Source of the DNA: Chiloscyllium plagiosum
Lineage: Eukaryota
DNA length: 64,000 nt
NCBI RefSeq assembly: GCF_004010195.1
Contig: NC_057718.1
Span: 57,303,023 to 57,367,022 of the forward strand
Reading direction: 5' to 3'
Shown here: positions 1 through 64,000 of the stretch, one piece after another
How positions within the stretch are numbered: the first letter of the stretch is position 1
Layout: every line of letters begins with the position of its first letter
Notes under the pieces: model-generated
Told to the model about the DNA's origin: nothing
Databases searched by the model: none
The model's input: the letters and a program-made list of their open reading frames with translations, nothing else
Made by a program: the position numbers and the translations under genes

Positions 1-330
1 GCCCAATTGGGTGTAACAGCATTTACTGCACATCTCAAAAAGAAAGACTTGAAACATTTATAGACCTACTTCACTCCTGCACTTTGGGGAGGTTCAAAGG
101 CAGCTAAAAGAAAATTATGACTTCAATGGTATAAGTTCTGGCAATATTTTTTCATTGTGACTGCAAAACTATAAAATTGTTCTCTACCAGATTGCATTAA
201 TATAACAGGTAAGCAGTCTAGCAGGTCTAGAGCCATGTAACTGTGCAATAGTCTGGAAATTTCCACGCAGGCTGTACATAAGTTGGCCCCTTCAAGTTAT
301 CATGCACTTGTTACCATGCAAAAACTTAAT

Positions 331-871
331 GGGGAGAACATGATGACTGGAGATCAGAGTCAAGAGTGTGGTTATTTATCTGTCAGTCCACAAGCCTCAT
401 TCCTGATGAAGGGCTTATGTCCGAAATGTTGATTCTCCTGCTCCTTGGATGTTGTCTGATCTGTTGTGCTTTTCCAGCACCACACTCTCGATTCTGATCT
501 ACAGCATCTGCAGTCCTCACCTTCTCCTAGTTGATTTCAACCTGGCTGCGAAGTCTCTTCCAAGGATGCCTATCTTGAAGAAGTTCTCCTACTCTCTCTC
601 TACAAGGATGCGAGTGAGTCTCTCTGTCACTGCACCTCCCTCACCTCCTTCCCCCCAAACCCTCGGTCATCTCCTCTGCCCTGAACCTCTTCAGCCACGT
701 CCTAAATCAGACTCACTATCATAACCACACCTCCTTCCTCAATGCCTGCCTACGGAACCGACTGATCCCATATGGACTCCATTCCTGATGAAGGGCTTAT
801 ACCCAAAAAGTTGATTCTCCTGCTCCTTGGATGCTGCCTGATGTACTGTGCTTTTCCAGCACCTCACACAA
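331..871 (+). mobile_element. Penelope-like (Neptune-type) mini-element: short inverted pLTR stub, pLTR, about 250 bp internal sequence, second pLTR
   Basis: Two direct copies of attcctgatgaagggcttat...gattctcctgctccttggatg (399-527 and 781-868); flanked by caaaaa(c/t)ttaat at 319-330 and 872-883. Confidence 0.75.
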
Positions 872-1467
872 CAAAAATTTAATAGTGCACGCATTCCATA
901 AAAACAAGAGCAAACACTAATTCAAATCCCAAAAATGAAAATTTCAAAATTGTAGGTGCCAAAATTGCAACATACTACATACTTTTCTAGGAATTTTGAA
1001 GCTTTGAGCCTCAGATTTTCATTCTATATATACCATTAATAACTGGCAGTGTACACAAAGTTTGCCAGCTATAATAACTTGAGTTTCCCTTGAGTAAGTG
1101 ACAGTATTTTGAAAATTAGGATTGGGGCAAGAGGAAGATGACAGGCAAAAGTGCTAGTATTAGCAAGGGATTTCACACTGGTGAGTTAGATAATCACAGC
1201 TTTGAAGCATGCAAAATGATGCATGTCTGGATCAAATTTTAAGATACTCGGAGGAGCCGTCATTTGTGTCACTAATAACTGTCGTCAAACAGCAAGGTCT
1301 TTTAAAATTAAAAGAACGTTTAATGGGGATAATATTGATAAGTTAATGAGGCCCTTAGTCTTTTGAGTGGCATTAGGTTAAATTTAATGTTGTTTTCTAT
1401 AAGATTTGATTGCTGCATTTTTGTAGTGGCCTCTCCCCATGCCTCTCATTCCCTGTCTCACCACTTG

Positions 1468-1690
1468 GGAGAAAGCGAGGACTGCAGATGCTGGAGATCA
1501 TAATTGAAAAGTGTGGCGCTAGAAAAGCACATCAGGTCAGACAGCATCCAAGGAGCAGGTGAGTTGATGCTTTGGGCATAAGCTCTTCAGCAGGGATGTG
1601 ACAAGCGCTAATGCCCAAAACATCGACTCTCCTGCTCCTTGGATGCTGCCTGACCTGCCATGCGTTTCCAGTGCCACACTTTTCGATCCT
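1468..1690. mobile_element. Fold-back (inverted pLTR) PLE mini-element, decayed
   Basis: Left arm ...aaaagcacatcaggtcagacagcatccaaggagcagg is the reverse complement of the right arm cctgctccttggatgctgcctgacctg...; TSD tctcac(c/t)acttg at 1456-1467 and 1691-1702. Confidence 0.8.
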
Positions 1691-2732
1691 TCTCACTACT
1701 TGCCCCTCTTAGATTTGTGCTCCCTTTCAAGATCCAGGTAAGATTCAAAGCTGTAGAATTCCCAGCTGGGCATGTATAGTCCATGTTTTTAAAACAAAAA
1801 ATTCAAAGTTGATCCTGTCTCAATGCTCTTCTTCTGAATCCTTACTAACAGCAAGTAGGAGCATTTGAAAAAAATGGATTGTAAACCCTCCCGCTCAGCA
1901 CTTCTAAAGTTTTAGGATTCAAACCTCCGCAACACTGGAGCTTTGCCTCCAGAACAGATAACCAGGAAGGAATTGGCAAGTGTGAAAACCACCGAGTGGA
2001 AGATTTAGAAAGAAGATGGGTTGGGGTAAGAGGGAATGGTATGTAGCAACCAGGTGGATAAGGCAAGTTCAGGAAACAGGATTTTCTACAAACAGAAGAT
2101 ATTGTAGCAAGAACTTTCATTTTTCCTCAATGCTTTCAAAATTTTTAAAAAGGTATTCCATTTGCCAGTACAGCTGTGTGAAATATTTCAATACAAGATG
2201 GTATAATGTTTTAATATTTATTTTTTCTACAAGTAAGAATCTACAGAATATAGAGTTTTAACAGTGAATCTCAATTTTAACTGAGGACTTTTATTGCATT
2301 GATAATTATGTGGAACCATCCTTCAATGCAAAGCATAGGAAATTCTGCCATGGAGGCTATATAAATCCTGTGTATACTAATTCACTTTCTGCTGTCAAAC
2401 TAATAATTTGGTGGTTTGATTATATTGCTAGTCATTTACAGTTATCTTTATGTTGGAAGTAACGCATTTGTATGTGGTTTTATGGTGATGAAAAGTGTCC
2501 TTGAAATTACACCCATGAGGGTGGGAATGATGAAATAGAAAATGATGCAAGTTCACCATCTATCAAATCACTGGATGTTTTTAACATGAGCATTTCTCAC
2601 CCAGGATTTTTATTAAGAGGACAGTAAATTTTCAAGGTATACCACAATAGACTATTGTGACAGCATAATCCAAGTCTGATAGCTAAATGCAATAACAACA
2701 GTCTGAATAGGGATGCAGATTGTCACAAGCTG

Positions 2733-3254
2733 CATCCCAATTCTGGTTTCCTTCCTATCGGAAAGATGTTATGAAACTTGAAAGGGTTCAGAAAAGATTT
2801 ACAAGGATGTTGCCAGGGTTGGAGGATCTGAGCTACAGGAAGAGGCTGAACAGGCTGGGGCTGTTTTCCCTGGAACATCTGTGGCTGAGGGGTGACCTTA
2901 TAGAAGTTTACAAAATTATGAGGGGCATGGATAGGATAAATAGACAAAGTCTTTTCCCTGGCATTGGGGATTTCCAGAACTAGAGGGCATAGTTTTAGGG
3001 TGAGAGGGGAAAGATATAAAAGAGACCTAAGGGGCAACTTTTTCACGCAGAGGGCGGCACGTGTATGGAATGAGCTGCATGAGGAAATGGTGGAGGTTGG
3101 TACAATTGCAACATTTAAGAGGCATTTGGATGGGTATATGAATAGGAAGGGTTTGGAGGGATATGGGCCAGGTGCTGGCAGGTGGGACTAGATTGGGTTG
3201 GGATATCTGGTTGGCATGGATCTGTTTCCATGCTGTACATCTCTATGACTCTAT
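2733..3254 (+). mobile_element. CR1 LINE 3' fragment
   Basis: QFW..YRKDVMKLERVQKRFTRMLPGLEDLSY...LRGDLIEVYKIMRG; RTRGHSFRV...NFFTQR; ends in ctctatgactctat tail. Confidence 0.9.
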
Positions 3255-6200
3255 AAGTGGTCTTAAAATTTGAATGGATTATAACTTGAATATTAGTGAA
3301 ATAAACTCTGAATCTGTTTTGGAATCTATTGTTCTTCATGCAGAGAAGTTTGAGTATGGCAGGGGTCCTCTTGTGATGGAGTCATAGTGTATCTACCCCT
3401 TGACTGAGGTGTCTGGGTAAAACCCCATCTGTTTTAGAGGTGTGCAGTAATTTCTCTGAACAGGTTGATTAGAAAAATAAAAAGGGAGTAGAAATAAAAT
3501 CAAAAGCAGAGGGAATGAAGCTTCTTCTTGGACAAGTCTCAGTTACCAAACAGGACTTTTTAATGCAACACAGGTAACGGTCTTGACTAACTGCTCAATG
3601 TGCACCCACAAATGTAAGATCTTCTGTGCAAACATTTAACACCTAGTAAGGAATATCTTTTTCCCCTCAACTTGGAACAAAATATACCTTTTGCCAAACG
3701 TGTGAATATCCAAGTCCAGAAAAGAGGTCAAACTCAATGAATTACAAATTCCGTGTAAAGGTCCACAGAGTGATAGGTAAAGATACAGAATCACATTTGA
3801 GGGGACAGTTAAAAAAGAAATTTCCCTGAAACTTTCCAACCTGTCTTGGCTAAAGTAGCACCTCAGGTAGGACTATATTGATGGATAATATTAAAAGTAC
3901 ATGTGAATTCATGCACTTGTCAACTATTTGCAAAAGAAAGAGTCTTTTGAATGTTTGTAAACAGAAAGCTTAAGTTAAATTTTCAATTTCCACACTGGAC
4001 TTCTATTCATAAAATCCAGCACCCCATATATTTATTAAACTTTCTGAACCTGCCTTGCTACTAATAAATTGGTGCATTTTCATCCTCGGGTTTTGCTACT
4101 TATGCAATCCCTTCGGAACTGTGTCTTTTATTTTATGTTGCCGCTCCCCATTCTTATTACCAAAATATACCACATCACATTCCTCTGCATTAACTTACAT
4201 GTGAAATGGGTCCACTCTATCCATCATCCTGACTATATCCAAATTTTGAAACTGCATCTAGGGTATTAATATATATATACTTATATTATGTATATTACAT
4301 ATAGTGGTCTTAGTATCAATACCTTGGTACTCTTTCCTCCAGTCCAAAATACAATCGTTGACCACTACTGTAACTCAGGTAAACCGAAATCCTCGCTGCC
4401 ATTTTTCCCTTTTATTCCATGGTTTCAACATTTTAAGTATTATTGTTCAGTTTAGACAAGCAAATGCATCATTCCTCATTATTTGCAGCACTGTTTCAGA
4501 TATTTTTTTCAAGATCAAACAATACCACAGAAGACTTGTTTACTTCTTCGAGAAGACATGTTTATAACAAAACTTCAGACAGACTTTATTCAATCAACAT
4601 ACATCTACCATGAGACTACTGTTATTGCATTTAGCCAAACTTGCTATCGCAGTCAGCTTTTGTAGCATACCTTACAATTAAAATATACTGTCCTCTTAAA
4701 AAGAAATAAAAAATCCTGGGTAAAAAATGCTCACTTTATAACATCCTATGATTTAATATATGAGCAATTTGCTTCCTTTTCTATTTCACCACTCCCACCC
4801 ATGGACGTAATTTCAAGGACACTTTGAAATAAAGTCACCACCCATAAATGCAACACTTTCTTCATAAACATAACTAAATGACTTAACAATATAACCAAAC
4901 TGCCAAATTACTAGCTTGACTACAGAAAGTGAATTAGCATGCACAAAACTGACTACATGGCAGAGTTCTCAAAGGAGCATAGGAACAGTCTGCCATACAA
5001 GTAGTTACGAAGATTGTGAAATCAAGATTGCATATCATAAAACTTATAACAGGAATACAATTTACAATCCATCTAGCTAGAACGGCACAGCAAGGTTAAG
5101 AACTGCATAACTTAAGTCTATTTTATACAAGGCTCTGAAGATGATAGCATTGGTAATGATGAGTTATGTACAATAGGAGACAAACTACAATTGGATTGTT
5201 GTAAAGTGTCCTACACATCTTATCAAAAGGTCACTAAAGGAGGAGATTCGAATGCTGTTTTATTACGATTACATTAAGGTGACAGCATACCTTCTAAATG
5301 AGAAACTTTAAAAAACAGATCTACATTCACTAAATGGGAGATTAAAAGGAAAAGAAGTGTTCAAAATGAGCTGTGTTATTTCCACTGTCAATGAATGGCC
5401 AACAAGAGGATTGAAAATTCAGTAGCTATTACAGTTAATCACAACAAGTCAACAAGGAATTAATACCTCCCAAACTTCACAAATAAGAAGCATGCTTTGA
5501 TAAGAATTGGAAAATGTGATTAGAGTAGGTGACATGGGGACAGCAATAACATTGGGGACAAACCAACTAAACATTCTTTTAAAAGAAAGTTCGGAATGTA
5601 ACCAAGTTTTTGAAAGCATTTTGTTGACAACTCTTGTGTACACTGAGGTTTCTATGCCAACACATAAACAAAAGTGGTCTGAGGCGAAAACATACTCCAT
5701 CGGTTGTGTGAATTAAATATGCAGTGGACAGAGAGAAAAGAGGTCCTTGCAAGAGTAGTGTAGTCTCATTACAATGAGTAGTATATATATATAAAAAAAA
5801 GTACTGGAATAACCAGCTTTAGCAAACAACCAACTATTAACAGTTGAATTTGACTGAAAACAGTGAATTCAGATCAATTCTTTTTAGTTTGTGTTTTTTT
5901 TGAAAAAGATATGAGAACTCCACTGAAACACATTTTTAAAAACCAAAAGATAAAAGATGGAACAAAAATCGACTGCACAGTTGAACTTGCTACCATTATG
6001 TTGAGACTAATTTTGAAATTTAATATTAAATAATGGTTAACTTTTTTGGTTAAAGGATTTACATAAATTAAGCAGTTGCATCCTAATTGCAAACAGCTCA
6101 GCAATCCGATTACTAGTGGTCTACTCAAGAGGGTAGGCTCAATCTTCATGTTATCTTCTCCAATTGTAATACAATCTGGCAATCTTGAACAAACAAGAAC

Positions 6201-7529
6201 CACGTTGCTAAGAACTGCACTGTTTGATTGCATTTATGGTGCAAGTAATTTATATTTCAAATAACTTAGACCTGCACATTGTTATCTACAGAATTGTGCT
6301 GCATTATGATCCTCATTAGTTTTATAGGGCCACTGAATATAACAGTATTAATGATGATGAAAAATAGTTAGGCCATAACTGAAGTACAGCAACAAGTTTT
6401 GGACACTATTATAGATAAACTGAAGTCCTTTAAGGTGGTACAATGAAGATTTACTAAGATGAAATCAGAGATATAAAGTTATTGCCTAGATAAGTTATTT
6501 GATAAACTAGAGATGCATTGGCTTGAACAGAAATTAAAAATCTGAACAAAAACTGGTCATTTAAATCCATCAGCAAGAGTGAAAAGGACAAAACTGAGTG
6601 TATAAAGCCCAAATTTTGTTAGCTCCTCCCCCATTATAAATCAAATGCACCTATTTAACTGAAAAAATGCATGGAAGTGCAAACAAACAACCTAATCATC
6701 AGATTTTGCATAAATCTCAAAAGATTCTTCACGTTTTCCCACATTCTGAAAAAAAGCATTGCAGAGCTATGAGTGCGATTGTTTTATGAAATAAGCAGAC
6801 AGCAAATGACTGTGCTTGTGTGGTGGTGGTGAGGAAGCTATACCGCAGTGACATGCTGATAGAAAGAAGTTATAAATAATGTGAAACATCAGTGGATCAG
6901 TGTGACAAGAAGAGACAGGAAGAGTAGATGGCATGGAAGCTGAGCGCAATACTTTTGTTGAAAACCCACATTATGAGCAACCTTGTGGCCATAACTGGTT
7001 CCTCATCCACCACACCAACCACCAATTCCTACCTGAAAAATGTTGAAGAAGATGGCTGAGAGAAACATCAGAAGTGTGCAACAGAAATAGTGATACCATA
7101 TTCTCTACCTTATTGTATCCAATAGCATGGAAGATAAATGAGTATGTACAATTAAATATTTTCCAGTGGAGAACTCCAAACAAATTTGCATAAGTTTTTA
7201 AGACAATGGAACACCAATGAAAATCAAAATTCAACTTTTCATTTAGCACACTTAGAATCAATGCTGATTATTAATCATTGTAAAAACTATGGCAGTTAAT
7301 AGTTTGGCAGAATAAACTTTTAATTACCTGCAAAGTATCATAGTTAACATGGAAGACTTACATTTATTAGTGCTTTTTGCAATCAACCATGGTCTCAAAG
7401 TGCTTCATATCCAAAGAATTTAAGTGCACTTAACATTGCAAAGCAGGAACTGATGGCATTCTCAAATTTAAAAAAATGCCAATGTTTGACAAAAAAATTA
7501 AACTGTTTAAGAATGTGGATACCACTGGC

Positions 7530-7894
7530 AAGGAAGACCTTACAGGAGGTTTATAAAATCATGAAGGAGTATGGATAGAGTGAAGAGCCAAGATAGTCTT
7601 CTTCAAGGTTGGGAAGTCCAAAACTGGAGGGCATAGGTTTAAGGTGAAAGGGGAAAGATTTAAAAGGGGACTAAGAGGCAACTTTTTTCACCAGAGTGGT
7701 GCATGTATGAAATGAGCTGCCAGAAGAAGTGATGGCGGCTGGTACAATTACAACATTTAAAAGGCAACTGAATGGGTACATGAATAGGAAGAGTTTACAG
7801 GCCAAATGGGACTAGATTAATCTGGGATTTCTAGTCACTTTGGACAAATTGGACCAAAAAGTCTGCTTCCATGCTGTACAACCCTATGACTCTA
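7530..7894 (+). mobile_element. CR1 LINE 3' fragment
   Basis: Homologous to 2890-3254, ends ctatgactctat. Confidence 0.85.
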
Positions 7895-8199
7895 TTTAAA
7901 ATTGCTTTCCATACCAATTTGAACGTTAAAATATATTTAGCATTCAAAACTGTGGGTATTGTTTAGAAATATATTTGGCCATGCAACAGATCTTCCATTA
8001 AATAGCAATCTTCCAATAATGCAGTTTTTACAAATAACGAGAAAAATGACAGGTAAATACCCTTCTCTTAATGTTACTGATTTTATGCACTGGGTTAAAC
8101 AAAAACACCCAACATACACCATGTCAATCTGTTTAAAGGTTGTTTGCAAGCTTCCAATTTCTGAAACAAAGCACAAATTGAAATGGCTTAACTCATGTC

Positions 8200-8643
8200 T
8201 CTTCACAAGAATGCTGCCGGGGTTGGAGGTTTGAGCTATAGGGTGAGGCTGAATAAGCTGCAGCTGTTTGCCCTGGAGCACGGAGGCTGAGGGATGACTT
8301 TATGGAGGTTTATAAAATCATGAGAGAGGTGGATAGGGTAAGCAGACATGGTGTTTTCCCTGGGTGGGAGAGTCCAAAACTAAAGGGCATCAGTTTAGGG
8401 TGACAGGGGAAAGATTTGAAAGGGACCCAAGGGCAACTTTGTCATTCAGAAGCTATGGAATGATGTGCCAGAGGAAGTGGGGAGGCTGGTACAATTACAA
8501 CATTTAAAAGGCATCTGGATGGATTTAGAGGGATATGGGCCAAGTGGCAGCAAATGGGACTAGACTAATTTAGGATATCTGGTTGGCATAGATGAGTTGG
8601 ACCAAAGAGCTTGATTCCATGCTGTACATCTCTAGGATTCTAT
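8200..8643 (+). mobile_element. CR1 LINE 3' fragment, ends about 30 bp from PPP4R3B exon 3
   Basis: FTRMLPGLEV... through the ccatgctgtacatctcta tail. Confidence 0.85.
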
Positions 8644-8652
8644 AACCAGTTA

Positions 8653-8805
<153 letters not shown>

Positions 8806-9111
8806 TCATCTGCAAATACTTTAGATAATATTTCATAAATCAATCAATTCAAAATGCAGTGAGCAACCTGGATGCTATTGATTTTCCTTTGCTACATCCT
8901 TAGAAAATGAAATAAACTAAACACACTTAGAACCCATTACTGTATGAATAAAAATAAGCAAAAACTCTAAACAACTCAACTGAGTCTGCATATCTGCACA
9001 TGATTTTAATTATAAAATATTCCTTAATGTAGCTCCCAATTATCATATTCCCCTCTACGCATAAAAAGTGAAAAAAAAATCTGAATTTGTGCAATAGTTC
9101 ACAGAGCTTAC

Positions 9112-9167
9112 TTGCTGCTTCTGGTAAGCGGTATTCGGATTGATTTTCGATTCCAGTAGAAGCGAAC
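9112..9167 (-). CDS. PPP4R3B: PPP4R3B coding exon 2
   Basis: 56 nt, tag|GT...CAA|gtaagc; (G)SLLLESKINPNTAYQKQQ; phase matches exon 1. Confidence 0.96.
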
Positions 9168-9359
9168 CTAGTAGAACGAAACACAAAGAATGAGCATATT
9201 TTCCACCTGTCCTACACACATTAGCCTCTATAATAAATATTATTTAAATCTACACCTCCTCGTTCCAGCACGTCACATTGGCACAATTTCCTGGACTCTC
9301 CACAATTACAACGTTTGCCTCATATTTCATTCAGGGTCATTTGGAAACTCGTAATTAGT

Positions 9360-10110
<751 letters not shown>

Positions 10111-10229
10111 AGGGAACTTCTTTGGCACTTTCCATTCGGCTTGGGGATTTTTGGATTTGGATTGCTCATACACGAACTGGAAATATTCCAAGTCTCTCAA
10201 TTCATCTCCACAAGCTTCAAGTGATGCTT

Positions 10230-10356
10230 GGGGCGGCACAATGGCTATTCTGCCTCACAGCACAAGGGACCTGGGTTTAATTCCGCCCTGGGTGACGTAT
10301 AAAGTTTGCATGCGTTTTCTCCAGGGTCTGCAGTTTTCTTTCCCTCCTCCAAAGTC
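10230..10356 (+). mobile_element. Degenerate HE1/V-SINE-like SINE fragment
   Basis: gggcggcaca...tgcctcacagcacaagggacctgggtttaattcc resembles the head of the SINE at 38312. Confidence 0.6.
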
Positions 10357-10643
10357 TTTTTAAAAATTCATTAACAGGATGAGGGTGTCACTGGCTAGGC
10401 CAGCATTTATTGCCCATCCATAATTGCCCAGAGGGCAGTTAAGAGTCAACCACAAGATGTGTAGTTTCCTTCCCTCAAGGGCATTAGAAAACTAGATTTT
10501 TTTTCAACAATTGACAATAGTTTCACAGTCATCATTGCTGCACTGGCAACTATAATTGTAATGCTGCTGCAAGGAAATCTTACCCTCAGGTGCATATATC
10601 AAAGCCATAAACTGAACCAGACTATATCTCTGGGCTCTTACTG

Positions 10644-10870
10644 AGGTAAAAACAATGACTGCAGATGCTGGAAACCAGATTCTGGATCAGTGGTGCTGGA
10701 AGAGCACAGCAATTCAGGCAGCATCCGAGGACAGGCAAAATCGACGTTTCGGGCTAAAGCCCTTCATCAGGAATAAAACCTGATGAAGGGCTTTTGCCCG
10801 AAACATCGATTTTGCTTGTCCTCGGATGCTGCCTGAATTGCTGTGCTCTTCCAGCACCACTGATCCAGAA
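10644..10870. mobile_element. Fold-back PLE mini-element with a hammerhead motif in each arm
   Basis: 10681-10771 is near-perfectly complementary to 10779-10870 with a loop of only a few nt. Confidence 0.9.
10739..10774 (-). ncRNA. Minimal type I hammerhead ribozyme, family A, intact core
   Basis: AUUC CUGAUGA A GGGC UUUA GCCC GAAAC GUC/GAUU. Confidence 0.8.
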
Positions 10871-11429
10871 CTGCTCTTCACTTACTGTCATATCACTTTG
10901 AGCCCACCTACATGGTTGCAAAATCCCTGCCCTCCCTTGCCTTTTGCATATTGCCCTCTCAGACAAGGTCACATTACTGCTGCCTTGCAGACACAAAACC
11001 AGGAAACTAGTCATGGTTGTTAGCAGGCCTCAATCCAGTCAACGGGGATAGCTTAGCACAACAAGTCCAATACTAGTCCAGGCCCTGTCTGGACAGGCAG
11101 TGTCAGGATCTTCTGCTCAAAATGAGTGAGGAGCTGATTAACAGGCAGAACACCTTTCATGTTGGCTGTTTATTTAGGGCAGTTTTCCACATGGAATGCA
11201 AGAGAAACAGCATTATGGAAAATGAAAGTGGGTGGCACAGCTGATGCAGGTGGGAACGTTTTCTGAATGAATGAATTGGCAGTGCATAGAGCATGCAGGG
11301 TTAGTGATGTCACAAGTTGGGATAGATGAGGATGACTGGTAAAGATCACCCATGATTATTGCTGTCTCTTTACCACATGCAACCAATATTTTTTCTTGTG
11401 ACAAGATTAATTAATAACATCAGAATAAA

Positions 11430-12260
11430 GACATTTCTCAGAGCAGCAACCACAAGATGATTGAATTTTATTTCCAATTTGAAAGGGAGAAGTTGAATCT
11501 GAAGGCTAGTATTTTAAACCTAAATAAGGGCACTACATGGATATAAAACTGGACCAGCTGATGTGAACTGGCATTCTAGGCTAAAAGGTAGATCAACAGT
11601 GACGCGGTGGCAAACATTTAAGGGAATACCTCAAATACCCAGATTAGGTATATCCTTAATTTAAAGAAAAAATCTAAGAGATGGATCCACTATTTGTGGC
11701 AAACATAAATTAAGCAAAGCATCTAACTTGAGGGAAAAAGGTAAGTGTGGAAAGCTGAGCGTCAGATCAGATGATTGGTCAAAATATAAAGAATAGCACA
11801 GAATAACTAAAGGTTAATTAAGAGAAAGAAATTAGAGTAAGGAGGAGGTTAGCTCAGAATAAAGGTAAGGGATTTCTGGACGTATTCAAAAAAGAAAAGA
11901 ATAAATAAGTTGAGTGTCACCAGAGAGTGAGAATTAGGAGTTAATAGTACATAATAGAAAATAATAGATGATATGAACAATATTTTACTCATGTCTTCTC
12001 TGCAGAGGAAATAAATATTATCCCAGCAACAGCTGTAAATTGTGAGGTTGAAGGAAGAGAGGAATGTTGTAAAATTCCAATCATAGGCAAGCAGTACTAA
12101 GCAAATTAAAAGAGCAATGAGTTGACAAGCCTCCAGGTCCAGATGGACTTTATCCTAAACTCTTAAAAGAACTAACATACTAATACATGCATTGATGCTA
12201 ACTTTCCAAAATTTGCTTGATTCAGGATAGGTTTCATTAGACTAGAAAATTTGGAGAGCT
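11430..12260 (+). mobile_element. Old degenerate CR1 ORF2 fragment
   Basis: DHKMIEF-like start; gacaagcctccaggtccagatgg (DK.PGPDG) RT-proximal motif. Confidence 0.6.
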
Positions 12261-12575
12261 GGGTAATATGTGTTTTGGCTGAATGACAATCTCTAAACCT
12301 ATTGCTGTACTCTTGCCATTTTTGCAACAAAATACCTCTGTGAGCGAGCATTTTCAACATTCATTTACATGAAAAATAACAGGAGGGAGAAATTGTCAGT
12401 GGAACAAAATCTGTGGATATGGCTCTCTCATCAAATCCTCCCCAGATCAAAAATTCTGCACATTGACAGGCCCAGGTTTCCCACTAACTCAGTGAAGAAG
12501 GCATACAAGATATTTGTGCTGAAAATGTGTTGCTGGAAAAGCGCAGCAGGTCAGGCAGCATCCAAGGAACAGAAG

Positions 12576-12611
12576 AATCGACGTTTCGGGCATAAGCCCT
12601 TCTTCAGGAAT
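12576..12611 (-). ncRNA. Minimal type I hammerhead ribozyme, family A, intact core
   Basis: AUUC CUGAAGA A GGGC UUAU GCCC GAAAC GUC/GAUU. Confidence 0.8.
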
Positions 12612-12807
12612 GAGGAAAGTGTGTCCAGCAGGCTAAGATAAAAGGTAGGGAAGAGGGACTTGGGGGAGGGGCGTTGGAAATGCGATAGGTGGAAGGAGGT
12701 CGAGGTGAGGAAGAAGATTGCAGGTTAGGAAGGTGGTGCTGAGTATGAAGGATTTGATTGAGAGAAGGTGGGGGGAGGGGAAATGAGGAAACTGGAGAAA
12801 TCTGAGT

Positions 12808-13615
12808 NNNNNNNNNNNNNNNNNNNNNNNNNNNNNNNNNNNNNNNNNNNNNNNNNNNNNNNNNNNNNNNNNNNNNNNNNNNNNNNNNNNNNNNNNNNNN
12901 NNNNNNNNNNNNNNNNNNNNNNNNNNNNNNNNNNNNNNNNNNNNNNNNNNNNNNNNNNNNNNNNNNNNNNNNNNNNNNNNNNNNNNNNNNNNNNNNNNNN
13001 NNNNNNNNNNNNNNNNNNNNNNNNNNNNNNNNNNNNNNNNNNNNNNNNNNNNNNNNNNNNNNNNNNNNNNNNNNNNNNNNNNNNNNNNNNNNNNNNNNNN
13101 NNNNNNNNNNNNNNNNNNNNNNNNNNNNNNNNNNNNNNNNNNNNNNNNNNNNNNNNNNNNNNNNNNNNNNNNNNNNNNNNNNNNNNNNNNNNNNNNNNNN
13201 NNNNNNNNNNNNNNNNNNNNNNNNNNNNNNNNNNNNNNNNNNNNNNNNNNNNNNNNNNNNNNNNNNNNNNNNNNNNNNNNNNNNNNNNNNNNNNNNNNNN
13301 NNNNNNNNNNNNNNNNNNNNNNNNNNNNNNNNNNNNNNNNNNNNNNNNNNNNNNNNNNNNNNNNNNNNNNNNNNNNNNNNNNNNNNNNNNNNNNNNNNNN
13401 NNNNNNNNNNNNNNNNNNNNNNNNNNNNNNNNNNNNNNNNNNNNNNNNNNNNNNNNNNNNNNNNNNNNNNNNNNNNNNNNNNNNNNNNNNNNNNNNNNNN
13501 NNNNNNNNNNNNNNNNNNNNNNNNNNNNNNNNNNNNNNNNNNNNNNNNNNNNNNNNNNNNNNNNNNNNNNNNNNNNNNNNNNNNNNNNNNNNNNNNNNNN
13601 NNNNNNNNNNNNNNN
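12808..13615. other. Assembly gap (808 N)
   Basis: Run of N. Confidence 1.
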
Positions 13616-14057
13616 CCAGACCATAGCAACACGATGGTTGGAGGAAGAGCGTCTCATCTTCCACCTAGGAACCCTCCAACCACAAGAGATGAACTCAGAT
13701 TTCTCCAGTTTCCTCATTTCTCCTCCCCCCACCTTGTCTCAGTCAAATCCCTCGAACTCAGCACCGCCTTCCTAACCTGCAATTTTCTTCCTGACCTCTC
13801 CGCCCCCATCCCACTCCGGCCTATCAACCTCACCTTGACCTCCTTCCACCTATCGCATTTCCAATGCCCCTTCCCCAAGTCCCTCCTCCCTACCTTTTAT
13901 CTTAGCCTGCTGGACACACTTTCCTCATTCCTGAAGAAGGGCTTATGCCTGAAACATCGATTCTCCTGTTCCTTGGATGCTGCCTGACCTGCTGCGCTTT
14001 TCCAGCAACACATTTTCAGCTCTGATCTCCAGCATCTGCAGTCCTTACTTTCTCCTC

Positions 14058-14335
14058 CATACAGGATATTTGCCTTCATTAGCAAGGGTATAGAATATAG
14101 GAACAAAGAAGTCTTATTACAAATTTATAAACATGGGCTTGGCCAGAGATGGAATATTGTGTACAGTTCTGGTCGCCATGCTATCAGAAGGATGAAGAGG
14201 GTACAAGGGAGATTCACCAAGTGCTGGGATGAATAGTCTCAGTTATAAAGAAAGACTAAATAGGCTGGGTTTGTTTTCTTTGAAGCAAAGGATGCTGAGG
14301 GGTTATCTGAATAAGGTTTACAAAATTATGAGAAA
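14058..14335 (+). mobile_element. CR1 RT C-terminal fragment
   Basis: AFISKGIEYRNKEVLLQIYK...EYCVQFWSP...LSYKERLNRLGLFSL. Confidence 0.8.
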
Positions 14336-16139
14336 CAGTTTGCTTTCAAAAGTTGAGAAATCCCTTCCACAATCTTTTGTTTTTAAAATAGCCATTTTTA
14401 TACTACAATCCACAGCCAAAACTACTGAAAATTAAAAATAAACATTTATAATCAGTCTTTACATGAATGAACTTTCTCTGGACTGCTTCTAATGCCAGTA
14501 CTGTATATCTGTCCTTAGATAAGGGAACCAAAATTGTTCACAGTCGTCCGGTTGTGGCCTGCCTAGTGCCTTGCATAGCTTTTGTAAGATCTCCCTATTT
14601 TTAAACTCCATTCCTTGGAAAATAACATCTGATCAGCAATTTGCCTTCACTATTATCCACTGAACTTGATCTCAAATTGTACTTTATCAACCGGAATATG
14701 TGGACTAGGCTTAGTAACATCGCCCAGATTCTATGATATTGGATGGAATAATTGTCTTTGGACTGTTGTATCAAAATCAAATGTCGTCATTGTTTATAGA
14801 GAAGGCACTACTTCCTCTTAGCTGGACTTTGATTGTATCATATTGTAGTACACTTTCATTATATATTTTTTGAAAGGATAATTTGATCATGAAACACAGC
14901 TCAATGTTGAAGTTGTAACATTGACTAAGTTTTGATAAGTTTCACTGTTTCTCTTCCTGAGCAGTGTAATGATATTTTTATTTATTCATTCATAGTATGT
15001 GGGTGTCATTGGCTTGCCAGCATATATTTCCCATCCCTAGTTGCCCTTGAGAAGGTGGTGGGTAAGATGCCTATTGAACTGCTGCAGGCCAGGTGATCCA
15101 TGATATCCTTAAGGAGGGAATTACCCTCAAGGCTACAAAATCAAGTTGAGGCAAAAGAACCAGAACAGTTGGTACTCAGTAGAATCTTCCTTGTTCCCTC
15201 TTCTGTCCAGGAAAATCAGATTTTTTTTTAAACTGGGCGAACATTTCTGCATACATTTGCAGACTCAAGTGAATGTTTCCAGTAGTTGATCTCCATGGTC
15301 GATAAAGAACAAAATTATGATCTCTCAAGCCAGATATTACCCTGGGATCTGACAAAACCAGAGTTAAGATCAGTTGGGATCAGACACTTGACATTTACTG
15401 CTTCCTGAATGGTTTACTTTTATTCAGTTCATGTTAGTTATTAGGATTGGTGACGTGAAGTAAAAGATTAGTCAATTGATGCAAATCTTTATAACACAGA
15501 TGTAAAACAGTGGAAAGCAAAATTGTATTTTCCAAATGGTATTGTTTTTGAATAGCATCTGCAAGTATCATTTTCTAATTGTGTGAGATCTGCTGTGCTT
15601 GATGATTCTGATCATTTCAATTTCCTATTAAACCTCATTTGACAAAGTTGACAATGTCCAGCAGCTGGACTTTTTTATCCAATTGTTAGGGAATTCCAAG
15701 ATTAAAGCAATGTCATGATTTCGTGAAAATTACTTTGGTTCTTTTGAACAAGGATTTGCTTAAAGGAATAATCCTTTGGACAGAGCAAGAGAAAATGCAT
15801 CTAACCAGAGCCAGAATTATAATAATGAAATCAATTTGCTCAGTTACATTATTCTCTTCTAAATTCATTATGCATTTCACAAAACATCAGTCAACATCTT
15901 ACATTGGATTTAAATTCTCAGCCGAAATGTTGCAAATATGTAAGTGACAGAATTTGCTTTGTGGGTATTATGCCTTTTTCTCAAGTTTAAAATGAAGAAA
16001 TTAGTGATACATCTGGGAGAATTCAGAGTATTGATTAATACTTCAGAAGAACCATACAATGCCTGTGAATGAGGGGCAGATATGTTTTCAGTTACAGAAT
16101 CATATGCTGTAGAATGCTAGTTTTATGCTGTAGAATGCT

Positions 16140-16965
16140 AGTCAAACTGTCAAGCCTGCACAAACTCTTCAAATTAGCATGATTACTTAGTGCCAATGTC
16201 CTGCTTTTCCCCCATACCTTTGCACATTATTTTTCTTCACATAATCATCCAGGGTCCTGTTAAATACTTCAATTATACTTGCTTCTACCATTCTTCCAGT
16301 GAGTACATTCCATACCCTAACTACTCACTGTGTGAAAAAACGTTTTCCTCTATTCACCCTTGCTTCTTTTGCAAGTCACTTTAAGTCTATGCCCTCTGGT
16401 TAATGTTCCTTTTGCAAGTGGGAAAAGTCTCTCTCTACCTACTCAATACAGCCCACTCATGATTTTGAAAATCTCTAGCAGTTCTCCTTAGTGAGAAGAC
16501 AACTAAGTAAATAACATTTTCAACTTCTTCAATCTACCCTCATAACTGAAGTTTCTCATCTCTGGATACCTTCTTGTAAATCACTTCTGCATTCCCTCCT
16601 TTGTGTTCACATCCCTCCTATTAGGTGGCACCCAGAACTGTACAGAATACTCCACTGAGATTCAATAAATTTGACACCACTTTTTTACTATAATCCCTTA
16701 TAATGAATAAGGATGCTGTATGCTTGATTTAACCACTTTTTCTGCCTGTCCTGCCACCTTCAATGACCTGTGTATATATATTTAAGTCCCCTTGCTTCTC
16801 AATTGCCTTTAGAAATAAACTGCCTACATTACATCGCCATTCAGTATTCTTCCTACCAATATGCACCACCTCACATTTCTCTGCATCAAGTTTCATTTGG
16901 CAATTGTCAGTCCATTCCACCAAACTGTCACCATCCTTATGGAGTTCTACGCTGTCCTCTCAAGT
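16140..16965 (-). mobile_element. Degenerate CR1 3' fragment
   Basis: Minus ORF EWTDNCQMKLDAEKCEVVHIGRKN; EYSVQFW-like segment. Confidence 0.75.
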
Positions 16966-18229
16966 TACAGTACTTCCAAGTTTCCATTCATTATTTCTTG
17001 CATGGAAAGATTTGCTGTTAGGCTCGTTGAAACTATGTGTATAGCTTATGAGAATGGTAAATCACAGACAGTTCATTCAGACCTATTTTTCATCTAGAAT
17101 GGTAAACTATTCTTTTTTCTTAAGTTGTCAAAAAGATTACTGATTGTTATGATCCTTTGCTGCTATTACTGATTGAATCAGACTTGATAGATCATATTTT
17201 GGTTTTAATGAGGTGGTCTTTCATTGAAACACAAGAGTGCAAAGCTGCAGATTTGGATTTAACAATGAAACAAAGTTTATTGTGCAAAAGGAATGAAAAT
17301 ACAGAATAAACCAAATTATTTACATTAAACATGTTTAAAGATTTTGAAACACAGAGTTAAAAACAATCTTATTAATCCCAGCAGCACTCCTACTGTCCCA
17401 CCAATACTCATACTACAGAGAATTTCCTTCTCTATCTCATCTATAGGGAGTAAATTAACTGTGACTTCAAGGTCTTCAATTAGACTTTCTGGATTTCAAA
17501 TAACCCCTTCATGGTTTAAACCAACAATTTTGGGTGTAGAACTTTCCAACTAAACTCCTTACACTGAAGTAACACATCTCTTAAGTTTTAAGTTTGCTCC
17601 TCTCTTCAGGAGCAACTGTCTTACACATCCAGTTCCAGCCAAGACTTCTACAAACTGAAACATAAGCAATAGGTGTTTCCCCAAAGACCAAAATAAAAAG
17701 CCTACAATGTAGCTTATTACTTTGTTTGCTCATGAAGCTTACTCAATGAAAATGAAAGTCATTATTCCCCAGGAAGTTTGTCTCATACTGTGCTTTAAAA
17801 GAAATTACCAGTACTACAGAAATACATTCAAGTTAATCATTAAATGCCTTCATAGATGCAGACCAAACATACATGGCGTTAGCTCGAACTCTAACTTAGA
17901 AATATTCTAAAATATTAAAATATATATAAATCACACATATTATATCACAAGGCTTGCATTATTTGAAAATTTTGTCCTAGAAAAGCACAAAAACTCTTGA
18001 AATCAGAACATGAAAGCATGCAACTTTTATAACCACAACCTCTTCCAAGTGCACGTATGTAAGTGTGACCTTTGATGTCATAAGTGTAATAGAGGTGTTA
18101 TAATTATTGCCTAACTTGGAAATTATTTACTGATTACTTGAAAAAAAAATCAATTGTCATGAGGATTTGTACATAGGTACCTGAAAATAAAGAGGAGTGT
18201 TCTGTCAAAATGCATTTAAACACAATAGC

Positions 18230-18680
18230 TCTAAAGCGCTGAAATAGTGTATTGGGTATAGTTTGCCTTAAAACTTTGAGGGAAAGTGAGGCAAGACAAT
18301 GTAAACTACCACAAATGGCACAATTTTAAAGTGAGTGCAAGAACATGAAATGTTCATGACTTTGAGATTTTTACACAAAAATCATTGAAGGTGGCAGTAC
18401 AATTTAGCAAAGCTTTATCTATAGGAGAGTACAAAAAAAATGAGAAAGTGGTGTTGAACTTGTATAAGACCATAATTTGTCCCTCACTGAAATATTCTGT
18501 TTAATCTGGACGCTACACTTGTGGAAGGACACAGAGGCTTTGAAGAGCATATAGCTAAAATTCCAAGGATGAAGAATTAAAGTTATAAAGGATAGACTTG
18601 AAAAGCTGGGATCTTCTTAGAGCAGAAAGATTGAAGGGAAATACAGCTATTTAAAGATCAGGATTCAGAGAAGGTGGCAG
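18230..18680 (+). mobile_element. Degenerate CR1 RT C-terminal fragment
   Basis: EKVVLNLYKTIICPSLKYSV-like and aagttataaaggatagacttgaaaagctggg segments. Confidence 0.6.
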
Positions 18681-19879
18681 AGGCTTAAGGAGATTGACAA
18701 AAAAGCTGAACTTACGATTCCATTGCCTGAAAGATGGAGTCTGGCTATCCTATTTGTCTTCTAGCCATGAATGGTTTCAGTTTTCCTTTGACTTCAATTT
18801 TCCAAGAACCATGACCAATTTCAGGAAAAGAATCAATGGAATAAACATCACAGAAGGCCATTCAGCCTATCAAATCTGCACCAGTTCATTCTAAACGAAA
18901 TCTAGATAGTCCCATTCATCAGCTCTTTCAGCATATACCTGCAATTTTGCTTCAAGTATTTAGCCAATTCCTCTTTGAAAGCTACAATTGATCTGTATTT
19001 ACCACATACACACCAAACTTTCCATTCAGCTATGAACCCCAAAGTATATTGGAATATAATTTATATTCAACCCCCACACCAAAACCAAACAATTCTATGG
19101 TCAGACTTTTATAACTACTGTATGATATCATATTTACTGCTCTAAAGTTGTTAGGCAACACAATATAATCAAATCAGTTGGGTAGTCTGCACTTAGATGC
19201 TAATTCAGTAATTCATACCAATACTCATGATCTCTTGCTTGCTCTCATTTTCTCATTCACCCTCATTTCTCACACTCCCTTAATTCTCACTATTCACTCT
19301 TGCACATTTTCCTTTCATGTCTCAGCATGCTAAGAAGGATTGAGACAGACAGACAAGAACAACTTAGAACTAGCAGGTTGGAAACAGCAGGTGTTAGGTG
19401 AGCAAACAAACAAAAGGTCATCAGTCGGAATTCTAGGTGGGTGGACAGCTGAGCCAGTTGGGTCAAGCCAACTGGAAAAATGGTTGGCTGAGAAGCACCA
19501 TAGGCAAGCTATTTCCTTCAGACAAAAGTGGAATCTTATGATGCTTAAGAAGTTCCAAACTGTGAAGTCTGTACCAGCAGAAGTTCTAGCTAATTTGCTT
19601 AATTATGCAACCTCAGTTTGGGTTGGCTGATGCAGAGCTTATATACTTAGAAATGCCTTTCTCCCCACCCTTTCCTTCCTCATATATGCAAAGAGTACTG
19701 CTGGTTTTTATTTAGCTGAAAATCACACATTACTAATGCAGATTCCTCTGTTTTCCCAGCTAAGGTTACTGTATCAATTTAGGCATTGGCTTGCAGAATT
19801 AGCCAAAAGATTCTGGGAAGAATCCCAGCCCCTAGTCATCGTTTTCAATTATATAAGGAATACTTCCTTTTCAACTCAA

Positions 19880-19951
19880 TTTATTTTCTTAGTATTTTGA
19901 AATTACTTGCATAATAAGTAGCTCAATCTTCCAAGTATCAATAATTTTATT
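19880..19951 (-). terminator. Candidate PNPT1 polyadenylation signals (AATAAA at 19946-19951 and 19880-19885)
   Basis: tttatt on the plus strand 190-260 nt downstream of the stop codon; usage is not shown by the sequence. Confidence 0.4.
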
Positions 19952-20140
19952 ACACCAAAAACATTGTTGGCAATTACAATGTCACAATTACTGTATCAAT
20001 TGAGGAAAAGCACACAAAATCAATTTATATAGTCTGTATAAAAAAAATTACAATTTTTAGCCTAGGTTAAAATAAATGTGTAGTTCGAGGAGTTCATCAA
20101 GTTTCCTCATGTACTATTGCTTCTGACAGTATGAACATGG

Positions 20141-20296
20141 TCAAGGGGAAGCACTAGACGCCGAAGACTCTCTTGTTCCCATCACAATGCTATTTTTGTC
20201 GCTCAAGTTCTTAACTACGGTTGCCACTGGAGACTGCAGAACTTTGCGAGAAAGCCTCATCCTTCCATCTGTGGGATCACGACCAAAATACTTCAC
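20141..20296 (-). CDS. PNPT1: Polyribonucleotide nucleotidyltransferase 1 (PNPase), last coding exon (human exon 28 equivalent)
   Basis: 156 nt, tag|GTG...[54 protein letters not shown]. Confidence 0.96.
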
Positions 20297-20639
20297 CTAT
20301 TTTTAAAAGGAAATATTTTCCTCCATATTAATGCTTTCATTGTACTTCAACATTCTCATTCATTAAAATTCTTAATTTCTTCATTTGGATTTCATATTTG
20401 CAAAGTTTCAGGTTTCAACAAATAACATTAAATCAAGAAAGGAATTAAATACTTAGGGTTCTAATGAGTAATAACTGTAAGGACCATTTCTTTTTATTTT
20501 TGTGTTTTTTTTAAAATTGCAGCCTGAAACGTGAAAGAACTATTTTAAAAACCAAGAATGGCTGTATGTTTTGATGAACAAGTAACCTGACACTCCTATA
20601 CATAGTTTAAACAGCTACTTGAAAAAGGAGTAATTAAAG

Positions 20640-20878
20640 CAAACAGAATATTGGAGAAGCTTAGCAAGTTTGGCAGCATCTGTGGAGAAAGATAGTTAAC
20701 ATTTCGAATCCAGTATGGTTGTCATCAGTTCTTCCGCTGAAAAACTCTTCAGTTCTGAAGTCATACCAGAATCAAAATGCCAGTTGTCTTTCTCTCTTCA
20801 CTAATACTGCCAGAACTGCTAAGTTTCTCCAGCATTCTCAGTGTTTATTTGTTTCAGATTTCAAACATCCATTCTGCT
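20640..20878. repeat. Old degenerate fold-back element related to the PLE mini-elements
   Basis: agaatattggagaagcttagcaagtttggcagcatc pairs with atactgccagaactgctaagtttctccagcattct. Confidence 0.6.
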
Positions 20879-21557
20879 TTTAAGCAGAACTTGAAGTTTA
20901 GGTTGCAGATAAACTGGAGTTACTGTGTTCTGTATTCAGATGGAGCTCTGTTTGGCCTATGGATTAGTTTGTGATGACAAAACTTGGGGCTGGCATCAAG
21001 ATATCTAATTAAATAATCAGGTCTTCACCGGCATCGGAACTGCCTCTGTTCTCAGAGGTCAAAAGCCACTTTAAAAATGAAGAAAACTAGATTATCTTTC
21101 ATTCAATGGTTTCAATGAGCTGTGACTTTTAATTGACAAGTCAGAGACCTTTTAAGTGAATCAGACACCCAGTTTATTTTGCAAACCTGTGAAAGTTTTT
21201 GGAAAAGGAAGATCAAGAAGAAACCTTCCAATCAGCAAGAACCAACTCAACAGATCATGGAAACAAAGACTACAGAAATCTGATCCATGCTTTATATCAA
21301 CCTGGATCTGGAAATCAGCTAATTTGGGGAATAGGAAATACTTATTTTAAAATCTTTAACTTTTACGATGACTTTGGGAACAGGGGTCTTGATTTCCAGC
21401 ATATTACCCAGTGAAGTATGATTCATTTTGTCAATTGGTCAGTTCCAAATTGTAAGTAATGTAGAAATAGCTGGTCATGACACAGTAGCAGCATCCCGAC
21501 ATCTGGGCCAGAATCTCTGGGTTCAGCCGCTAGGCTAAGACTTGTTATAAATCATTG

Positions 21558-21845
21558 AAACATAGAAACTAGGAGCAGTAGGTCATTTGAGCCTGCTGTG
21601 CCATTTCATAAGATTGTAGCTGATCCTCTATCACAATGTCACATTCCTGCTTTCTTCCCATACCCTTTGATACCTTCATAATCATTACAAAAAAACTTTT
21701 GAATAAATTCTGTAACTTGGCCTTCACAGCCTTCTGTGATAGAGAATTCCACAGGTTCACTACACTTTGAATGAAGAAATATTTCCACATCTCAAACCTG
21801 AACAGCCCATCCATATTCTGAGACTGTTTTCATTAGTTCTAGTCT
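21558..21845 (-). mobile_element. CR1 3' fragment (second subfamily)
   Basis: Minus ORF FRFEMWKYFFIQSVVNLWNSLSQKAV; gaaacatagaaac tail. Confidence 0.8.
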
Positions 21846-22072
21846 TTTTCACGCAGGGGGTGGTGCATATACGGAATGGGCAGCCAGAGGAAATGGAGGG
21901 GGCTGATATAATTACAACATTTAAAAGGCATCAGGAGGGTATATGAACAGTAAGGTTTAGAAGGATATGGGCCAAGTACTGGCAAATGGGACTAGATTAA
22001 TTTAGGATATCTGGTTGGCATGCATGAGTTGGACTGAAGGGTCTGTTGCTGTGCTGTACATCTCTGACTCTA
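21845..22072 (+). mobile_element. CR1 3' end
   Basis: tttttcacgcag...gctgtacatctctgactcta. Confidence 0.85.
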
Positions 22073-22593
22073 AGTAGCTTCCAAAAGGAGGCTTTTGATT
22101 TTCAAAGTTTCATTTTATTTCAGGTTTTGAAGCAAATGGTCATTTGTAAGAAGTATGCGTTTTTGGAGATAAGCCCTCTATAATGGGCAGGGTTTTGTTT
22201 TAGTACTGACAATCTCCTCTTACACCTTTGCATCACATTGTTTGTGTGTGTGAGGGTTGACAGGTCCTCAGGCATTAACTGTTCAGGGTCAGGCATTTCA
22301 TACAATCATGTCTGCAGAGGGGCTGAAGTCTGACTTGAGAGCTACTGATCAATAAAAGGTCAGCACCAGAAGTGGTGGCTAAGGACAAGTGGTCAATCAT
22401 TTAGCAATGAGATGAGAGCATTTTGTACTTGGAGGGCACTCCACTTATTGAGTACACTTAATTTTTGTTGTCTCAGGGAAATGGAGTGTGGAGAGTGAGT
22501 AGGAAAGTGGAGTTGAGACAGAAAATTAAATTAAATGGCAGAGCAGATTTGAGGGGCCTGTTTCTGTTTCTTATATACATATGACAAGAATAC

Positions 22594-22641
22594 CTGAATC
22601 TGTTGTCCAACTTCCAGTCCAATGGCACTTGGATGTTTGAT
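22594..22641 (-). CDS. PNPT1: PNPT1 exon 27 equivalent (S1 domain)
   Basis: 48 nt, IKHPSAIGLEVGQQIQ, AG/GT. Confidence 0.95.
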
Positions 22642-22800
22642 CTAAAAATAAAAAAATGACAATGTTTCAGATGTTATGATAAATGTTTCATCAAATTAAA
22701 AAGACTTCTTAATCGAATATATGAAATAAGATGAGGTCATGAGTATGCTGCATTTTTACGTTTTGTTATTTGCAATGTATTTAGCTGTGAACTGTCTTAC

Positions 22801-22879
22801 CCTTCTGTGGTCAAGTTGTGAATTATGCAGTAAAACTGCAGTCATATTGGGATACAGCTTCACCATTACTCCAATATCC
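22801..22879 (-). CDS. PNPT1: PNPT1 exon 26 equivalent (S1 domain)
   Basis: 79 nt, (R)[30 protein letters not shown]. Confidence 0.95.
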
Positions 22880-23003
22880 CTAGATAAAAGTTAAAGTTAT
22901 ACAGTCAATGTTGTTACATAAAACATTACATAAATTAAGTGAACTTCGTCAGGGCTCGAACAAATTTAGCTAGAACAAATTTAGAATAAACAAGTTGTTC
23001 ACT

Positions 23004-23826
23004 GCAAACAATGACTGCAGATACTGGAAACCAGATTCTGGATTAGTGGTGCTGGAAGAGCACAGCAGTTCAGGCAGCACCCGAGGAGCAGAAACAAAAA
23101 AAAAGAAAAAAAAAAAAGAAAAATCAATGTTTTGGGCAAAAGCCCTTCATCAAGAATGAGGCTGGGAGCTTCAGGGGTGGAGAGATAAATGGGAGGGGGG
23201 AGGTGAGGCTGGTGAGAAAGTAGCTGAGTGTGCAGTAGGTGGATGGAGATGGGGGTGAAGATGATAGCTTGGAGAGGAGAGTGGAGTGGATAGGTGGGAA
23301 GTAAAATTGACAGGTGGGACAGGTAATGAGGACGGTGCTGAGCTGGAAGGTTGGAACTGGGGTAAGGTGGGGGGAGGGGAAATGAGGAAACTGGTAAAGT
23401 CCACATTGATGACATGGGGTTGAAGAGTCCCAAGGCAAAAGAGGAGGCGTTCTTCCTCCAGACGTCAGGTGGTGAGGGAGTGGCGGTGGAGGCAGCCCAG
23501 GACCTGCATGTCCTTGGCAGAGTGGGAGGGGGAGTTGAAATGTTTGGCCACAGGGCAGTGGGGTTGATTGGTGCAGGTGTCCCAGAGTTGTTCCCTAAAC
23601 GGTCTGCAAGAAGGCGTCCAGCCTCCCCAATATAGACGAGACCGCATCTGGAGCAACGGATACAATAAATGACATTGGTGTAAGAAAAAGGAAGAAACAG
23701 AAGGCTTGGAGGCCCAGTTCATGGCGGATGGAAGTGTAGAGGGGCTGGATGTCCATGGTGAAGATGAGGCATTGGGGGCCGGGGAAACAGAAGTCTTGGA
23801 GGAAGTGGAGGGCGTGAGTGGTGTCA
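23004..23826 (-). mobile_element. Neptune-type PLE, internally deleted (short RT piece fused to GIY-YIG endonuclease and pLTR)
   Basis: RT piece (FTMDIQPLYTSIRHE), YCIRCSRCGLVYIGE, PVAKHFNSPSHSAKDMQVLG, decayed hammerhead at about 23122-23157. Confidence 0.85.
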
Positions 23827-24082
23827 ACTTAGTAACGGTCACTAATGGAGCATAGATACCTATTTACTAATTACATGTATTATATGCATGATGGATGGTT
23901 TCACTGGTCATAGGTCCACTGTTAGCATTAATGCTCTGGGAAATGGAAGTGGAAATTCTTATTTCTTTGTTAAGAGGTCACCTTTTGCAACAGAGTTGCC
24001 AAAAACACAAACAAACAAATACACACAGTTTAGAGGCTCAGCTCTACTTCGTATGAAGTATGACTTGCTTTGATGTATTTAC

Positions 24083-24138
24083 CGTATTTCAGTTATAGTG
24101 GCAGTGTAAACGGCACCAAACTCCAGTTGCTGTTCTTG
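24083..24138 (-). CDS. PNPT1: PNPT1 exon 25 equivalent
   Basis: 56 nt, [18 protein letters not shown](R), AG/GT. Confidence 0.96.
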
Positions 24139-24221
24139 CTGTGGAAAAGAAAAGCCACAGTTTGTTTAATAAAGAACAAACAAACAAACAAGCTAAACTG
24201 CAAAGTCATGTTTAGACTTAC

Positions 24222-24328
24222 ATCATCCTTGCAGAGTTCACTAATGAACTCAGTGGCTTCATGCATAGCACTTGGAGTTGGGGCAAATACGGAGAATGTT
24301 TCTTCATCTACTTGAGATATTGTTACCC
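24222..24328 (-). CDS. PNPT1: PNPT1 exon 24 equivalent (KH domain)
   Basis: 107 nt, (G)[39 protein letters not shown]. Confidence 0.96.
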
Positions 24329-24635
24329 CTTTGAAAGGAAGAGGAACAAAAAAAGTTTTGTTTGATTAAAATAATAGCCTAAAGACAGTAAAAAAGCTCT
24401 TGTAGTTTTGCTGTACAAAATCGAATAGCTGAGCCATACAGACTGAGATACATTCCTGGCTGACCTCCCATCTTCAAGCCTCTTTAAAGTTACATTATGC
24501 ACAGGTGAGACAGGGTCACAATATCCCTCCTTTTTTTTTTTAAAACCCTTCTTGGTCAGTCACGACACCTTTGCTTTCTAAAACTTGTGCTCTTTTAGCA
24601 TGTCGTGGTAATGTCACTGGACTAGTTATCCAGAA

Positions 24636-24869
24636 GGAGAAAGTGAGGGCTGCAGATGCTGGAGACCAGAGCTGAAAATGTGTTGCTGGAAAAGCGCAGC
24701 AGGTCAGGCAGCATCCAAGGAACAGGAGAATCAGCATTTCGGGCATAAGCCCTTTTTCAGGAATGATGAAGGAATGATTCCTGAAGAAGGGCTTATGCCC
24801 GAAACGTCGATTCTCCTGTTCCTTGGATGCTGCCTGACCTGCTGTGCTTTTCCAGCAACACATTTTCAG
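24636..24869. mobile_element. Fold-back PLE mini-element with perfect 14 bp TSD
   Basis: About 95 bp inverted arms; ctagttatccagaa at 24622-24635 and 24870-24883. Confidence 0.92.
24777..24812 (+). ncRNA. Minimal type I hammerhead ribozyme, family A, intact core
   Basis: AUUC CUGAAGA A GGGC UUAU GCCC GAAAC GUC/GAUU. Confidence 0.8.
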
Positions 24870-24956
24870 CTAGTTATCCAGAACCCCAGGCTATTGATGA
24901 AATTTGAATTCAATGAAAGTCTATTATAAAACAGTAGGCCTAATGCAAATAACACT

Positions 24957-25742
24957 TGGAGAAAGTGAGGACTGCAGATGCTGGAGATCAGAGCTGAAAA
25001 TTGTGTTGCTGGAAAAGCGCAGGTCAGGCAGCATCCAAGGAGCAGGAGAATCAACGTTTCGGGTATAAGCCCTTCTTCAGGAATGATGAAGGTGTGCCAA
25101 GCAGGCTAAGATAAAAGGTAGGGAGGCCCCAAGGGATCCTTCCATATCCGTCACAAATTCACCTGCACCTCCACATACATCATTTACTGCATCCGCTGCA
25201 CCCGATGTGGCCTCCTCTACATTGGGGAGACAGGCCGCCTACTTGCGGAATGTTTCAGAGAACATCTCTGGGACACCCAGACCAACCAACCAACCGCCCC
25301 GTGGCTGAACACTAACTCCCCCTCCCACTCTGCCAAGGACATGCAGGTCCTTGGCCTCCTCCATCGCCAGACCATGGCAACACGATCCTGGAGGAAGAGC
25401 GCCTCATCTTCCGTCTAAAAACCCTCCAACCACAAGGGATGAATGCAGATTTCTCCAGCTTCCTCATTTCCTCTCCCCCCACCTTATCTCAGTCCCAACC
25501 CTCGGACTCAGCACCACCTTCTTGACCAGCAATCTTCTTCCCGACCTCTCCGCCCACACCCCCTCTCCGGCCTATCACCCTCACCTTAACCTCCTTCACC
25601 TATCGCATTCCCAACGCCCGTCCCTACCTTCTATCTTAGCCTGCTTGGCACACTTTCCTCATTATGCCCGAAACGTCGATTCTCCTTCTCCTTGGATAAT
25701 GTCTGACCTGCTGCACTTTTTCAGCAACACATTTTTCAGCTC
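24957..25742 (+). mobile_element. 5'-truncated Neptune-type PLE: inverted pLTR arm + GIY-YIG endonuclease + pLTR
   Basis: From 25125: GPKGSFHIRHKFTCTSTYIIYCIRCTRCGLLYIGETGRLLAECFREH; TSD tgcaaataac at 24944-24953 and 25743-25752. Confidence 0.9.
25049..25084 (-). ncRNA. Hammerhead motif, family A, core intact with GUU site and shortened stem II
   Basis: AUUC CUGAAGA A GGG CUUAUA CCC GAAAC GUU/GAUU. Confidence 0.65.
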
Positions 25743-27431
25743 TGCAAATAACCACGGTCAATTATCATAAAAACCTACCTGGTCATTAATACCCTTTAAG
25801 GAAATCTGCCATCCTTACCTAGTATGTATGGTCTACCAATGACTCTGGGTGCACAGCAAAGTTAACTCCTAACGGTCCAATAATGCTGAACAAGTCACTA
25901 ATGCCCACATCCCATGAATTTTATTTTTTCTTTTAAAAAGGTCTATAACAGCAATCTGCACATGCTCAAGGCAGACTGTTCTATGTAAATAATGGTCAGT
26001 ATGCTTGAAAGCATTTTTTTTTTCACTGCTCATGCTCATCCTTTTCAACATTGCACCCTAGAGATATACCATTTGTGTCCAGCTGAGCAGAATTTGGCAA
26101 GATGAATGCCCTCCAAGTAACTTTCCAGTTTTACCTGCCATCACCACTGCCAATGAAGAGCAAGGACTCGGGTGAAAGAACCATATCTAACTCGTCTGAC
26201 CAATGTATAAAGTATTTGTAAACAAAAGTCCTTAAGGTGCTTCAACCTCAGAAGTTGATCAGCTGCTTGGAAGATTCACAGACCTTGGCTGCAGAAAACT
26301 TGAAGGTCTTAGATTGTCTCTATAAAGATGATCCTATGCATTAGTTGCATTAGTTGTTGCAAAAAGCTATCAAAAGCAACTGTTCTATTACATGTGTCAC
26401 TAATACCAAACTGTTTCACTAGGTATTTGGAAGGTTTCCATCTGATTGACACAGACAGAGAAATATTACTAATGTCCAGTGCTTTCTCCTTTGCTATTGT
26501 TCACTGGGAAATCTGTGGATATCCACCTTGGATTCTGTCCCTTTCACTAGTTTTATGGCTGTTTCTCCTGCAATGGGGGAGGAAAAGAACTGAGTGGCCT
26601 ATGATCACCTGGTAAGATTGAAAAATGAGCAGTGAAATTTCATAAGGGGAACAGTGAGTCGCTGCTCTGTATGGATAGATGGGATGTGAGGAAGTGCAGA
26701 CAAAACGGAGATGTGGTAGGCGGTAAACAGGTGTGAGGTGCAAGACTTCAGTAAGTTAGAGGCAGGTGGATGCAGTCACATGCACAAACAACTTGCCGGT
26801 GATTGTGTACTGAATTCATCAACTAGGTGATTAAAGTGTGGAAGAATAAAGATGGCTAGGCTTGGTAAGGATGGCAGATTTCACTCCATAAAAAGGACAA
26901 CAGTAAGCACTGTTTCTTTTTGTGAGAACTAATAATAGTTTCATAGTCTGTATGGTTAATTTTATGTTTATTAATAAATTTTGCCAGTTGCTATAGGAAG
27001 ATTTGAATCTACACCCCAGAGCAGAACCCTAGGCCTCCAGATTATTTATCCATGATGTTACACTATGCCTAAAGTTTCCCTTCATATGCTACAGATAGTC
27101 ATATGGAATTTACTTTAGGGTCTCTCCCTCAATACAGGTCAATACTTTAACTGTCTCGAAGTTAATAGCAGGGTTATCATGTCCGGAACTTTCCGATGAT
27201 CAATCCTTAGTTGCTCCTTTCATCTACCTGATGTATCTCAGCAAGTGTCATAGAGAGTAGATTCAGCTTTCTATGTATATTTGTAAAATTTGCTGTAACC
27301 TTTTCACCCTCAAGATCCTCCAACTGTCTGATGGCCTGCCTTATATTATAGACAAAGATTTCCTTCAGCTGAATTACAAAACTGCTATTGCTCACGGCGT
27401 CTGCCACAACCTGTTTCTCTCCTTGGCTATT

Positions 27432-28150
27432 ATAGAACATGGAACAGTACAGCACAGGTACAGGCTCTTTGGCCCATCATGTTTGTGCTGATTATGATGC
27501 CATTCTAAACTAATCCCACATGCCTGCATACATTCTGCATCCCTCTATTGCCTGCCTTTTCATGTGTCTGTCTAAATGCCTCTTAAACCTTGCTATCATA
27601 TCTGCTTCTAGTACATCCCCTGGCAGCACATTCCAGACACCCACTGCTCTCTGCATACAAAACTTTGCTTTGCAAGGTTTCCCCTCACATGTTAAAGCCA
27701 TGCTCCCTAATAGTCAACATGTCGACCCTGGGAAAAAGACTGACTATCCACGCCTCTCATCATTTTATATGCTTCTTTCAAGTTGTCCCTCAGCCTCCAA
27801 TACTCGAGTGTAAACAATTCAAGTTTGTCCACCTCTCTTTATAGCTAATACACTCCAATCCAGGCAACATTGTGGTAAACCTCTTCTACATTCTCTCCAA
27901 AGCCGCCACATCCTTCTATAGTACGGCGATCAGAACTGTACATGATGCTCCATTTACAGCTAAACTAATGTTTTATAGAGCTGCAACATAAAACTTACCA
28001 ACTTTTATACTTAAATAGCTCGACCAATGAAGGCAAGCATGCTGTAAGCCTTCTTTACCATCTTATCCACTTGGTTGCCACTTTCAGGGAGCTATGTACT
28101 TGCATCCCAAGATCTCTCTGTAAATCAATACTTCTAAGAGACCTGCCATT
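27432..28150 (-). mobile_element. CR1 3' fragment
   Basis: Minus ORF QRAVGVWNVLPGDVLEADMIARFKRHLDRHM; atagaacat tail. Confidence 0.85.
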
Positions 28151-28254
28151 ATGGTGTAAGATCTAGATTGAACAAGTGTTCTAAAAAAAAAACTGCTGGG
28201 TTAGAACCTGCAATTCAAATCAAACCCTTGCAAATGACTAAATTCACTAAGTAT

Positions 28255-28790
28255 TGAGAGTAATTTTGGGCCCCATACCTCAGGAAAAATGTACTGGCCT
28301 AGAGCAGGTGCAGAGAGGTTCACAAGAATGATCCCAGGAATGAAAGGTTCATCATATGAGGACTCCGGGACTATACTTGATAAGAGTTTAGAAGAGTGTG
28401 GGGGGGGGATATCAGATTGAAACTTTCAGAATACTGAATGGCCTGGACAGAGTGGATATTGGGAAGATGTTTCCGTTGGCAGGAGAGTTGAGGACCCGAG
28501 GCACAACTTTAGAGTAAAAGAAAACACCTTTTAGAATGGAGATAAGGAGAAACATTTTTAGCCATAGAGTGAGTGAATCTGTGAAATTCATTGACTAGCC
28601 TTCAAAGCCTTCTGTGGCATTGAGTTTATTTAAAACAGACATTGATAAATTCTTGATTGCCAAGGGGATCAAAGATAGTGGGGAGAAAGTGGGAAAATGA
28701 GGTTGAAAAATCTGTCAGCCATGATTGAATGGAGGAGCAGACTCAATTGGCCGAATGGCCTAATTTCTGCTCCTATGTCTTATGGTCTTA
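28255..28790 (+). mobile_element. CR1 3' fragment
   Basis: FWAPYLRKNVLA.EQVQR...; ends ctcctatgtcttatggtctta. Confidence 0.85.
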
Positions 28791-28829
28791 CTCTTTTCAT
28801 CTCTATTACACAGTCCATTGTCGAATGGT

Positions 28830-29120
28830 AATGTAAAGGAGAATGTCATTTGGCCAATGCTCTGTTGTTAGTTTTTTGAACTTCACTCCGTTAACTCTTC
28901 TCCTCTGGCCTATTTCCCCACAGCTTTGCAAATATATTCCCTTCAAGCCCTTATTCAAGTTTATTTTGGATGTTATTACTGAATCTGCTTCCACTAGCCT
29001 TTCAGGTAAGGCATTCCAGATCATAACAGCTAGCTGTGTAAAATAGGTATTTTGGTCTTACCACTTTTGACTCTTTTTGCAGTCACCTTAAATCTAGGTC
29101 ATCTAGCTACTGACCCTCAT
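28830..29120 (-). mobile_element. Degenerate CR1 3' fragment
   Basis: MIWNALPERLVEADSVITSKINLNK. Confidence 0.7.
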
Positions 29121-30399
29121 GCAGCAGGACAGAGTGAACTACACTTTCCCAAGGGCCTGATGTTGGGACAAATAGGGCATCTCAAGACTGCATGACATGA
29201 CAGTGAGAACAGCTTAGCAACCTTTGAGAGGCATTTCCAAATCGTTTGTCACTGAGTATTGTGACCTACTAAGAACGGGAGGTGGGTTTTTGATGCTACA
29301 GGGCCATGGAGATAGCACTTTTGGAGGCTAAGCAGCCCCACTGAGAAAGGTGGATGTTATCAAGTCAGATTGGGGGATGGTAGGGAAGCCTCAACAGTAA
29401 ACAGTTAATCAATGCTAACAGATCCACCAAGATACACGAGAAACCCATCTGCTGGATCAGGCTTGGTTGGGATTGCTGTCTTTCATACTTGTGGCCCTGT
29501 CAACAGGGTGTGGAGTCTCCTTTATGGAGGGGCTGCTGCACCAGAGGTTTTGGACAGTGAAAGTTTCTCGAGAGAAAATGCAGGAAACTGGTGGTTGTGC
29601 TTAAGATTTAATAAAATTCTTGAACGTATCAAAATCCATTGTTGCCTAATTCAATGTATGTACATGGGTCTGTTAAACCCTGATCCATTGTACCTTTCTA
29701 TTAAACTTGTCCTCTACGCTCTCCAAAGTTTTGACATTCTTCCTAAAATGTGGTGGCCATACTTGAACAAAATGCTAGAGTTGAGGCCTCATGTGTTTTA
29801 TAAAAGTTTAACAAAGCCTTCTTGCTTTTGTACTTTATTCTTTGATCAAAACAGCCAAGAATGTTGACAGTCTTTCAAATTTTCCAACCTCCTTGTATAC
29901 ATAACTTCATATTATCTGTATACTGCAGTCTAGGATATCAATATACATTAGAAATACCAGTGGTCCGATTACTAATCCCTGGGAGGTATTGCCTGCCAGT
30001 CTGTTAAAATCACTATTTGCTATACTCTATATTTTGCTCCACAGGAAATTTGCATCTATACTGTCACTAATTCTGTAGATTTGAACATTGCTATTGAGCA
30101 CATTAAGTAATTTAAGGTCAATAAGCATTACCATTTTTCTATATGCCAAAAGGATTCTACCAAGTTAGTTAGCAAAGCTGATGTTCAATTAGGAGTACAA
30201 ATTTTCAAAACGGCAGTTAAATTTTCGAAGATTATGGTCTTTAAACATTTCCTCATCAATGACATTAGGCTGAATGGCACATGTAGCTGCTGGATTTATT
30301 CCTCTCCCAAAAGTATCTCCAATCCTTCAGATTTCAGGCATTACCCTTACATTTGAGAAGGATTGTTCAGATTGGCCAGAATTTCTAACATGTTAAAAT

Positions 30400-32663
30400 T
30401 TTTTAATGTATATATTTATTGACAATATTTTTCCTTTTTGTTAACAAAAAACACAAACAGAAAGAAAGAAAAAGTTTTAAAAGTACAGAAAAGTAAGAAT
30501 GATGTCACACTATTATGTTGTAGTACTATAATGTTAACAATAAAATGCCTACTATTCTCCAAATTGTAGTTGACTCTTATTTTACTCAACTTAATTCAAA
30601 TGAGCACTAGCTCAAATTAAATAAGATAACATTTAATTTAATTAAATTACAATCCACCAAAATTAAGTTACACTACATTGTACTATATTACATTACTCCA
30701 CTCGCCGCACTACCATCAAGGCTCCCACCCACGGGAGCAACAGTGATTATACCTGTATTTACTACCTCCCCATCGAGGTCCCTGGACTGCCATACATGGC
30801 CCTCGTGACTACACAAAGGCTCTTATCAATATCGCTGACAAATCCATTTCTATATAATTTAAAAAGGGCCACCACGTCTTATAAAATTTCTCTGTTCCAT
30901 GGTGCACCATACTTATCAGGTAGTCCTGAGGGATGTGCTCCATCGCAAGTCTGTGCCACCGTACAAGACCTGGCGGCTTTTCTGATATCCAATTCATTAG
31001 GATGTCTTTCCTCGCACAGTGCATCAGAATGTTGAATAATCTCATCCCGTGCTCATCCAAAGAGGGAAGATTCGGTAGTCCTAAGAGGAGGGACACTGGA
31101 TTCCCCCTTTCAAAACTTCCACTCCCAAAATCCCCTCCGGTTCATTCCCTATGGCCCCCCCCCGCCATGGGTCTTGTGACCAGAGGCAATGCGTAAGGGT
31201 GCCAACACTGTTTTTACATTTGGGGCATTTCAGGGAAGGTCTTTTCTTAAACTTTGCTAGTCACTCAGGTGCCATATAAGCCCTATGGAAGATCATCAAT
31301 TGCATCGCTTGTGCCCGATTGCATATTGAAATCTTCTTTACATTCCCCATATGTCCTCCCACGTTTCTGATGAGATTTCTTCCCCTAACTCCTGACTCCA
31401 AATCTCACGGAATCTCTCCATATACACCCAGGCATTCCCTCTTTGCAGATGATATAAAGGTACCAACAGAGAGAGCGCCCCCAGTTCGGAGCAGTCTACG
31501 TTCTAAACCTGATTTGTAGGGCTGGTTTTCTTCTGTGTATAATCCCTAACTTGGAAATATCAGAAAAAGGACCTTATTAGGGATTTCGTACTTCTGACCT
31601 AATTGGCTAAAAGACATCCAAGTCCTCTCCGGAGAAAGTGAGGACTGCAGATGCTGGAGATCAGAGCTTAAAAATGTGTTGCTGGAAAAGCGCAGGAATC
31701 CTGAAGAAGGGCTTATGCCCAAAACGTCCATTCTCCTTCTCCTTTGCTGCCTGACCTGCTGTGCTTTTCCAGCAACACATTTTTAAGATCAAGTCCTCTC
31801 CCTCAAACAGATCTCCCAGACAGGAGATATCTTTACCCTCCCATGTTCTAAAGCCAGAGTTCATTGACCCCGGCTTGAATCCTGGAGCTCCCCCTAATGG
31901 GGTAAAGGGCACAGTCTTGAGCGAATTGCCCTCACCCTGCCACATTATCCTCCATGCTTTTACTGTATTTATAATAATTGGACTTTCACAGTGCTCAATT
32001 ACTGATCTCATCTTATCCACGAAAAGCAAGTTTATGAGGGGACACTTCACCTGCTGGGCCTCCACATCTAACCGTATCTACTTCGGGTCATTGTACACCC
32101 AATCACCTACATATGACAACAGAACGCCTATTTGATATTCCTTCAGATCTGGGAGATCCACCCCACCCATATCCTGCCGAAGCTGCAACTTGGTAAATTT
32201 AATTAAGGGGTGCCTATGGCACCAAATAAACAATCCAAGCCATTCCGCAAACCTCCGCAGCACCTCTGAGTAATAATAACGGGAGCATCCTCATAGGATA
32301 TAGCAAGCAAGGGAGAATATTCATCTTAATCAAGGCTATATGGCCAAGCCGTGATATAGGTAGTCCCTCCCATCGCTGCAAGTCCTGCTTTACCCTCTCA
32401 AACAGCTGTACATAATTAGGTCCATACAGCTGCTGGAAGCAAGGAGTAAGGAATAGTCCGAGATAGAGAAAACCTGTGATCATCGAAAGGGAGTTCCATT
32501 CCAACCTGCAATTTAGACACCTCCACCAACACCCCCACAGGCATCACTTCCGATTTTGTGAAATGTATCCTCTACCCCGGAAAGCTACCAAATAATTTAA
32601 TTTTTTGTATTAACCGGGGTATGGACTTTTCCAGGTTAGCTAGAAACAGAAGGATAACCTGCA
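30400..32663 (-). mobile_element. L1/Tx1-like LINE ORF2, 3' part and 3' UTR (decayed)
   Basis: FLYLGLFLT...DLQRWEGLPISRLGHIALIKMNILPCLLY; GGVDLPD; TEKFYKTWWPF; AATAAA near 30415. Confidence 0.85.
31631..31789. mobile_element. Short fold-back PLE mini-element nested in the L1-like LINE
   Basis: Inverted pLTR stub plus pLTR with G12-mutant hammerhead; TSD caagtcctctcc at 31619-31630 and 31790-31801. Confidence 0.88.
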
Positions 32664-34043
32664 GTTACTGCCTTTGCTGTTTGAATTCACATATCGCTGG
32701 ACACCAGAGCGCATGTGGGAAAATTAACACAGTCAAATACACAACTGATTTTGGAGGAACTGGTGGGCGAAGTTCACAACACAGAATCAGATAAGTTAAT
32801 CGTTATTTTAAGTGTGGCCTACAGAGAATCTACAGTAGTGAGTAGAGTGGGTTCTTTCTTGATTTTTTTTGGAGAGATGTCTCGTGATTAAAAACTTAAA
32901 ATATAAGCCATAACTATTAATTTAACCCGGGGCAGTGGTTGTAGAGGAATAAGACGGTCTTATTTTCTAGGTCTGTAGATTGTGAAAGATGGCATTTAAT
33001 AGAGTGATATGTACTTCTTGTCAGATGTGGGAGTTTAAAGAGAGTTTAAGGGTTACTGCGGATTATATCTGCCATAAATGCTGTTGGCTGTGAAACTTAT
33101 CAGATCGAATGGATCGATTGGAGAGACAGTTAGAAGCAATGAGGAATGTGCAACAGCAACAGTATGTGATGGATGGCAGTTATAGGAAGTGTGTGGGGGC
33201 GGGGGGAAGTCTCAGATACAGTTAAATAGATGGGTTAACTCCAGGAAAAGAAAGAGGTAAGCGCCTAGTGCAGGAGTCTTTTGTGGATATACCCATTTCA
33301 AATAGGTATGCTGTTTTGGAAAATGTAGGGGGTGATGGGTTCTCAGAGGAACATAGCACGAACAATCAAGTTTCTGAAATGGAGATTGGATCTAATGCAA
33401 TGAGGGATACATCGGGTTGCAAGAGATCAATTGTGTTAGGGGATTCTCTATTCCAAGGGACAGACAGACGCTTCTGTGGTCAGTAGCGAAAAATCAGAAT
33501 GGTGTGTTGCTTCCCTGGTGCCAGGATCTAGGACATCTCAGAGGGTGCAGAATGTTCTCACGGCGGAGAGGGGCCAGCTAGACGTCATTGTCCACATTGG
33601 AACAAATGACATAGGAAGAAAAAAAAAGGTTGAGATTCTGAAGGGAGATTACAGAGAGTTAGGCAGAAATTTAAAAAGGAGGTCCTTGAGAGTAGTAATA
33701 TCTGGATTAATCCTGGTGCTACGAGCTAGTGAGGGCAGGAATAGGATGAGAGAGCAGATGAATGCTTGGCCGAGGAGCTGGTGCATGGGAGAAGGATTCA
33801 CATTTTTGGATCATTGGAATCTCTTTTGGGTAGAATTGACCTGTACAAGAATGACAGATTGTACCTAAATTGGTAGGTGACTAATATACTTGCAGGGAAA
33901 GGGAAATTTGCTAGAGCTGCTAGGGAGGATTTAAACTAGTAAGGTGCGGGGGTGGGACCCAGGGAGATATTGAGGAAAGAGATCAATCTGAGACTGGTAC
34001 AGTTGAGAACAGAAGCGACTCAAAACAGTCAGTCAGTTCAGGC

Positions 34044-34303
34044 AGGGACAAGATAGGACTAATAAATTAAACTGCATTTATTTCAATGCAAGGGGCCTAA
34101 CAGGGAAGGCAGATGAACTCAGGGTATGGTTAGGGACTTGGGACTGGGATATCATAGCAATGACAGAAACATGAGGGACAAGATAGGACTAATAAATTAA
34201 ACTGCATTTATTTCAATGCAAGGGGCCTAACAGGGAAGGCAGATGAACTCAGCGTATGGTTAGGGACTTGGGACTGGGATATCATAGCAATGACAGAAAC
34301 ATG
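34044..34303 (+). repeat. 130 bp tandem duplication within the CR1 endonuclease start
   Basis: 34044-34173 repeated at 34174-34303 with one visible mismatch. Confidence 0.9.
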
Positions 34304-34780
34304 GCTCAGGGATGGGCAGGACTGGCAGCTTAATGTTCCAGGATACAAATAAAGGAAGGATAGAAAGCGAGGCAAGAGAGGAGGGGGAGTGGCATTTTTG
34401 CAAAGGGATAGCATTACAGCTGTGCTGAGGGAGGATATTCCCAGAAATACTTCCAGGAAGTTATTTGGGTGAAACTGAGATAAGAAAGGGATGATCACCT
34501 TATTGGGATTATATTATAGACCCCCTAATAGTAAGCGGGAAATTGAGATACAAACTTGTAAGGAGATCTCAGCTATCTGTAAGAATAATAGGGTGGTTAT
34601 GGTAGGGAATTTTAACTTTCCAAACATAAACTGGGACTGCCATAGTGTTAAGGGTTTAGATGGAGAGGAATTTGTTAAGTGTGTACAAAACAATTTTCTG
34701 ATTCAGCATGTGGATGTACCTACTAGAGAAGGTGCAAAACTTGACCTACTCTTGGGAAATAAGGCAGGGCAGGTGACTGA

Positions 34781-34976
34781 NNNNNNNNNNNNNNNNNNNN
34801 NNNNNNNNNNNNNNNNNNNNNNNNNNNNNNNNNNNNNNNNNNNNNNNNNNNNNNNNNNNNNNNNNNNNNNNNNNNNNNNNNNNNNNNNNNNNNNNNNNNN
34901 NNNNNNNNNNNNNNNNNNNNNNNNNNNNNNNNNNNNNNNNNNNNNNNNNNNNNNNNNNNNNNNNNNNNNNNNNNNN
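34781..34976. other. Assembly gap (196 N)
   Basis: Run of N. Confidence 1.
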
Positions 34977-36612
34977 TGTAGGGAAATAGATGGTGACATC
35001 TTGAAAATGTCCATATGACAGAGGAGGAAGTGCTGGATGTCTTGAAATGGGTAAAGGTGGATAAATCCCCAGGACCTAATCAGGTGTACCAAAGAACTCT
35101 GTGGGAAGCTAGAGAAGTGATTGCTGGGCCGCTTGCTGAGATATTTGTATCATCGATCGCCACAGATGAGGTGCCGGAAGACTGGAGGTTGGCTAACATG
35201 GTGTCACTGTTTAAGAAGGGTGGTAAGGACAAGCCAGGGAACTATAGACCAGTGAGCCTGACGTCAGTGGTGGGCAAGTTGGTGGAGGGAATCCTGAGGG
35301 ACAGGATGCACATGTATTTGGAAAGGCAAGGACTGATTCGGGATAGTCAACATGGCTGTGTGTGTGGGAAATCATGTCTCACAAACTTGATTGAGTTTTT
35401 TGAGGAAGTAACAAAGAGGAGTGAGGAGGGCAGAGTGGTAGATGTGATCTATGTGGACTTCAGTCAGGCGTTCGACATGGTTCCCCATGGGAGACTGATT
35501 ACCAAGGTTAGATCTCATGGAATACAGGGAGAACTAGCCATTTGGATACAGAACTGGCTCAAAAGGTAGAAGACAGAGGGTGGTGGAGGGCTGTTTTTCA
35601 GACTGGAGGCCTGCGACAAGTGGAGTGCCACAAGGATCGGTGCTGGGTCCTCTACTTTTTGTCATTTACATAAATGATTTGGATGTGAGCAAAAGAGATA
35701 CAGTTAGTAAGTTTGCAGATGATTTCAAAAGTGGAGGTGTAGTGGACAGCGAAGAGGGTTACCTCAGAATATAACAGGGTCTTGGTCAGATAGGCCAATG
35801 GGCTGAGAAGTGGCAGATGGAGTTTAAATTCAGATAAATGCGAGGTGCTGCATTTTGGGAAAGCAAATCTTAGCAGGACTTATACACGTAATGGTAAGGT
35901 CCTAGGGAATGTTGCTGAACAAAGAGACCTTGGAGTGCAGGTTCATAGCTCCTTGTAAGTAGAGTTCAGTTAGATAGGATGGTGAAGACGGTGTTTGGTA
36001 TGCTTTCCTTTATTGGTCAGAATATTGAGTACAGGTGTTGAGAGGTCATGATGCGGCTGTACAGGACATTGGTTAGGCCACTGTTGGAATATTGTGTGCA
36101 ATTCTGGTCTCCTTCCTATCAGAAAGATGTTGTGAAACTTGAAAGGGTTCAGAAAAAGATTTACAAAGATGTTGCCAAGGTTGGAGGATTTGAGCTATAG
36201 GGAGAGGCTGAACAGGGCTGTTTTCCCTGAAGCTTTGAGGCGGAGGGGTGACCTTATAGAGGTTTACAAAATTATGAGGGGCATGGATAGGGTAAATAGG
36301 CAAAGTCTTTTCCTTGGGTTCAGGGAGTCCAGAACTAGAGGGCATAGGTTTAGGGTGAGAGGGGAAAGATGTAAAAAGAGACATGCGGGGCAATTTTCTC
36401 ACGCAGAGGGTGGTATGGAATGAGCTGCCAGAGGAAGTGGTGGAGGCTGGTACAATTACAGCATTTAAAAGGCATTTGGATGGATATATGAATAGGAAGG
36501 GTTTGGAGGGATATGGGCTGGGTGCTGGCAGGTGGGACTAGATTGGGTTGGGATATGTGGTCGGCATGGACCGAAGGGTCTGTTTCCATGCTGTACATCT
36601 CTATGACTCTAT

Positions 36613-38200
36613 CTGCATAGAGAGAGAGATTTTGTGTTCCCCAGCTCCCACCTGCAGTGCCCTTATTTCAGGTCTTTTTGAATAGCCTCCGCCAGTGGCT
36701 CAATCACCAAGGTGAACAATAGCGACAAAAAGGGACATCCCGGTCGGCTGTCCCTCTCCAATTACTTGACTTAACCCCATTTGTAATAACCGCTGCCTTC
36801 GGGTTTTTATATAACTCTGCCACCCACCTAGCGAAAGCACCTCCAAGACCAAAACAATCTAAAACAGCAAAGAGACACGACCATTCCTCCTAATCAAAAG
36901 CCTTCTCAGCACCTAGGGAGACCACCAAACCTGGAATCGCCCTCTGTTGATATACACCATATTCAATACCTGCCTGATATTATTAGAGGAGCTGCGGCCC
37001 TTGATAAAACCAGTCTGGTCCTCTTTTACAATAGCGGGCAGCACATTATCAAAGGTGTTGGCTTTGAGACTGGAGAAAGTTTTAAAATCCACATTCAGCA
37101 ATGAGATGGGCCAATACAATGCGCAATCTTCGGGATCTTTCCTTTTTATAAGGATGAGGGAGGTATTAGCCGCCCTAAGAGGGTGGAAGACAGTCCTGGC
37201 TATATGAATGATTATACATCCCCAGTAGCAGTTGAACCAACATGTGTACAAACTCCTTGTAAAATTAACTTGGGAATACATCTGGACCAGGTGTCTTACC
37301 ACTCTGGAGCTGCCTTACCGCCTCCTGTACTTCCTGTACTGCTGGAGGTACATTGAAAAAGGAGGCTTGATCTGATTTATACTACGGATATCCAAATTTT
37401 CAAAAAAGATTCCATTACTGCATTTCCATTCTCATTCTCTCCAACTGGTATAACTCTGTATAGAACTCCCGAAATCTGGCATTGATCTTCCTCAGTTCAC
37501 GAGTAACATTGCCATCCCTCTCCCTGACAACACAATGAACTGCGGGGCACTCTTCTTTCTAGCTAAGTAAGCCAAGTATCTATCTGGTTTATCCCCACAT
37601 TCAAAGTCTTTTTGCTTTGCCACTCTTTGCCAATTGTGTGAGCACTGAGTTAACAGCAGCCCGGAGAGCCGTGACTTGCTGCAATTTAACCATGGTCTGG
37701 TGTAACATGTAGATTCGCCTGCCTTCAACCGGGCCTCAAGCATCCGCTGCTGCTTCCCCCTCCATCTCCTTCTCGTTGCAGAGTATGAAATAGTCACACC
37801 CCTTAAGAATGCTTTGGTGGTCTCCCAGAGCACTGACTGATTACTGGCTGTACACCGATTGACATCCCAAAAAAACCCTGAACTCCCTTCTGATAGACTG
37901 TACAAAGTTGTTGTGCTTCAACAGAAATGGATCCATGTGCTATTGCCGCAGGCCTACTCTACTACCTTTGGTCTTAACATCCAAATATACTGGCGCATGG
38001 TCCGAAATAGTTATATTCCTGAGTCTACAGGCTAACATCCAGTCCAAGCAAACCGACGGAACAAAAATCGATTCTAATGTGGCATTTGTGTGGGTTCGAG
38101 TAGAAGGTCACGTCCCTCCCATTCGGGTGGAGACACCTCCACACATCCACTAGCCCCAGCTACTTACACAAGTCCACCAAGTGCCTAGACTTTTTCTGTT
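36613..38200 (-). mobile_element. L1/Tx1-like LINE ORF2, upstream part (endonuclease end, linker, RT N-half)
   Basis: ISDHAPV; VLWETTKAFLRG; YWPISLLNVDFK; DQTGFIKGR; DAEKAFD-like; QPTGMSLF/QGCP region; ends at YAD. Confidence 0.85.
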
Positions 38201-38236
38201 TAAAAAATCTCTAAAGTTCCTCTTATTCTCAAGTCA

Positions 38237-38696
38237 ATAGGAAGGGTTTGGAGCGATATGGGTCGGGTGCTGGCAGGTGGGACTAGATTGGGTTGGGATA
38301 TCTGGTTGGATCGGCACGGTGGCACAGTGGTTAGCACTGCTGCCTCACAGCGCCTGAGACCCGGGTTCAATTCCCGCCTCAGGCGACTGACTGTGTGGAG
38401 TTTGCACGTTCTCCCCGTGTCTGCGTGGGTTTCCTCCGGGTGCTCCGGTTTCCTCCCACAGTCCAAAAGATGTGCAGGGTCAGGTGAATTGGCCACGCTA
38501 AATTGCCCGTAGTGTTAGGTAAGGGGTAAATGTAGGGGTATGGGTGGGTTTCGCTTCGGCGGGTCGGTGTGGACTTGTTGGGCCGAAGGGCCTGTTTCCA
38601 CACTGTAAAGTAATCTAATCTAATCTGTAAAGTAATCTAATCTAATCTAATCGAAGGGTCTGTTTCCGTGCTATACATCTCTACGACTCTATGACT
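38237..38696 (+). mobile_element. CR1 3' end interrupted by a SINE
   Basis: 38237-38311 and 38652-38696 join into the standard CR1 tail. Confidence 0.85.
38312..38651 (+). mobile_element. Young tRNA-derived SINE (HE1/V-SINE type)
   Basis: A box tggcacagtgg, B box ggttcaattcc, V-domain-like gtgtggagtttgcacgttctccccgtgtctgcgtgggtttcctccggg, (taatc)n tail, CpGs retained. Confidence 0.9.
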
Positions 38697-38804
38697 TCTC
38701 TGCCACCCTTCTAAATGCTTCCTCTAGGTTTGGTGTTACTGGAGTCATACCATTAGTATGTAAATGCTTTGGAACATTGTGCAAATGACGTAAATGATTT
38801 TTAC

Positions 38805-38888
38805 CAGTTTCAGCCTGAAGTTTCCTTAGGTTGTAACCACCTGGACCAACAAATCTAGCTCTTTTAGACACTGGCACCACCACAGTTT
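38805..38888 (-). CDS. PNPT1: PNPT1 exon 23 equivalent (KH GxxG loop)
   Basis: 84 nt, (E)[27 protein letters not shown](G), AG/GT. Confidence 0.96.
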
Positions 38889-39932
38889 CTGAAAAATATA
38901 CATAAATGCATTTCCTGAATTGAATCCAATAAATAACATGCAAAAATCAGATGAAAACAAGTAGATGTTTCTTGGATTGAAAATAAAATCAACAAAACAA
39001 TTTTGGAAGGAAACAAGTTATCTATTTTTAGATAATGACTGCCTTCACCAAGTCTAATAGCAAAGAAAGGATATAGAGTTTTAGCTGCATTCTGACCATC
39101 TTTCTCCATTTGAGCCTTTGTTAAAAGGTATAAAACCTACAAGTATTGATGTTCAGAGACACTTGGGTGCACTTCTAAAAGGAATTCAGAAAGTTAACAT
39201 TTCACAGCGCTCTATTATTAAATTCACTGCCTTCACCAAATCTAAATCTAAACTGGGAGGGATCAATTCGTAGTCTTTCAGGGAATTAAGGAGATTAAAG
39301 TGTAGGTGGGAAATTGGAGTTGAAGCTCAAGATTAGTCATGATTGTACTGAATGATGGCGCTCATGAATCCTGTTCCTATTTCTTGTATTCAGCTATCTG
39401 CCTGTGATGCAGGTGATTGAAGGTGTAGTCTACACTGAAGCTGCCCATTATTGCGGAGAGCAGTACTGCTCTTTGCACAAAGCAGATGCATATGCCATAC
39501 AGTACCATGGTAATGTTCGCATTGACATGCTTCATCAGGTTTAAACCTCTCTGGAGAAATTAGAGATAATTAAAAATATCAAAAGAATTAGAAATAAACT
39601 TATTAGTGTATAACACAACATTGGAATTATATATGCTTCAATATATTCAGAAACTGAAGTAATTGATGTGTAACTAACATCTGACTGTGCCTTTTTGCGC
39701 TTTTTAAAATTACAGATGGAAATGGGAAAGAACGGATTTAAAACCAATGTTTTAAATGATTGCTGCATTTTGGAAAACCAAGTAACCTGGCACTCATGCA
39801 AACAAGCGTTTGAATATGAAGTAACTGAAGTGGTTGCAGATGAATTAGAGCAGAGGGGTCCTGTGTACAGAGACAGAGAGGGGGTGTTTATTACGGGATT
39901 AGAGTTATGGTATTATATGCTAATAGTTTAGA

Positions 39933-40838
39933 AAGTTTGCAGATGACACCAAAATTGGAGGTGTAGTGGACAGTGAAGAAGGTTACCTCAAATTACAACG
40001 GGATCTTGATCAGATGGGCCAATGGGCTGAGAAGTGGCAGATGGAGTTTAATTTAGATAAACGTGAGGTGCTGCATTTTGGGAAAGCAAATCTTAGCAGG
40101 ACTTATACACTTAATGGTAAGATCCTTGGGAGTGTTGCTGAATAAAGAAACCTTGGAGTGCAGGTTCATAGCTCCTTGAAAGTGGAGTCGCAGGTAGATG
40201 GTTAGTGAAGGTGGTGTTTGGTATGCTTTCCTTTATTGGTCAGAGTATGGAGTACAGAAGTTAGGAGGTCATGTTGCGGCTGTACAGGACGTTGGAATAT
40301 TGCGTGCAATTCTAGTCTCCTTCCTATTGGAAACATGTTGTGAAACTTGAAAGGGTTCAGAAAAGATTTAGAAGGATGTTGCCAGGATTGGAGGATTTGA
40401 GCTATCAGAAGAGATTGAATAGGCTAGGGCTGTTTTCCCTGGAGCGTCAGGGGCTGAAAGATGATCTTCCAGAGGTTTATAAAATCATGAGGGGCATGGA
40501 TAGGATAAATAGACAAAGTCTTTTCCCTGGGGTCAGGGAGTCCAGAACTAGAGGGCATAGGTTTAGGGTGAGAGGGGAAAGATATAAAAGAGACCTACGG
40601 GGCAACTTTTTCACGCAGACAGTGGTACGTGTATGGAATGAGCTGCCAGAGAAAGTGGTGGAAGCTAGTACAATTACAGCATTTAAAAGGCATTTGGATG
40701 GGTATATTAATAGGAAGGATTTGGAGGGATATGAGCCAGGTGCTGGCAGGTGGCACTAGATTGGGTTGGGATATCTGGTCGGCATGGACAAATTGGATCA
40801 AAGGGTCTGTTTCCATGCTGTATATCTCTATGACTCTA
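39933..40838 (+). mobile_element. CR1 3' fragment from FADD to tail
   Basis: KFADDTKIGG...KLERVQKRFRRMLPGL...ctctatgactctat. Confidence 0.92.
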
Positions 40839-41219
40839 TTAGCACTTGTGATAAATAGTAATCTTATTATGTACAGAAACCTGGCTTATGCTTTCTATCA
40901 ATCTGGATCTGAAAATCAGGTGAATTCTCAGTGAGACATGATAAAAGTGAAAAAAAAACATGCATTTTAGATATCAGTGACTACGTGTTTTAGACTTCTG
41001 TTCAAAAGTTTAAGAATAATAAAGCATTCTTCGTGGAAGCATACTTTGACCACCAAAAAGGATTATTAAAAAATATTATAGTTAAATATAATTTTGTAGG
41101 TGAAGTAGTAATCTTTTAAAATTATACTGAAAAGAATTCTAGCACAGTTTCCAAACATACTTACAGATAATAAAGCAGCACACGTAATTCTGTACTGAAA
41201 GAGAGAGTTATAAACATAC

Positions 41220-41303
41220 CTAGAACGGGTCCATTTTCTTTCCTTTTTTCTCTGGGTTTAGGAATTGCCTTATTCATTATGGTCAAAATCTCCTTCTTGG
41301 CAG
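41220..41303 (-). CDS. PNPT1: PNPT1 exon 22 equivalent
   Basis: 84 nt, (A)AKKEILTIMNKAIPKPREKRKENGPVL(E), AG/GT. Confidence 0.95.
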
Positions 41304-41388
41304 CTAGTTTAAAAAAATACAACAGTATTATACCAATTCAAATGACAACTAAAACCAGAATTGTAATGAGAGATGGATTCAGATTTAC

Positions 41389-41452
41389 CTGAAGCTTGCT
41401 GGATAGCTTCCATTATAATTTTCAATGGCAGCCCTGCTATTTTAATGTCTGC
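41389..41452 (-). CDS. PNPT1: PNPT1 exon 21 equivalent
   Basis: 64 nt, ADIKIAGLPLKIIMEAIQQAS, AG/GT. Confidence 0.95.
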
Positions 41453-42111
41453 CTAAGAAAAAATAAATTATGTACATCAGTGCAATGTAACCGATTTTAA
41501 TCAGTATATTTAATTTTACATTTTCTTTGCTTTACTCAAGGAAGAAACAACATTACTGCAAAAATAACATGATTAACTTGAAATATATATTTGAGAACAA
41601 TTCATTCCTACTATACAATTACTGCTGAAACAATGATAACCTACAATAAATTACATATTTCTCACAGGGTGTGACAGAAGAAGTGATAATGTGCAAGACT
41701 AGGATTAAATTTATAAATTCACTCAATTTAAATCCTAAAACCGGTTTCCTGGAAACATGAAACTCAGCAACTCAATCCAGCACATGCAAATTCTATGTGC
41801 AATTTTTTGAGCATAATATTTTGCACATAACATAATTGAGGGCAAAAACAAATGAAATGCAAGTAATAAAATTAAATACACAAAAGTACAGACATCAGAA
41901 AGTTATGAAATTACTTTCTTTATACAAGTAAAGACAGCAATATAATGTACTACTGAGCTATTTCTATAAGGGTTAAAATAAATATTGGTATCATAAATGT
42001 CCTTCAATTCATTCAATCTGAACTTTCAGTAATATTGATAAAATGTCACCATAGGCTTGTTACAAAATTCCCTTATTGTATAAGGGAAACGTAGCAAAAG
42101 ATGGAAATAGA

Positions 42112-42417
42112 TGGGCAGCACGGTGGTTAACACTGCCGCCTCACAGCACGAGGGTCCCAGGTTCAATTCCAGCCTCTGGCGACTGTGAAAACTCCACACA
42201 GACATTCTCCCAGTGTCTGCGTGGGTTTCCTCCGGGTGCTCCGGTTTCCTCCCACAGTCCAAAGATGTGCAGATTAGGTGAATTGGCCATGCTGAATTGC
42301 CCATAGTGTTAAGTGCATTAGTTAGAGGGAGATGGGTCTGGGTGGGTTACTCCTTGGAGGGTCGGTGTGGACTGATTGGGCTGGAGGGCCTGTTTCCACA
42401 CTGTAGGGAATCTAATC
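42112..42417 (+). mobile_element. HE1/V-SINE-type SINE
   Basis: Homologous to 38312-38651, B box ggttcaattcc, aatctaatc tail. Confidence 0.88.
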
Positions 42418-42721
42418 ATGAAATATATTAATAAGACAGTAAAAGACTTCATGAGGATGCAGATAGATAAATGACAGCTTTGGTTCAGCAACAGAGTTGT
42501 CATCTTGGAACCAGAAGCCTGTACATGAGTTCTAGGATGATATTTCAATTCAGATCTGAGGAAGTATTTTGCTGCCGGACAAGATAGTATACTGATATCT
42601 CAAAGGCATATAAAATATTGCATGTCATTCTTTGAAAAGCAACAAGGATGTTTTCTTCAGTCACATAATTAATATTTATCCCTGAATCATAATCACTCCA
42701 TACCCCTGGTGTTAAAGCTCA

Positions 42722-44833
42722 TTGTTGTTGTGGTTCTGTTCGCCGAGCTAGGAATTTGTGTTGCAGACGTTTTGTCTCCTGTCTCGGTGACATCCTCAGT
42801 ACTTGGGAGCCTCCTGTGAAGCGCTTCTGTGATGTTTCCTCTGGCATTTGTAGTGGTTTGTCTCTTATAAATGCCAGAGGAAACATCACAGAAGCGCTTC
42901 ACAGGAGGCTCCCAAGCACTGAGGATGTCACCTAGACAGGGGACGAAACGTCTGCAACACAAATTCCCAGCTCGGTGAACAGAACCACAATGAGCACCCG
43001 AGCTACAAATCTTCTCACAAACTTTGAAGACCTATGGACAAGAGACGCTAAGACAAGCCAGGAAATGGGAATCCTGTGCCAACCGCCTAAGCGCCACATA
43101 CGAACAACTTCGGTTCCTGCACGAATGCAGAAAGAATCGAATCCTTCCACCATGTGTCAGATACAGACCACCAGTCAGCAACCCACAAGCCAGAGAGACA
43201 GCCAGACACAACAGGTTCAGGATGACCCAGGTAATGATTACAAACGCACACACCAGACTACACAAATACAGACAAGAAATTGCGCGCCAAAAGTCGTTAA
43301 TTTCAAAAACCACAAATCAATCAAGAATGGACCCGGGCCATAGAACAGGCTGTCACCATAGGACAGACCAGGACCACACACTGGAAAAAAACGGCACTAA
43401 AAGAAAAAAATGGCCAAACTAACACACAACAGAGAGGACACCACAACTCATACCTGGGTTAGAAACCTCTCCCACAGACAGCTCACAGACACAGAAGGAA
43501 CAATACTGGCCAAGGGACTCAACTATAACCACAGGGATGCCAAGACAGCAGACTTCCAAGCAGCACTAGAATGCACACTCAAACAATGGACTGACAGAAG
43601 AGACACAACAAATAGTGAGACAAAGTATCGTACCCCTGATAACAAGGAAAAGACAAACACAATCTCAATACCAAGGAGAGGGAAGCACTAAAAACACTAA
43701 GAAATAAGAACATAATCATACTACCAGCAAAGGCAGAATGACGGTCATCCTGGACAAAGCAGAGTACATCGAGAAAGCACAACAACTACTTGAAGATACC
43801 AACACCTACCAAAAGAGAGAGTTTGACCCCACCCCACAGCTCACCAATAGGATAAACAACACACTGAGGAACCTGCAAAAAAAAAACGGACAGAAAACCA
43901 GGTTTGACCTACAGAGAATGAAACCTGAAAGCAACACCACCCCCAGATTCTATGGACTACCTAAAGTGAACAAACCAGACATCCCACTCAGACCCATCGT
44001 ATCGCTACCAGGGACATCATCACACAAACTTGCTAAAGACCTATAACAGAAACTGAAACACCTGATCAGCGGATCCAGACACTCTATACAGACAACACTG
44101 GAATTCTTGGACATCAGAAATATACATTAGACAAGGAAGAAACTATGGTCTCATTCGATGTAACGGCACTGTTCACCTCTATCGACAAAACCCTAGCCAG
44201 AGAAACAATAGCCAACCTGCTGGACGTACAGAACAGACAAGACGGGGAACCTATCAACAAAGCCTGCATACTCAAACTACTGGACCTGTGCCTCACAACA
44301 CACTTTACATTCAACAACCAAATATATGAACAAATCAACGGCACACCCATGGGCTCACCCATCTCTGGACTCATAGCAGAAGCTGTAATGCAAAGATTAG
44401 AACAAACAGTCTTACCGCAAATTCAACCCAAACTCTGGGTCAGATATATAGATGATACCTTTGTAATAATTAAAAACACAAATAGAAAACACACACCGGA
44501 TCATCAAGCCACACTCACAGGAATCCGATTCACTAGAGAAGAAGAAAAGGACAACCAACTCCCATTCCTAGACGTGATGGTACAGAGAACACCGAACGGA
44601 GAATTCACCACAAAGGTATACAGGAAAGCCACACACACACACACAGACCAAGTCCTGAACAACAAACCACTATAAATGTCAGAGGAAACATCACAGAAGT
44701 GCTTCACAGGAGGCTCCCAAGCACTGAGGATGTCACCTAGACAGGGGACAAAACGTCTGCAACACAAATTCCCAGCTCGACGAACAGAATCACAACGAGC
44801 ACCTGAGCTACAAATCTTCTCACAAACTTTGAA
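42722..44833 (+). mobile_element. Penelope/Poseidon-type PLE: inverted pLTR, pLTR, frameshifted RT ORF, pLTR; endonuclease deleted
   Basis: PRFYGLPKVNKPDIPLRPIVS; SFDVTALFTSI; GTPMGSPISG; WVRYIDDTF; LPFLDV; pLTRs at about 42865-43028 and 44663-44833, inverted copy 42722-42860. Confidence 0.93.
42916..42955 (+). ncRNA. Minimal type I hammerhead ribozyme, family B, intact core
   Basis: GCA CUGAGGA U GUC-A-CCU AGAC AGG-G-GAC GAAAC GUC/UGC. Confidence 0.82.
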
Positions 44834-44917
44834 GCTCATTGTTGTTTGTGGGACTACATTTTTAGCACATTAGCTGCTGTTTTTCCCCACATTGCAACAA
44901 TGGCTATCCAAAGTTAA

Positions 44918-45072
44918 AAAAATCAGACAACACTAGGTTATAGTCCAACAGGTTTAATTGGAAGCACTAGGTTTTGGAGCACCACTCCTTCATCAGGTGG
45001 TTGTGGAGTACACAATTGTAAGGCACAGAATTTATAGCAAAGATTTACAGTGTGATGCAACTGAAATTATTG
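44918..45072 (-). mobile_element. PLE-like terminal repeat, family C, with inactive hammerhead at 44965-44999
   Basis: Homologous to 48145-48295; CAC CUGAUGA A GGAG..CUCC AAAA CC UA GUG. Confidence 0.7.
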
Positions 45073-46305
45073 AACTCCAAATCATGACTACATTGGCTAT
45101 GGTAGCTTCGGGGTAATTTGTGAAAACTGCAAAAATTCTTAATTCTTTCCTGTGCTTAACTTAATGTGCAAAACTTTGATGGAACGTACGCTGAGAGAAA
45201 AGATATTTTGAGAGAGCATGCAGTGAAAATATGCTGAAAAGTGTTGAAAAATTGGGGTAGCATTTATTGGAGAGTCTATGAGACGCCAGTATCACATTCT
45301 TCAGGGAAGGTCCACTGAATTAAGTGCCACTTTACTAGACAGTGGTGGAGTTTCTCTGGGAGCAAGGATCTGGGGCAGACAATCCACTTAAGAAATGCAC
45401 TTAACTAATAAGCCATTGAATGCGTGGGAAGACAGTGACTTCTACAGGTACAATGCCCATCTGAGGACTGGTATTATTGCTGGATCCTGAGTATGGTGAC
45501 GTTTGGAGAGGTATGATGGAGGGAAGAAAAATATGATGTCTCTCAGCAAATCACTCTTTCTGATGCTGGGTCCACTGATTAAGTACTGAATATTTTTGGA
45601 GGGGGGATTCCCTGCTCTCAACCTCCTCTAAAATCTAGTAAACAACCTTACAAGAGATTGCCAATTGTACTCCCCAGACAGTAAACCCTCCATTGTAACA
45701 GATGCAGAGCGGGAAGGCATTAATACATACAGAATGCATAGTATAGTTAAGTTGCTATAAAGAAAAACGTTTAAAATTTATATTAGAAACACTGAGCCCA
45801 AGAACTTGGAATACAAGTAAAAGCAAAATACAATGAATGCTGGATCTGTGAAATAAAAATATAAAATGTTGGAGAAACTTAGTAGGCCTGGCAACATCTG
45901 TATAAAGAAAAACAAAGTTAAATGTTTCAAGTCCAATGGCTTGACTTCAAAGATGATTTATTTTAGATGTGGCCAGGCTTGCTCAGCTTCTCCAGCATTA
46001 CATGTATTTCAATAAAATAGAAAATGTTTTGATCACAGCTAAATCACTGTTCAATTTTGAGTATCTTACAGAAATGACATTGGAGCTATAGAAAGCATAC
46101 AATGTAGATTAACAAACATTATGTCAACAAAAAGAAACTAAGACCTGAGATCTGAGAAATTTAAATGATTTGCTTTGAAGTAGAGAAACTAAAATAAAAA
46201 TTAGACATTTTCAAAATTCGGAGCTTTGATAGAGCAGATAGGTTAAAACATTCTTCGACACGGAGCAATCTATTTAATGAATAATGGAACAATTGTTTCA
46301 TTTAC

Positions 46306-46377
46306 CTGTAAAGCTGTTATTCCTTTGCTTGTACCTGCCATCTTAAAGTCCATATCTCCATTATAATCCTCAATACC
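46306..46377 (-). CDS. PNPT1: PNPT1 exon 20 equivalent (catalytic aspartates)
   Basis: 72 nt, [28 protein letters not shown]. Confidence 0.97.
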
Positions 46378-46462
46378 CTGCAAGAGTAAACAGAATTACT
46401 TGTATCTAAGCACATTCAAAAATCCAAGTCAATGTGGCAACAGTTCTTGGTCAAAAACACAC

Positions 46463-46572
46463 CAAAATGTCAGTCAGGAGACGGTAATCTTCGATTTCAG
46501 CAGGCTTTTCTGGATTTTTCTTTGTAATGAGGCCAACAGCTACACCGGCCACAGGAGCAGAGATTGGAACAC
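46463..46572 (-). CDS. PNPT1: PNPT1 exon 19 equivalent
   Basis: 110 nt, (G)[36 protein letters not shown], cag|...|gtgtgt. Confidence 0.95.
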
Positions 46573-46754
46573 CTGATGGATATATAAAACACCACAAATA
46601 AAAATGTAAACTCTACTATAGTGGAAAACAAATGCTTTAAATCTCTAGTCTTTTGTATAATCTAGCTGCATTTACTGAAAACATTTCCAATGCTTTCTTA
46701 CATATATTTTGAATTAAAAAGATACTGGTGAAAGGACACATGATAAGAACTTAC

Positions 46755-46808
46755 CTGCATCCATCAAAGCCATAGTTCCTGCACAAACAGATGCCATAGA
46801 AGATGAAC
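46755..46808 (-). CDS. PNPT1: PNPT1 exon 18 equivalent (phosphate-binding SSSMAS)
   Basis: 54 nt, (G)SSSMASVCAGTMALMDA(G), AG/GT. Confidence 0.96.
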
Positions 46809-48139
46809 CTGTAAGTTAAAAATGAATAGAGAGTGATAAATTGCTATGAGACCAGAACATTGGACTTCCAATTTCAACTACAAACACCACAACCCTAAAA
46901 GGGTAATGTACTATGTATATTGAAAACCTGAAATAAATACAGAAAATGCTTGAAACATTCTCTCTGGAGTGTTAGTCGAGACAGAAGGCATCAACATTTC
47001 AAGTGAATAATCTTACAACAGAACTGTCAGCACTTATATAACAATTTTTAAAAGTACATATCGATATTTAAAAAGTTAATTTGTCATAGTCCAACCGATC
47101 CCCAGAACTGATCTTATCTGAAACAGCTGACTGGTGATGGTTTAATTGGAGGGTCACCATACCTCAGGCAAGGGTCAAGACTGAGGAAGAGACTCCCTCA
47201 TGGCAACCTTGTTGGTGTGGAAATTGAACCCACACTGTTATATCATTTTGCATCACAAACCAGCTGTCCAGTCAAATGAGCTGACACTCTTATTTATATT
47301 TACAGACTGAGAAAAACAGGAAATAAGAAACAGCTTGGATACTTTCTAGGCAGAAAGGGGCTTTAATTACATAATTTCAAGAAAAATAATGTCAATAATT
47401 TAAAAAAATGTAGTCGACTTACTGTATACAGAAAAGCAAAATACTTCTGAGAAAAAGACAGACAAGCTTTTAGAGACACAAGAGATGGGTTTATGACTCT
47501 AATGGTGGAAAACTTGGTTTTGGAAAAGACTAAGGGAACTTCTGTGCTGACGGTTGCCAAGCAACCTTTTCTGGACTTAAATTCTGTTTTCGCAGACCTA
47601 AATGGTCAGTAAGGACCATTAATCTTGTGAACATTCAATCACAAGATTAAAGTTGCTTGCTCTCCTTCTCTCAGCAAAAGTTCTTGGAAATCTGATAAAG
47701 TTCTCAAATGTCAATACAAGCCCTGAAAAGCTGAATTATGACCACTTGCCAAAAACACAGATCCAGCTTGACTTTAAACTCAAGTGAAGCTCTTCCAATG
47801 GTCTATGGATGTCAGGAATTCAACTTCATTGACAGCAAACTCCACAGATTGTGAGTAATCATCAAATGCTTCAGACTCAACAGTGGTGCTTTCCCTTTTG
47901 CTTTTTTAAAAACAAAATCTCTGCAGATTTGTGTTGTCTTTAGCATCACGTATGTTTGTTTTTGGATTCAAAGCAACACTCTAAATCTGGATTACAGCTT
48001 ACTTGTATATCAGTTTTTCCACTTGTTTTTAGAAATGGGTTTCAGTTTATAATGAACTAAATTTGAGTTTCCTACTAAAACATGATGAAAGTTTATTTTC
48101 TTCTGATTTTGATATGTTGGTTTTGGACTGGGGTGTACA

Positions 48140-48615
48140 AAGGTAAAAGTCACACAACACCTGGTTATAGTCCAACGGATTTATTTGGAAGCACTAGCTT
48201 TCGGAGTGCCGCTCCTTCATCAGGTGGTTGTGGAGTATAAGATCGTAAGACACAGAATTTATAGCAAAAGTTTACAGTGATGTAACTGAAATTCTATGTT
48301 GAAAAAGACCTGGATTATTTGTTAAATCTCTCATCTGTTAGAATGACCATGTTGGTTTCAGTTCTTGCATATGTAAATCACAAAACCTTTAAAGTTACAT
48401 TCTCAAGTGAACTTTAACAATTGGAGTCATGTCAGCCCAGATTAATGCATTGTAGGTGTGAGGTGCCCTGTGTGAGACTGTGTCACAATGGTCAGACTGA
48501 TTCTAAACTTTAAAAAAAAAACGGATTTACAGAATCTTACATAGATTCATGCAATTTTTGAGCAAGGTCAAATGTAATTCTGCAAGTACAAATTCACCCC
48601 ACAAACTTGTATGTT
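48140..48615 (-). mobile_element. PLE-like 3' region/terminal repeat, family C
   Basis: Ends (minus strand) hammerhead-gtgcttccaAATAAA..gttggactataaccaggtgttgtgtga; second copy at 44918-45072; no ORF evidence, so class is inferred. Confidence 0.65.
48192..48226 (-). ncRNA. Minimal type I hammerhead ribozyme, family C, intact core
   Basis: CAC CUGAUGA A GGAG CGGCA CUCC GAAAG CUA/GUG; palindromic AGCU stem III. Confidence 0.82.
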
Positions 48616-48701
48616 TAAGTGTAGGATAATTAAATAAAAAGATTTAAAATAAACAGATGTGCTGTTGTTTGAATTTATAGTCAATCCATTTAATAACTTA
48701 C

Positions 48702-48791
48702 CATTAGATTCTAATACTTCTGCAGTTACTCTTATTGTAAATGGAAATTCTTTAGGAACCACAGGTTTCAATGCTTTTTCTGCAAGAGCAC
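48702..48791 (-). CDS. PNPT1: PNPT1 exon 17 equivalent
   Basis: 90 nt, (G)[29 protein letters not shown](G), AG/GT. Confidence 0.96.
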
Positions 48792-48881
48792 CTAAATTGA
48801 TATAATTTTAAGAGACAGAAATAAACATTTTGATAAATGGCATGAAGTTTAAGAATTAAACTTAATTTGTGTCCTCCTCAC

Positions 48882-48948
48882 CATGGCCTAGTTCCCTCCT
48901 ATTTTGACCAACTATTTTTCCGATTTCATTTGTTGCATATGGCGGGAA
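48882..48948 (-). CDS. PNPT1: PNPT1 exon 16 equivalent
   Basis: 67 nt, [22 protein letters not shown](G), AG/GT. Confidence 0.96.
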
Positions 48949-50641
48949 CTGAAATAACAAATATGACGCCATTAGACAAAACAGGACAAAAAGTTTGACT
49001 TTTTTCTTTTTATTGTAAAACAGAGTTGTGTTCAAAACAAATATATCAAACATAAACATCAGGAAATCTTCCTTGCTCCTGAACTTATTTAGTGGAGGTG
49101 GCAAATGTCTCATTGCCAGTTAGAGAATGGATGATAATCCTCATTGTCTCTTTACAGGAAGTCCTGTCCATGTAAGTGTCAAATTGGCAAGGATCAAGAG
49201 CTCCAGTCAAGCTTGCCAAGTGTGGCAGAGGCTGGCTACTTTTTATGGTTGTACCATCAAAGAGGTGGTGGTGGCTGCTGCTAGCACTCCACTCAAGGAT
49301 CAATAAATGGATGACAGGAAAGTTTGGTTGTGATCAAGGTGGTCAGCAGCAGGGTGGTTTTCAGCAAGTCACTGTCCCCAATTTCCTGATGTTGGAACCT
49401 ATGCTAAGGCAATCAAGTGCTTTAAATGAGGAAGACCTCTGAAAGCTCACAAACAACAATAAGGCAGTTTACTTTTCCAGTTTTTTATGTGGCTGATCCT
49501 CCGCTCACACTGAGTAAGTATCAGTTGCATTTGGATGAGACTTTACAGCAGTCATTAGTTACTCACTTAAGGACCTCAGTTGCCTTGGACTTTGACACCA
49601 CAGACTCGCTTGGATCAGTACAGATGTCATTGGATAGAGACAAACGTGGGAAGGTAGAGATTCTGACAGTGAATTTGGTGGTTGGAATTCATAAACAATA
49701 ATCAGGTAAGTGACAGATAATGTTGGTGATTTTGATTCGGTATATAGATTGGGGATAATTCTTTGAATAATGCCATACGATCCCTGACATTAGTCCAAGA
49801 ATGAAAATAGGATCTCAATTTAACATCCTATTTGAAAGATGCTTCTTCAACACTTGAGAGAGGTCTGAATTATGTGTTAGATTTTATCGGATGAGGCAGA
49901 AACATAATCCTCTGAGTACTATCAATAAATCAAGACTGAAAAGTGATAGGCAACTTTGGTCGACAGGAAGAAAAAGTTGTGAAACTACAAACAACTGTCA
50001 AATATTTGAAATTCTGACTTCACTAGTTCATTTTTCAATGAATGACTGCTGCTCATATAAAATGTCATTTTGAAACACAGATTTGTAAGCTGTGAAATAT
50101 TTTTATTCAAAGAAACACTTATTTCAGAGATTGGGTACAGAATGGTGCCACAAAGTCATTCAGTTAGTTTCGATCAGGAAATGCAGAAATGAGAGATCAT
50201 TGGCCTGAAACGTTAACTGTCTCTCTAGAGACGCTGTCTGACCCATTGAGAGTGTACAGCACTTTGTTTTGATTAAAGTAGACATTAGATTTTCAAAACC
50301 AATGTCTCCTTGTTACCCAGTAAGATCATTTGGAAGATGCATCTCTATGTAAAATCTTTTGCTAAGAGGTCTGATGAGAAAATGATGTGGACATAACTGA
50401 GTAAACTCCAAGTAGAAACATATTTACAGTACGAACTTGCCATCAATAGGAAATTAATAGGAAAGAATTATGCAAACAAAGAACAGAACATAAATCTATA
50501 ATTATGGCTCACGTTACAAATATTTTATTTTGATTCAACAAAATTAAGTGTGTCAGTATGTCACATCTGAAAGCTCAAAATGTATGATTGAAACAAATCA
50601 AAACCATCACTGTAATCGTGATACAGAAAAATATTACTTAC

Positions 50642-50678
50642 TTCATAGTGTAGCATAAAATTTTTTTCCTTCACTCCA
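50642..50678 (-). CDS. PNPT1: PNPT1 exon 15 equivalent
   Basis: 37 nt, (S)GVKEKNFMLHYE, cag|...|gtaagt. Confidence 0.94.
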
Positions 50679-51994
50679 CTGTATAAATAAAATTTATAAC
50701 ATTAGTTTGGGGCAGAGCATAACATATAGCACGAAGTGAAATATCACCTGATCTGAAAAGGGCACAATTTTTCTAATAGGCTTCAGGACATAACTATCAT
50801 AGGCAAATAATATTGAGAACCTGTATTGCGTGGGAACAAACTCCTGCCGTGATTTTCCACAAATTGGCCAATTACTGGTCAGACAGTGGACCTGTTGTTC
50901 AATTACGAATGATGGATAAACTCTTGAAGGTGGAGAAGCAATGGGAGGCCCTCCAGCACCAAAGGAGCAGAAAGTCAAGGTGGAGGCACTACTCCTTTAA
51001 TTTCAACTTTAGAAAGATAGCCTCAGTAGCTGGGCTTCCAGTATAAAGCCAGGTAGGCAGGAAGAGGATCCACATTTGCTTGCCCTGGTCTTTCTGGTAT
51101 CTTGCTGAAATCTCAAGTGACCTGGTAATCCATAAGAAAATTCCAGTTGGCCTTCAACTTTAATGAGGTCAACGTGCCGGTTGCAGGCAGATAAACCTTA
51201 TTATATGTCTCTCTTAATAACCATACCCCAATTCTGGGAAAATGGCCTAAGGATTGGTATACAGTCGATAAACCAGCACACCGACTTGTCGTAGAAATGT
51301 TTATACCCATCTCCCTTTGTGCCTGCCCTCATTAACAAAGTAAATATCCGGCTGAGACAGCTGTGAGAAAGAGGAGCTTTATTTCAGCAATGAATGATAC
51401 CAGTGGAATAAGCTGCAGTCAAACAAGGGCTAGTGGGAGGCATAAATAGGAATTCCAACCAATAGAGTGAAGGAAAGGTTCATTTCAGAAATAACAGAAA
51501 CTAAAGATAAGAAAGAGAGGGGAGCAAAGGGTAGTGAACAAATATGGCAAAAATAATACAAAGGAAATACTTAAAATGTCATTACAACGTACTAATCAAT
51601 TGATACGACATTTCAATATTGGTGGTCCGTGATCTAATCCTGGTCTGAAAGGCCTTTCCTAAATTTGATGCTTAAACTTAAAGCAACAGATTTTGAAAAT
51701 CACTGGGGGAGTGTGGCAAAGGAAGATGTACAAAGGAAAAGGCAACATTGTTTTACCTTTCACTCAATCTATTTGCAAAGACTGTTTAAAAAAGTAAAAA
51801 AAATTACAATCCTGCCCTGCTATCTCCATCAAAAATGTTTCAGTGAATGTTTTATTTCGTACCTGGCTAAAATGTTTGTAATCTCTGAAGCTAACATTAT
51901 ATCACTGTATATTTTATAAATATATAGATGCAATGCAATTGGTTTTCAGAAATTAGGAAAGCAAAACAAATAAAGATGCAATTGCAAGACTTAC

Positions 51995-52065
51995 CTTATA
52001 AGAGTGGTGATAAGATCTGTTTTTATACTTGATTCTATTGAATCAAAGGCTACTGTACAAAGAAC
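51995..52065 (-). CDS. PNPT1: PNPT1 exon 14 equivalent
   Basis: 71 nt, VLCTVAFDSIESSIKTDLITTLI(S), AG/GT. Confidence 0.94.
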
Positions 52066-52974
52066 CTAGAAAGAAAAGGTAAGTCATCAAGATTATGTTT
52101 GCAGTTCCTCAAATAAGAACTTGGAAGAAAAAAAATTCAGTTTCTTCTTTTCTCCCATCTCATGTTCTTCATTCCTATCCTGAAGTTCTCATTGGGATAC
52201 AGGGTTCAAGACGTGCTTTTGTTCTCTGCTAACTCACCAAAGGTAGCTTCATGTGAAAGCTTTGGCAGTTTAGTCCAGCGTTTTTATCTGAGAATGAGTC
52301 AAAGTCAATCCTGATACAATTATTTCCCCCCATGCATATCTGACTATGCATATGAACAGCAGGAATGGTTGAATAGCCATTAAAAGTATTATCTCAGGCT
52401 GACTATTCACCCAACATTTGGAGTTAATTTCAATAGGACTAATTCTCCAGTGGCCTCGTTGTTATCAGAACAAGTTGTGGAATTAACCGAGATGCCTGAT
52501 AGTCTTTGTGGTTTAACCAATCTAGATGAGCTCACTGACCCATCATAGTTCAAAGATGTCATGAATAAAAAGTCAATTTTCTACTTAAAATTAGATTGCT
52601 TGCACTAATTAGCCATGATATTGATTTGGGTAAATTATTAAGGCAACAAACCATTGGCAAAATGTTAATAAGTCTATTTTGTAACATTGCAGTTTGAACA
52701 GTAAGTATGATCTAATTCTATATATGGTTTACGCTCAATAATTCATAACTTTGACATCAAAAAATGCAACTTGTACGCAAATTCAAAAGGAACACATAAT
52801 GTAGCAATGTAGAAATATAGTGTTCAAAAAAATTCAAATTTCGGGTCACATCATGTAAAGTATTCTGAGGAAGAGTAGACCACATTAAAGCAAATCTTGA
52901 ATAGTTGGCATGCACATATTATTGAATCTGAAATTTTATCCTTGAGAAAATTCAAGTTAATTTAAATTTGTTAC

Positions 52975-53077
52975 CTGTGTCTGTCCCCTTTGAAATAGTG
53001 CAGAACCATGAAGAGGTTTATACATGTCGACTTCACAATTAATGTTTCTAAGAGATCTCAAATCTCTACCATCACAT
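52975..53077 (-). CDS. PNPT1: PNPT1 exon 13 equivalent (start of second RNase PH domain)
   Basis: 103 nt, (R)[38 protein letters not shown]. Confidence 0.97.
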
Positions 53078-54944
53078 CTGTAATGTAAGATGCTAAACTT
53101 TTAGAGATTTAAACAATATTTCAAGATCAAAACAAATTTATTTTCTAAGGCCATTATAAATCAGTTATTTATATATTTGTCATTATACTCAATAACATAC
53201 AATTATTACAATATTTGAAGAACCGAGTAGAGAAAATTCCCAGCTCCACAAACTCAGCGTGTAAGAAAGTGCCCTGGGCAGTCAGAGGTTTGTCCCTGAA
53301 GTGAGGTGGTTGGAGGCTGGGGCTTGTTATTACTAGGAGGTGTGTCCAGTGCTCCTAAAACTAACTGCAAAAGAGACAGTCACTGCGAGGCACAGTGACT
53401 GTGCACCATGCGAGGAATGTAGGAAAGACTCATCTCAGTGCTCTAGCCCTTATCACTCACATCCCTCACCCACACACTATCTGTGCACCATCTGTGGCCA
53501 ACCATGCTGTCTGTTAACCACAACCTAGTCCCATGGCTTCACATATCCTCCATTCCAATCAATTCCCCACCATCTCCCTTTGCCTTCACATCCCCCCCCC
53601 ATGCCATCTCAACCTGTATCCACCACGGGCAGATCTCAAGGTTTGTATTAAAATGTAATAAGAAGGTTCGAGCATCTAATTAATAGTTCACTATGTTAAA
53701 ACAAAAACACACATTAATAATACCAACTCATGATATTTAACTTGCTTCATCTATAGAAACAAGCAGCTGTATTCATAGCCATGTGTTATTAAGTATCTGG
53801 AGCTGTCAATCAAACTATGAATGGGTGGGAGTGAGTTGGGGGCGGGGGGGCACAGAAAGAGATGTTCAACTCCCACCTGCTGCAGGAAATTTATATAACA
53901 ATACCTCTGAACAGATTAATTATAAGATACTGACTTACCTTACTAAACATGTCTGCAACCTTCACATCTTCTCCTTATTAGGTCTAAAGTACACAATTTA
54001 GGTTTTGAGCATCCCACTGGCAGAAATTTAGATCTGACTGAAGGCATTCAATATGGGAAGCTATCTACCTCCAAATTACAACCTACCCCTAACAAAAAGC
54101 AATGGGTGTTGTTTTCAGAGATGGGACATTTGGATTCATGTACTAAGTGCTATTTTGGCTAAGCCAGGGACCCTCTTCACTCTTAGAAAAATTTAGGTCT
54201 TAGGTTCAGAGAATTACTTTGACGTCTGACATGATAAAAAACACACTTTTTCGATAAATTTAAAACTTTATGCCAATAACCCAAATGGTTAACCAACCTT
54301 TTCAATGAAAGCAATTTTAAGAAACTGGGTGTGGCATTTAAACTATGGAATGTGGGACAAAATTCGGTTCAGGTAAAACCATTATGTACGGTCTTGTGTT
54401 ACAAATTCTTTCTTCCAAATACATTTTTGTTCCGAGCCCTACCTTTATCAGGATCAGACAGACTGAGTAATATCAAAAACAGGATCTCACATTGTGGTGA
54501 GAAGCCACAAGCTTTGAGTGTTAACTTACTCAAAACCAACTAAGTTAACAGATTTTAAATCTAACTTTCAGTAAATCTAACAGCATTTTCAATGAATGAG
54601 TCCAGAATCACAAAAATATATTTAGCATTAATCAAACAAACCACAAGAGAAAAATGGGCTATGTACTATTTCACCAGATTAACACAATTTTCATTATAAG
54701 TGACATGTGTAATAAACTTCATAATGGGGTCAGTAGAACTCAATGGTACCACGTTAATATTGAAGTAGATTTATAAAATATCTTGCATTGCTAGTATCAC
54801 ACAAACTGTAAAATCATTTTCAAGTCATTGCAATACCTATAAACTGAAATATGTCATACCTTAACTAGTGCAGATACTTTGGTTCCTTTAAAGGGAACAT
54901 TCTGCAAGTTTAAGTTTCAGGAAGCTCCAAATTTATGCTACAGT

Positions 54945-56966
54945 TGGCTTCGTGAGTGGAGATCATGCCTCACAAATTTGTTAAGAGTTCTTTGAGGGAG
55001 TGAGCAGGAAGGTTGATGAGGGCAGGGTAGTAGACTTAGTCAGTGTGGATTTCAATAAGGCCAGTAATTTCCACATGGTAGGCTGCCTAGAAGGTTAGAT
55101 CACATGGAATCCAGGGCAAGCTGACAAATTAATTAGAAAATTGGCTTGATGGTAGGAAGCAGAATACTTGTCAAACTGGAGGCCTGTGACTGGTCGAATG
55201 CCTCAGGGATCAGTGCTGGGCCCATTACTCTTTGTTATCTTTATCAGGGATTTGGATGAGAATGTACAAGGCATGATTAATAAGTTTGCTGATGACACTA
55301 AAATAGGAGGTAGGTTATCAGAAATTGCACAGGATTTTGATTAGCTGGGAAAGTGAACTGAAAAATAGCAAATGAAGTTTAATAAGTGTGAGGTCTTGCA
55401 CTTTGGAAAGTCAAATCAAGGTCAGAGTTTCATGGCAAATGGTAGGGCCTTAAGGAGTGTAGTGGAACACAGGAATTTTGGAATTCTGGTTCACAGTTCT
55501 CTAAACGTGGAGTCACAGATAGATAGGGCAGAGATAGTGGCTTTTGGCACACTGGCTTTCATCAGTCAGGGCAATGATTCTGGAAGGTGGGAAGTTATAG
55601 AACATAGAAAAGTGCAGCACAGAACAGGCCCTTTGGCCCACGATGTTGTGCCGAGATTTAATCCTAATGTAAAATATAGTAACTTAACCGACACACCCCT
55701 CAACTCACTGCTATCCATGTGCATGTCCAGCAGTTGCTTAAATGTCCCCAATGACTTTGCTTTCACCACCGCAGCTGGCAACACGTTCCATGCATTCACA
55801 ACTCTCTACGTAAAAAACCTACCTCTGATGTCTCCTTTATACCTTCCTCCTAATATCTTCAAACTATGACTTCTCGTACCAGTCAATCCTGCCCTGGGGA
55901 AAACGTCTCTGGCTATTGACTCTATCTATTCCTCTCATTATTTTGTACATCTCGATCAGGTCTTCTCTCTTCCTCCTTCTCTCCAGAGAGAGAAGTCTGA
56001 GCTTATTCAACCTTTCCTCATAAAGCAAGCCCTCCAGTCCAGGCAGTATCCTGGTAAACCTTCTTTACACCCTCTCCAAAGCCTCTGTATCTTTCCTATA
56101 ATAGGGCGACCAGAACCGGATACAATATTCCAAGTGTGGTCTCACCAGGGACTTGTAGAGCTGCAGCAAAACCTCGCAGCTCTTAAACTCGATCATCCAG
56201 TTAATGAAAGCCAAAGCACCATATGCTTTTTTAACAACCCTATCTACTTTGGTGGCAACTTTGAGGGATCTATGTACTTGCACACCCAGATCCCTCTGTT
56301 CCTCCACACTGCCAAGAATCCCGTCTTTAATCCTATATTTAGCATTTGAGTTCGACCTTCCAAAATGCATCACTTCGCATTTATCCAGGTTGAACTCCAT
56401 CTGCCATTTCTCAGCCCAGCTCTGCATCCTGTCTATGTCCATATCTTGCAGTTGCATAGAATGTTAATGAAGCTGCACTTGGAGTATTGTGTTCAGTTTT
56501 GTTCACCTTACTAAAAGGAGGATGTTATTAAACTAGAAAGACTGCAGAAGAAACTTACAATGATTCAATGGTCTGAGTTATAGGGAGAGGTTGGACAAGC
56601 TTGGACGTTTTTCTTCAGAGCGTACGTGGCTGAGGGGGGGACCTTATAGAAGTGCATACGATCATGACAGGCATGGACAGGTCTTTTTCCCCAAGGTTGG
56701 GAATTTGAGGACTAAAGAGCATCAGTTTAAGGTTAATGGGGAAAGAATAAAAGGGAACTGGACAGGCATCTTCTTTACATACAGGGTGGCATGCTTATGG
56801 AATGAACTGCCAGTGGAAGGTGGTTGAGGTGCATACATTAATAACATTTTAAAGGCATTTGGATAAATACATGGATAGGAAAGGATGAGAAAGAAATGGG
56901 CCAAGTTCAGGGAAATGAGGTTAGCATGGACCAGTTTGGGTCTGTGCTATAGGACTCTATAACTCT
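54945..56966 (+). mobile_element. CR1 RT/3' fragment interrupted at about 55597 by an opposite-strand CR1
   Basis: [35 protein letters not shown]; resumes at 56441 with EYCVQF and runs to the tail. Confidence 0.85.
55598..56440 (-). mobile_element. Nested CR1 3' fragment
   Basis: WAEKWQMEFNLDKCEVMHFG...PHLEYCIRFWSPYYRKD; atagaacatagaa tail. Confidence 0.9.
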
Positions 56967-57129
56967 ACAATCTGGGCAAGTGAACCATCCTTTTGTTTAA
57001 ATAACCTTTGAGAAAAAAAAACTAATGCAGGAATACAACATTATAACTTCCGTAAGAAACTGTCCTTTTGAACATTTTAAGGTTCAGTAAAAAGCCAACA
57101 ATCGAAACCAAAATGAAGAAATTTCTTAC

Positions 57130-57226
57130 CTTACATATTCATTCATAATAATATTTCTAAAAACATCTTTAGAAACTACATTAAATGCTTCCATTATTTC
57201 AAATGGCTCTGCCTCAGAAAATTTAT
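57130..57226 (-). CDS. PNPT1: PNPT1 exon 12 equivalent; earlier exons lie beyond the right edge
   Basis: 97 nt, (D)[31 protein letters not shown](R), tag|...|gtaaga. Confidence 0.94.
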
Positions 57227-57624
57227 CTAGAAGTGAAAATTAAACAAAGTATTATTTTTTCAAATAAAAGGGTCACATTATACATCAATTTAAGATGGAC
57301 ACTATTTAAGAAAGGCTAAAGAGGAAAATCAGAATTACAGACCAATTAGCTTAACATCTGTGGTGGGGAAACTGCTAGAGTCTATAGTCCAAGATGGGGT
57401 AACTGAACACCATGAAAAATTTCAGGTTATCAGGGAGAGCAAGCATGGAATCATGACTAGTAGGGTCATGCCTGAAAAACCTCATTGAATCTTTTGGAGG
57501 TGACTAAGATAGTGGACAGGAAAATATCTATGGATGTTGTTTATATGCACTTCCAAAAGGCATTTGATACAAGTTCCACACATGAGACTGTGAACTAAGG
57601 TAGAGTCAAAGAGTGCGATGCTGA

Positions 57625-57925
57625 ACCCAAGGGGGCTGAAATAAATGGGAGGGACGTGGGGGGGGGTGAGGAAGGAGGTAAGTGGGAATGCGATAGGTAG
57701 ATGAAGGTGGTGTGGGTTGATGGTGATAGATCAGAGCAGAGGGTGGAGCGGATAGGTGGGAAGGAAGATGGACAGGTAGGACAGTTCAAGAGGGTGGTGC
57801 TGAGTTGGAGGGTTGTATCTGGGATAAGGTGGAAGTGGGGAAATGGAGAAACTGGTGAAATCAACATTGATCCCATGTGGTTTGAGGGTCCCAAGGCAGA
57901 ATATGAGGGCATTCTTCCTCCAGGT
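57625..57925 (-). mobile_element. Neptune-type PLE 3' fragment
   Basis: Homologous to 23170-23460 (purine-rich on plus strand; end of GIY-YIG ORF). Confidence 0.75.
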
Positions 57926-58027
57926 TAACTAAAAGGTAGAAGCCCACAGAATTGAGGGCAAGTTACAGACATGGCTGGGAAATTGGTTGAGTGGCAGGTG
58001 ATATAAAGGAGGGATCAGGGGTAGGTA

Positions 58028-58262
58028 GTGAGGATTGGAGTGGTGCTGGGAAAGCACAGCAGGTCAGGCAGCATCAGAGGAGCAGGAAAACTGGTGTTTC
58101 AGGCAAAAGCCCTGCAGCAGGAATGAGGTAATTCCCGATGAAGGGCTTTTGCACGAAACATTGATTTTCCTGCTCCTCGAATGCTGCCTGACCTGCTATG
58201 CTTTTCCAGCACCACTCTAATCTAGACTCTAATTTCCAGCAACTGCAGTATTCACTTTCGCC
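58028..58262. mobile_element. Fold-back PLE mini-element, both hammerheads decayed
   Basis: Inverted arms 58037-58125 and 58130-58218; TSD aggggtaggta at 58017-58027 and 58266-58276. Confidence 0.85.
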
Positions 58263-60114
58263 ATAAGGGGTAGGTACTCAATTTGGCAGGATGTGACCAG
58301 TGATGCCCCACAAGATCAGTGTTAAGACCTCAATTTCACATTATTTATTAAAGATTTGGATAAATGTGTCCGGTGTCCAAATTTGCTGATGACACAAAGT
58401 TAGGCAGCATTGTCAACAGTGTAGCAGATAGCATAAAATTACAAAGGCTTATTGATAGACGAAGGAATGGGCAGAACTATGGCAGCTGGAGTTCAATGTT
58501 AGCCAGAGTGAGGTAATCCATTTTGAACTGTAAAAAGATTGATCAGGGTACTTTCTAGATGGCATGAAGTTAAATACAGTGAATATCCAAAGAATCTTGG
58601 GGGTTCATGTGCATAGATCTTTAAAATGTCACAAACAGGTATAGAAAATAATCAAGAGAATGCTGACCATTACTTCTTGAGGACTGGATACAAAGATGCA
58701 AAAATTATGCTGCAGCAATATAAAATCTTGGTTAGACTCTACAGATCTGGGAACCGCACATTAAGTATACAGGCTTTGGACAAGTACAACATAGGTTTAC
58801 AAGAATGATACCTGAAGTTCAGTGGTTAAGAGGAGAGATAACACAAATTAGGCCTGTTTTCTGTTGAATTTAGAAAGTCAAGCGGTGATCTGATTGAAGT
58901 CTTCAATATATTAACAGGAAAAGACAGTAGATAAATATATACTATTTCCACTAGTTGGGGATTCTAGAACAGGGGGTCACAGTCTGAGAATTGGAGCCAA
59001 ACCATTCAGGCGAGATGTAAGGAAGCACTTCTACATACAAAGCATAGTAAATATTTGGAATGCTCTTCCACAAATGGAAATGGACACTTGGATCAGTTGT
59101 TAATTTTAAATATAAGATACTAATTTCCTTTTTAAAGGAATATTAATGCAACATTCCATCGGGTTAACATAACAAAGCAAGGCCATCCAAGGTCTCATAT
59201 TATGGTGGATCCCATGCCACAGATGTGTGTCAGCCAAGGGAAATTGCAGGTGATCCTCCTTCCGGATGTTAATCTCTTGATTAGGCACTGAGGGCTTTTG
59301 ATTGAGGATTCCTCCTTATCCACCCCCCCCTCCTGGGCATGGTAAACTATCTTTGGATTAATATCCTGTGGTACAATAAAGCCGTTAAGTGACTATTAGT
59401 TGCCTACTTAAGGGCTTTAATTACAAGTGGGGTAAGAAGGACATCCACAAGCAATCTGTCTTGGATTTATTCAGGGTGGAGGCTGCTAGGAAGCAACAAT
59501 GGGGTCCCTACTGCCACAAAGTACATCACAGTGCAGAGCAATAAATTCTGCCATGCCAAGCTACTTCACTTTGTAGAACCAATAGACATGTATTGTATTT
59601 CAAAGGAATTAAATTTAAAACTAATCCAAAGAAATGATTTTCCAGTAAGCAAATAATTATGGAACAGACACATTCAAATGCCAATCAGTTAGGTTTTTCA
59701 GAAAACCACATTTTGGATCTATCAACAATCCAACACATTACAGATGGCAAGCATAGCAAATGCTTAAGGAACAGATGACTCTGGACCCATAATTCCCAAA
59801 GCCGTTTACCACGAGGTTTACCTCAAATGTGTTTTTGGGATCTGGACATCAATGGCAAGCCATCATTTATTGCATATACCTAACTTCCCTCAAGTAGTGT
59901 TGGTGATCCAACTACAATTGAATGGCCAGCTAGGCTATTACAGAGGGCAGTTAAGAGTCAACCACATTGATCAGGTGTCATACGTATGGCAAGGATGGCA
60001 AACACACTCTCGAACAGATAGTTGTGAACCAGATAGAGTTTTATGACAATCTGGGAGGTTCAAACTCATTATTCATGCAACTTACCATATATTTGGAAAT
60101 CTATGGATACAATT

Positions 60115-63100
60115 GAATCGTTGTTTTAAGTGTGTGCAGCAGAAAGGCTGCAGTAGTGAGTAGAGTGGGTTCTTTCTTGATATGTTTTTGAAGATAGGTC
60201 TCTTAATTAAACTTAAAATATAAGCCAAAACTATTACTTTAACCTGGGGTAGTGTTTTGTAGAGGAATAAAACAGTTATTTTCTGGGTCTGTAGATTGTG
60301 AAGGAGCAAAAATGGCCTTTAGTACAGTGATATGTACTTCTGGTCAGATGTGGGAGTTTAAAGAGCGTTTAAGGTTCACTGCGGATTATATCTGCCATAA
60401 ATGGTGTTGGATGTGAATCTTATCAGATCGAATGGATCGGTTGGAGAAACAGTTAGAAGCCATGAGGGATTTACAACAGCAACAGTATGTGATGGATGGC
60501 AGTTATAGGAAGGGGTGGGGGTGGGGGGGGGGGGGGGGGGGGGGGGGGAGAGAGTCTCAGATTAAGTCACATAGATGGGTTAACTCCAGGAAAGATAAGA
60601 GAGGTAGACACCTAGTACAGGAGTCTTTTATGGATATACCCATTTCAAACAGATATGCTGTTTTGGAAAATGTAGGGGGTCTTGGATTCTCAGGGGAACG
60701 TAGCACAAACAGCCAAGATTCTGGTATGGAGACTGACTCTAATGCAACGAGGGGTACGTCGGGTTCCAAGAGATCAATTGTATTAGGGGATTCTGTAGTC
60801 CAAGGTACAGACAGATGTTTCTGTGGCCAGCAGCGAAAAAGCAGAATGGTGTGTTGTTTCCCTGGTGCTAGGATCAAGGATGTCTCAGAGAGGGTGCAGA
60901 ATGTTCTCACGGGGGAGAGGGGCCAGCACGAGGTCAATGTCCACATTGGAACCAACGACATATGAAGGGAAAAGGTTGAGATTCTGAAGGGAGATTAGAG
61001 GGAGTTAGGCAGAAATTTTATAAAGAGGTCCTCGAGAGTAGTAATATCTGGATTACTCCCAGTGCTATGAGCTGGTGAGGGCAGGAATAGGAGGATAGAG
61101 CAGATGAATGCATGGCTGAGGAGCTGGTATAGGAGAGAAGGATTCACATTTTTGGATCATTGGAATCTCTTTTGGGGTATAAGTGACCTGTACAAGAGGG
61201 ATAGATTGCACCTAAATTGGAAGGGGACTAATATACTGGCAGGGAAATTTGCTAGAGCTGCTCGGGAGGATTTAAACTGGTAAGGTTGGGGGGGGGGTGT
61301 GGTGTAACCGAGAGAGATAGTGAGGAAAGATCAGTCTGAGACTGGTACAGTTGAGAACAGAAGCGACTCAAAACAGTCAGGGCAAGGAAGGACAAGGTAG
61401 GACTAATAAATTAAACTGCATTTATTTCAATGCAAGGGGCCTAACAGGGAAGGCAGATGAACTCAGGGCATAATTAGGAACATGGGACTGGGATATCAGA
61501 GCAATGACAGAAACATGGCTCAGGGATGGGCAGGACTGGCAGCTTAATGTTCCAGGATACAAATGCTACAGGAAGGATAGAAAGGTAGGCAAAAGAGGAG
61601 GGCGAGTTGCATTTTTGCTAAGAGATAGCATTACAGCTGTGCTGACGGAGGATATTCCTGGAAATACATCCAGGCAAGTTATTTAGGTGGAACTGAGAAA
61701 TAAGAAAGGGATGATCACCTTATTTGGATTGTATTATAGACCCCCTAATAGTCAGAGGGAAATTGAGAAACAAACTTGTAAGGAGATCTCAGCTATCTGC
61801 AAGAATAATAGGGTGGTTATGGCAGGGGATTTTAACTTTCCAAACATCGACTAGAATTGCCATAGTGTTAAAGGTTTAGATGGAGAGGAATTTGTTAAGT
61901 GTGTACAAGACAATTTTCTGATTCAGCATGTGGATGTACCTACTAGAGAAGGTGCAAAACTTGACCTACTCTTGGGAAATAAGGCAGGGCAGGTGACTGA
62001 GGTGTCAGTGGGGGTGCACTTTGAGGCCAGCGACCATAATAAAAGAAATGGATAGACCAGATCTAAAAGCTGAAGTTCTAAATTGGAGAAAGGCCAATTT
62101 TGACAGGATTAGGCAAGAACTTTCGAAAGCTGATTGGGGGCAGATGTTCACAGGACGGCTGGAAAATGGGAAGCCTTCAGAGTCCAGAGAAAGTATATTC
62201 CTGTCAGGATGAAAGGAAAGGCTGGTAGGTATAGGGAATGCTGGATGACTAAAGAAATTGAGTGTTTGGTTAAGAAAAAGAAGGAAGCATATGCAAGGTA
62301 GAGACAGGATAGATCGAATGAATCCTTAGAAGAGTATAAAGGAAGTAGGAGTATACTTAAGAGGGAAATCAGGAGGGCAAAAAGGGGACATGAGGTAGCT
62401 TTGGCAAATAGAATTTAAGGAGAATCCAAAGAGATTTTACAAATACATTAAGGACAAAAGGGTAACTAGGGAGAGAATAGGGCCCCTCAAAGATCAGCAA
62501 GGCCGCCTTTGTGTGGAGCTGCAGAAAATGGGGGAAGATACTAAATGAGTATTTTGCATCAGTATTTACTGTGGAAAAGGATATGGAAGATATAGACTGT
62601 AGGAAAATAGATGGTGACATCTTGAAAATGTCTAGATTACAGAGGAGGAAGTGCTGGATGTCTTGAAACTGGTAAAGGTGGATAAATTCCAGGACCTGAT
62701 CAGGTGTGCCCGAGAACTCTGTGGGAAGCTAGAGAAGTGATTGCTGGGCCTCTTGCTGAGATATTTGCATCATCGATCGCCACAGATGAAGTGGCAGAAG
62801 ACTGGAGGTTGGAAAAAATGGTGCCACTGTTTAAGAAGGGTGGTAAGGACAAGCCAGGGTTGTATAGACCAGTGAGCCTGACATCTGTGGTGGCAAGTTG
62901 GTGGAGGGAATCCTGAGGGACAGGATGTACATGTATTTGGAAAGGCAAGGACTGATTAGGGATAGTCAACATGGCTTTGTGCATGGGAAATCATGTCTCA
63001 CAAAATTGATTGAGTTTTATCAAAAAGTAACAAAGAGGATTGATGAGGGCAGAGGGATAGAGGTGATCTATATGGACTTCAGTAAGGCGTTCAACAAGGT

Positions 63101-64000
63101 TCCCTATGGGAGACTGATTAGCAAGGTTAGATCTCATGGAATACAGGGAGAACTAGCCATGTGGATACAGAACTGACTGAAAGATAGAAGACAGAGGGTG
63201 GTGGCGGAGGGTTGTTTTTCAGATTGGAGGCCTGTGACCAGTAGAGTGCCAGGAGGATCGGTGCTAAGTTCTCTACTTTTTGTCATTTACATAAATGATT
63301 TGAATGCAAGCATAAGAGGTACAGTTAGTAAGTTTGCAGATGACACCAAAAAAATTGGAGGTGTAGTGGACAGCGAAGAGGATTACCTCGATTACAACAG
63401 GATCTTAACCAGATGGGCCAATGAGCTGAGAAGTGGCAGATGGAATTTAATTCAGATAAATGCAAGGTGCTTCATTTTGGGAAAGCAAATCTTAGCAGGA
63501 CTTATACACTTAATGGTAAGGTTCTAGGGAGTTTGCTGAACAAAGAGACCTTGGAGTGCAGATTCATAGCTTCTTGAAAGTGGAGTCGCAGGTAGATAGG
63601 ATAATGAAGACGGCGTTTGGTATGCTTTCTTTTATTGGTCAGAGTATTGAGTACAGGGGTTGGGAGGTCATGTTGCGGCTGTACAGGACATTGCTTAGGC
63701 CACTGTTGGAATATTGCGTGCAATTCTGGTCTTCTTCCTATTGGAAAGATGTTGTCAAACTTGAAACAGTTCAGAAAAGATGTACAAGGATGTTGCCAGG
63801 GTTGGAGGATCTGAGCTTTGGGAGAGGCTGAACAGGTTGGTGCTGTTTTCCCTGGAGCGTCGGAGGTTGAGGGGTGACCTTATAGAGGTTTACAAAATTG
63901 AGGGGCATGGATAGGGTAAATTGGCAAAGTCTTTTCCCTGGGGTCGGGGAGTCCAGAACTAGAGGTTTAGGGTCAGAGAGGAAAGATATAAAAGAGACCT
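60115..64000 (+). mobile_element. Near full-length CR1 LINE, same subfamily as 32664-36612, inactivated; runs off the window
   Basis: ORF1 IVLGDSVVQGTDRCFCG...HIGTNDI; ORF2 TETWL, DFSKAFNKVPY, FADDTK; many stops. Confidence 0.95.

Follow-up and report, generated by a model that had tools for sequence, protein, structure and literature searches.

Metazoan Penelope-like elements (PLEs) carry minimal hammerhead ribozymes (min-HHRs) in their terminal repeats (Cervera and de la Pena 2014, PMC4209133), and cleavage by these ribozymes in vitro is poor (PMC4209133). In PAc, a Poseidon-clade PLE of Anolis carolinensis (Frangieh et al. 2024, PMC11167929), the hammerhead cuts 26 nt past an ATG, and reverse transcription starts 111–118 nt into the frame. 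The PAc hammerhead needs protein for cutting, and with protein it is rescued by C3G/G8C as catalysis predicts; insertion in vitro proceeds without it, and no RNA-seq read ends at its cut site (PMC11167929). The parts of PMC3846280 and PMC8557442 drawn on here describe PLE insertions as a terminal repeat (pLTR), an inverted 5'-truncated copy, and a 30–40-bp tail at one end. Retrozymes are treated in a preprint by Li, Clavereau and Pollet (2026, bioRxiv 10.64898/2026.07.22.740005).

The motifs described here come from a 64-kb window, the whole stretch of DNA that was analysed. They are real and very abundant in this genome, but of a known kind, the PLE minimal hammerhead. They very probably represent the end modules of three endonuclease-bearing PLE lineages (families A, B, and C), each with a predicted minimal type I hammerhead. 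The preliminary description had proposed at least three hammerhead-bearing PLE lineages, a view supported by the putative GIY-YIG frames upstream of the motif in A, B, and C and by the PLE insertion anatomy.

Hammerhead motifs in the window and the genome

The window contains 21 recognisable motif copies (16 of family A, three of B, and two of C), or one per 3 kb, the first starting at 399 and the last ending at 58169. This matches the earlier estimate of about 20 motifs in three families, at the same density, between 399 and 58166, and the six sites cited at that time are all present with the sequence described (five intact, one near intact). The catalytic boxes CUGANGA ... GAAA ... UH, in type I order, are unchanged in five of the 21 copies and recognisable in the rest. 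Five copies are fully intact, one is nearly so, and 15 have core or helix changes, mostly CpG transitions (e.g. CCCGAAACGTC to CCTGAAACATC). Most window copies are dead relics, with decay at CpG sites.

Intact family A hammerheads lie at 10737-10774 (-; a subfamily with U at N7 and the loop UUUA), 12574-12611 (-), and 24776-24815 (+). The copy at 25046-25084 (-) is near intact, having lost the loop-closing pair of stem II and carrying U at C17, which is still an allowed H. Defined changes are found at 10779-10813 (+; 16.2 G to A), 13927-13965 (+; two CpG-type transitions), and 31696-31735 (+; G12 to A), and only the 3' half is left at 25662-25684 (+). The copies at 399..437 (+), 23120-23150 (-), and 24726-24764 are decayed, and those at 781-819 (+), 1561-1597 (-), 1601-1631 (+), 58086-58124 (-), and 58131-58169 (+) are decayed or partial. 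Family B has one intact hammerhead (42914-42959, +) and two with G12 changed to A (42759-42804, -, and 44719-44764, +). Family C has one intact copy with a predicted cut after CUA (48189-48228, -) and one decayed copy in which GAAA has become AAAA and AGCU has become ACCU (44962-45001, -).

All three families share the traits of min-HHRs: an extra nucleotide after A9, the pair G10.1-C11.1, palindromic positions 15.2/16.2, and a short helix I. The extra nucleotide, unpaired between A9 and 10.1, is A in families A and C and U in family B. Stem II is closed by G-C in A, C, and subfamily B1 and by G.U in subfamily B2; among 21 relatives of family B, the closing pair is GU in 12 and GC in nine. Helix III is absent and replaced by a 4-nt palindrome (ACGU in A and B, AGCU in C), directly after which, following C or A, the predicted cut site is located. 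Homodimers are predicted to lie 3–8 kcal/mol below two monomers, but their predicted pairings differ from the canonical dimer, so that the dimer fold is a candidate only. Each sequence feature given for minimal hammerheads in PMC4209133 is present in the motifs, which are predicted ribozymes.

That stems I and II pair and covary, as suggested previously, holds in part. Covariation of both stems is real among family B relatives, as seen in 21 B-like variants picked to represent different types within the first 100 genomic matches listed (39 of which belong to subfamily B1 with C-G and 24 to B2 with U-A). In this alignment, where the search pattern itself predetermined some stem II columns, pairing reaches 90.5% of cells vs. 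29–44% with the partners slid, and the covariation score is 0.254 vs. 0.171 ± 0.019, a value reached by none of 500 shuffles. Pair 3 of stem I occurs in three Watson-Crick states (CG 11, GC 4, UA 4, besides UG 1), and pair 3 of stem II as UG (10), UA (6), or CG (3). Stem I, on the other hand, comprises only 2–3 contiguous base pairs in each family and does not form a full helix. The curated Rfam hammerhead models include Hammerhead_1 and others. A search with them, which had been put forward as a check, gave no hammerhead match in the whole window at the gathering score or at E <= 10, nor at E <= 10 on slices of 65–76 nt around one intact copy each of A, B, and C (24766-24830, 42900-42975, and 48175-48245). 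The hammerhead call thus rests on a descriptor and not on a covariance model.

Taken by itself, the loose pattern CTGANGA-N6-30-GAAA does not exceed chance, with 12 matches in the window vs. 6.73 ± 2.78 in shuffles (six of 100 shuffles reach 12), and four of the 12 (20702, 43864, 47181, and 55289) belong to none of the families. A strict descriptor, allowing an optional extra nucleotide and demanding at least four contiguous stem II pairs with G-C closing, GAAA, a complementary 15.2/16.2 pair, and UH, finds four window copies and none in any of 200 dinucleotide shuffles; it misses family B because of an internal A.G mismatch in stem II. Across the whole genome, the family-free core CUGANGA-N9-24-GAAACGUC, which counts intact ACGUC-type cores, occurs 138,187 times vs. 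529 in the reversed control. Exact matches number 33,157 for a family A 28-mer, 3,987 for a family B 34-mer, and 160 for a family C 29-mer, and a 24-mer from the family A tail is found 90,147 times, each vs. 0 in the control.

Elements that carry the motifs

In all three families, the motif lies downstream of a putative GIY-YIG endonuclease frame, 170–340 nt past its stop, and in family B it also follows a reverse transcriptase (RT). One element in the window is an internally deleted family B insertion (42730..44834, +), flanked by a 13-bp target duplication (GCTCATTGTTGTT, 42717-42729 and 44835-44847). It begins with an inverted 5' arm (42730..42861, -) of the short-tail form, which extends to +39 past the cut site, in which one of the G12-to-A hammerheads resides. 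The upstream direct terminal repeat, or pLTR (42866..43029, +), contains the intact hammerhead, and the downstream repeat (44671..44834, +), 95% identical to it, contains the other G12-to-A copy. The insertion also holds an RT remnant with a YIDDTF motif (44037..44675, +; RVT_1, E 3e-10). The window copy lacks about 680 bp that encode the end of the RT, the linker, and the endonuclease in a fuller genomic copy (L007), where the order is RT, GIY-YIG block, and, 280 nt past the stop, the hammerhead. In L007, RVT_1 (E 1.4e-9) is followed in the same frame by VVYKIPCKDCTKHYIGQTGR, a block that Pfam GIY-YIG does not match. Stem II of family B begins at the ATG that opens the frame of the following unit, the predicted cut comes 27 nt later, and the insertion ends 105 nt past the ATG at 44730, in the long-tail form, +77 after the cut site. 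The preliminary description had all motifs carried by PLE terminal repeats; this is true of the family B pair, the only such pair in the window, but families A and C are represented here by solo 5'-truncated tails or head-to-head stubs.

Family A comprises a head-to-head, palindromic mini-insertion (24636..24869) with CTAGTTATCCAGAA on both flanks, consisting of an inverted arm (24636-24764) with a 37-nt longer tail and a direct arm (24776-24869); the former contains a decayed and the latter an intact hammerhead. A second palindrome is centred on 10737..10813, with arms spanning about 10658-10861; Rfam reports only a sub-threshold miRNA-like hairpin at the centre. Two longer copies in inverted orientation surround an N run at 12808-13615 (12518..14056), and a longer, frameshifted copy is found at 23000..23900 (-). 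The latter has a GIY-YIG block at 23596-23688 (NVIYCIRCSRCGLVYIGEAGR), about 500 nt upstream of its decayed hammerhead, and further endonuclease motifs (PVAKHFNSPSHSAKDMQVLG) in another frame. The family A block aligns with that of family B at E 1e-06. Pfam GIY-YIG scores 23.7 bits (cut-off 22.6) in a cleaner genomic copy (L120) and 12.2–22.0 bits, under the cut-off, in five other family A readings, and a 902-aa database relative (P0009) has RVT_1 and GIY-YIG. An ATG in loop II of family A opens a frame of 26 codons only.

Family C is represented by two stubs (48145..48293 and 44918..45068, both -), the first with the intact and the second with the decayed hammerhead. In two of five long genomic copies translated (L060 and L061), an endonuclease frame ends about 340 nt before the hammerhead; its block was recognised by eye, aligns with family A by BLASTP at E 0.001, and has no Pfam GIY-YIG match. 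A PLE-type RT was not seen in the genomic A or C copies examined, which are 5'-truncated or partly N; for family A, database relatives such as P0009 are the sole source of one. The endonuclease blocks of A and C, unlike that of PAc, are of the C-x2-C-x2-C type, and their linker contains a Cys/His motif. This block type suggests the Neptune clade, to which both families may belong.

The insertions share a characteristic anatomy (direct terminal repeat, inverted 5' copy, one-end tail, and variable duplication), found in the family B insertion and a family A palindrome of the window and in the genomic samples. Each family has two alternative 3' ends 35–40 nt (about 37) apart, the difference being the tail; measured from the cut site, insertions end at about +62 or +99 (A), +40 or +78 (B), and +58 or +96 nt (C). 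Short, long, and other ends number 23, 17, and three among 43 hammerhead-anchored family A copies, 32, 27, and two in the tail-anchored family A sample (61 of the first 62 places), six, 15, and one among 22 family B copies, and seven, 10, and four among 21 family C copies. An inverted arm lies directly upstream in 25 of the 43 hammerhead-anchored family A copies and in 12 of the 21 family C copies, and the first 100 family B places listed include 14 head-to-head (-,+) and no (+,-) pairs. Most copies are 5'-truncated, and many form head-to-head pairs of a long-tailed and a short-tailed arm. The near-perfect inverted repeats, together with Rfam miRNA-family matches to the palindromes (33–43 bits, sub-threshold, vs. 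gathering scores of 75–100), might recall foldback or MITE DNA transposons or microRNA-like hairpin genes in which the likeness to a hammerhead is incidental. This explanation is extremely improbable: all 10 palindromes of the tail-anchored family A sample pair one long with one short arm, unequal by the fixed 35–40 nt, target duplications vary in length (8, 9, 10, 13, and 14 bp), single-arm copies end at the same two 3' points, longer copies run on into the endonuclease frame, and every Rfam match is far under threshold.

Copy ends and the role of the hammerhead

By analogy with PAc of Anolis (Frangieh et al. 2024), the element protein would bind its RNA just 3' of the hammerhead and nick both DNA strands, and reverse transcription would begin at two internal RNA sites and proceed towards the RNA 5' end. 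Two internal start sites would yield two alternative 3' ends, and priming on both strands, as in PAc, would explain the head-to-head arms. Transcripts of several units might be cleaved by the hammerhead acting as a dimer or aided by the protein. Among 57 family A copies anchored on the tail, 41 have their 5' end no more than 9 nt from the ribozyme's first base, and none starts at the predicted cut site. As the cut site marks neither the 5' nor the 3' limit of family A insertions, the copied template is probably not set by cutting.

Most family A copies are short (95–130 bp). Together with the clustering of their starts at the motif, this might indicate that the short A and C units are a non-autonomous family in their own right, SINE-like or made up of non-LTR retrozymes, spread via tandem arrays and circular RNA; vertebrate retrozymes, including one from a cartilaginous fish, are PLE derivatives according to the portions of bioRxiv 10.64898/2026.07.22.740005 considered. 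We regard such a separate family as very unlikely. TRF returned three rows on the window, none at a hammerhead, and no tandem arrays occur at the motifs; two direct exact motifs were found in none of 40 family A loci, and in the three loci with two motifs these are inverted. Furthermore, the short copies share 3' ends and sequence with longer copies that reach the endonuclease frame, and copies starting at the motif lack an upstream region and thus have no transcription source of their own. Alternatively, and tentatively, the 95–130-bp mini-elements of family A may be, instead of random truncations, run-off copies of short transcripts from a promoter just 5' of the hammerhead, reverse transcribed from the internal starts; a TATA-like CTTTTATCTTAG lies about 30 nt upstream of the family A hammerhead's first base. 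If so, each longer relic that keeps its 3' end would make dead stubs, which would account for a load on the 10^5 scale, and the hammerhead, which would fix no terminus of the template RNA, would be retained because it serves elsewhere, e.g. in freeing or translating unit RNAs. Small-RNA silencing could then be fed by perfect hairpin loci in the tens of thousands.

It is also conceivable, if rather unlikely, that the motif is kept as a protein-binding or translation-start RNA fold without self-cleavage in vivo. The absence of family A copies beginning at the cut site, the start codon inside the family B motif, the lack of Rfam hammerhead matches, the weak activity of min-HHRs in vitro (PMC4209133), and the dispensability of the PAc hammerhead for insertion and its cut site without RNA-seq ends (PMC11167929) would all fit such a fold. 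Yet the catalytic pocket has preserved its full set of core nucleotides, G12 and the UH site among them, in three lineages with unrelated flanks, and the abundant subfamilies differ from one another at N7, within loop II, and by compensated stem pairs, a pattern expected of a working ribozyme. The PAc hammerhead, moreover, does cut with protein, and its C3G/G8C rescue fits catalysis (PMC11167929). Putatively self-cleaving hammerheads of PLEs are the reading we retain, and the copy ends suggest that their cutting does not make the template ends.

Comparison with known systems

The motifs resemble the min-HHRs of PMC4209133 in being of type I without helix III, with palindromic 15.2/16.2 positions suggesting dimers, and in the extra nucleotide after A9, G10.1-C11.1, a helix II of 4–7 bp, and a short helix I. 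In both cases a genome holds several families, most copies stand alone and are truncated, and motifs also occur in pairs, 100–700 bp from each other and on opposite strands (PMC4209133). Unlike in that study, the host is shark-like, a group absent from the paper's text and two supplement files; cartilaginous-fish-type genomes join the hosts of PLE minimal hammerheads. The 138,187 intact ACGUC-type cores also place the load far above the approximately 4,000 and 9,000 reported for coelacanth and Xenopus, respectively (PMC4209133).

The upstream inverted arm, the tail on one arm, the variable target duplications, and the heavy 5' truncation agree with PLEs in the parts of Arkhipova et al. 2013 and Craig et al. 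2021 (PMC3846280; PMC8557442) drawn on here; these parts do not describe a clustering like the non-random truncation of family A near the hammerhead start. With animal non-LTR retrozymes (Cervera and de la Pena 2020, PMC7229834; bioRxiv 10.64898/2026.07.22.740005), the families share type I hammerheads derived from PLE termini and short non-coding units; those retrozymes, in contrast, are head-to-tail arrays yielding circular RNAs, and the copies here are dispersed singles or head-to-head pairs.

Family B also resembles PAc (PMC11167929), the latter known from biochemistry and the former from sequence. In family B, the ATG stands at the stem II start and the predicted cut follows 27 nt on (PAc: 26 nt). 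Its insertions stop some 105 nt into the frame, close to where reverse transcription starts in PAc (111–118 nt), and both have two alternative 3' ends 35–40 nt apart. The copies in this genome form a large natural record of PLE insertion, in which the pair of alternative 3' ends, the consistent pairing of a long with a short arm, and the lack of cut-site starts agree with the picture obtained in vitro for the Anolis element. Knowledge of the kind is unchanged, and the genome offers a convenient testing ground for it.

Hammerhead motifs in the window and across the genome

Three Penelope-like element (PLE) lineages, here called families A, B, and C, carry a minimal type I hammerhead motif in the window. 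BLAST searches with three probes returned 18 (A), 3 (B), and 2 (C) matches, which pairwise alignment to intact copies reduced to 21 segments recognisable as hammerheads, 16 from family A, 3 from B, and 2 from C. All six sites named in a preliminary description are present: the core and helices are unchanged in three family A copies (10737-10774 (-), 12574-12611 (-), and 24776-24815 (+)), one family B copy (42914-42959 (+)), and one family C copy (48189-48228 (-)), and nearly unchanged at 25046-25084 (-). Differences in the remaining copies are mainly CpG-type transitions, which fits the expectation for neutral decay. The proposed recurrence of the core holds for a strict descriptor (four matches vs. 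none in 200 shuffles) but not for the loose core pattern alone, whose 12 matches are within chance (6.73 ± 2.78 in shuffles). In the 3.56 Gb genome, exact copies number 33,157 for a family A 28-mer, 3,987 for a family B 34-mer, and 160 for a family C 29-mer, each vs. 0 for the reversed control, and the family-free core CUGANGA-N9-24-GAAACGUC has 138,187 matches vs. 529 for its control. These own-genome counts put the reality of the motif families beyond doubt. A further CUGAUGA...GAAA match at 20702-20728 (-) has a family A-like downstream tail (...AGATGCTGCC), but no pairing was found for its stem II; it was left out of the 21 copies and might represent a decayed member of yet another PLE family.

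The order of elements is the same in all three families: CUGANGA is followed by one unpaired base and a stem II whose closing pair is G-C; next come GAAA, a palindrome of 4 nt (ACGU in A and B, AGCU in C), and finally C or A as the H17 base. Stem II consists of 4 bp in families A and C and of seven positions with an internal A.G in family B, and stem I has only 2-3 contiguous pairs in each. These traits are those given for PLE minimal hammerheads in passages of Cervera and de la Pena (PMC4209133). Rfam searches yielded no hammerhead model match at any setting, either for the whole window or for 65-76-nt slices, and the identification is thus based on descriptor and context. Sub-threshold Rfam microRNA and snoRNA matches were rejected as noise or as accounted for by palindromes. 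Head-to-head PLE stubs at 42805-42913, 10734-10816, and 1547-1643 score in Rfam as such microRNA-precursor-like hairpins, below the thresholds (33-43 bits vs. 75-100), and perfect head-to-head PLE hairpins occur tens of thousands of times genome-wide. With ViennaRNA, the family A monomer folds as stem I plus stem II; homodimers are predicted 3-8 kcal/mol under two monomers, but their pairings differ from the textbook hammerhead dimer, and this prediction is therefore given little weight.

The covariation-like stem support put forward previously was recovered among family B relatives, for which a relaxed pattern has 11,080 genomic matches vs. 0 for the control. Among the first 100 listed, 39 share the type of the window copy (C-G at stem II pair 3, variable core base N7 = G) and 24 belong to a second type (U-A, N7 = U), in which stem II pair 4 is repaired to A-U. 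In an alignment of 20 distinct variants plus the window copy, counting 3 bp of stem I and 7 bp of stem II, 90.5% of the cells pair vs. 29-44% when the partners are shifted by 1-3 columns. The alignment scores 0.254 for covariation vs. 0.171 ± 0.019 (0/500 shuffles as high); its rows were hand-picked as distinct types and are kin by descent, and the search pattern had fixed some stem II columns. At stem I pair 3, the relatives have CG (11), GC (4), UA (4), and UG (1), and at stem II pair 3 they have UG (10), UA (6), and CG (3). For family A, inspection by eye of the first 100 core matches listed indicated that recurrent variants differ at N7 and loop II, with stem changes mostly in variants seen once.

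Elements carrying the motifs

The assignment to three PLE lineages made in the preliminary description is supported by their coding regions, which comprise RVT_1 and a GIY-YIG block in family B, a GIY-YIG match in family A, and endonuclease frames in family C. The one family B insertion in the window (42730-44834) is flanked by copies of GCTCATTGTTGTT and contains an inverted arm (42730-42861), direct repeats that are 95% identical (42866-43029 and 44671-44834), and an RVT_1 frame (44037-44675). Alignment to L007, a fuller genomic copy, revealed that the window copy lacks ~680 bp encoding the RT end, the linker, and the GIY-YIG block (VVYKIPCKDCTKHYIGQTGR). The L007 hammerhead lies 280 nt past the stop codon, and the first part of its frame reads N. 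Runs of N were also found within other retroelement frames (window 12808-13615; L007 2809-3731; L008 967-4266; 3' parts of the genomic loci L119-L121), which leaves full-length PLE frames unreadable; the long "open frames" from the genome search are mostly N.

A family A copy at ~23000-23900 (-) encodes NVIYCIRCSRCGLVYIGEAGR and, in another frame, PVAKHFNSPSHSAKDMQVLG, with a decayed hammerhead ~500 nt downstream of this endonuclease block; the family A and B blocks align with an E-value of 1e-06. The family A locus L120 passes the Pfam GIY-YIG cut-off (23.7 vs. 22.6 bits), and five other family A readings score just below it. The L120 linker-endonuclease reading has 23 longer relatives in the protein collection, the nearest named ones being from sharks and rays, and one of these relatives (P0009, 902 aa) contains both RVT_1 and GIY-YIG. 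No PLE-type RT was seen in the fetched family A copies (nine of ten loci examined, plus four more), which are 5'-truncated or partly N, and the window copy bears a weak resemblance to RT motifs (E 0.24). Upstream RVT_1 matches in two other loci, L116 and L111, were rejected as a PLE RT because they resemble the LINE in which the copy landed; in both, a LINE-type RT (motif NYRPVSLTSVVGxLL) directly adjoins the truncated PLE copy, an arrangement suggestive of insertion into a LINE. The locus L121 contains a head-to-head pair of family A endonuclease blocks ~650 bp apart (~2485-2589 (-) and 3245-3349 (+)), indicating that long copies form inverted pairs too. In the family C loci L060 and L061, the endonuclease frame (NVVYLIHCRRGCSEAWYIGETEQ ... 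GLNRDLGFMSHYR) stops ~340 nt before the hammerhead.

The window also contains CR1-like LINE copies that are 85-93% alike (32798-36612 and 60116-64000, also 39928-40842 and 2738-3257). One frame encodes a GDSL-lipase/OSK-like domain (33440-33868), then Exo_endo_phos_2 (34479-34780) and RVT_1 (34997-35569), and is interrupted by an N run (34781-34976).

The kind of element and motif is already known. Searches of the available literature found no paper linking hammerheads with shark or ray PLEs; one candidate paper mentions "shark" solely as a metaphor of shape, the matches on Penelope in elasmobranchs or Chiloscyllium, including a whale shark paper, were repeat inventories only, and cartilaginous fish are absent from the two searchable supplementary files of PMC4209133. 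In a 2026 preprint, one chondrichthyan was sampled for tandem retrozymes (bioRxiv 10.64898/2026.07.22.740005), and its supplementary data may bear on the novelty of the hammerhead PLEs described here.

Insertion ends and the proposed role of the hammerhead

Genomic copies, taken in listing order, have two alternative 3' ends. Among 43 family A copies from 40 loci anchored on an exact hammerhead, these lie +58 to +69 (23 copies) or +95 to +105 (17) past the cut site (other, 3); 28 of the 43 start 1-6 nt before CUGA, and 25 have an inverted arm directly upstream. The 22 family B copies end at +39 to +42 (6) or +69 to +83 (15; other, 1), and the 21 family C copies comprise 7 short, 10 long, and 4 other ends, with an inverted arm in 12. 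To avoid the bias of a hammerhead anchor, a second family A sample was built from the first 62 positions listed for a tail 24-mer that has 90,147 copies; 61 were recovered and 4 dropped for N, leaving 57. In this sample, 41/57 start no more than 9 nt away from the first C of CUGA, 11/57 extend further upstream, and 5/57 start inside the motif or tail. None of the 57 starts at the predicted cut site, and two start two bases beyond it. All ten palindromes in the sample combine one long and one short arm, and the target duplications observed are 8-14 bp. Among the first 100 family B places listed, 14 pairs are head to head and none is tail to tail. Inside the locus L031, the same strand carries two family A tail 24-mers (G000:C1:1850098 and 1850266) at a distance of 168 nt; no other direct, tandem-like spacing was noticed among the first 100 tail matches listed.

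For the family A 5' ends clustered at the first base of the motif, the simplest explanation would be a transcript start at this position. A cap-derived extra 5' G was considered as a mark of such a start and is not supported, as the stub junctions have no consistent extra G. A 3' splice site of the kind known in D. virilis, where helix I marks the end of an intron, was also considered for the start of the stubs and rejected, since the sole AG would sit inside the core and is missing from the CUGAUGA subfamily. The hammerhead probably acts as a processing signal for multi-unit transcripts and probably does not set the ends of the copied template, as suggested by the absence of copies starting at the cut site among the 57 of family A. 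The head-to-head pairs are probably products of priming from both nicked strands or of a strand switch.

Parallels to these features have been published. According to PMC3846280 and PMC8557442, PLEs have inverted 5' copies, and a tail of 30-40 bp is confined to one of their ends. For PAc, the PLE of Anolis carolinensis, both DNA strands are nicked and extended, and reverse transcription begins at two sites within the RNA, 111-118 nt into the frame. Its start codon lies at stem II, and its hammerhead, which is protein-assisted, is dispensable for insertion in vitro (PMC11167929). In family B, an ATG at 42925 coincides with the stem II start and opens a 166-codon frame with two stops, and the downstream repeat ends 105 nt past its ATG. 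The reading frame after this ATG is open over 22 codons in 20/22 copies, a count that does not discriminate because a second frame is open in 19/22; the case for a start codon is thus based on the 166-codon frame of the window copy and the likeness to PAc. The insertion anatomy found here matches the published PLE anatomy, including that of PAc, and it is this match that leads us to read the two 3' ends as two probable RT start sites.

Follow-up and report, generated by a model that had tools for sequence, protein, structure and literature searches.

Inserts of Penelope-like elements (PLEs) have been described in which an inverted pLTR lies adjacent to the element, a 31-bp tail is present on one end and TSDs of 8-10 bp enclose the whole (PMC3846280), and the combination of an inverted pLTR, a one-sided tail and a TSD is presented as typical of PLEs in the legend to Fig. 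2 of PMC8557442 and in PMC8969392. The origin of these inverted structures is stated to be unresolved (PMC8557442, PMC3846280). A CX2-5CxxC linker marks Neptune and Nematis among the PLEs (PMC8557442), and the minimal PLE hammerhead is thought to need a same-strand dimer (PMC4209133). The purified protein of an anole PLE cuts and extends both strands and starts reverse transcription at two sites bounding the tail; it is predicted to be a dimer, and hammerhead cleavage is not required (PMC11167929).

Here we describe short two-armed inserts ("minis") in a 64,000-nucleotide stretch of Chiloscyllium plagiosum DNA (NC_057718.1), referred to as a whole as the window. The minis are very probably dead-on-arrival insertions of Neptune-type Penelope-like retrotransposons, both halves of which were cut down to the pLTR. 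Our overall explanation, to which we assign a probability of roughly 0.6, combines this origin with two-ended priming on element RNA. Within about 230 bp, a mini retains its two ends together with the TSD and the junction. The minis can be regarded as natural records of PLE integration.

The focal insert and related inserts in the window

The focal insert (24636-24869; Table 1) consists of two pLTR arms placed head to head with their 3' ends outward, as judged by comparison with one of the copies of the element's 3' end in the window. Between the arms, complementarity is 94% (24670-24767 against 24774-24871). Measured from hammerhead C3, the tail arm is 125 nt and the other arm 89 nt long, a difference of 36 nt, or 34-36 nt once a 2-nt microhomology between the end of the tail-less arm and the TSD is allowed for. 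Both the asymmetric palindrome with one arm about 35 nt short and the perfect TSD of 14 bp (14/14 exact), as given in the original prediction, were therefore reproduced. The insert had also been said to hold two hammerhead pLTRs; two arms are present and the core in the right arm is intact, but the core in the left arm is broken. The DNA fold of the insert has an energy of -115.7 kcal/mol (z -24), and none of 200 shuffles was as stable. The filler at the junction might be explained by slipped re-copying of adjacent arm sequence.

Table 1. Features of the PLE-derived inserts (window coordinates; inserts are named in the text by approximate start).
Feature	Position	Strand	Remarks
Left TSD copy, focal insert	24622-24635	.	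14 bp, exact match to 24870-24883
Right TSD copy, focal insert	24870-24883	.	repeat comparison
Tail-bearing pLTR arm, focal	24636-24772	-	5' limit 12 nt upstream of hammerhead C3; core broken (CTGAAAA)
Junction filler, focal, 4 nt	24773-24776	.	read from sequence
Tail-less pLTR arm, focal	24777-24869	+	begins 4 nt upstream of C3
Minimal type I hammerhead motif, intact	24781-24808	+	CTGAAGA, 4-bp stem II, GAAA, GTC; descriptor scan
Longer two-armed insert (24957)	24944-25752	.	10-bp TSD; decayed GIY-YIG coding sequence
24957 insert, short tail arm	24958-25126	-	
24957 insert, long tail-less arm with GIY-YIG coding	about 25125-25742	+	
Two-armed insert in CR1-like LINE fragment (12517)	12502-14072	.	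15-bp TSD, 1 mismatch; both arms long
Mini (31631)	31619-31801	.	12-bp TSD; focal subfamily; tail arm only ~65 nt, without hammerhead
Older mini, different subfamily (1468)	1456-1702	.	12-bp TSD, 1 mismatch; both hammerhead cores decayed
Older mini in CR1-like RT fragment (58028)	58014-58276	.	tail arm is the right one; 14-bp TSD, 1 mismatch
Mini, different subfamily (10644)	10644-10870	.	arms 97% alike, both cores intact, without clean TSD
Insert of a second, unrelated PLE family	42712-44846	+	18-bp TSD, 1 mismatch (17/18); eighth two-armed insert
42712-44846, tail-less inverted pLTR	42727-42861		
Direct partial tandem, first family	395-861	+	pLTR + tail, ORF start, second tail-less pLTR
Single-armed copy	23010-23855	-	RT and GIY-YIG fragments joined over internal deletion; no clear TSD

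Only 60 bp separate the focal insert from 24957, both being inside one older interspersed repeat (24585-25930) that may resemble a shark SINE. Fragments of this repeat occur near 10370-10521, 26860-27075 and 59946-60051, all paralogues in the window of the host repeat around the focal insert are diverged, and its flank depth at 25800-25927 is 40-90x single copy in public contigs. The tail arms of the two inserts, 320 bp apart, have two upstream bases in common that are unlike those of the 12517 copies (24760-24772 and 25080-25092); about 99% of the public-contig depth has the other base at position 25087. Elsewhere, the diagnostic sites of the two arms are not the same. The two common bases might reflect local conversion or descent from a shared source.

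At 88-98% identity, the focal insert and 31631 fall into one group together with 12517 and 24957, and 1468, 10644 and 58028 are mostly 74-89% identical to this group and to each other. By these identities the five minis appear to derive from about four subfamilies, with only the focal insert and 31631 sharing one. Four of the five measure about 225-235 bp. The minis had been proposed to form a size series from a single mechanism; they do look like PLE integration products, but the series mixes about four subfamilies. For the same reason, the argument from differing centres to independent origins is limited to one pair in the window: it holds for the focal insert and 31631, and deeply covered junctions in public contigs (see below) mean that whole-unit copying may apply to some copies. 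Moreover, 31631 had been listed as a pair of hammerhead pLTRs and carries one hammerhead only, its tail arm lacking the motif. The longer inserts were expected to carry GIY-YIG coding sequence, which is true of 24957 (a decayed domain), but in 12517 the visible coding sequence is the endonuclease C-terminus without the GIY-YIG core, and the 12517-14057 insert contains a run of 808 N (12808-13615), which makes its apparent length nominal. This run is one of two assembly gaps in the window (the other is at 34781-34976), and the middle of long inverted inserts is where assemblies tend to fail. A frame at 12297-12490, to the left of the host fragment of 12517, may resemble a decayed DNA-transposase C-terminus.

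TSDs were found at 7/8 two-armed inserts of the two families, and they vary from 10 to 18 bp. Within the first family, the copies agree at 11/12 positions for 1468 (1456-67/1691-1702), 12/12 for 31631 (31619-30/31790-801), 13/14 for 58028 (58014-27/58263-76), 14/15 for 12517 (12502-16/14058-72) and 10/10 for 24957 (24944-53/25743-52). When compared with 1500 random position pairs, the TSD score was reached by none for the focal insert, 31631, 58028 and 12517, by one for 24957 and by four for 1468. At 10644-10870 there is no clean TSD, the best repeat being 6 bp and matched by 110 of the 1500 random pairs. Thus, a TSD of 10-15 bp, anticipated for every listed insert, goes beyond chance in six of seven, with 10644 the exception. 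The lengths and mismatches given earlier for 1468 (12 bp, 1 mismatch), 31631 (12 bp), 12517 (15 bp, 1 mismatch) and 24957 (10 bp) were obtained again, and the 11 bp reported for 58028 proved to be the exact core of a TSD that is 14 bp long with one mismatch. The TSD of 31631 may be 14 bp, with copies differing by one base in length (31611-31630 and 31788-31801), which would put its tail-less end at the same point as that of the focal insert.

The hosts of 12517 and 58028 are CR1-like LINE coding fragments, a family name taken from reading the translations. Counting one TSD copy, the codon spacing at the 12517 site is 42 nt, the same as in both measurable window paralogues (42 and 42), and the W-to-W codon spacing at the 58028 site is 51 nt, as in the paralogue near 63177 (51). 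At both testable sites the paralogous hosts carry the stretch once, as would be expected of true TSDs. The host ORF of 31631, which gave no homologue in a homology search, is presumably LINE-like. A second organism, whose flank is about 97% alike, is represented by public contigs that begin within the right arm of 24957, 26 nt in; this insert is therefore shared with it, and the locus is occupied there as well. To the left of the focal insert, the contigs of either organism end at 24633-24634, short of the focal junction and without bridging the site, probably because the host sequence itself repeats. In the public contigs of the two organisms, therefore, no orthologous empty site was found for the 24957 and focal loci, and the focal locus was uninformative.

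Coding sequence, hammerheads and other copies

The long arm of 24957 reads YCIRCTRCGLLYIGET at 25125-25298. Its match to Pfam GIY-YIG (E 0.0033) is below the curated cut-off, in line with a decayed domain, and its coding sequence is 82% identical to a relative, P0001 (source label: Chiloscyllium punctatum), which has the RT motif YIDD upstream. A CxxC-containing GIY-YIG core is present in 94/152 relatives, the CX2-5CxxC linker in 88 of those 94, and RT precedes EN in all 74 relatives having both. P0001 retains only the CxxC half of the linker, and the linker region is absent from the window copies. The link to a Neptune-type PLE made in the original prediction was upheld as far as the PLE is concerned, the arms being contiguous with GIY-YIG coding sequence; this evidence does not separate Neptune from Nematis.

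A hammerhead descriptor recovered 10 distinct sites in the window, as against 0-1 in five shuffles. The cores at 24781, 10770, 10780, 12607 and 403 are intact and the others broken or decayed. Searching Rfam gave no match at the gathering score, MFE folds of the short hammerhead stretches were not significant, and the core motif had 0 matches in metagenome and viral contigs. As an inverted pair would leave one sense motif locked in a long duplex, cis cleavage by the hammerheads of such pairs seems unlikely. Taken together, a C-terminal GIY-YIG domain with CxxC, a pLTR with a minimal hammerhead, a 30-40 nt tail at one end and a variable TSD point to an EN+ Penelope-like element.

The insert of the second family is made up, in order, of an inverted pLTR, a direct pLTR, a decayed ORF with RT (Pfam RVT_1, E 3e-10) and a 3' pLTR with tail. 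Its arms start about 55 nt upstream of a hammerhead-like core. The arm starts adjoin TATA-like sequence (42727-42870), and the inverted arm includes 9 nt whose sole other occurrence is upstream of the 3' pLTR. Hammerheads with a longer stem II are also carried by a third repeat family, which occurs on the minus strand at 44905-45010, about 60 bp from this insert, and at 48145-48237.

In the direct tandem at 395-861 the tail continues into the ORF start, with 666-779 matching residues 11-48 of relative P0012 (E 2.5e-4), and in the single-armed copy RT and then EN fragments follow in order at 23855-23423. At about 57590-57940, in the same CR1-like host as 58028, there is a single-armed, apparently tail-less first-family copy without the hammerhead region, lying between approximate 15-17 bp repeats.

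Arm limits, junctions and the origin of the inverted inserts

The tail is on exactly one arm in 8/8 two-armed inserts from two unrelated PLE families, for which the probability would be at most 0.5^8 = 0.004 were the ends chosen independently. The minis had been described as variably truncated. This overlooks that 9/10 of their short arms begin at a near-fixed point beside the hammerhead, within 12 nt upstream to about 2 nt downstream of C3; in the five minis, no arm begins at the position of hammerhead cleavage, which is 27 nt downstream of C3. Four minis have two cores, and in these a distance of 3-20 nt separates one C3 from the other. In the focal insert, 1468 and 10644 (3/5 minis), the tail arm extends further upstream. 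In 58028 (by 4-7 nt) and 24957 (by about 450 nt) it is the tail-less arm, as it is in 31631 unless a later deletion trimmed the tail arm. Because the tail-less arms of 24957 and 58028 extend past the tail arms, they cannot have been copied from them, barring a later deletion. Junctions show short microhomology or 2-5 filler bases. The subfamily variant at the tail-less end is common to sister arms in 4/4 young inserts (three variants in total). In the young subfamily, the overall similarity of sister arms does not exceed that of arms from different inserts (ranks 1-8), so there is no sign of arm homogenisation.

Copies of the first family are very numerous, with 167,000-174,000 contigs in each DNA run aligning to 1.9 kb. 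Among the 12 junction rows listed (of 606), 10 link an arm in antisense to one in sense orientation, and the joints are all at different places. Of the rows with filler, the best supported have depths of 214-533 (single copy 10.6-16.9; roughly 13-50x), which suggest that some centres are repeated or multi-copy, although depth in short repeat contigs does not equal copy number and may be inflated by passengers in other repeats or by duplications. Loose ends peak at 24777 (462-526 contigs in each DNA run), but this is where the arm in the reference starts, and the peak was not accepted as proof of a start hot spot. One RNA run, from a polyA single-cell library, gave no pile of starts or ends and says nothing on transcription starts. 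Tail ends joined to pLTR starts as direct tandems (joint 24777-24958) were seen in 24-25 contigs per run for the second organism versus 5 for the first, and apparent tail-to-tail neighbours (joints 24857/61/62-24958) in 16-29 versus 2-5. Tandem pLTR units in public contigs would be retrozyme-like.

From the observed anatomy, TSDs, family link and arm extents, we infer two-ended priming, run-off at the RNA 5' end and end-joining as the mechanism of the inverted minis, at odds slightly better than even. We propose that: the element endonuclease would make staggered nicks in the two target strands, with a spacing of 10-18 bp from which the TSD arises; reverse transcription on element RNA would be primed from both of the 3' ends so exposed, one cDNA starting at the tail end and the other about 35 nt inside; with a pLTR at the transcript 5' end, both cDNAs would reach the end of the RNA just a few bases upstream of the hammerhead, yielding arms of about 130 and 95 nt, while a read-through pLTR preceded by the ORF would let them continue into long arms; and the cDNA ends would be joined via microhomology or a few filler bases, so that the centre would be made anew at each event. 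The hammerheads would be passengers. The bases preceding the hammerhead core may be initiator-like. By analogy, the in vitro chemistry of the anole protein might extend to inverted inserts.

Several observations weigh against this mechanism. The two-armed inserts in the window number no more than 8, and one of them contains an assembly gap; the 3/5 minis with the tail arm further upstream have a centre able to form a small hairpin, as would be predicted by fold-back; single-armed or direct-tandem copies occur too (395-861, 23010, about 57590-57940); the junction rows at depth 214-533 suggest some repeated centres; and the fixed start point by the hammerhead has been shown for one family, the first, which limits the generality of run-off. 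In addition, independent ends would also yield tail/tail and tail-less pairs, so the model has to assume a coupling of one start site per end.

One-sided tails would be accounted for directly by fold-back self-priming, in which the cDNA end hairpins and is copied back, stops about 35 nt short, and has its second end then joined to the target. Fold-back of an antisense RNA has been proposed in PMC3846280 from palindromic junctions. The focal insert and 31631 each have a short hairpin at the centre, the tail arm reaches further upstream in three minis and sister arms have variants in common, all of which agrees with fold-back. However, the tail-less arm of 24957 has about 450 nt missing from the tail arm, which in turn has a private tail, so neither arm can template the other without a later deletion. 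These two arms also differ at two upstream positions, and the tail-less arms of 58028 and 31631 extend further upstream as well. We therefore regard fold-back as possible but unlikely. Counts of arm extents and junctions over one genome could separate it from two-ended priming.

It is more doubtful still that some palindromes, once built by two-ended PLE integration, were re-transcribed and reinserted whole by PLE proteins, as retro-MITEs. The near-fixed size and ends of the minis and the deep filler junctions would fit such unit copying, and if true, it would define a non-autonomous, MITE-shaped retroelement class of hairpin units. But the focal insert and 31631 have different centres within the same subfamily, the listed junction rows all differ, the depths of short contigs might have the other causes given above, and a perfect hairpin of ~95 bp would probably be a poor template. 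Post-insertion collapse, by which longer inverted inserts lost their middle or two inserts landed adjacently, is highly improbable: internal deletions are indeed common in the window (23010, 395-861, 42727 and probably the tail arm of 31631), yet they would not be expected to leave the two arms each with a limit no more than about 14 nt from C3, and both arms, of the same subfamily, are enclosed by one TSD. Finally, short non-coding inserts with inverted arms and a TSD resemble DNA-transposon MITEs, but we give this reading hardly any weight. Instead of symmetric TIRs and a short constant TSD, we found ends differing by a ~35-nt tail, variable centres and TSDs of 10-18 bp; the arms run on into GIY-YIG and RT coding sequence, and single-armed and direct-tandem copies are present. 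That the minis are PLE products rather than MITEs, as first suggested, is thus supported, and similar inserts could be mislabelled as MITEs in repeat libraries.

Comparison with described elements

The architecture of an inverted pLTR, a one-sided tail and a TSD is already published for PLEs. The idea of an inverted pLTR added to a truncated copy agrees with PLE inserts, but it amounts to the published description. In a literature search of main texts, with few subscription papers, we recognised no description of body-less two-arm PLE minis and no twin-priming model for PLEs.

The window inserts are like Pen2a_Av and others (PMC3846280) in having a head-to-head inverted pLTR, a 30-40 nt tail at one end, an enclosing TSD and a palindromic junction, and 42712-44846 follows the Pen2a layout described there part for part. 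Unlike Pen2a_Av, the window units are often two pLTR arms without a body, and their TSDs are 10-18 bp as compared with 8-10 bp in the rotifer examples (PMC3846280). Also, unlike in the EN+ PLE units of the published descriptions considered here, the position next to the hammerhead at which short arms begin is near-fixed. Neptune and Nematis PLEs have a C-terminal GIY-YIG with CxxC in the core (PMC8557442), as do the relatives of the window copies; the window copies themselves are cut downstream of the linker. The minimal hammerheads of metazoan PLE pLTRs (PMC4209133) have the CTGANGA core, the unpaired base before stem II, G-C at 10.1-11.1, GAAA and almost no helix III, all as in the window.

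In vitro, PAc Poseidon uses two RT start sites that bound the tail, and both strands are cut and extended (PMC11167929); it belongs to a different clade, and the portion of that report considered here offers no model for inverted inserts or TSD length. The tail that continues into the ORF start at 395-861 has its counterpart in the anole element (PMC11167929). Non-LTR retrozymes (bioRxiv 10.64898/2026.07.22.740005) are likewise non-coding, hammerhead-bearing and pLTR-related. They are described, however, as direct tandem arrays of at least two units with complete hammerheads, whereas the minis are inverted pairs enclosed by a TSD. With their arms inverted rather than in direct tandem, the minis were not classed as non-LTR retrozymes.

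Follow-up and report, generated by a model that had tools for sequence, protein, structure and literature searches.

The hammerhead ribozyme motif in intron 17 of PNPT1 very probably owes its presence to a mobile element: we suggest that it lies in the 5'-truncated end of a Penelope-like element (PLE), likely of the Neptune type, and that it is inert there, decays neutrally and is spliced out uncut with the intron. An earlier note on this DNA had put the motif forward as the best candidate in this stretch for a ribozyme acting within a host transcript. That proposal finds no support here, given the 15,303 intact copies in the genome, the absence of signs of selection on the core, the dead core of the nearest partner on the same strand and a share of at most 1 in 37 RNA reads over a diagnostic base that could come from this copy. 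The features under discussion, all located in the window (the whole stretch of 64,000 nt that was analysed), are collected in Table 1.

Table 1. Positions in the window of the host exons, the repeat copies and the elements of the motif and its poly(A) region
Feature	Position	Strand	Basis and remarks
PNPT1 exon 17 (human numbering), preceding the host intron	48702..48791	-	peptide match; splice joint present in an X2 contig
PNPT1 exon 18	46755..46808	-	next exon; host intron is 48701-46809
Minimal type I hammerhead, putative	48192..48226	-	sequence; stem I CAC/GUG, core, extra A, stem II of 4 bp
5'-truncated 3' end (3' UTR / pseudo-LTR) of a Penelope-like element	48104..48612	-	BLAST to sister loci
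Second, shorter family C copy, intron 20	44918..45068	-	85% identical over 151 nt; motif at 44999-44965
AAUAAA, canonical poly(A) signal	48180..48185	-	sequence; 9 nt past the predicted cut
Equivalent of the family poly(A) addition site, putative here	48165..48168	-	motif mapping to 44938-44941
GU-rich downstream strand	48150..48163	-	folding; predicted to pair with 48234-48221, masking stem I and C3-U4-G5

The motif and its host intron

The exon upstream of the motif encodes a PNPase-like peptide, its translation (48791-48702) matching human mitochondrial PNPase with an E value of 5e-10, and the motif is therefore sense to PNPT1. It lies 475 nt past the donor at 48701, in an intron of 1,893 nt, which agrees with the earlier placement in intron 17 about 480 nt past the donor. 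In the contig of run X2, which carries another organism label, exon 17 is joined to exon 18 as in normal splicing. Provided that the residues of the PDB construct are offset as assumed, the earlier numbering of the upstream exon as exon 17 fits the position of human E475. The assignment of human E475 to exon 17 is that given in the available part of a preprint (bioRxiv 10.1101/2024.10.03.616462). Over 46570-46753 and 52063-52973, run X13 contained intronic PNPT1 contigs (depth 8-31) as well as spliced exon joints (depth 114-238), a pattern that would reflect either RNA rich in pre-mRNA or DNA with PNPT1 retrocopies.

Read on the minus strand, the letters from 48226 to 48192 are CAC CUGAUGA A GGAG CGGCA CUCC GAA AGCU A GUG, and they contain the core CUGANGA ... 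GAAA ... UH in type I order, as in the minimal hammerheads (min-HHRs) of PLEs, with a predicted cut at 48195/48194, 3' of the CUA triplet. An unpaired extra A (48216) follows A9, G48215 and C48203 form the G10.1-C11.1 pair, and an AGCU palindrome at 48199-48196 takes the place of the stem III hairpin, so that the motif is without a self-contained helix III. The letters thus bear out the earlier description of an intact hammerhead with a stem I of 3 bp, a stem II of 4 bp and this cut site, and with it the expectation that stem III could form in a dimer only. The extra A and the palindromic stem III, which had been flagged as special, are defining traits of the published min-HHR class, and the extra A is kept in all 79 of the 79 family copies sampled. 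The stem II of 4 bp is correct for this copy but not for the family, most members of which have five pairs (the fifth being C-G in 34 of 45 copies); the fifth pair was lost here via a G>A change at 48207, an instance of CpG decay. An extended helix I, in which UCCACAAC would pair with GUUGGA, can be drawn by eye and was rejected, the folding model favouring other pairings.

That these letters match the hammerhead consensus by chance is a practically negligible possibility. It might seem favoured by an Rfam covariance-model scan of the window, which at E values up to 1 returned seven matches, zero of them hammerheads and none at the motif, and by a loose hammerhead pattern that is expected 6.5 times per window and was found 12 times. 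The strict 35-nt motif with a free loop of 5 nt, however, has 15,303 exact matches in the genome (7,730 forward and 7,573 reverse) as opposed to 0 for the reversed control pattern, and it was on this count that chance was excluded. All four extra traits of min-HHRs listed in the available text of PMC4209133 are present besides, and the motif holds a fixed position behind a PLE frame.

A Penelope-like repeat family and the decay of its cores

The repeat that carries the motif is about 510 nt long and begins at the end of a CA-rich tract that trails the open reading frame in longer copies; BLAST alignments to sister loci start between 48603 and 48620 and end near 48104. No target-site duplication of at least 7 nt was found around the insertion. 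A query of 171 nt gave 3,194 candidates, 40 of which were scored, and the 39 closest other copies among these are 89-93% identical over the 171 nt. The exact 35-mer of 48226-48192 occurs 102 times in the genome, and the 29-nt stretch just downstream of the motif has 37,520 exact matches. With a density of the strict motif of about 0.28 per 64 kb, roughly one in four windows of this size holds an equally intact copy, and the single locus matters little.

Upstream, longer sister copies show the CA-rich tract and then coding remnants. The search for a parent frame covered five stretches of 10 kb, four of which were uninformative; the one usable locus, L047, has an open frame of 598 aa with RT-like motifs, a CX4CxxC linker and GIY-YIG-like motifs (VYLIRC ... 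YIGET). This frame ends about 300 nt before a family motif with an intact core, which is the arrangement of a min-HHR in the pLTR of an element with RT and GIY-YIG domains. A Pfam scan of the frame and of four shorter pieces gave no RT or GIY-YIG match, and the PLE assignment therefore rests on the visible motifs, on the architecture and on an atlas that places the frame with RVT_1 / GIY-YIG / HTH_animal clusters at 0.96-0.97. The CX2-5CxxC linker between RT and C-terminal GIY-YIG that marks Neptune is present in L047 and is common to Nematis, the combination of RT, zinc linker and C-terminal GIY-YIG being that of Neptune and Nematis PLEs in the available text of PMC8557442. From this layout we infer that the window repeat is a 5'-truncated PLE end, probably of the Neptune type, which on sequence is the likely clade of the family. 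Two further observations concern its copies at large: many of those on G000:C1 lie in close head-to-head inverted pairs, a pattern described for PLE insertions, and loci L048-L137 split about evenly into two subfamilies that differ by a TG insertion behind the 3' strand of stem I, present in 38 and absent from 40 of 79 copies.

Within the window, family C has one further copy only, 3.2 kb off and three exons beyond the first, so that no tandem of the retrozyme kind is present. Its motif carries G12>A and AGCU>ACCU, as expected from the earlier mention of a core-mutant relative on the same strand at 44965-44999. This mutant copy lies about 50 nt past the end of a second PLE (42690-44870), which has an RT remnant at 44037-44672 (RVT_1, E 3e-10) and a hammerhead family of its own (42919 on the plus strand, 44724 on the plus strand with G12>A, and 42799 on the minus strand; inverted arm 42805-42913). 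Motifs of yet another group, family A, occur at 403, 785, 10770/10780, 12607, 13931, 24781, 25080 and 31701; they have the stem II GGGC/GCCC and the palindrome ACGU or variants of it, and several are in inverted pairs.

To follow the decay of the core, we took the first 100 listed matches to a flank pattern on contig C1; the copies were thus picked by a flank outside the ribozyme and the sample was chosen without regard to the ribozyme itself. Under a strict filter (45 of 102 copies kept, 57 dropped), essential non-CpG positions were changed in 18 of 450 cases (4.0%) and other motif positions in 34 of 808 (4.2%; p=1.0); under a looser filter (79 of 100 kept, 21 dropped), the corresponding counts came to 48 of 790 and 113 of 1,422 (p=0.12), the copies dropped before counting being truncated, rearranged or partly unreadable in both cases. 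The comparison was made within the motif because in the upstream flank, tried as a neutral control, differences between subfamilies and the edges of truncations act as confounders; as a decay control, the CpG at 48245/48244, also upstream, was likewise set aside, since it varies among subfamilies. The full core is retained in 41 of the 79 sampled copies. Catalytic positions decay as fast as the others, and there is no sign of core selection in the family.

A finer comparison is offered by the CpG that spans C11.1 and G12, at which the core-killing change G12>A was counted 3,037 times in the genome as against 3,699 times for the wobble-tolerated change C11.1>U, a deficit of 18% (p about 8e-16). 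It could reflect weak selection for intact cores and speaks mildly against strict neutrality; the surrounding sequence, or master elements that bear the wobble, could account for it equally well. At this locus, domestication as a conserved intronic ribozyme, in the manner of the intronic hammerheads recorded in amniotes (PMC6765202, in the part available), is extremely unlikely. The motif is intronic, sense and intact, as a domesticated ribozyme would be, but it has lost a stem II pair through CpG decay, its divergence from the nearest sisters (7-11%) is that of any other copy, and an intact core is common by default in the family, as the sampled copies attest.

Dimer geometry, masking and family transcripts

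In the parent element the motif would act as a double hammerhead via paired AGCU palindromes, and published work suggests that the PLE protein may assist it. With two palindromes paired, A15.1 of one strand would pair with U16.1 of the other, so that each core would close on the CUA/GUG of its partner; going by hammerhead anatomy and the drawn structure, each core is predicted to cut the partner strand and not its own. By this geometry a cut at 48194 would need a second RNA with an intact core, and the 44965 copy could not supply one, its core being dead. At best, the core at 48226-48192 could act on the 44968/44967 site of that copy via a stem III that contains a C-C mismatch (modelled at -5.7 kcal/mol), and only if both introns were still on one RNA.

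Folding bears on whether such a dimer would form at all. The bare 35-mer folds both stem I (probability 0.8) and stem II (0.96), but in five of five contexts of 101-601 nt the strand 48163-48150 covers stem I and C3-U4-G5 and the probability of stem I falls to 0.0. Freeing the core is predicted to cost 9.0 kcal/mol at 48226-48192 and 2.3-12.9 kcal/mol in 29 sisters, in an equilibrium nearest-neighbour model that ignores tertiary contacts and proteins. The earlier statement that nothing sequesters the motif is not borne out, in that the element's own downstream strand is predicted to mask the core; since this strand follows the motif by about 30 nt in transcription, there is a brief co-transcriptional interval. 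The masking stretch opens with TGGTGT in 85 of 102 sampled copies, and position 48162, an A here, is U in most sisters. In the PNPT1 pre-mRNA the window copy would accordingly find itself with no competent partner and shut by its own GU-rich strand.

It follows the same lines to ask whether the motif cuts the PNPT1 pre-mRNA at a meaningful rate in trans, together with a family transcript and perhaps aided by the PLE protein, which we consider very unlikely. In its favour, the motif has kept both its core and its palindrome, family copies with an intact core are expressed as RNA, host pre-mRNA is reduced by a fast intronic hammerhead of engineered origin (PMC12069562, in the part available), and on paper the double hammerhead, taken by itself, is stable at -11.1 kcal/mol. 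This value is nevertheless weaker than that of two free monomers (-13.0) or of a mispaired dimer (-21.2), and in context the active homodimer reaches -36.3 as against -56.6 kcal/mol for two free monomers, being some 20 kcal/mol less favourable. The predicted masking of the core, the lack of a core for 48194 in the 44965 copy and the low rates published for related hammerheads (PMC4209133 and PMC11167929, in the parts available) all point the same way.

RNA from the family was sought by aligning four of the 24 listed runs, one of which, the single-cell poly(A) run X17 (same species label; about 2% of the run), gave 169 reads; another, X18, yielded 0 reads and carries no weight either way. Of these, 122 have poly(T) loose ends at 44938 (83 reads), 44940 (8) or 44941 (31), which places the poly(A) site of the family 12-15 nt past AWUAAA and 27-30 nt past the predicted cut; genomic copies extend about 60 nt further, and this following sequence is GU-rich and not A-rich, which argues against internal priming. 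Among 100 sampled copies the hexamer is AAUAAA in 27 and AUUAAA in 73, the search pattern admitting these two alone. The predicted cut site is crossed by 42 loose-end reads, which carry the intact-core consensus, and by 30 joint reads; the polyadenylated reads over the intact site belong mostly to the TG-insertion subfamily. A joint from 44968 to 48211 (36 reads, 12 starts) apparently stems from a transcribed copy that is without the second half of the core, and 7 more reads are ambiguous. Among the read ends listed for X17 there was no pile-up at the cut site, in a library type that would lose the 30-nt product. Over the diagnostic base 48244, 36 of 37 reads differ from the window copy, so that at most one could derive from 48104-48612, and the depth over PNPT1 exons in this run is at most 0.3. 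The X17 reads show just that uncut, polyadenylated family RNA exists, and that it comes from other copies.

Since family transcripts end past the cut and many are uncut, an effect on the host through the AAUAAA at 48180-48185 is at least as plausible as one through cleavage. Even so, it is decidedly unlikely that the copy serves as an intronic poly(A) site, ending some transcripts in intron 17 and giving a truncated mRNA. A canonical signal sense to PNPT1 is there, and family transcripts are polyadenylated at the homologous positions 44938-44941, ahead of genomic sequence that is no A-rich tract. No poly(T) loose end at 48165-48168 was among those listed, however, at the PNPT1 depth just given; nearly all reads mismatch the window copy at 48244, folding predicts a paired state for the GU-rich tract, and the site is about 535 nt from a 5' splice site. 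U1 snRNP usually suppresses polyadenylation near a 5' splice site.

A broader reading would join the two effects. The stretch 48150-48163 is also placed like the GU-rich downstream element of a poly(A) site, and the end of the family might be a coupled switch, in which a dimer-only hammerhead stands just before a working poly(A) signal and one GU-rich strand is both downstream element and core clamp; in thousands of shark genes including PNPT1, some of the host pre-mRNAs would in that case be ended or cut by sense intronic copies. We regard this as very unlikely. If it were true that sense intronic copies cut or end host pre-mRNAs, they would impose a genome-wide load on shark gene expression. 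A narrow literature search found no statement of a poly(A) signal beside PLE hammerheads in the available parts of PMC6765202 or PMC2377424, and more on this point may be contained in the supplements to PMC4209133 and PMC8557442. Of wider interest are two observations on the family that bear on the function of PLE hammerheads in animals: its RNAs receive their poly(A) tail shortly beyond the cut site, in many cases without being cut, and the prediction for each core is that it acts on the partner strand and not on its own.

Comparison with known hammerheads and PLEs

The closest match among described systems is the min-HHRs carried by metazoan PLEs in their pLTRs and reported in the Xena, Poseidon and Neptune PLEs of fishes (PMC4209133, Cervera and De la Pena 2014; this and the other sources compared here were available in part). 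The shark motif shares with them the type I core, the base between 9 and 10.1, the G10.1-C11.1 pair, the loopless palindromic 15.2-16.2 and the short helix I, as well as an occurrence as thousands of dispersed single copies that stem from truncated PLEs (PMC4209133). Its helices are shorter than those of Schistosoma (helix I of 3 bp and helix II of 4-5 bp here, 4-5 and 7-8 bp there), and the copies of this one family outnumber the roughly 4,000 of coelacanth and 9,000 of Xenopus (PMC4209133). The main text of that paper, in the part available, names no sharks, which its supplementary alignments may include. Cleavage was not detectable for a single min-HHR and was slight for dimers (PMC4209133).

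The hammerhead of an anole PLE (PAc) was cut with the PLE protein only and was dispensable for insertion in vitro, and the account available reports zero RNA-seq reads ending at its cut site (PMC11167929, Frangieh et al. 2024). Like the shark family, this Anolis Poseidon PLE has a hammerhead in the pLTR, transcripts that appear uncut in RNA-seq, and a genomic end past the ribozyme in an AC-rich stretch. PAc, however, belongs to the Poseidon clade, its ORF begins inside the ribozyme, and its cleavage was obtained in vitro with protein (PMC11167929), whereas the shark parent has a linker, CX4CxxC, of the kind that typifies Neptune or Nematis, and its hammerhead is known here from sequence. The endonuclease-positive Neptune PLEs are similar in having RT, a CX2-5CxxC linker, a C-terminal GIY-YIG and a hammerhead near the 3' end (PMC8557442, Craig et al. 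2021). They also resemble the shark family in that sister copies commonly have partners that are inverted and 5'-truncated, and that target-site duplications are often not discernible (PMC8557442); the window copy (48104-48612) departs from this pattern as a lone direct end without an inverted partner.

Non-LTR retrozymes are likewise derived from PLEs, carry a type I hammerhead and occur in a chondrichthyan genome (bioRxiv 10.64898/2026.07.22.740005). They are defined as tandems of at least two consecutive hammerhead units, while the window copy is solo; in Xenopus they are under-represented in introns (bioRxiv 10.64898/2026.07.22.740005). With the intronic hammerheads of amniotes the motif shares its intronic position, and with the hammerhead in the 3' UTR of Clec2 a cut just ahead of a poly(A) signal (PMC6765202). 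Those hammerheads are conserved features of their host genes (PMC6765202), whereas the window copy is a member of a decaying repeat family with no stem III of its own.
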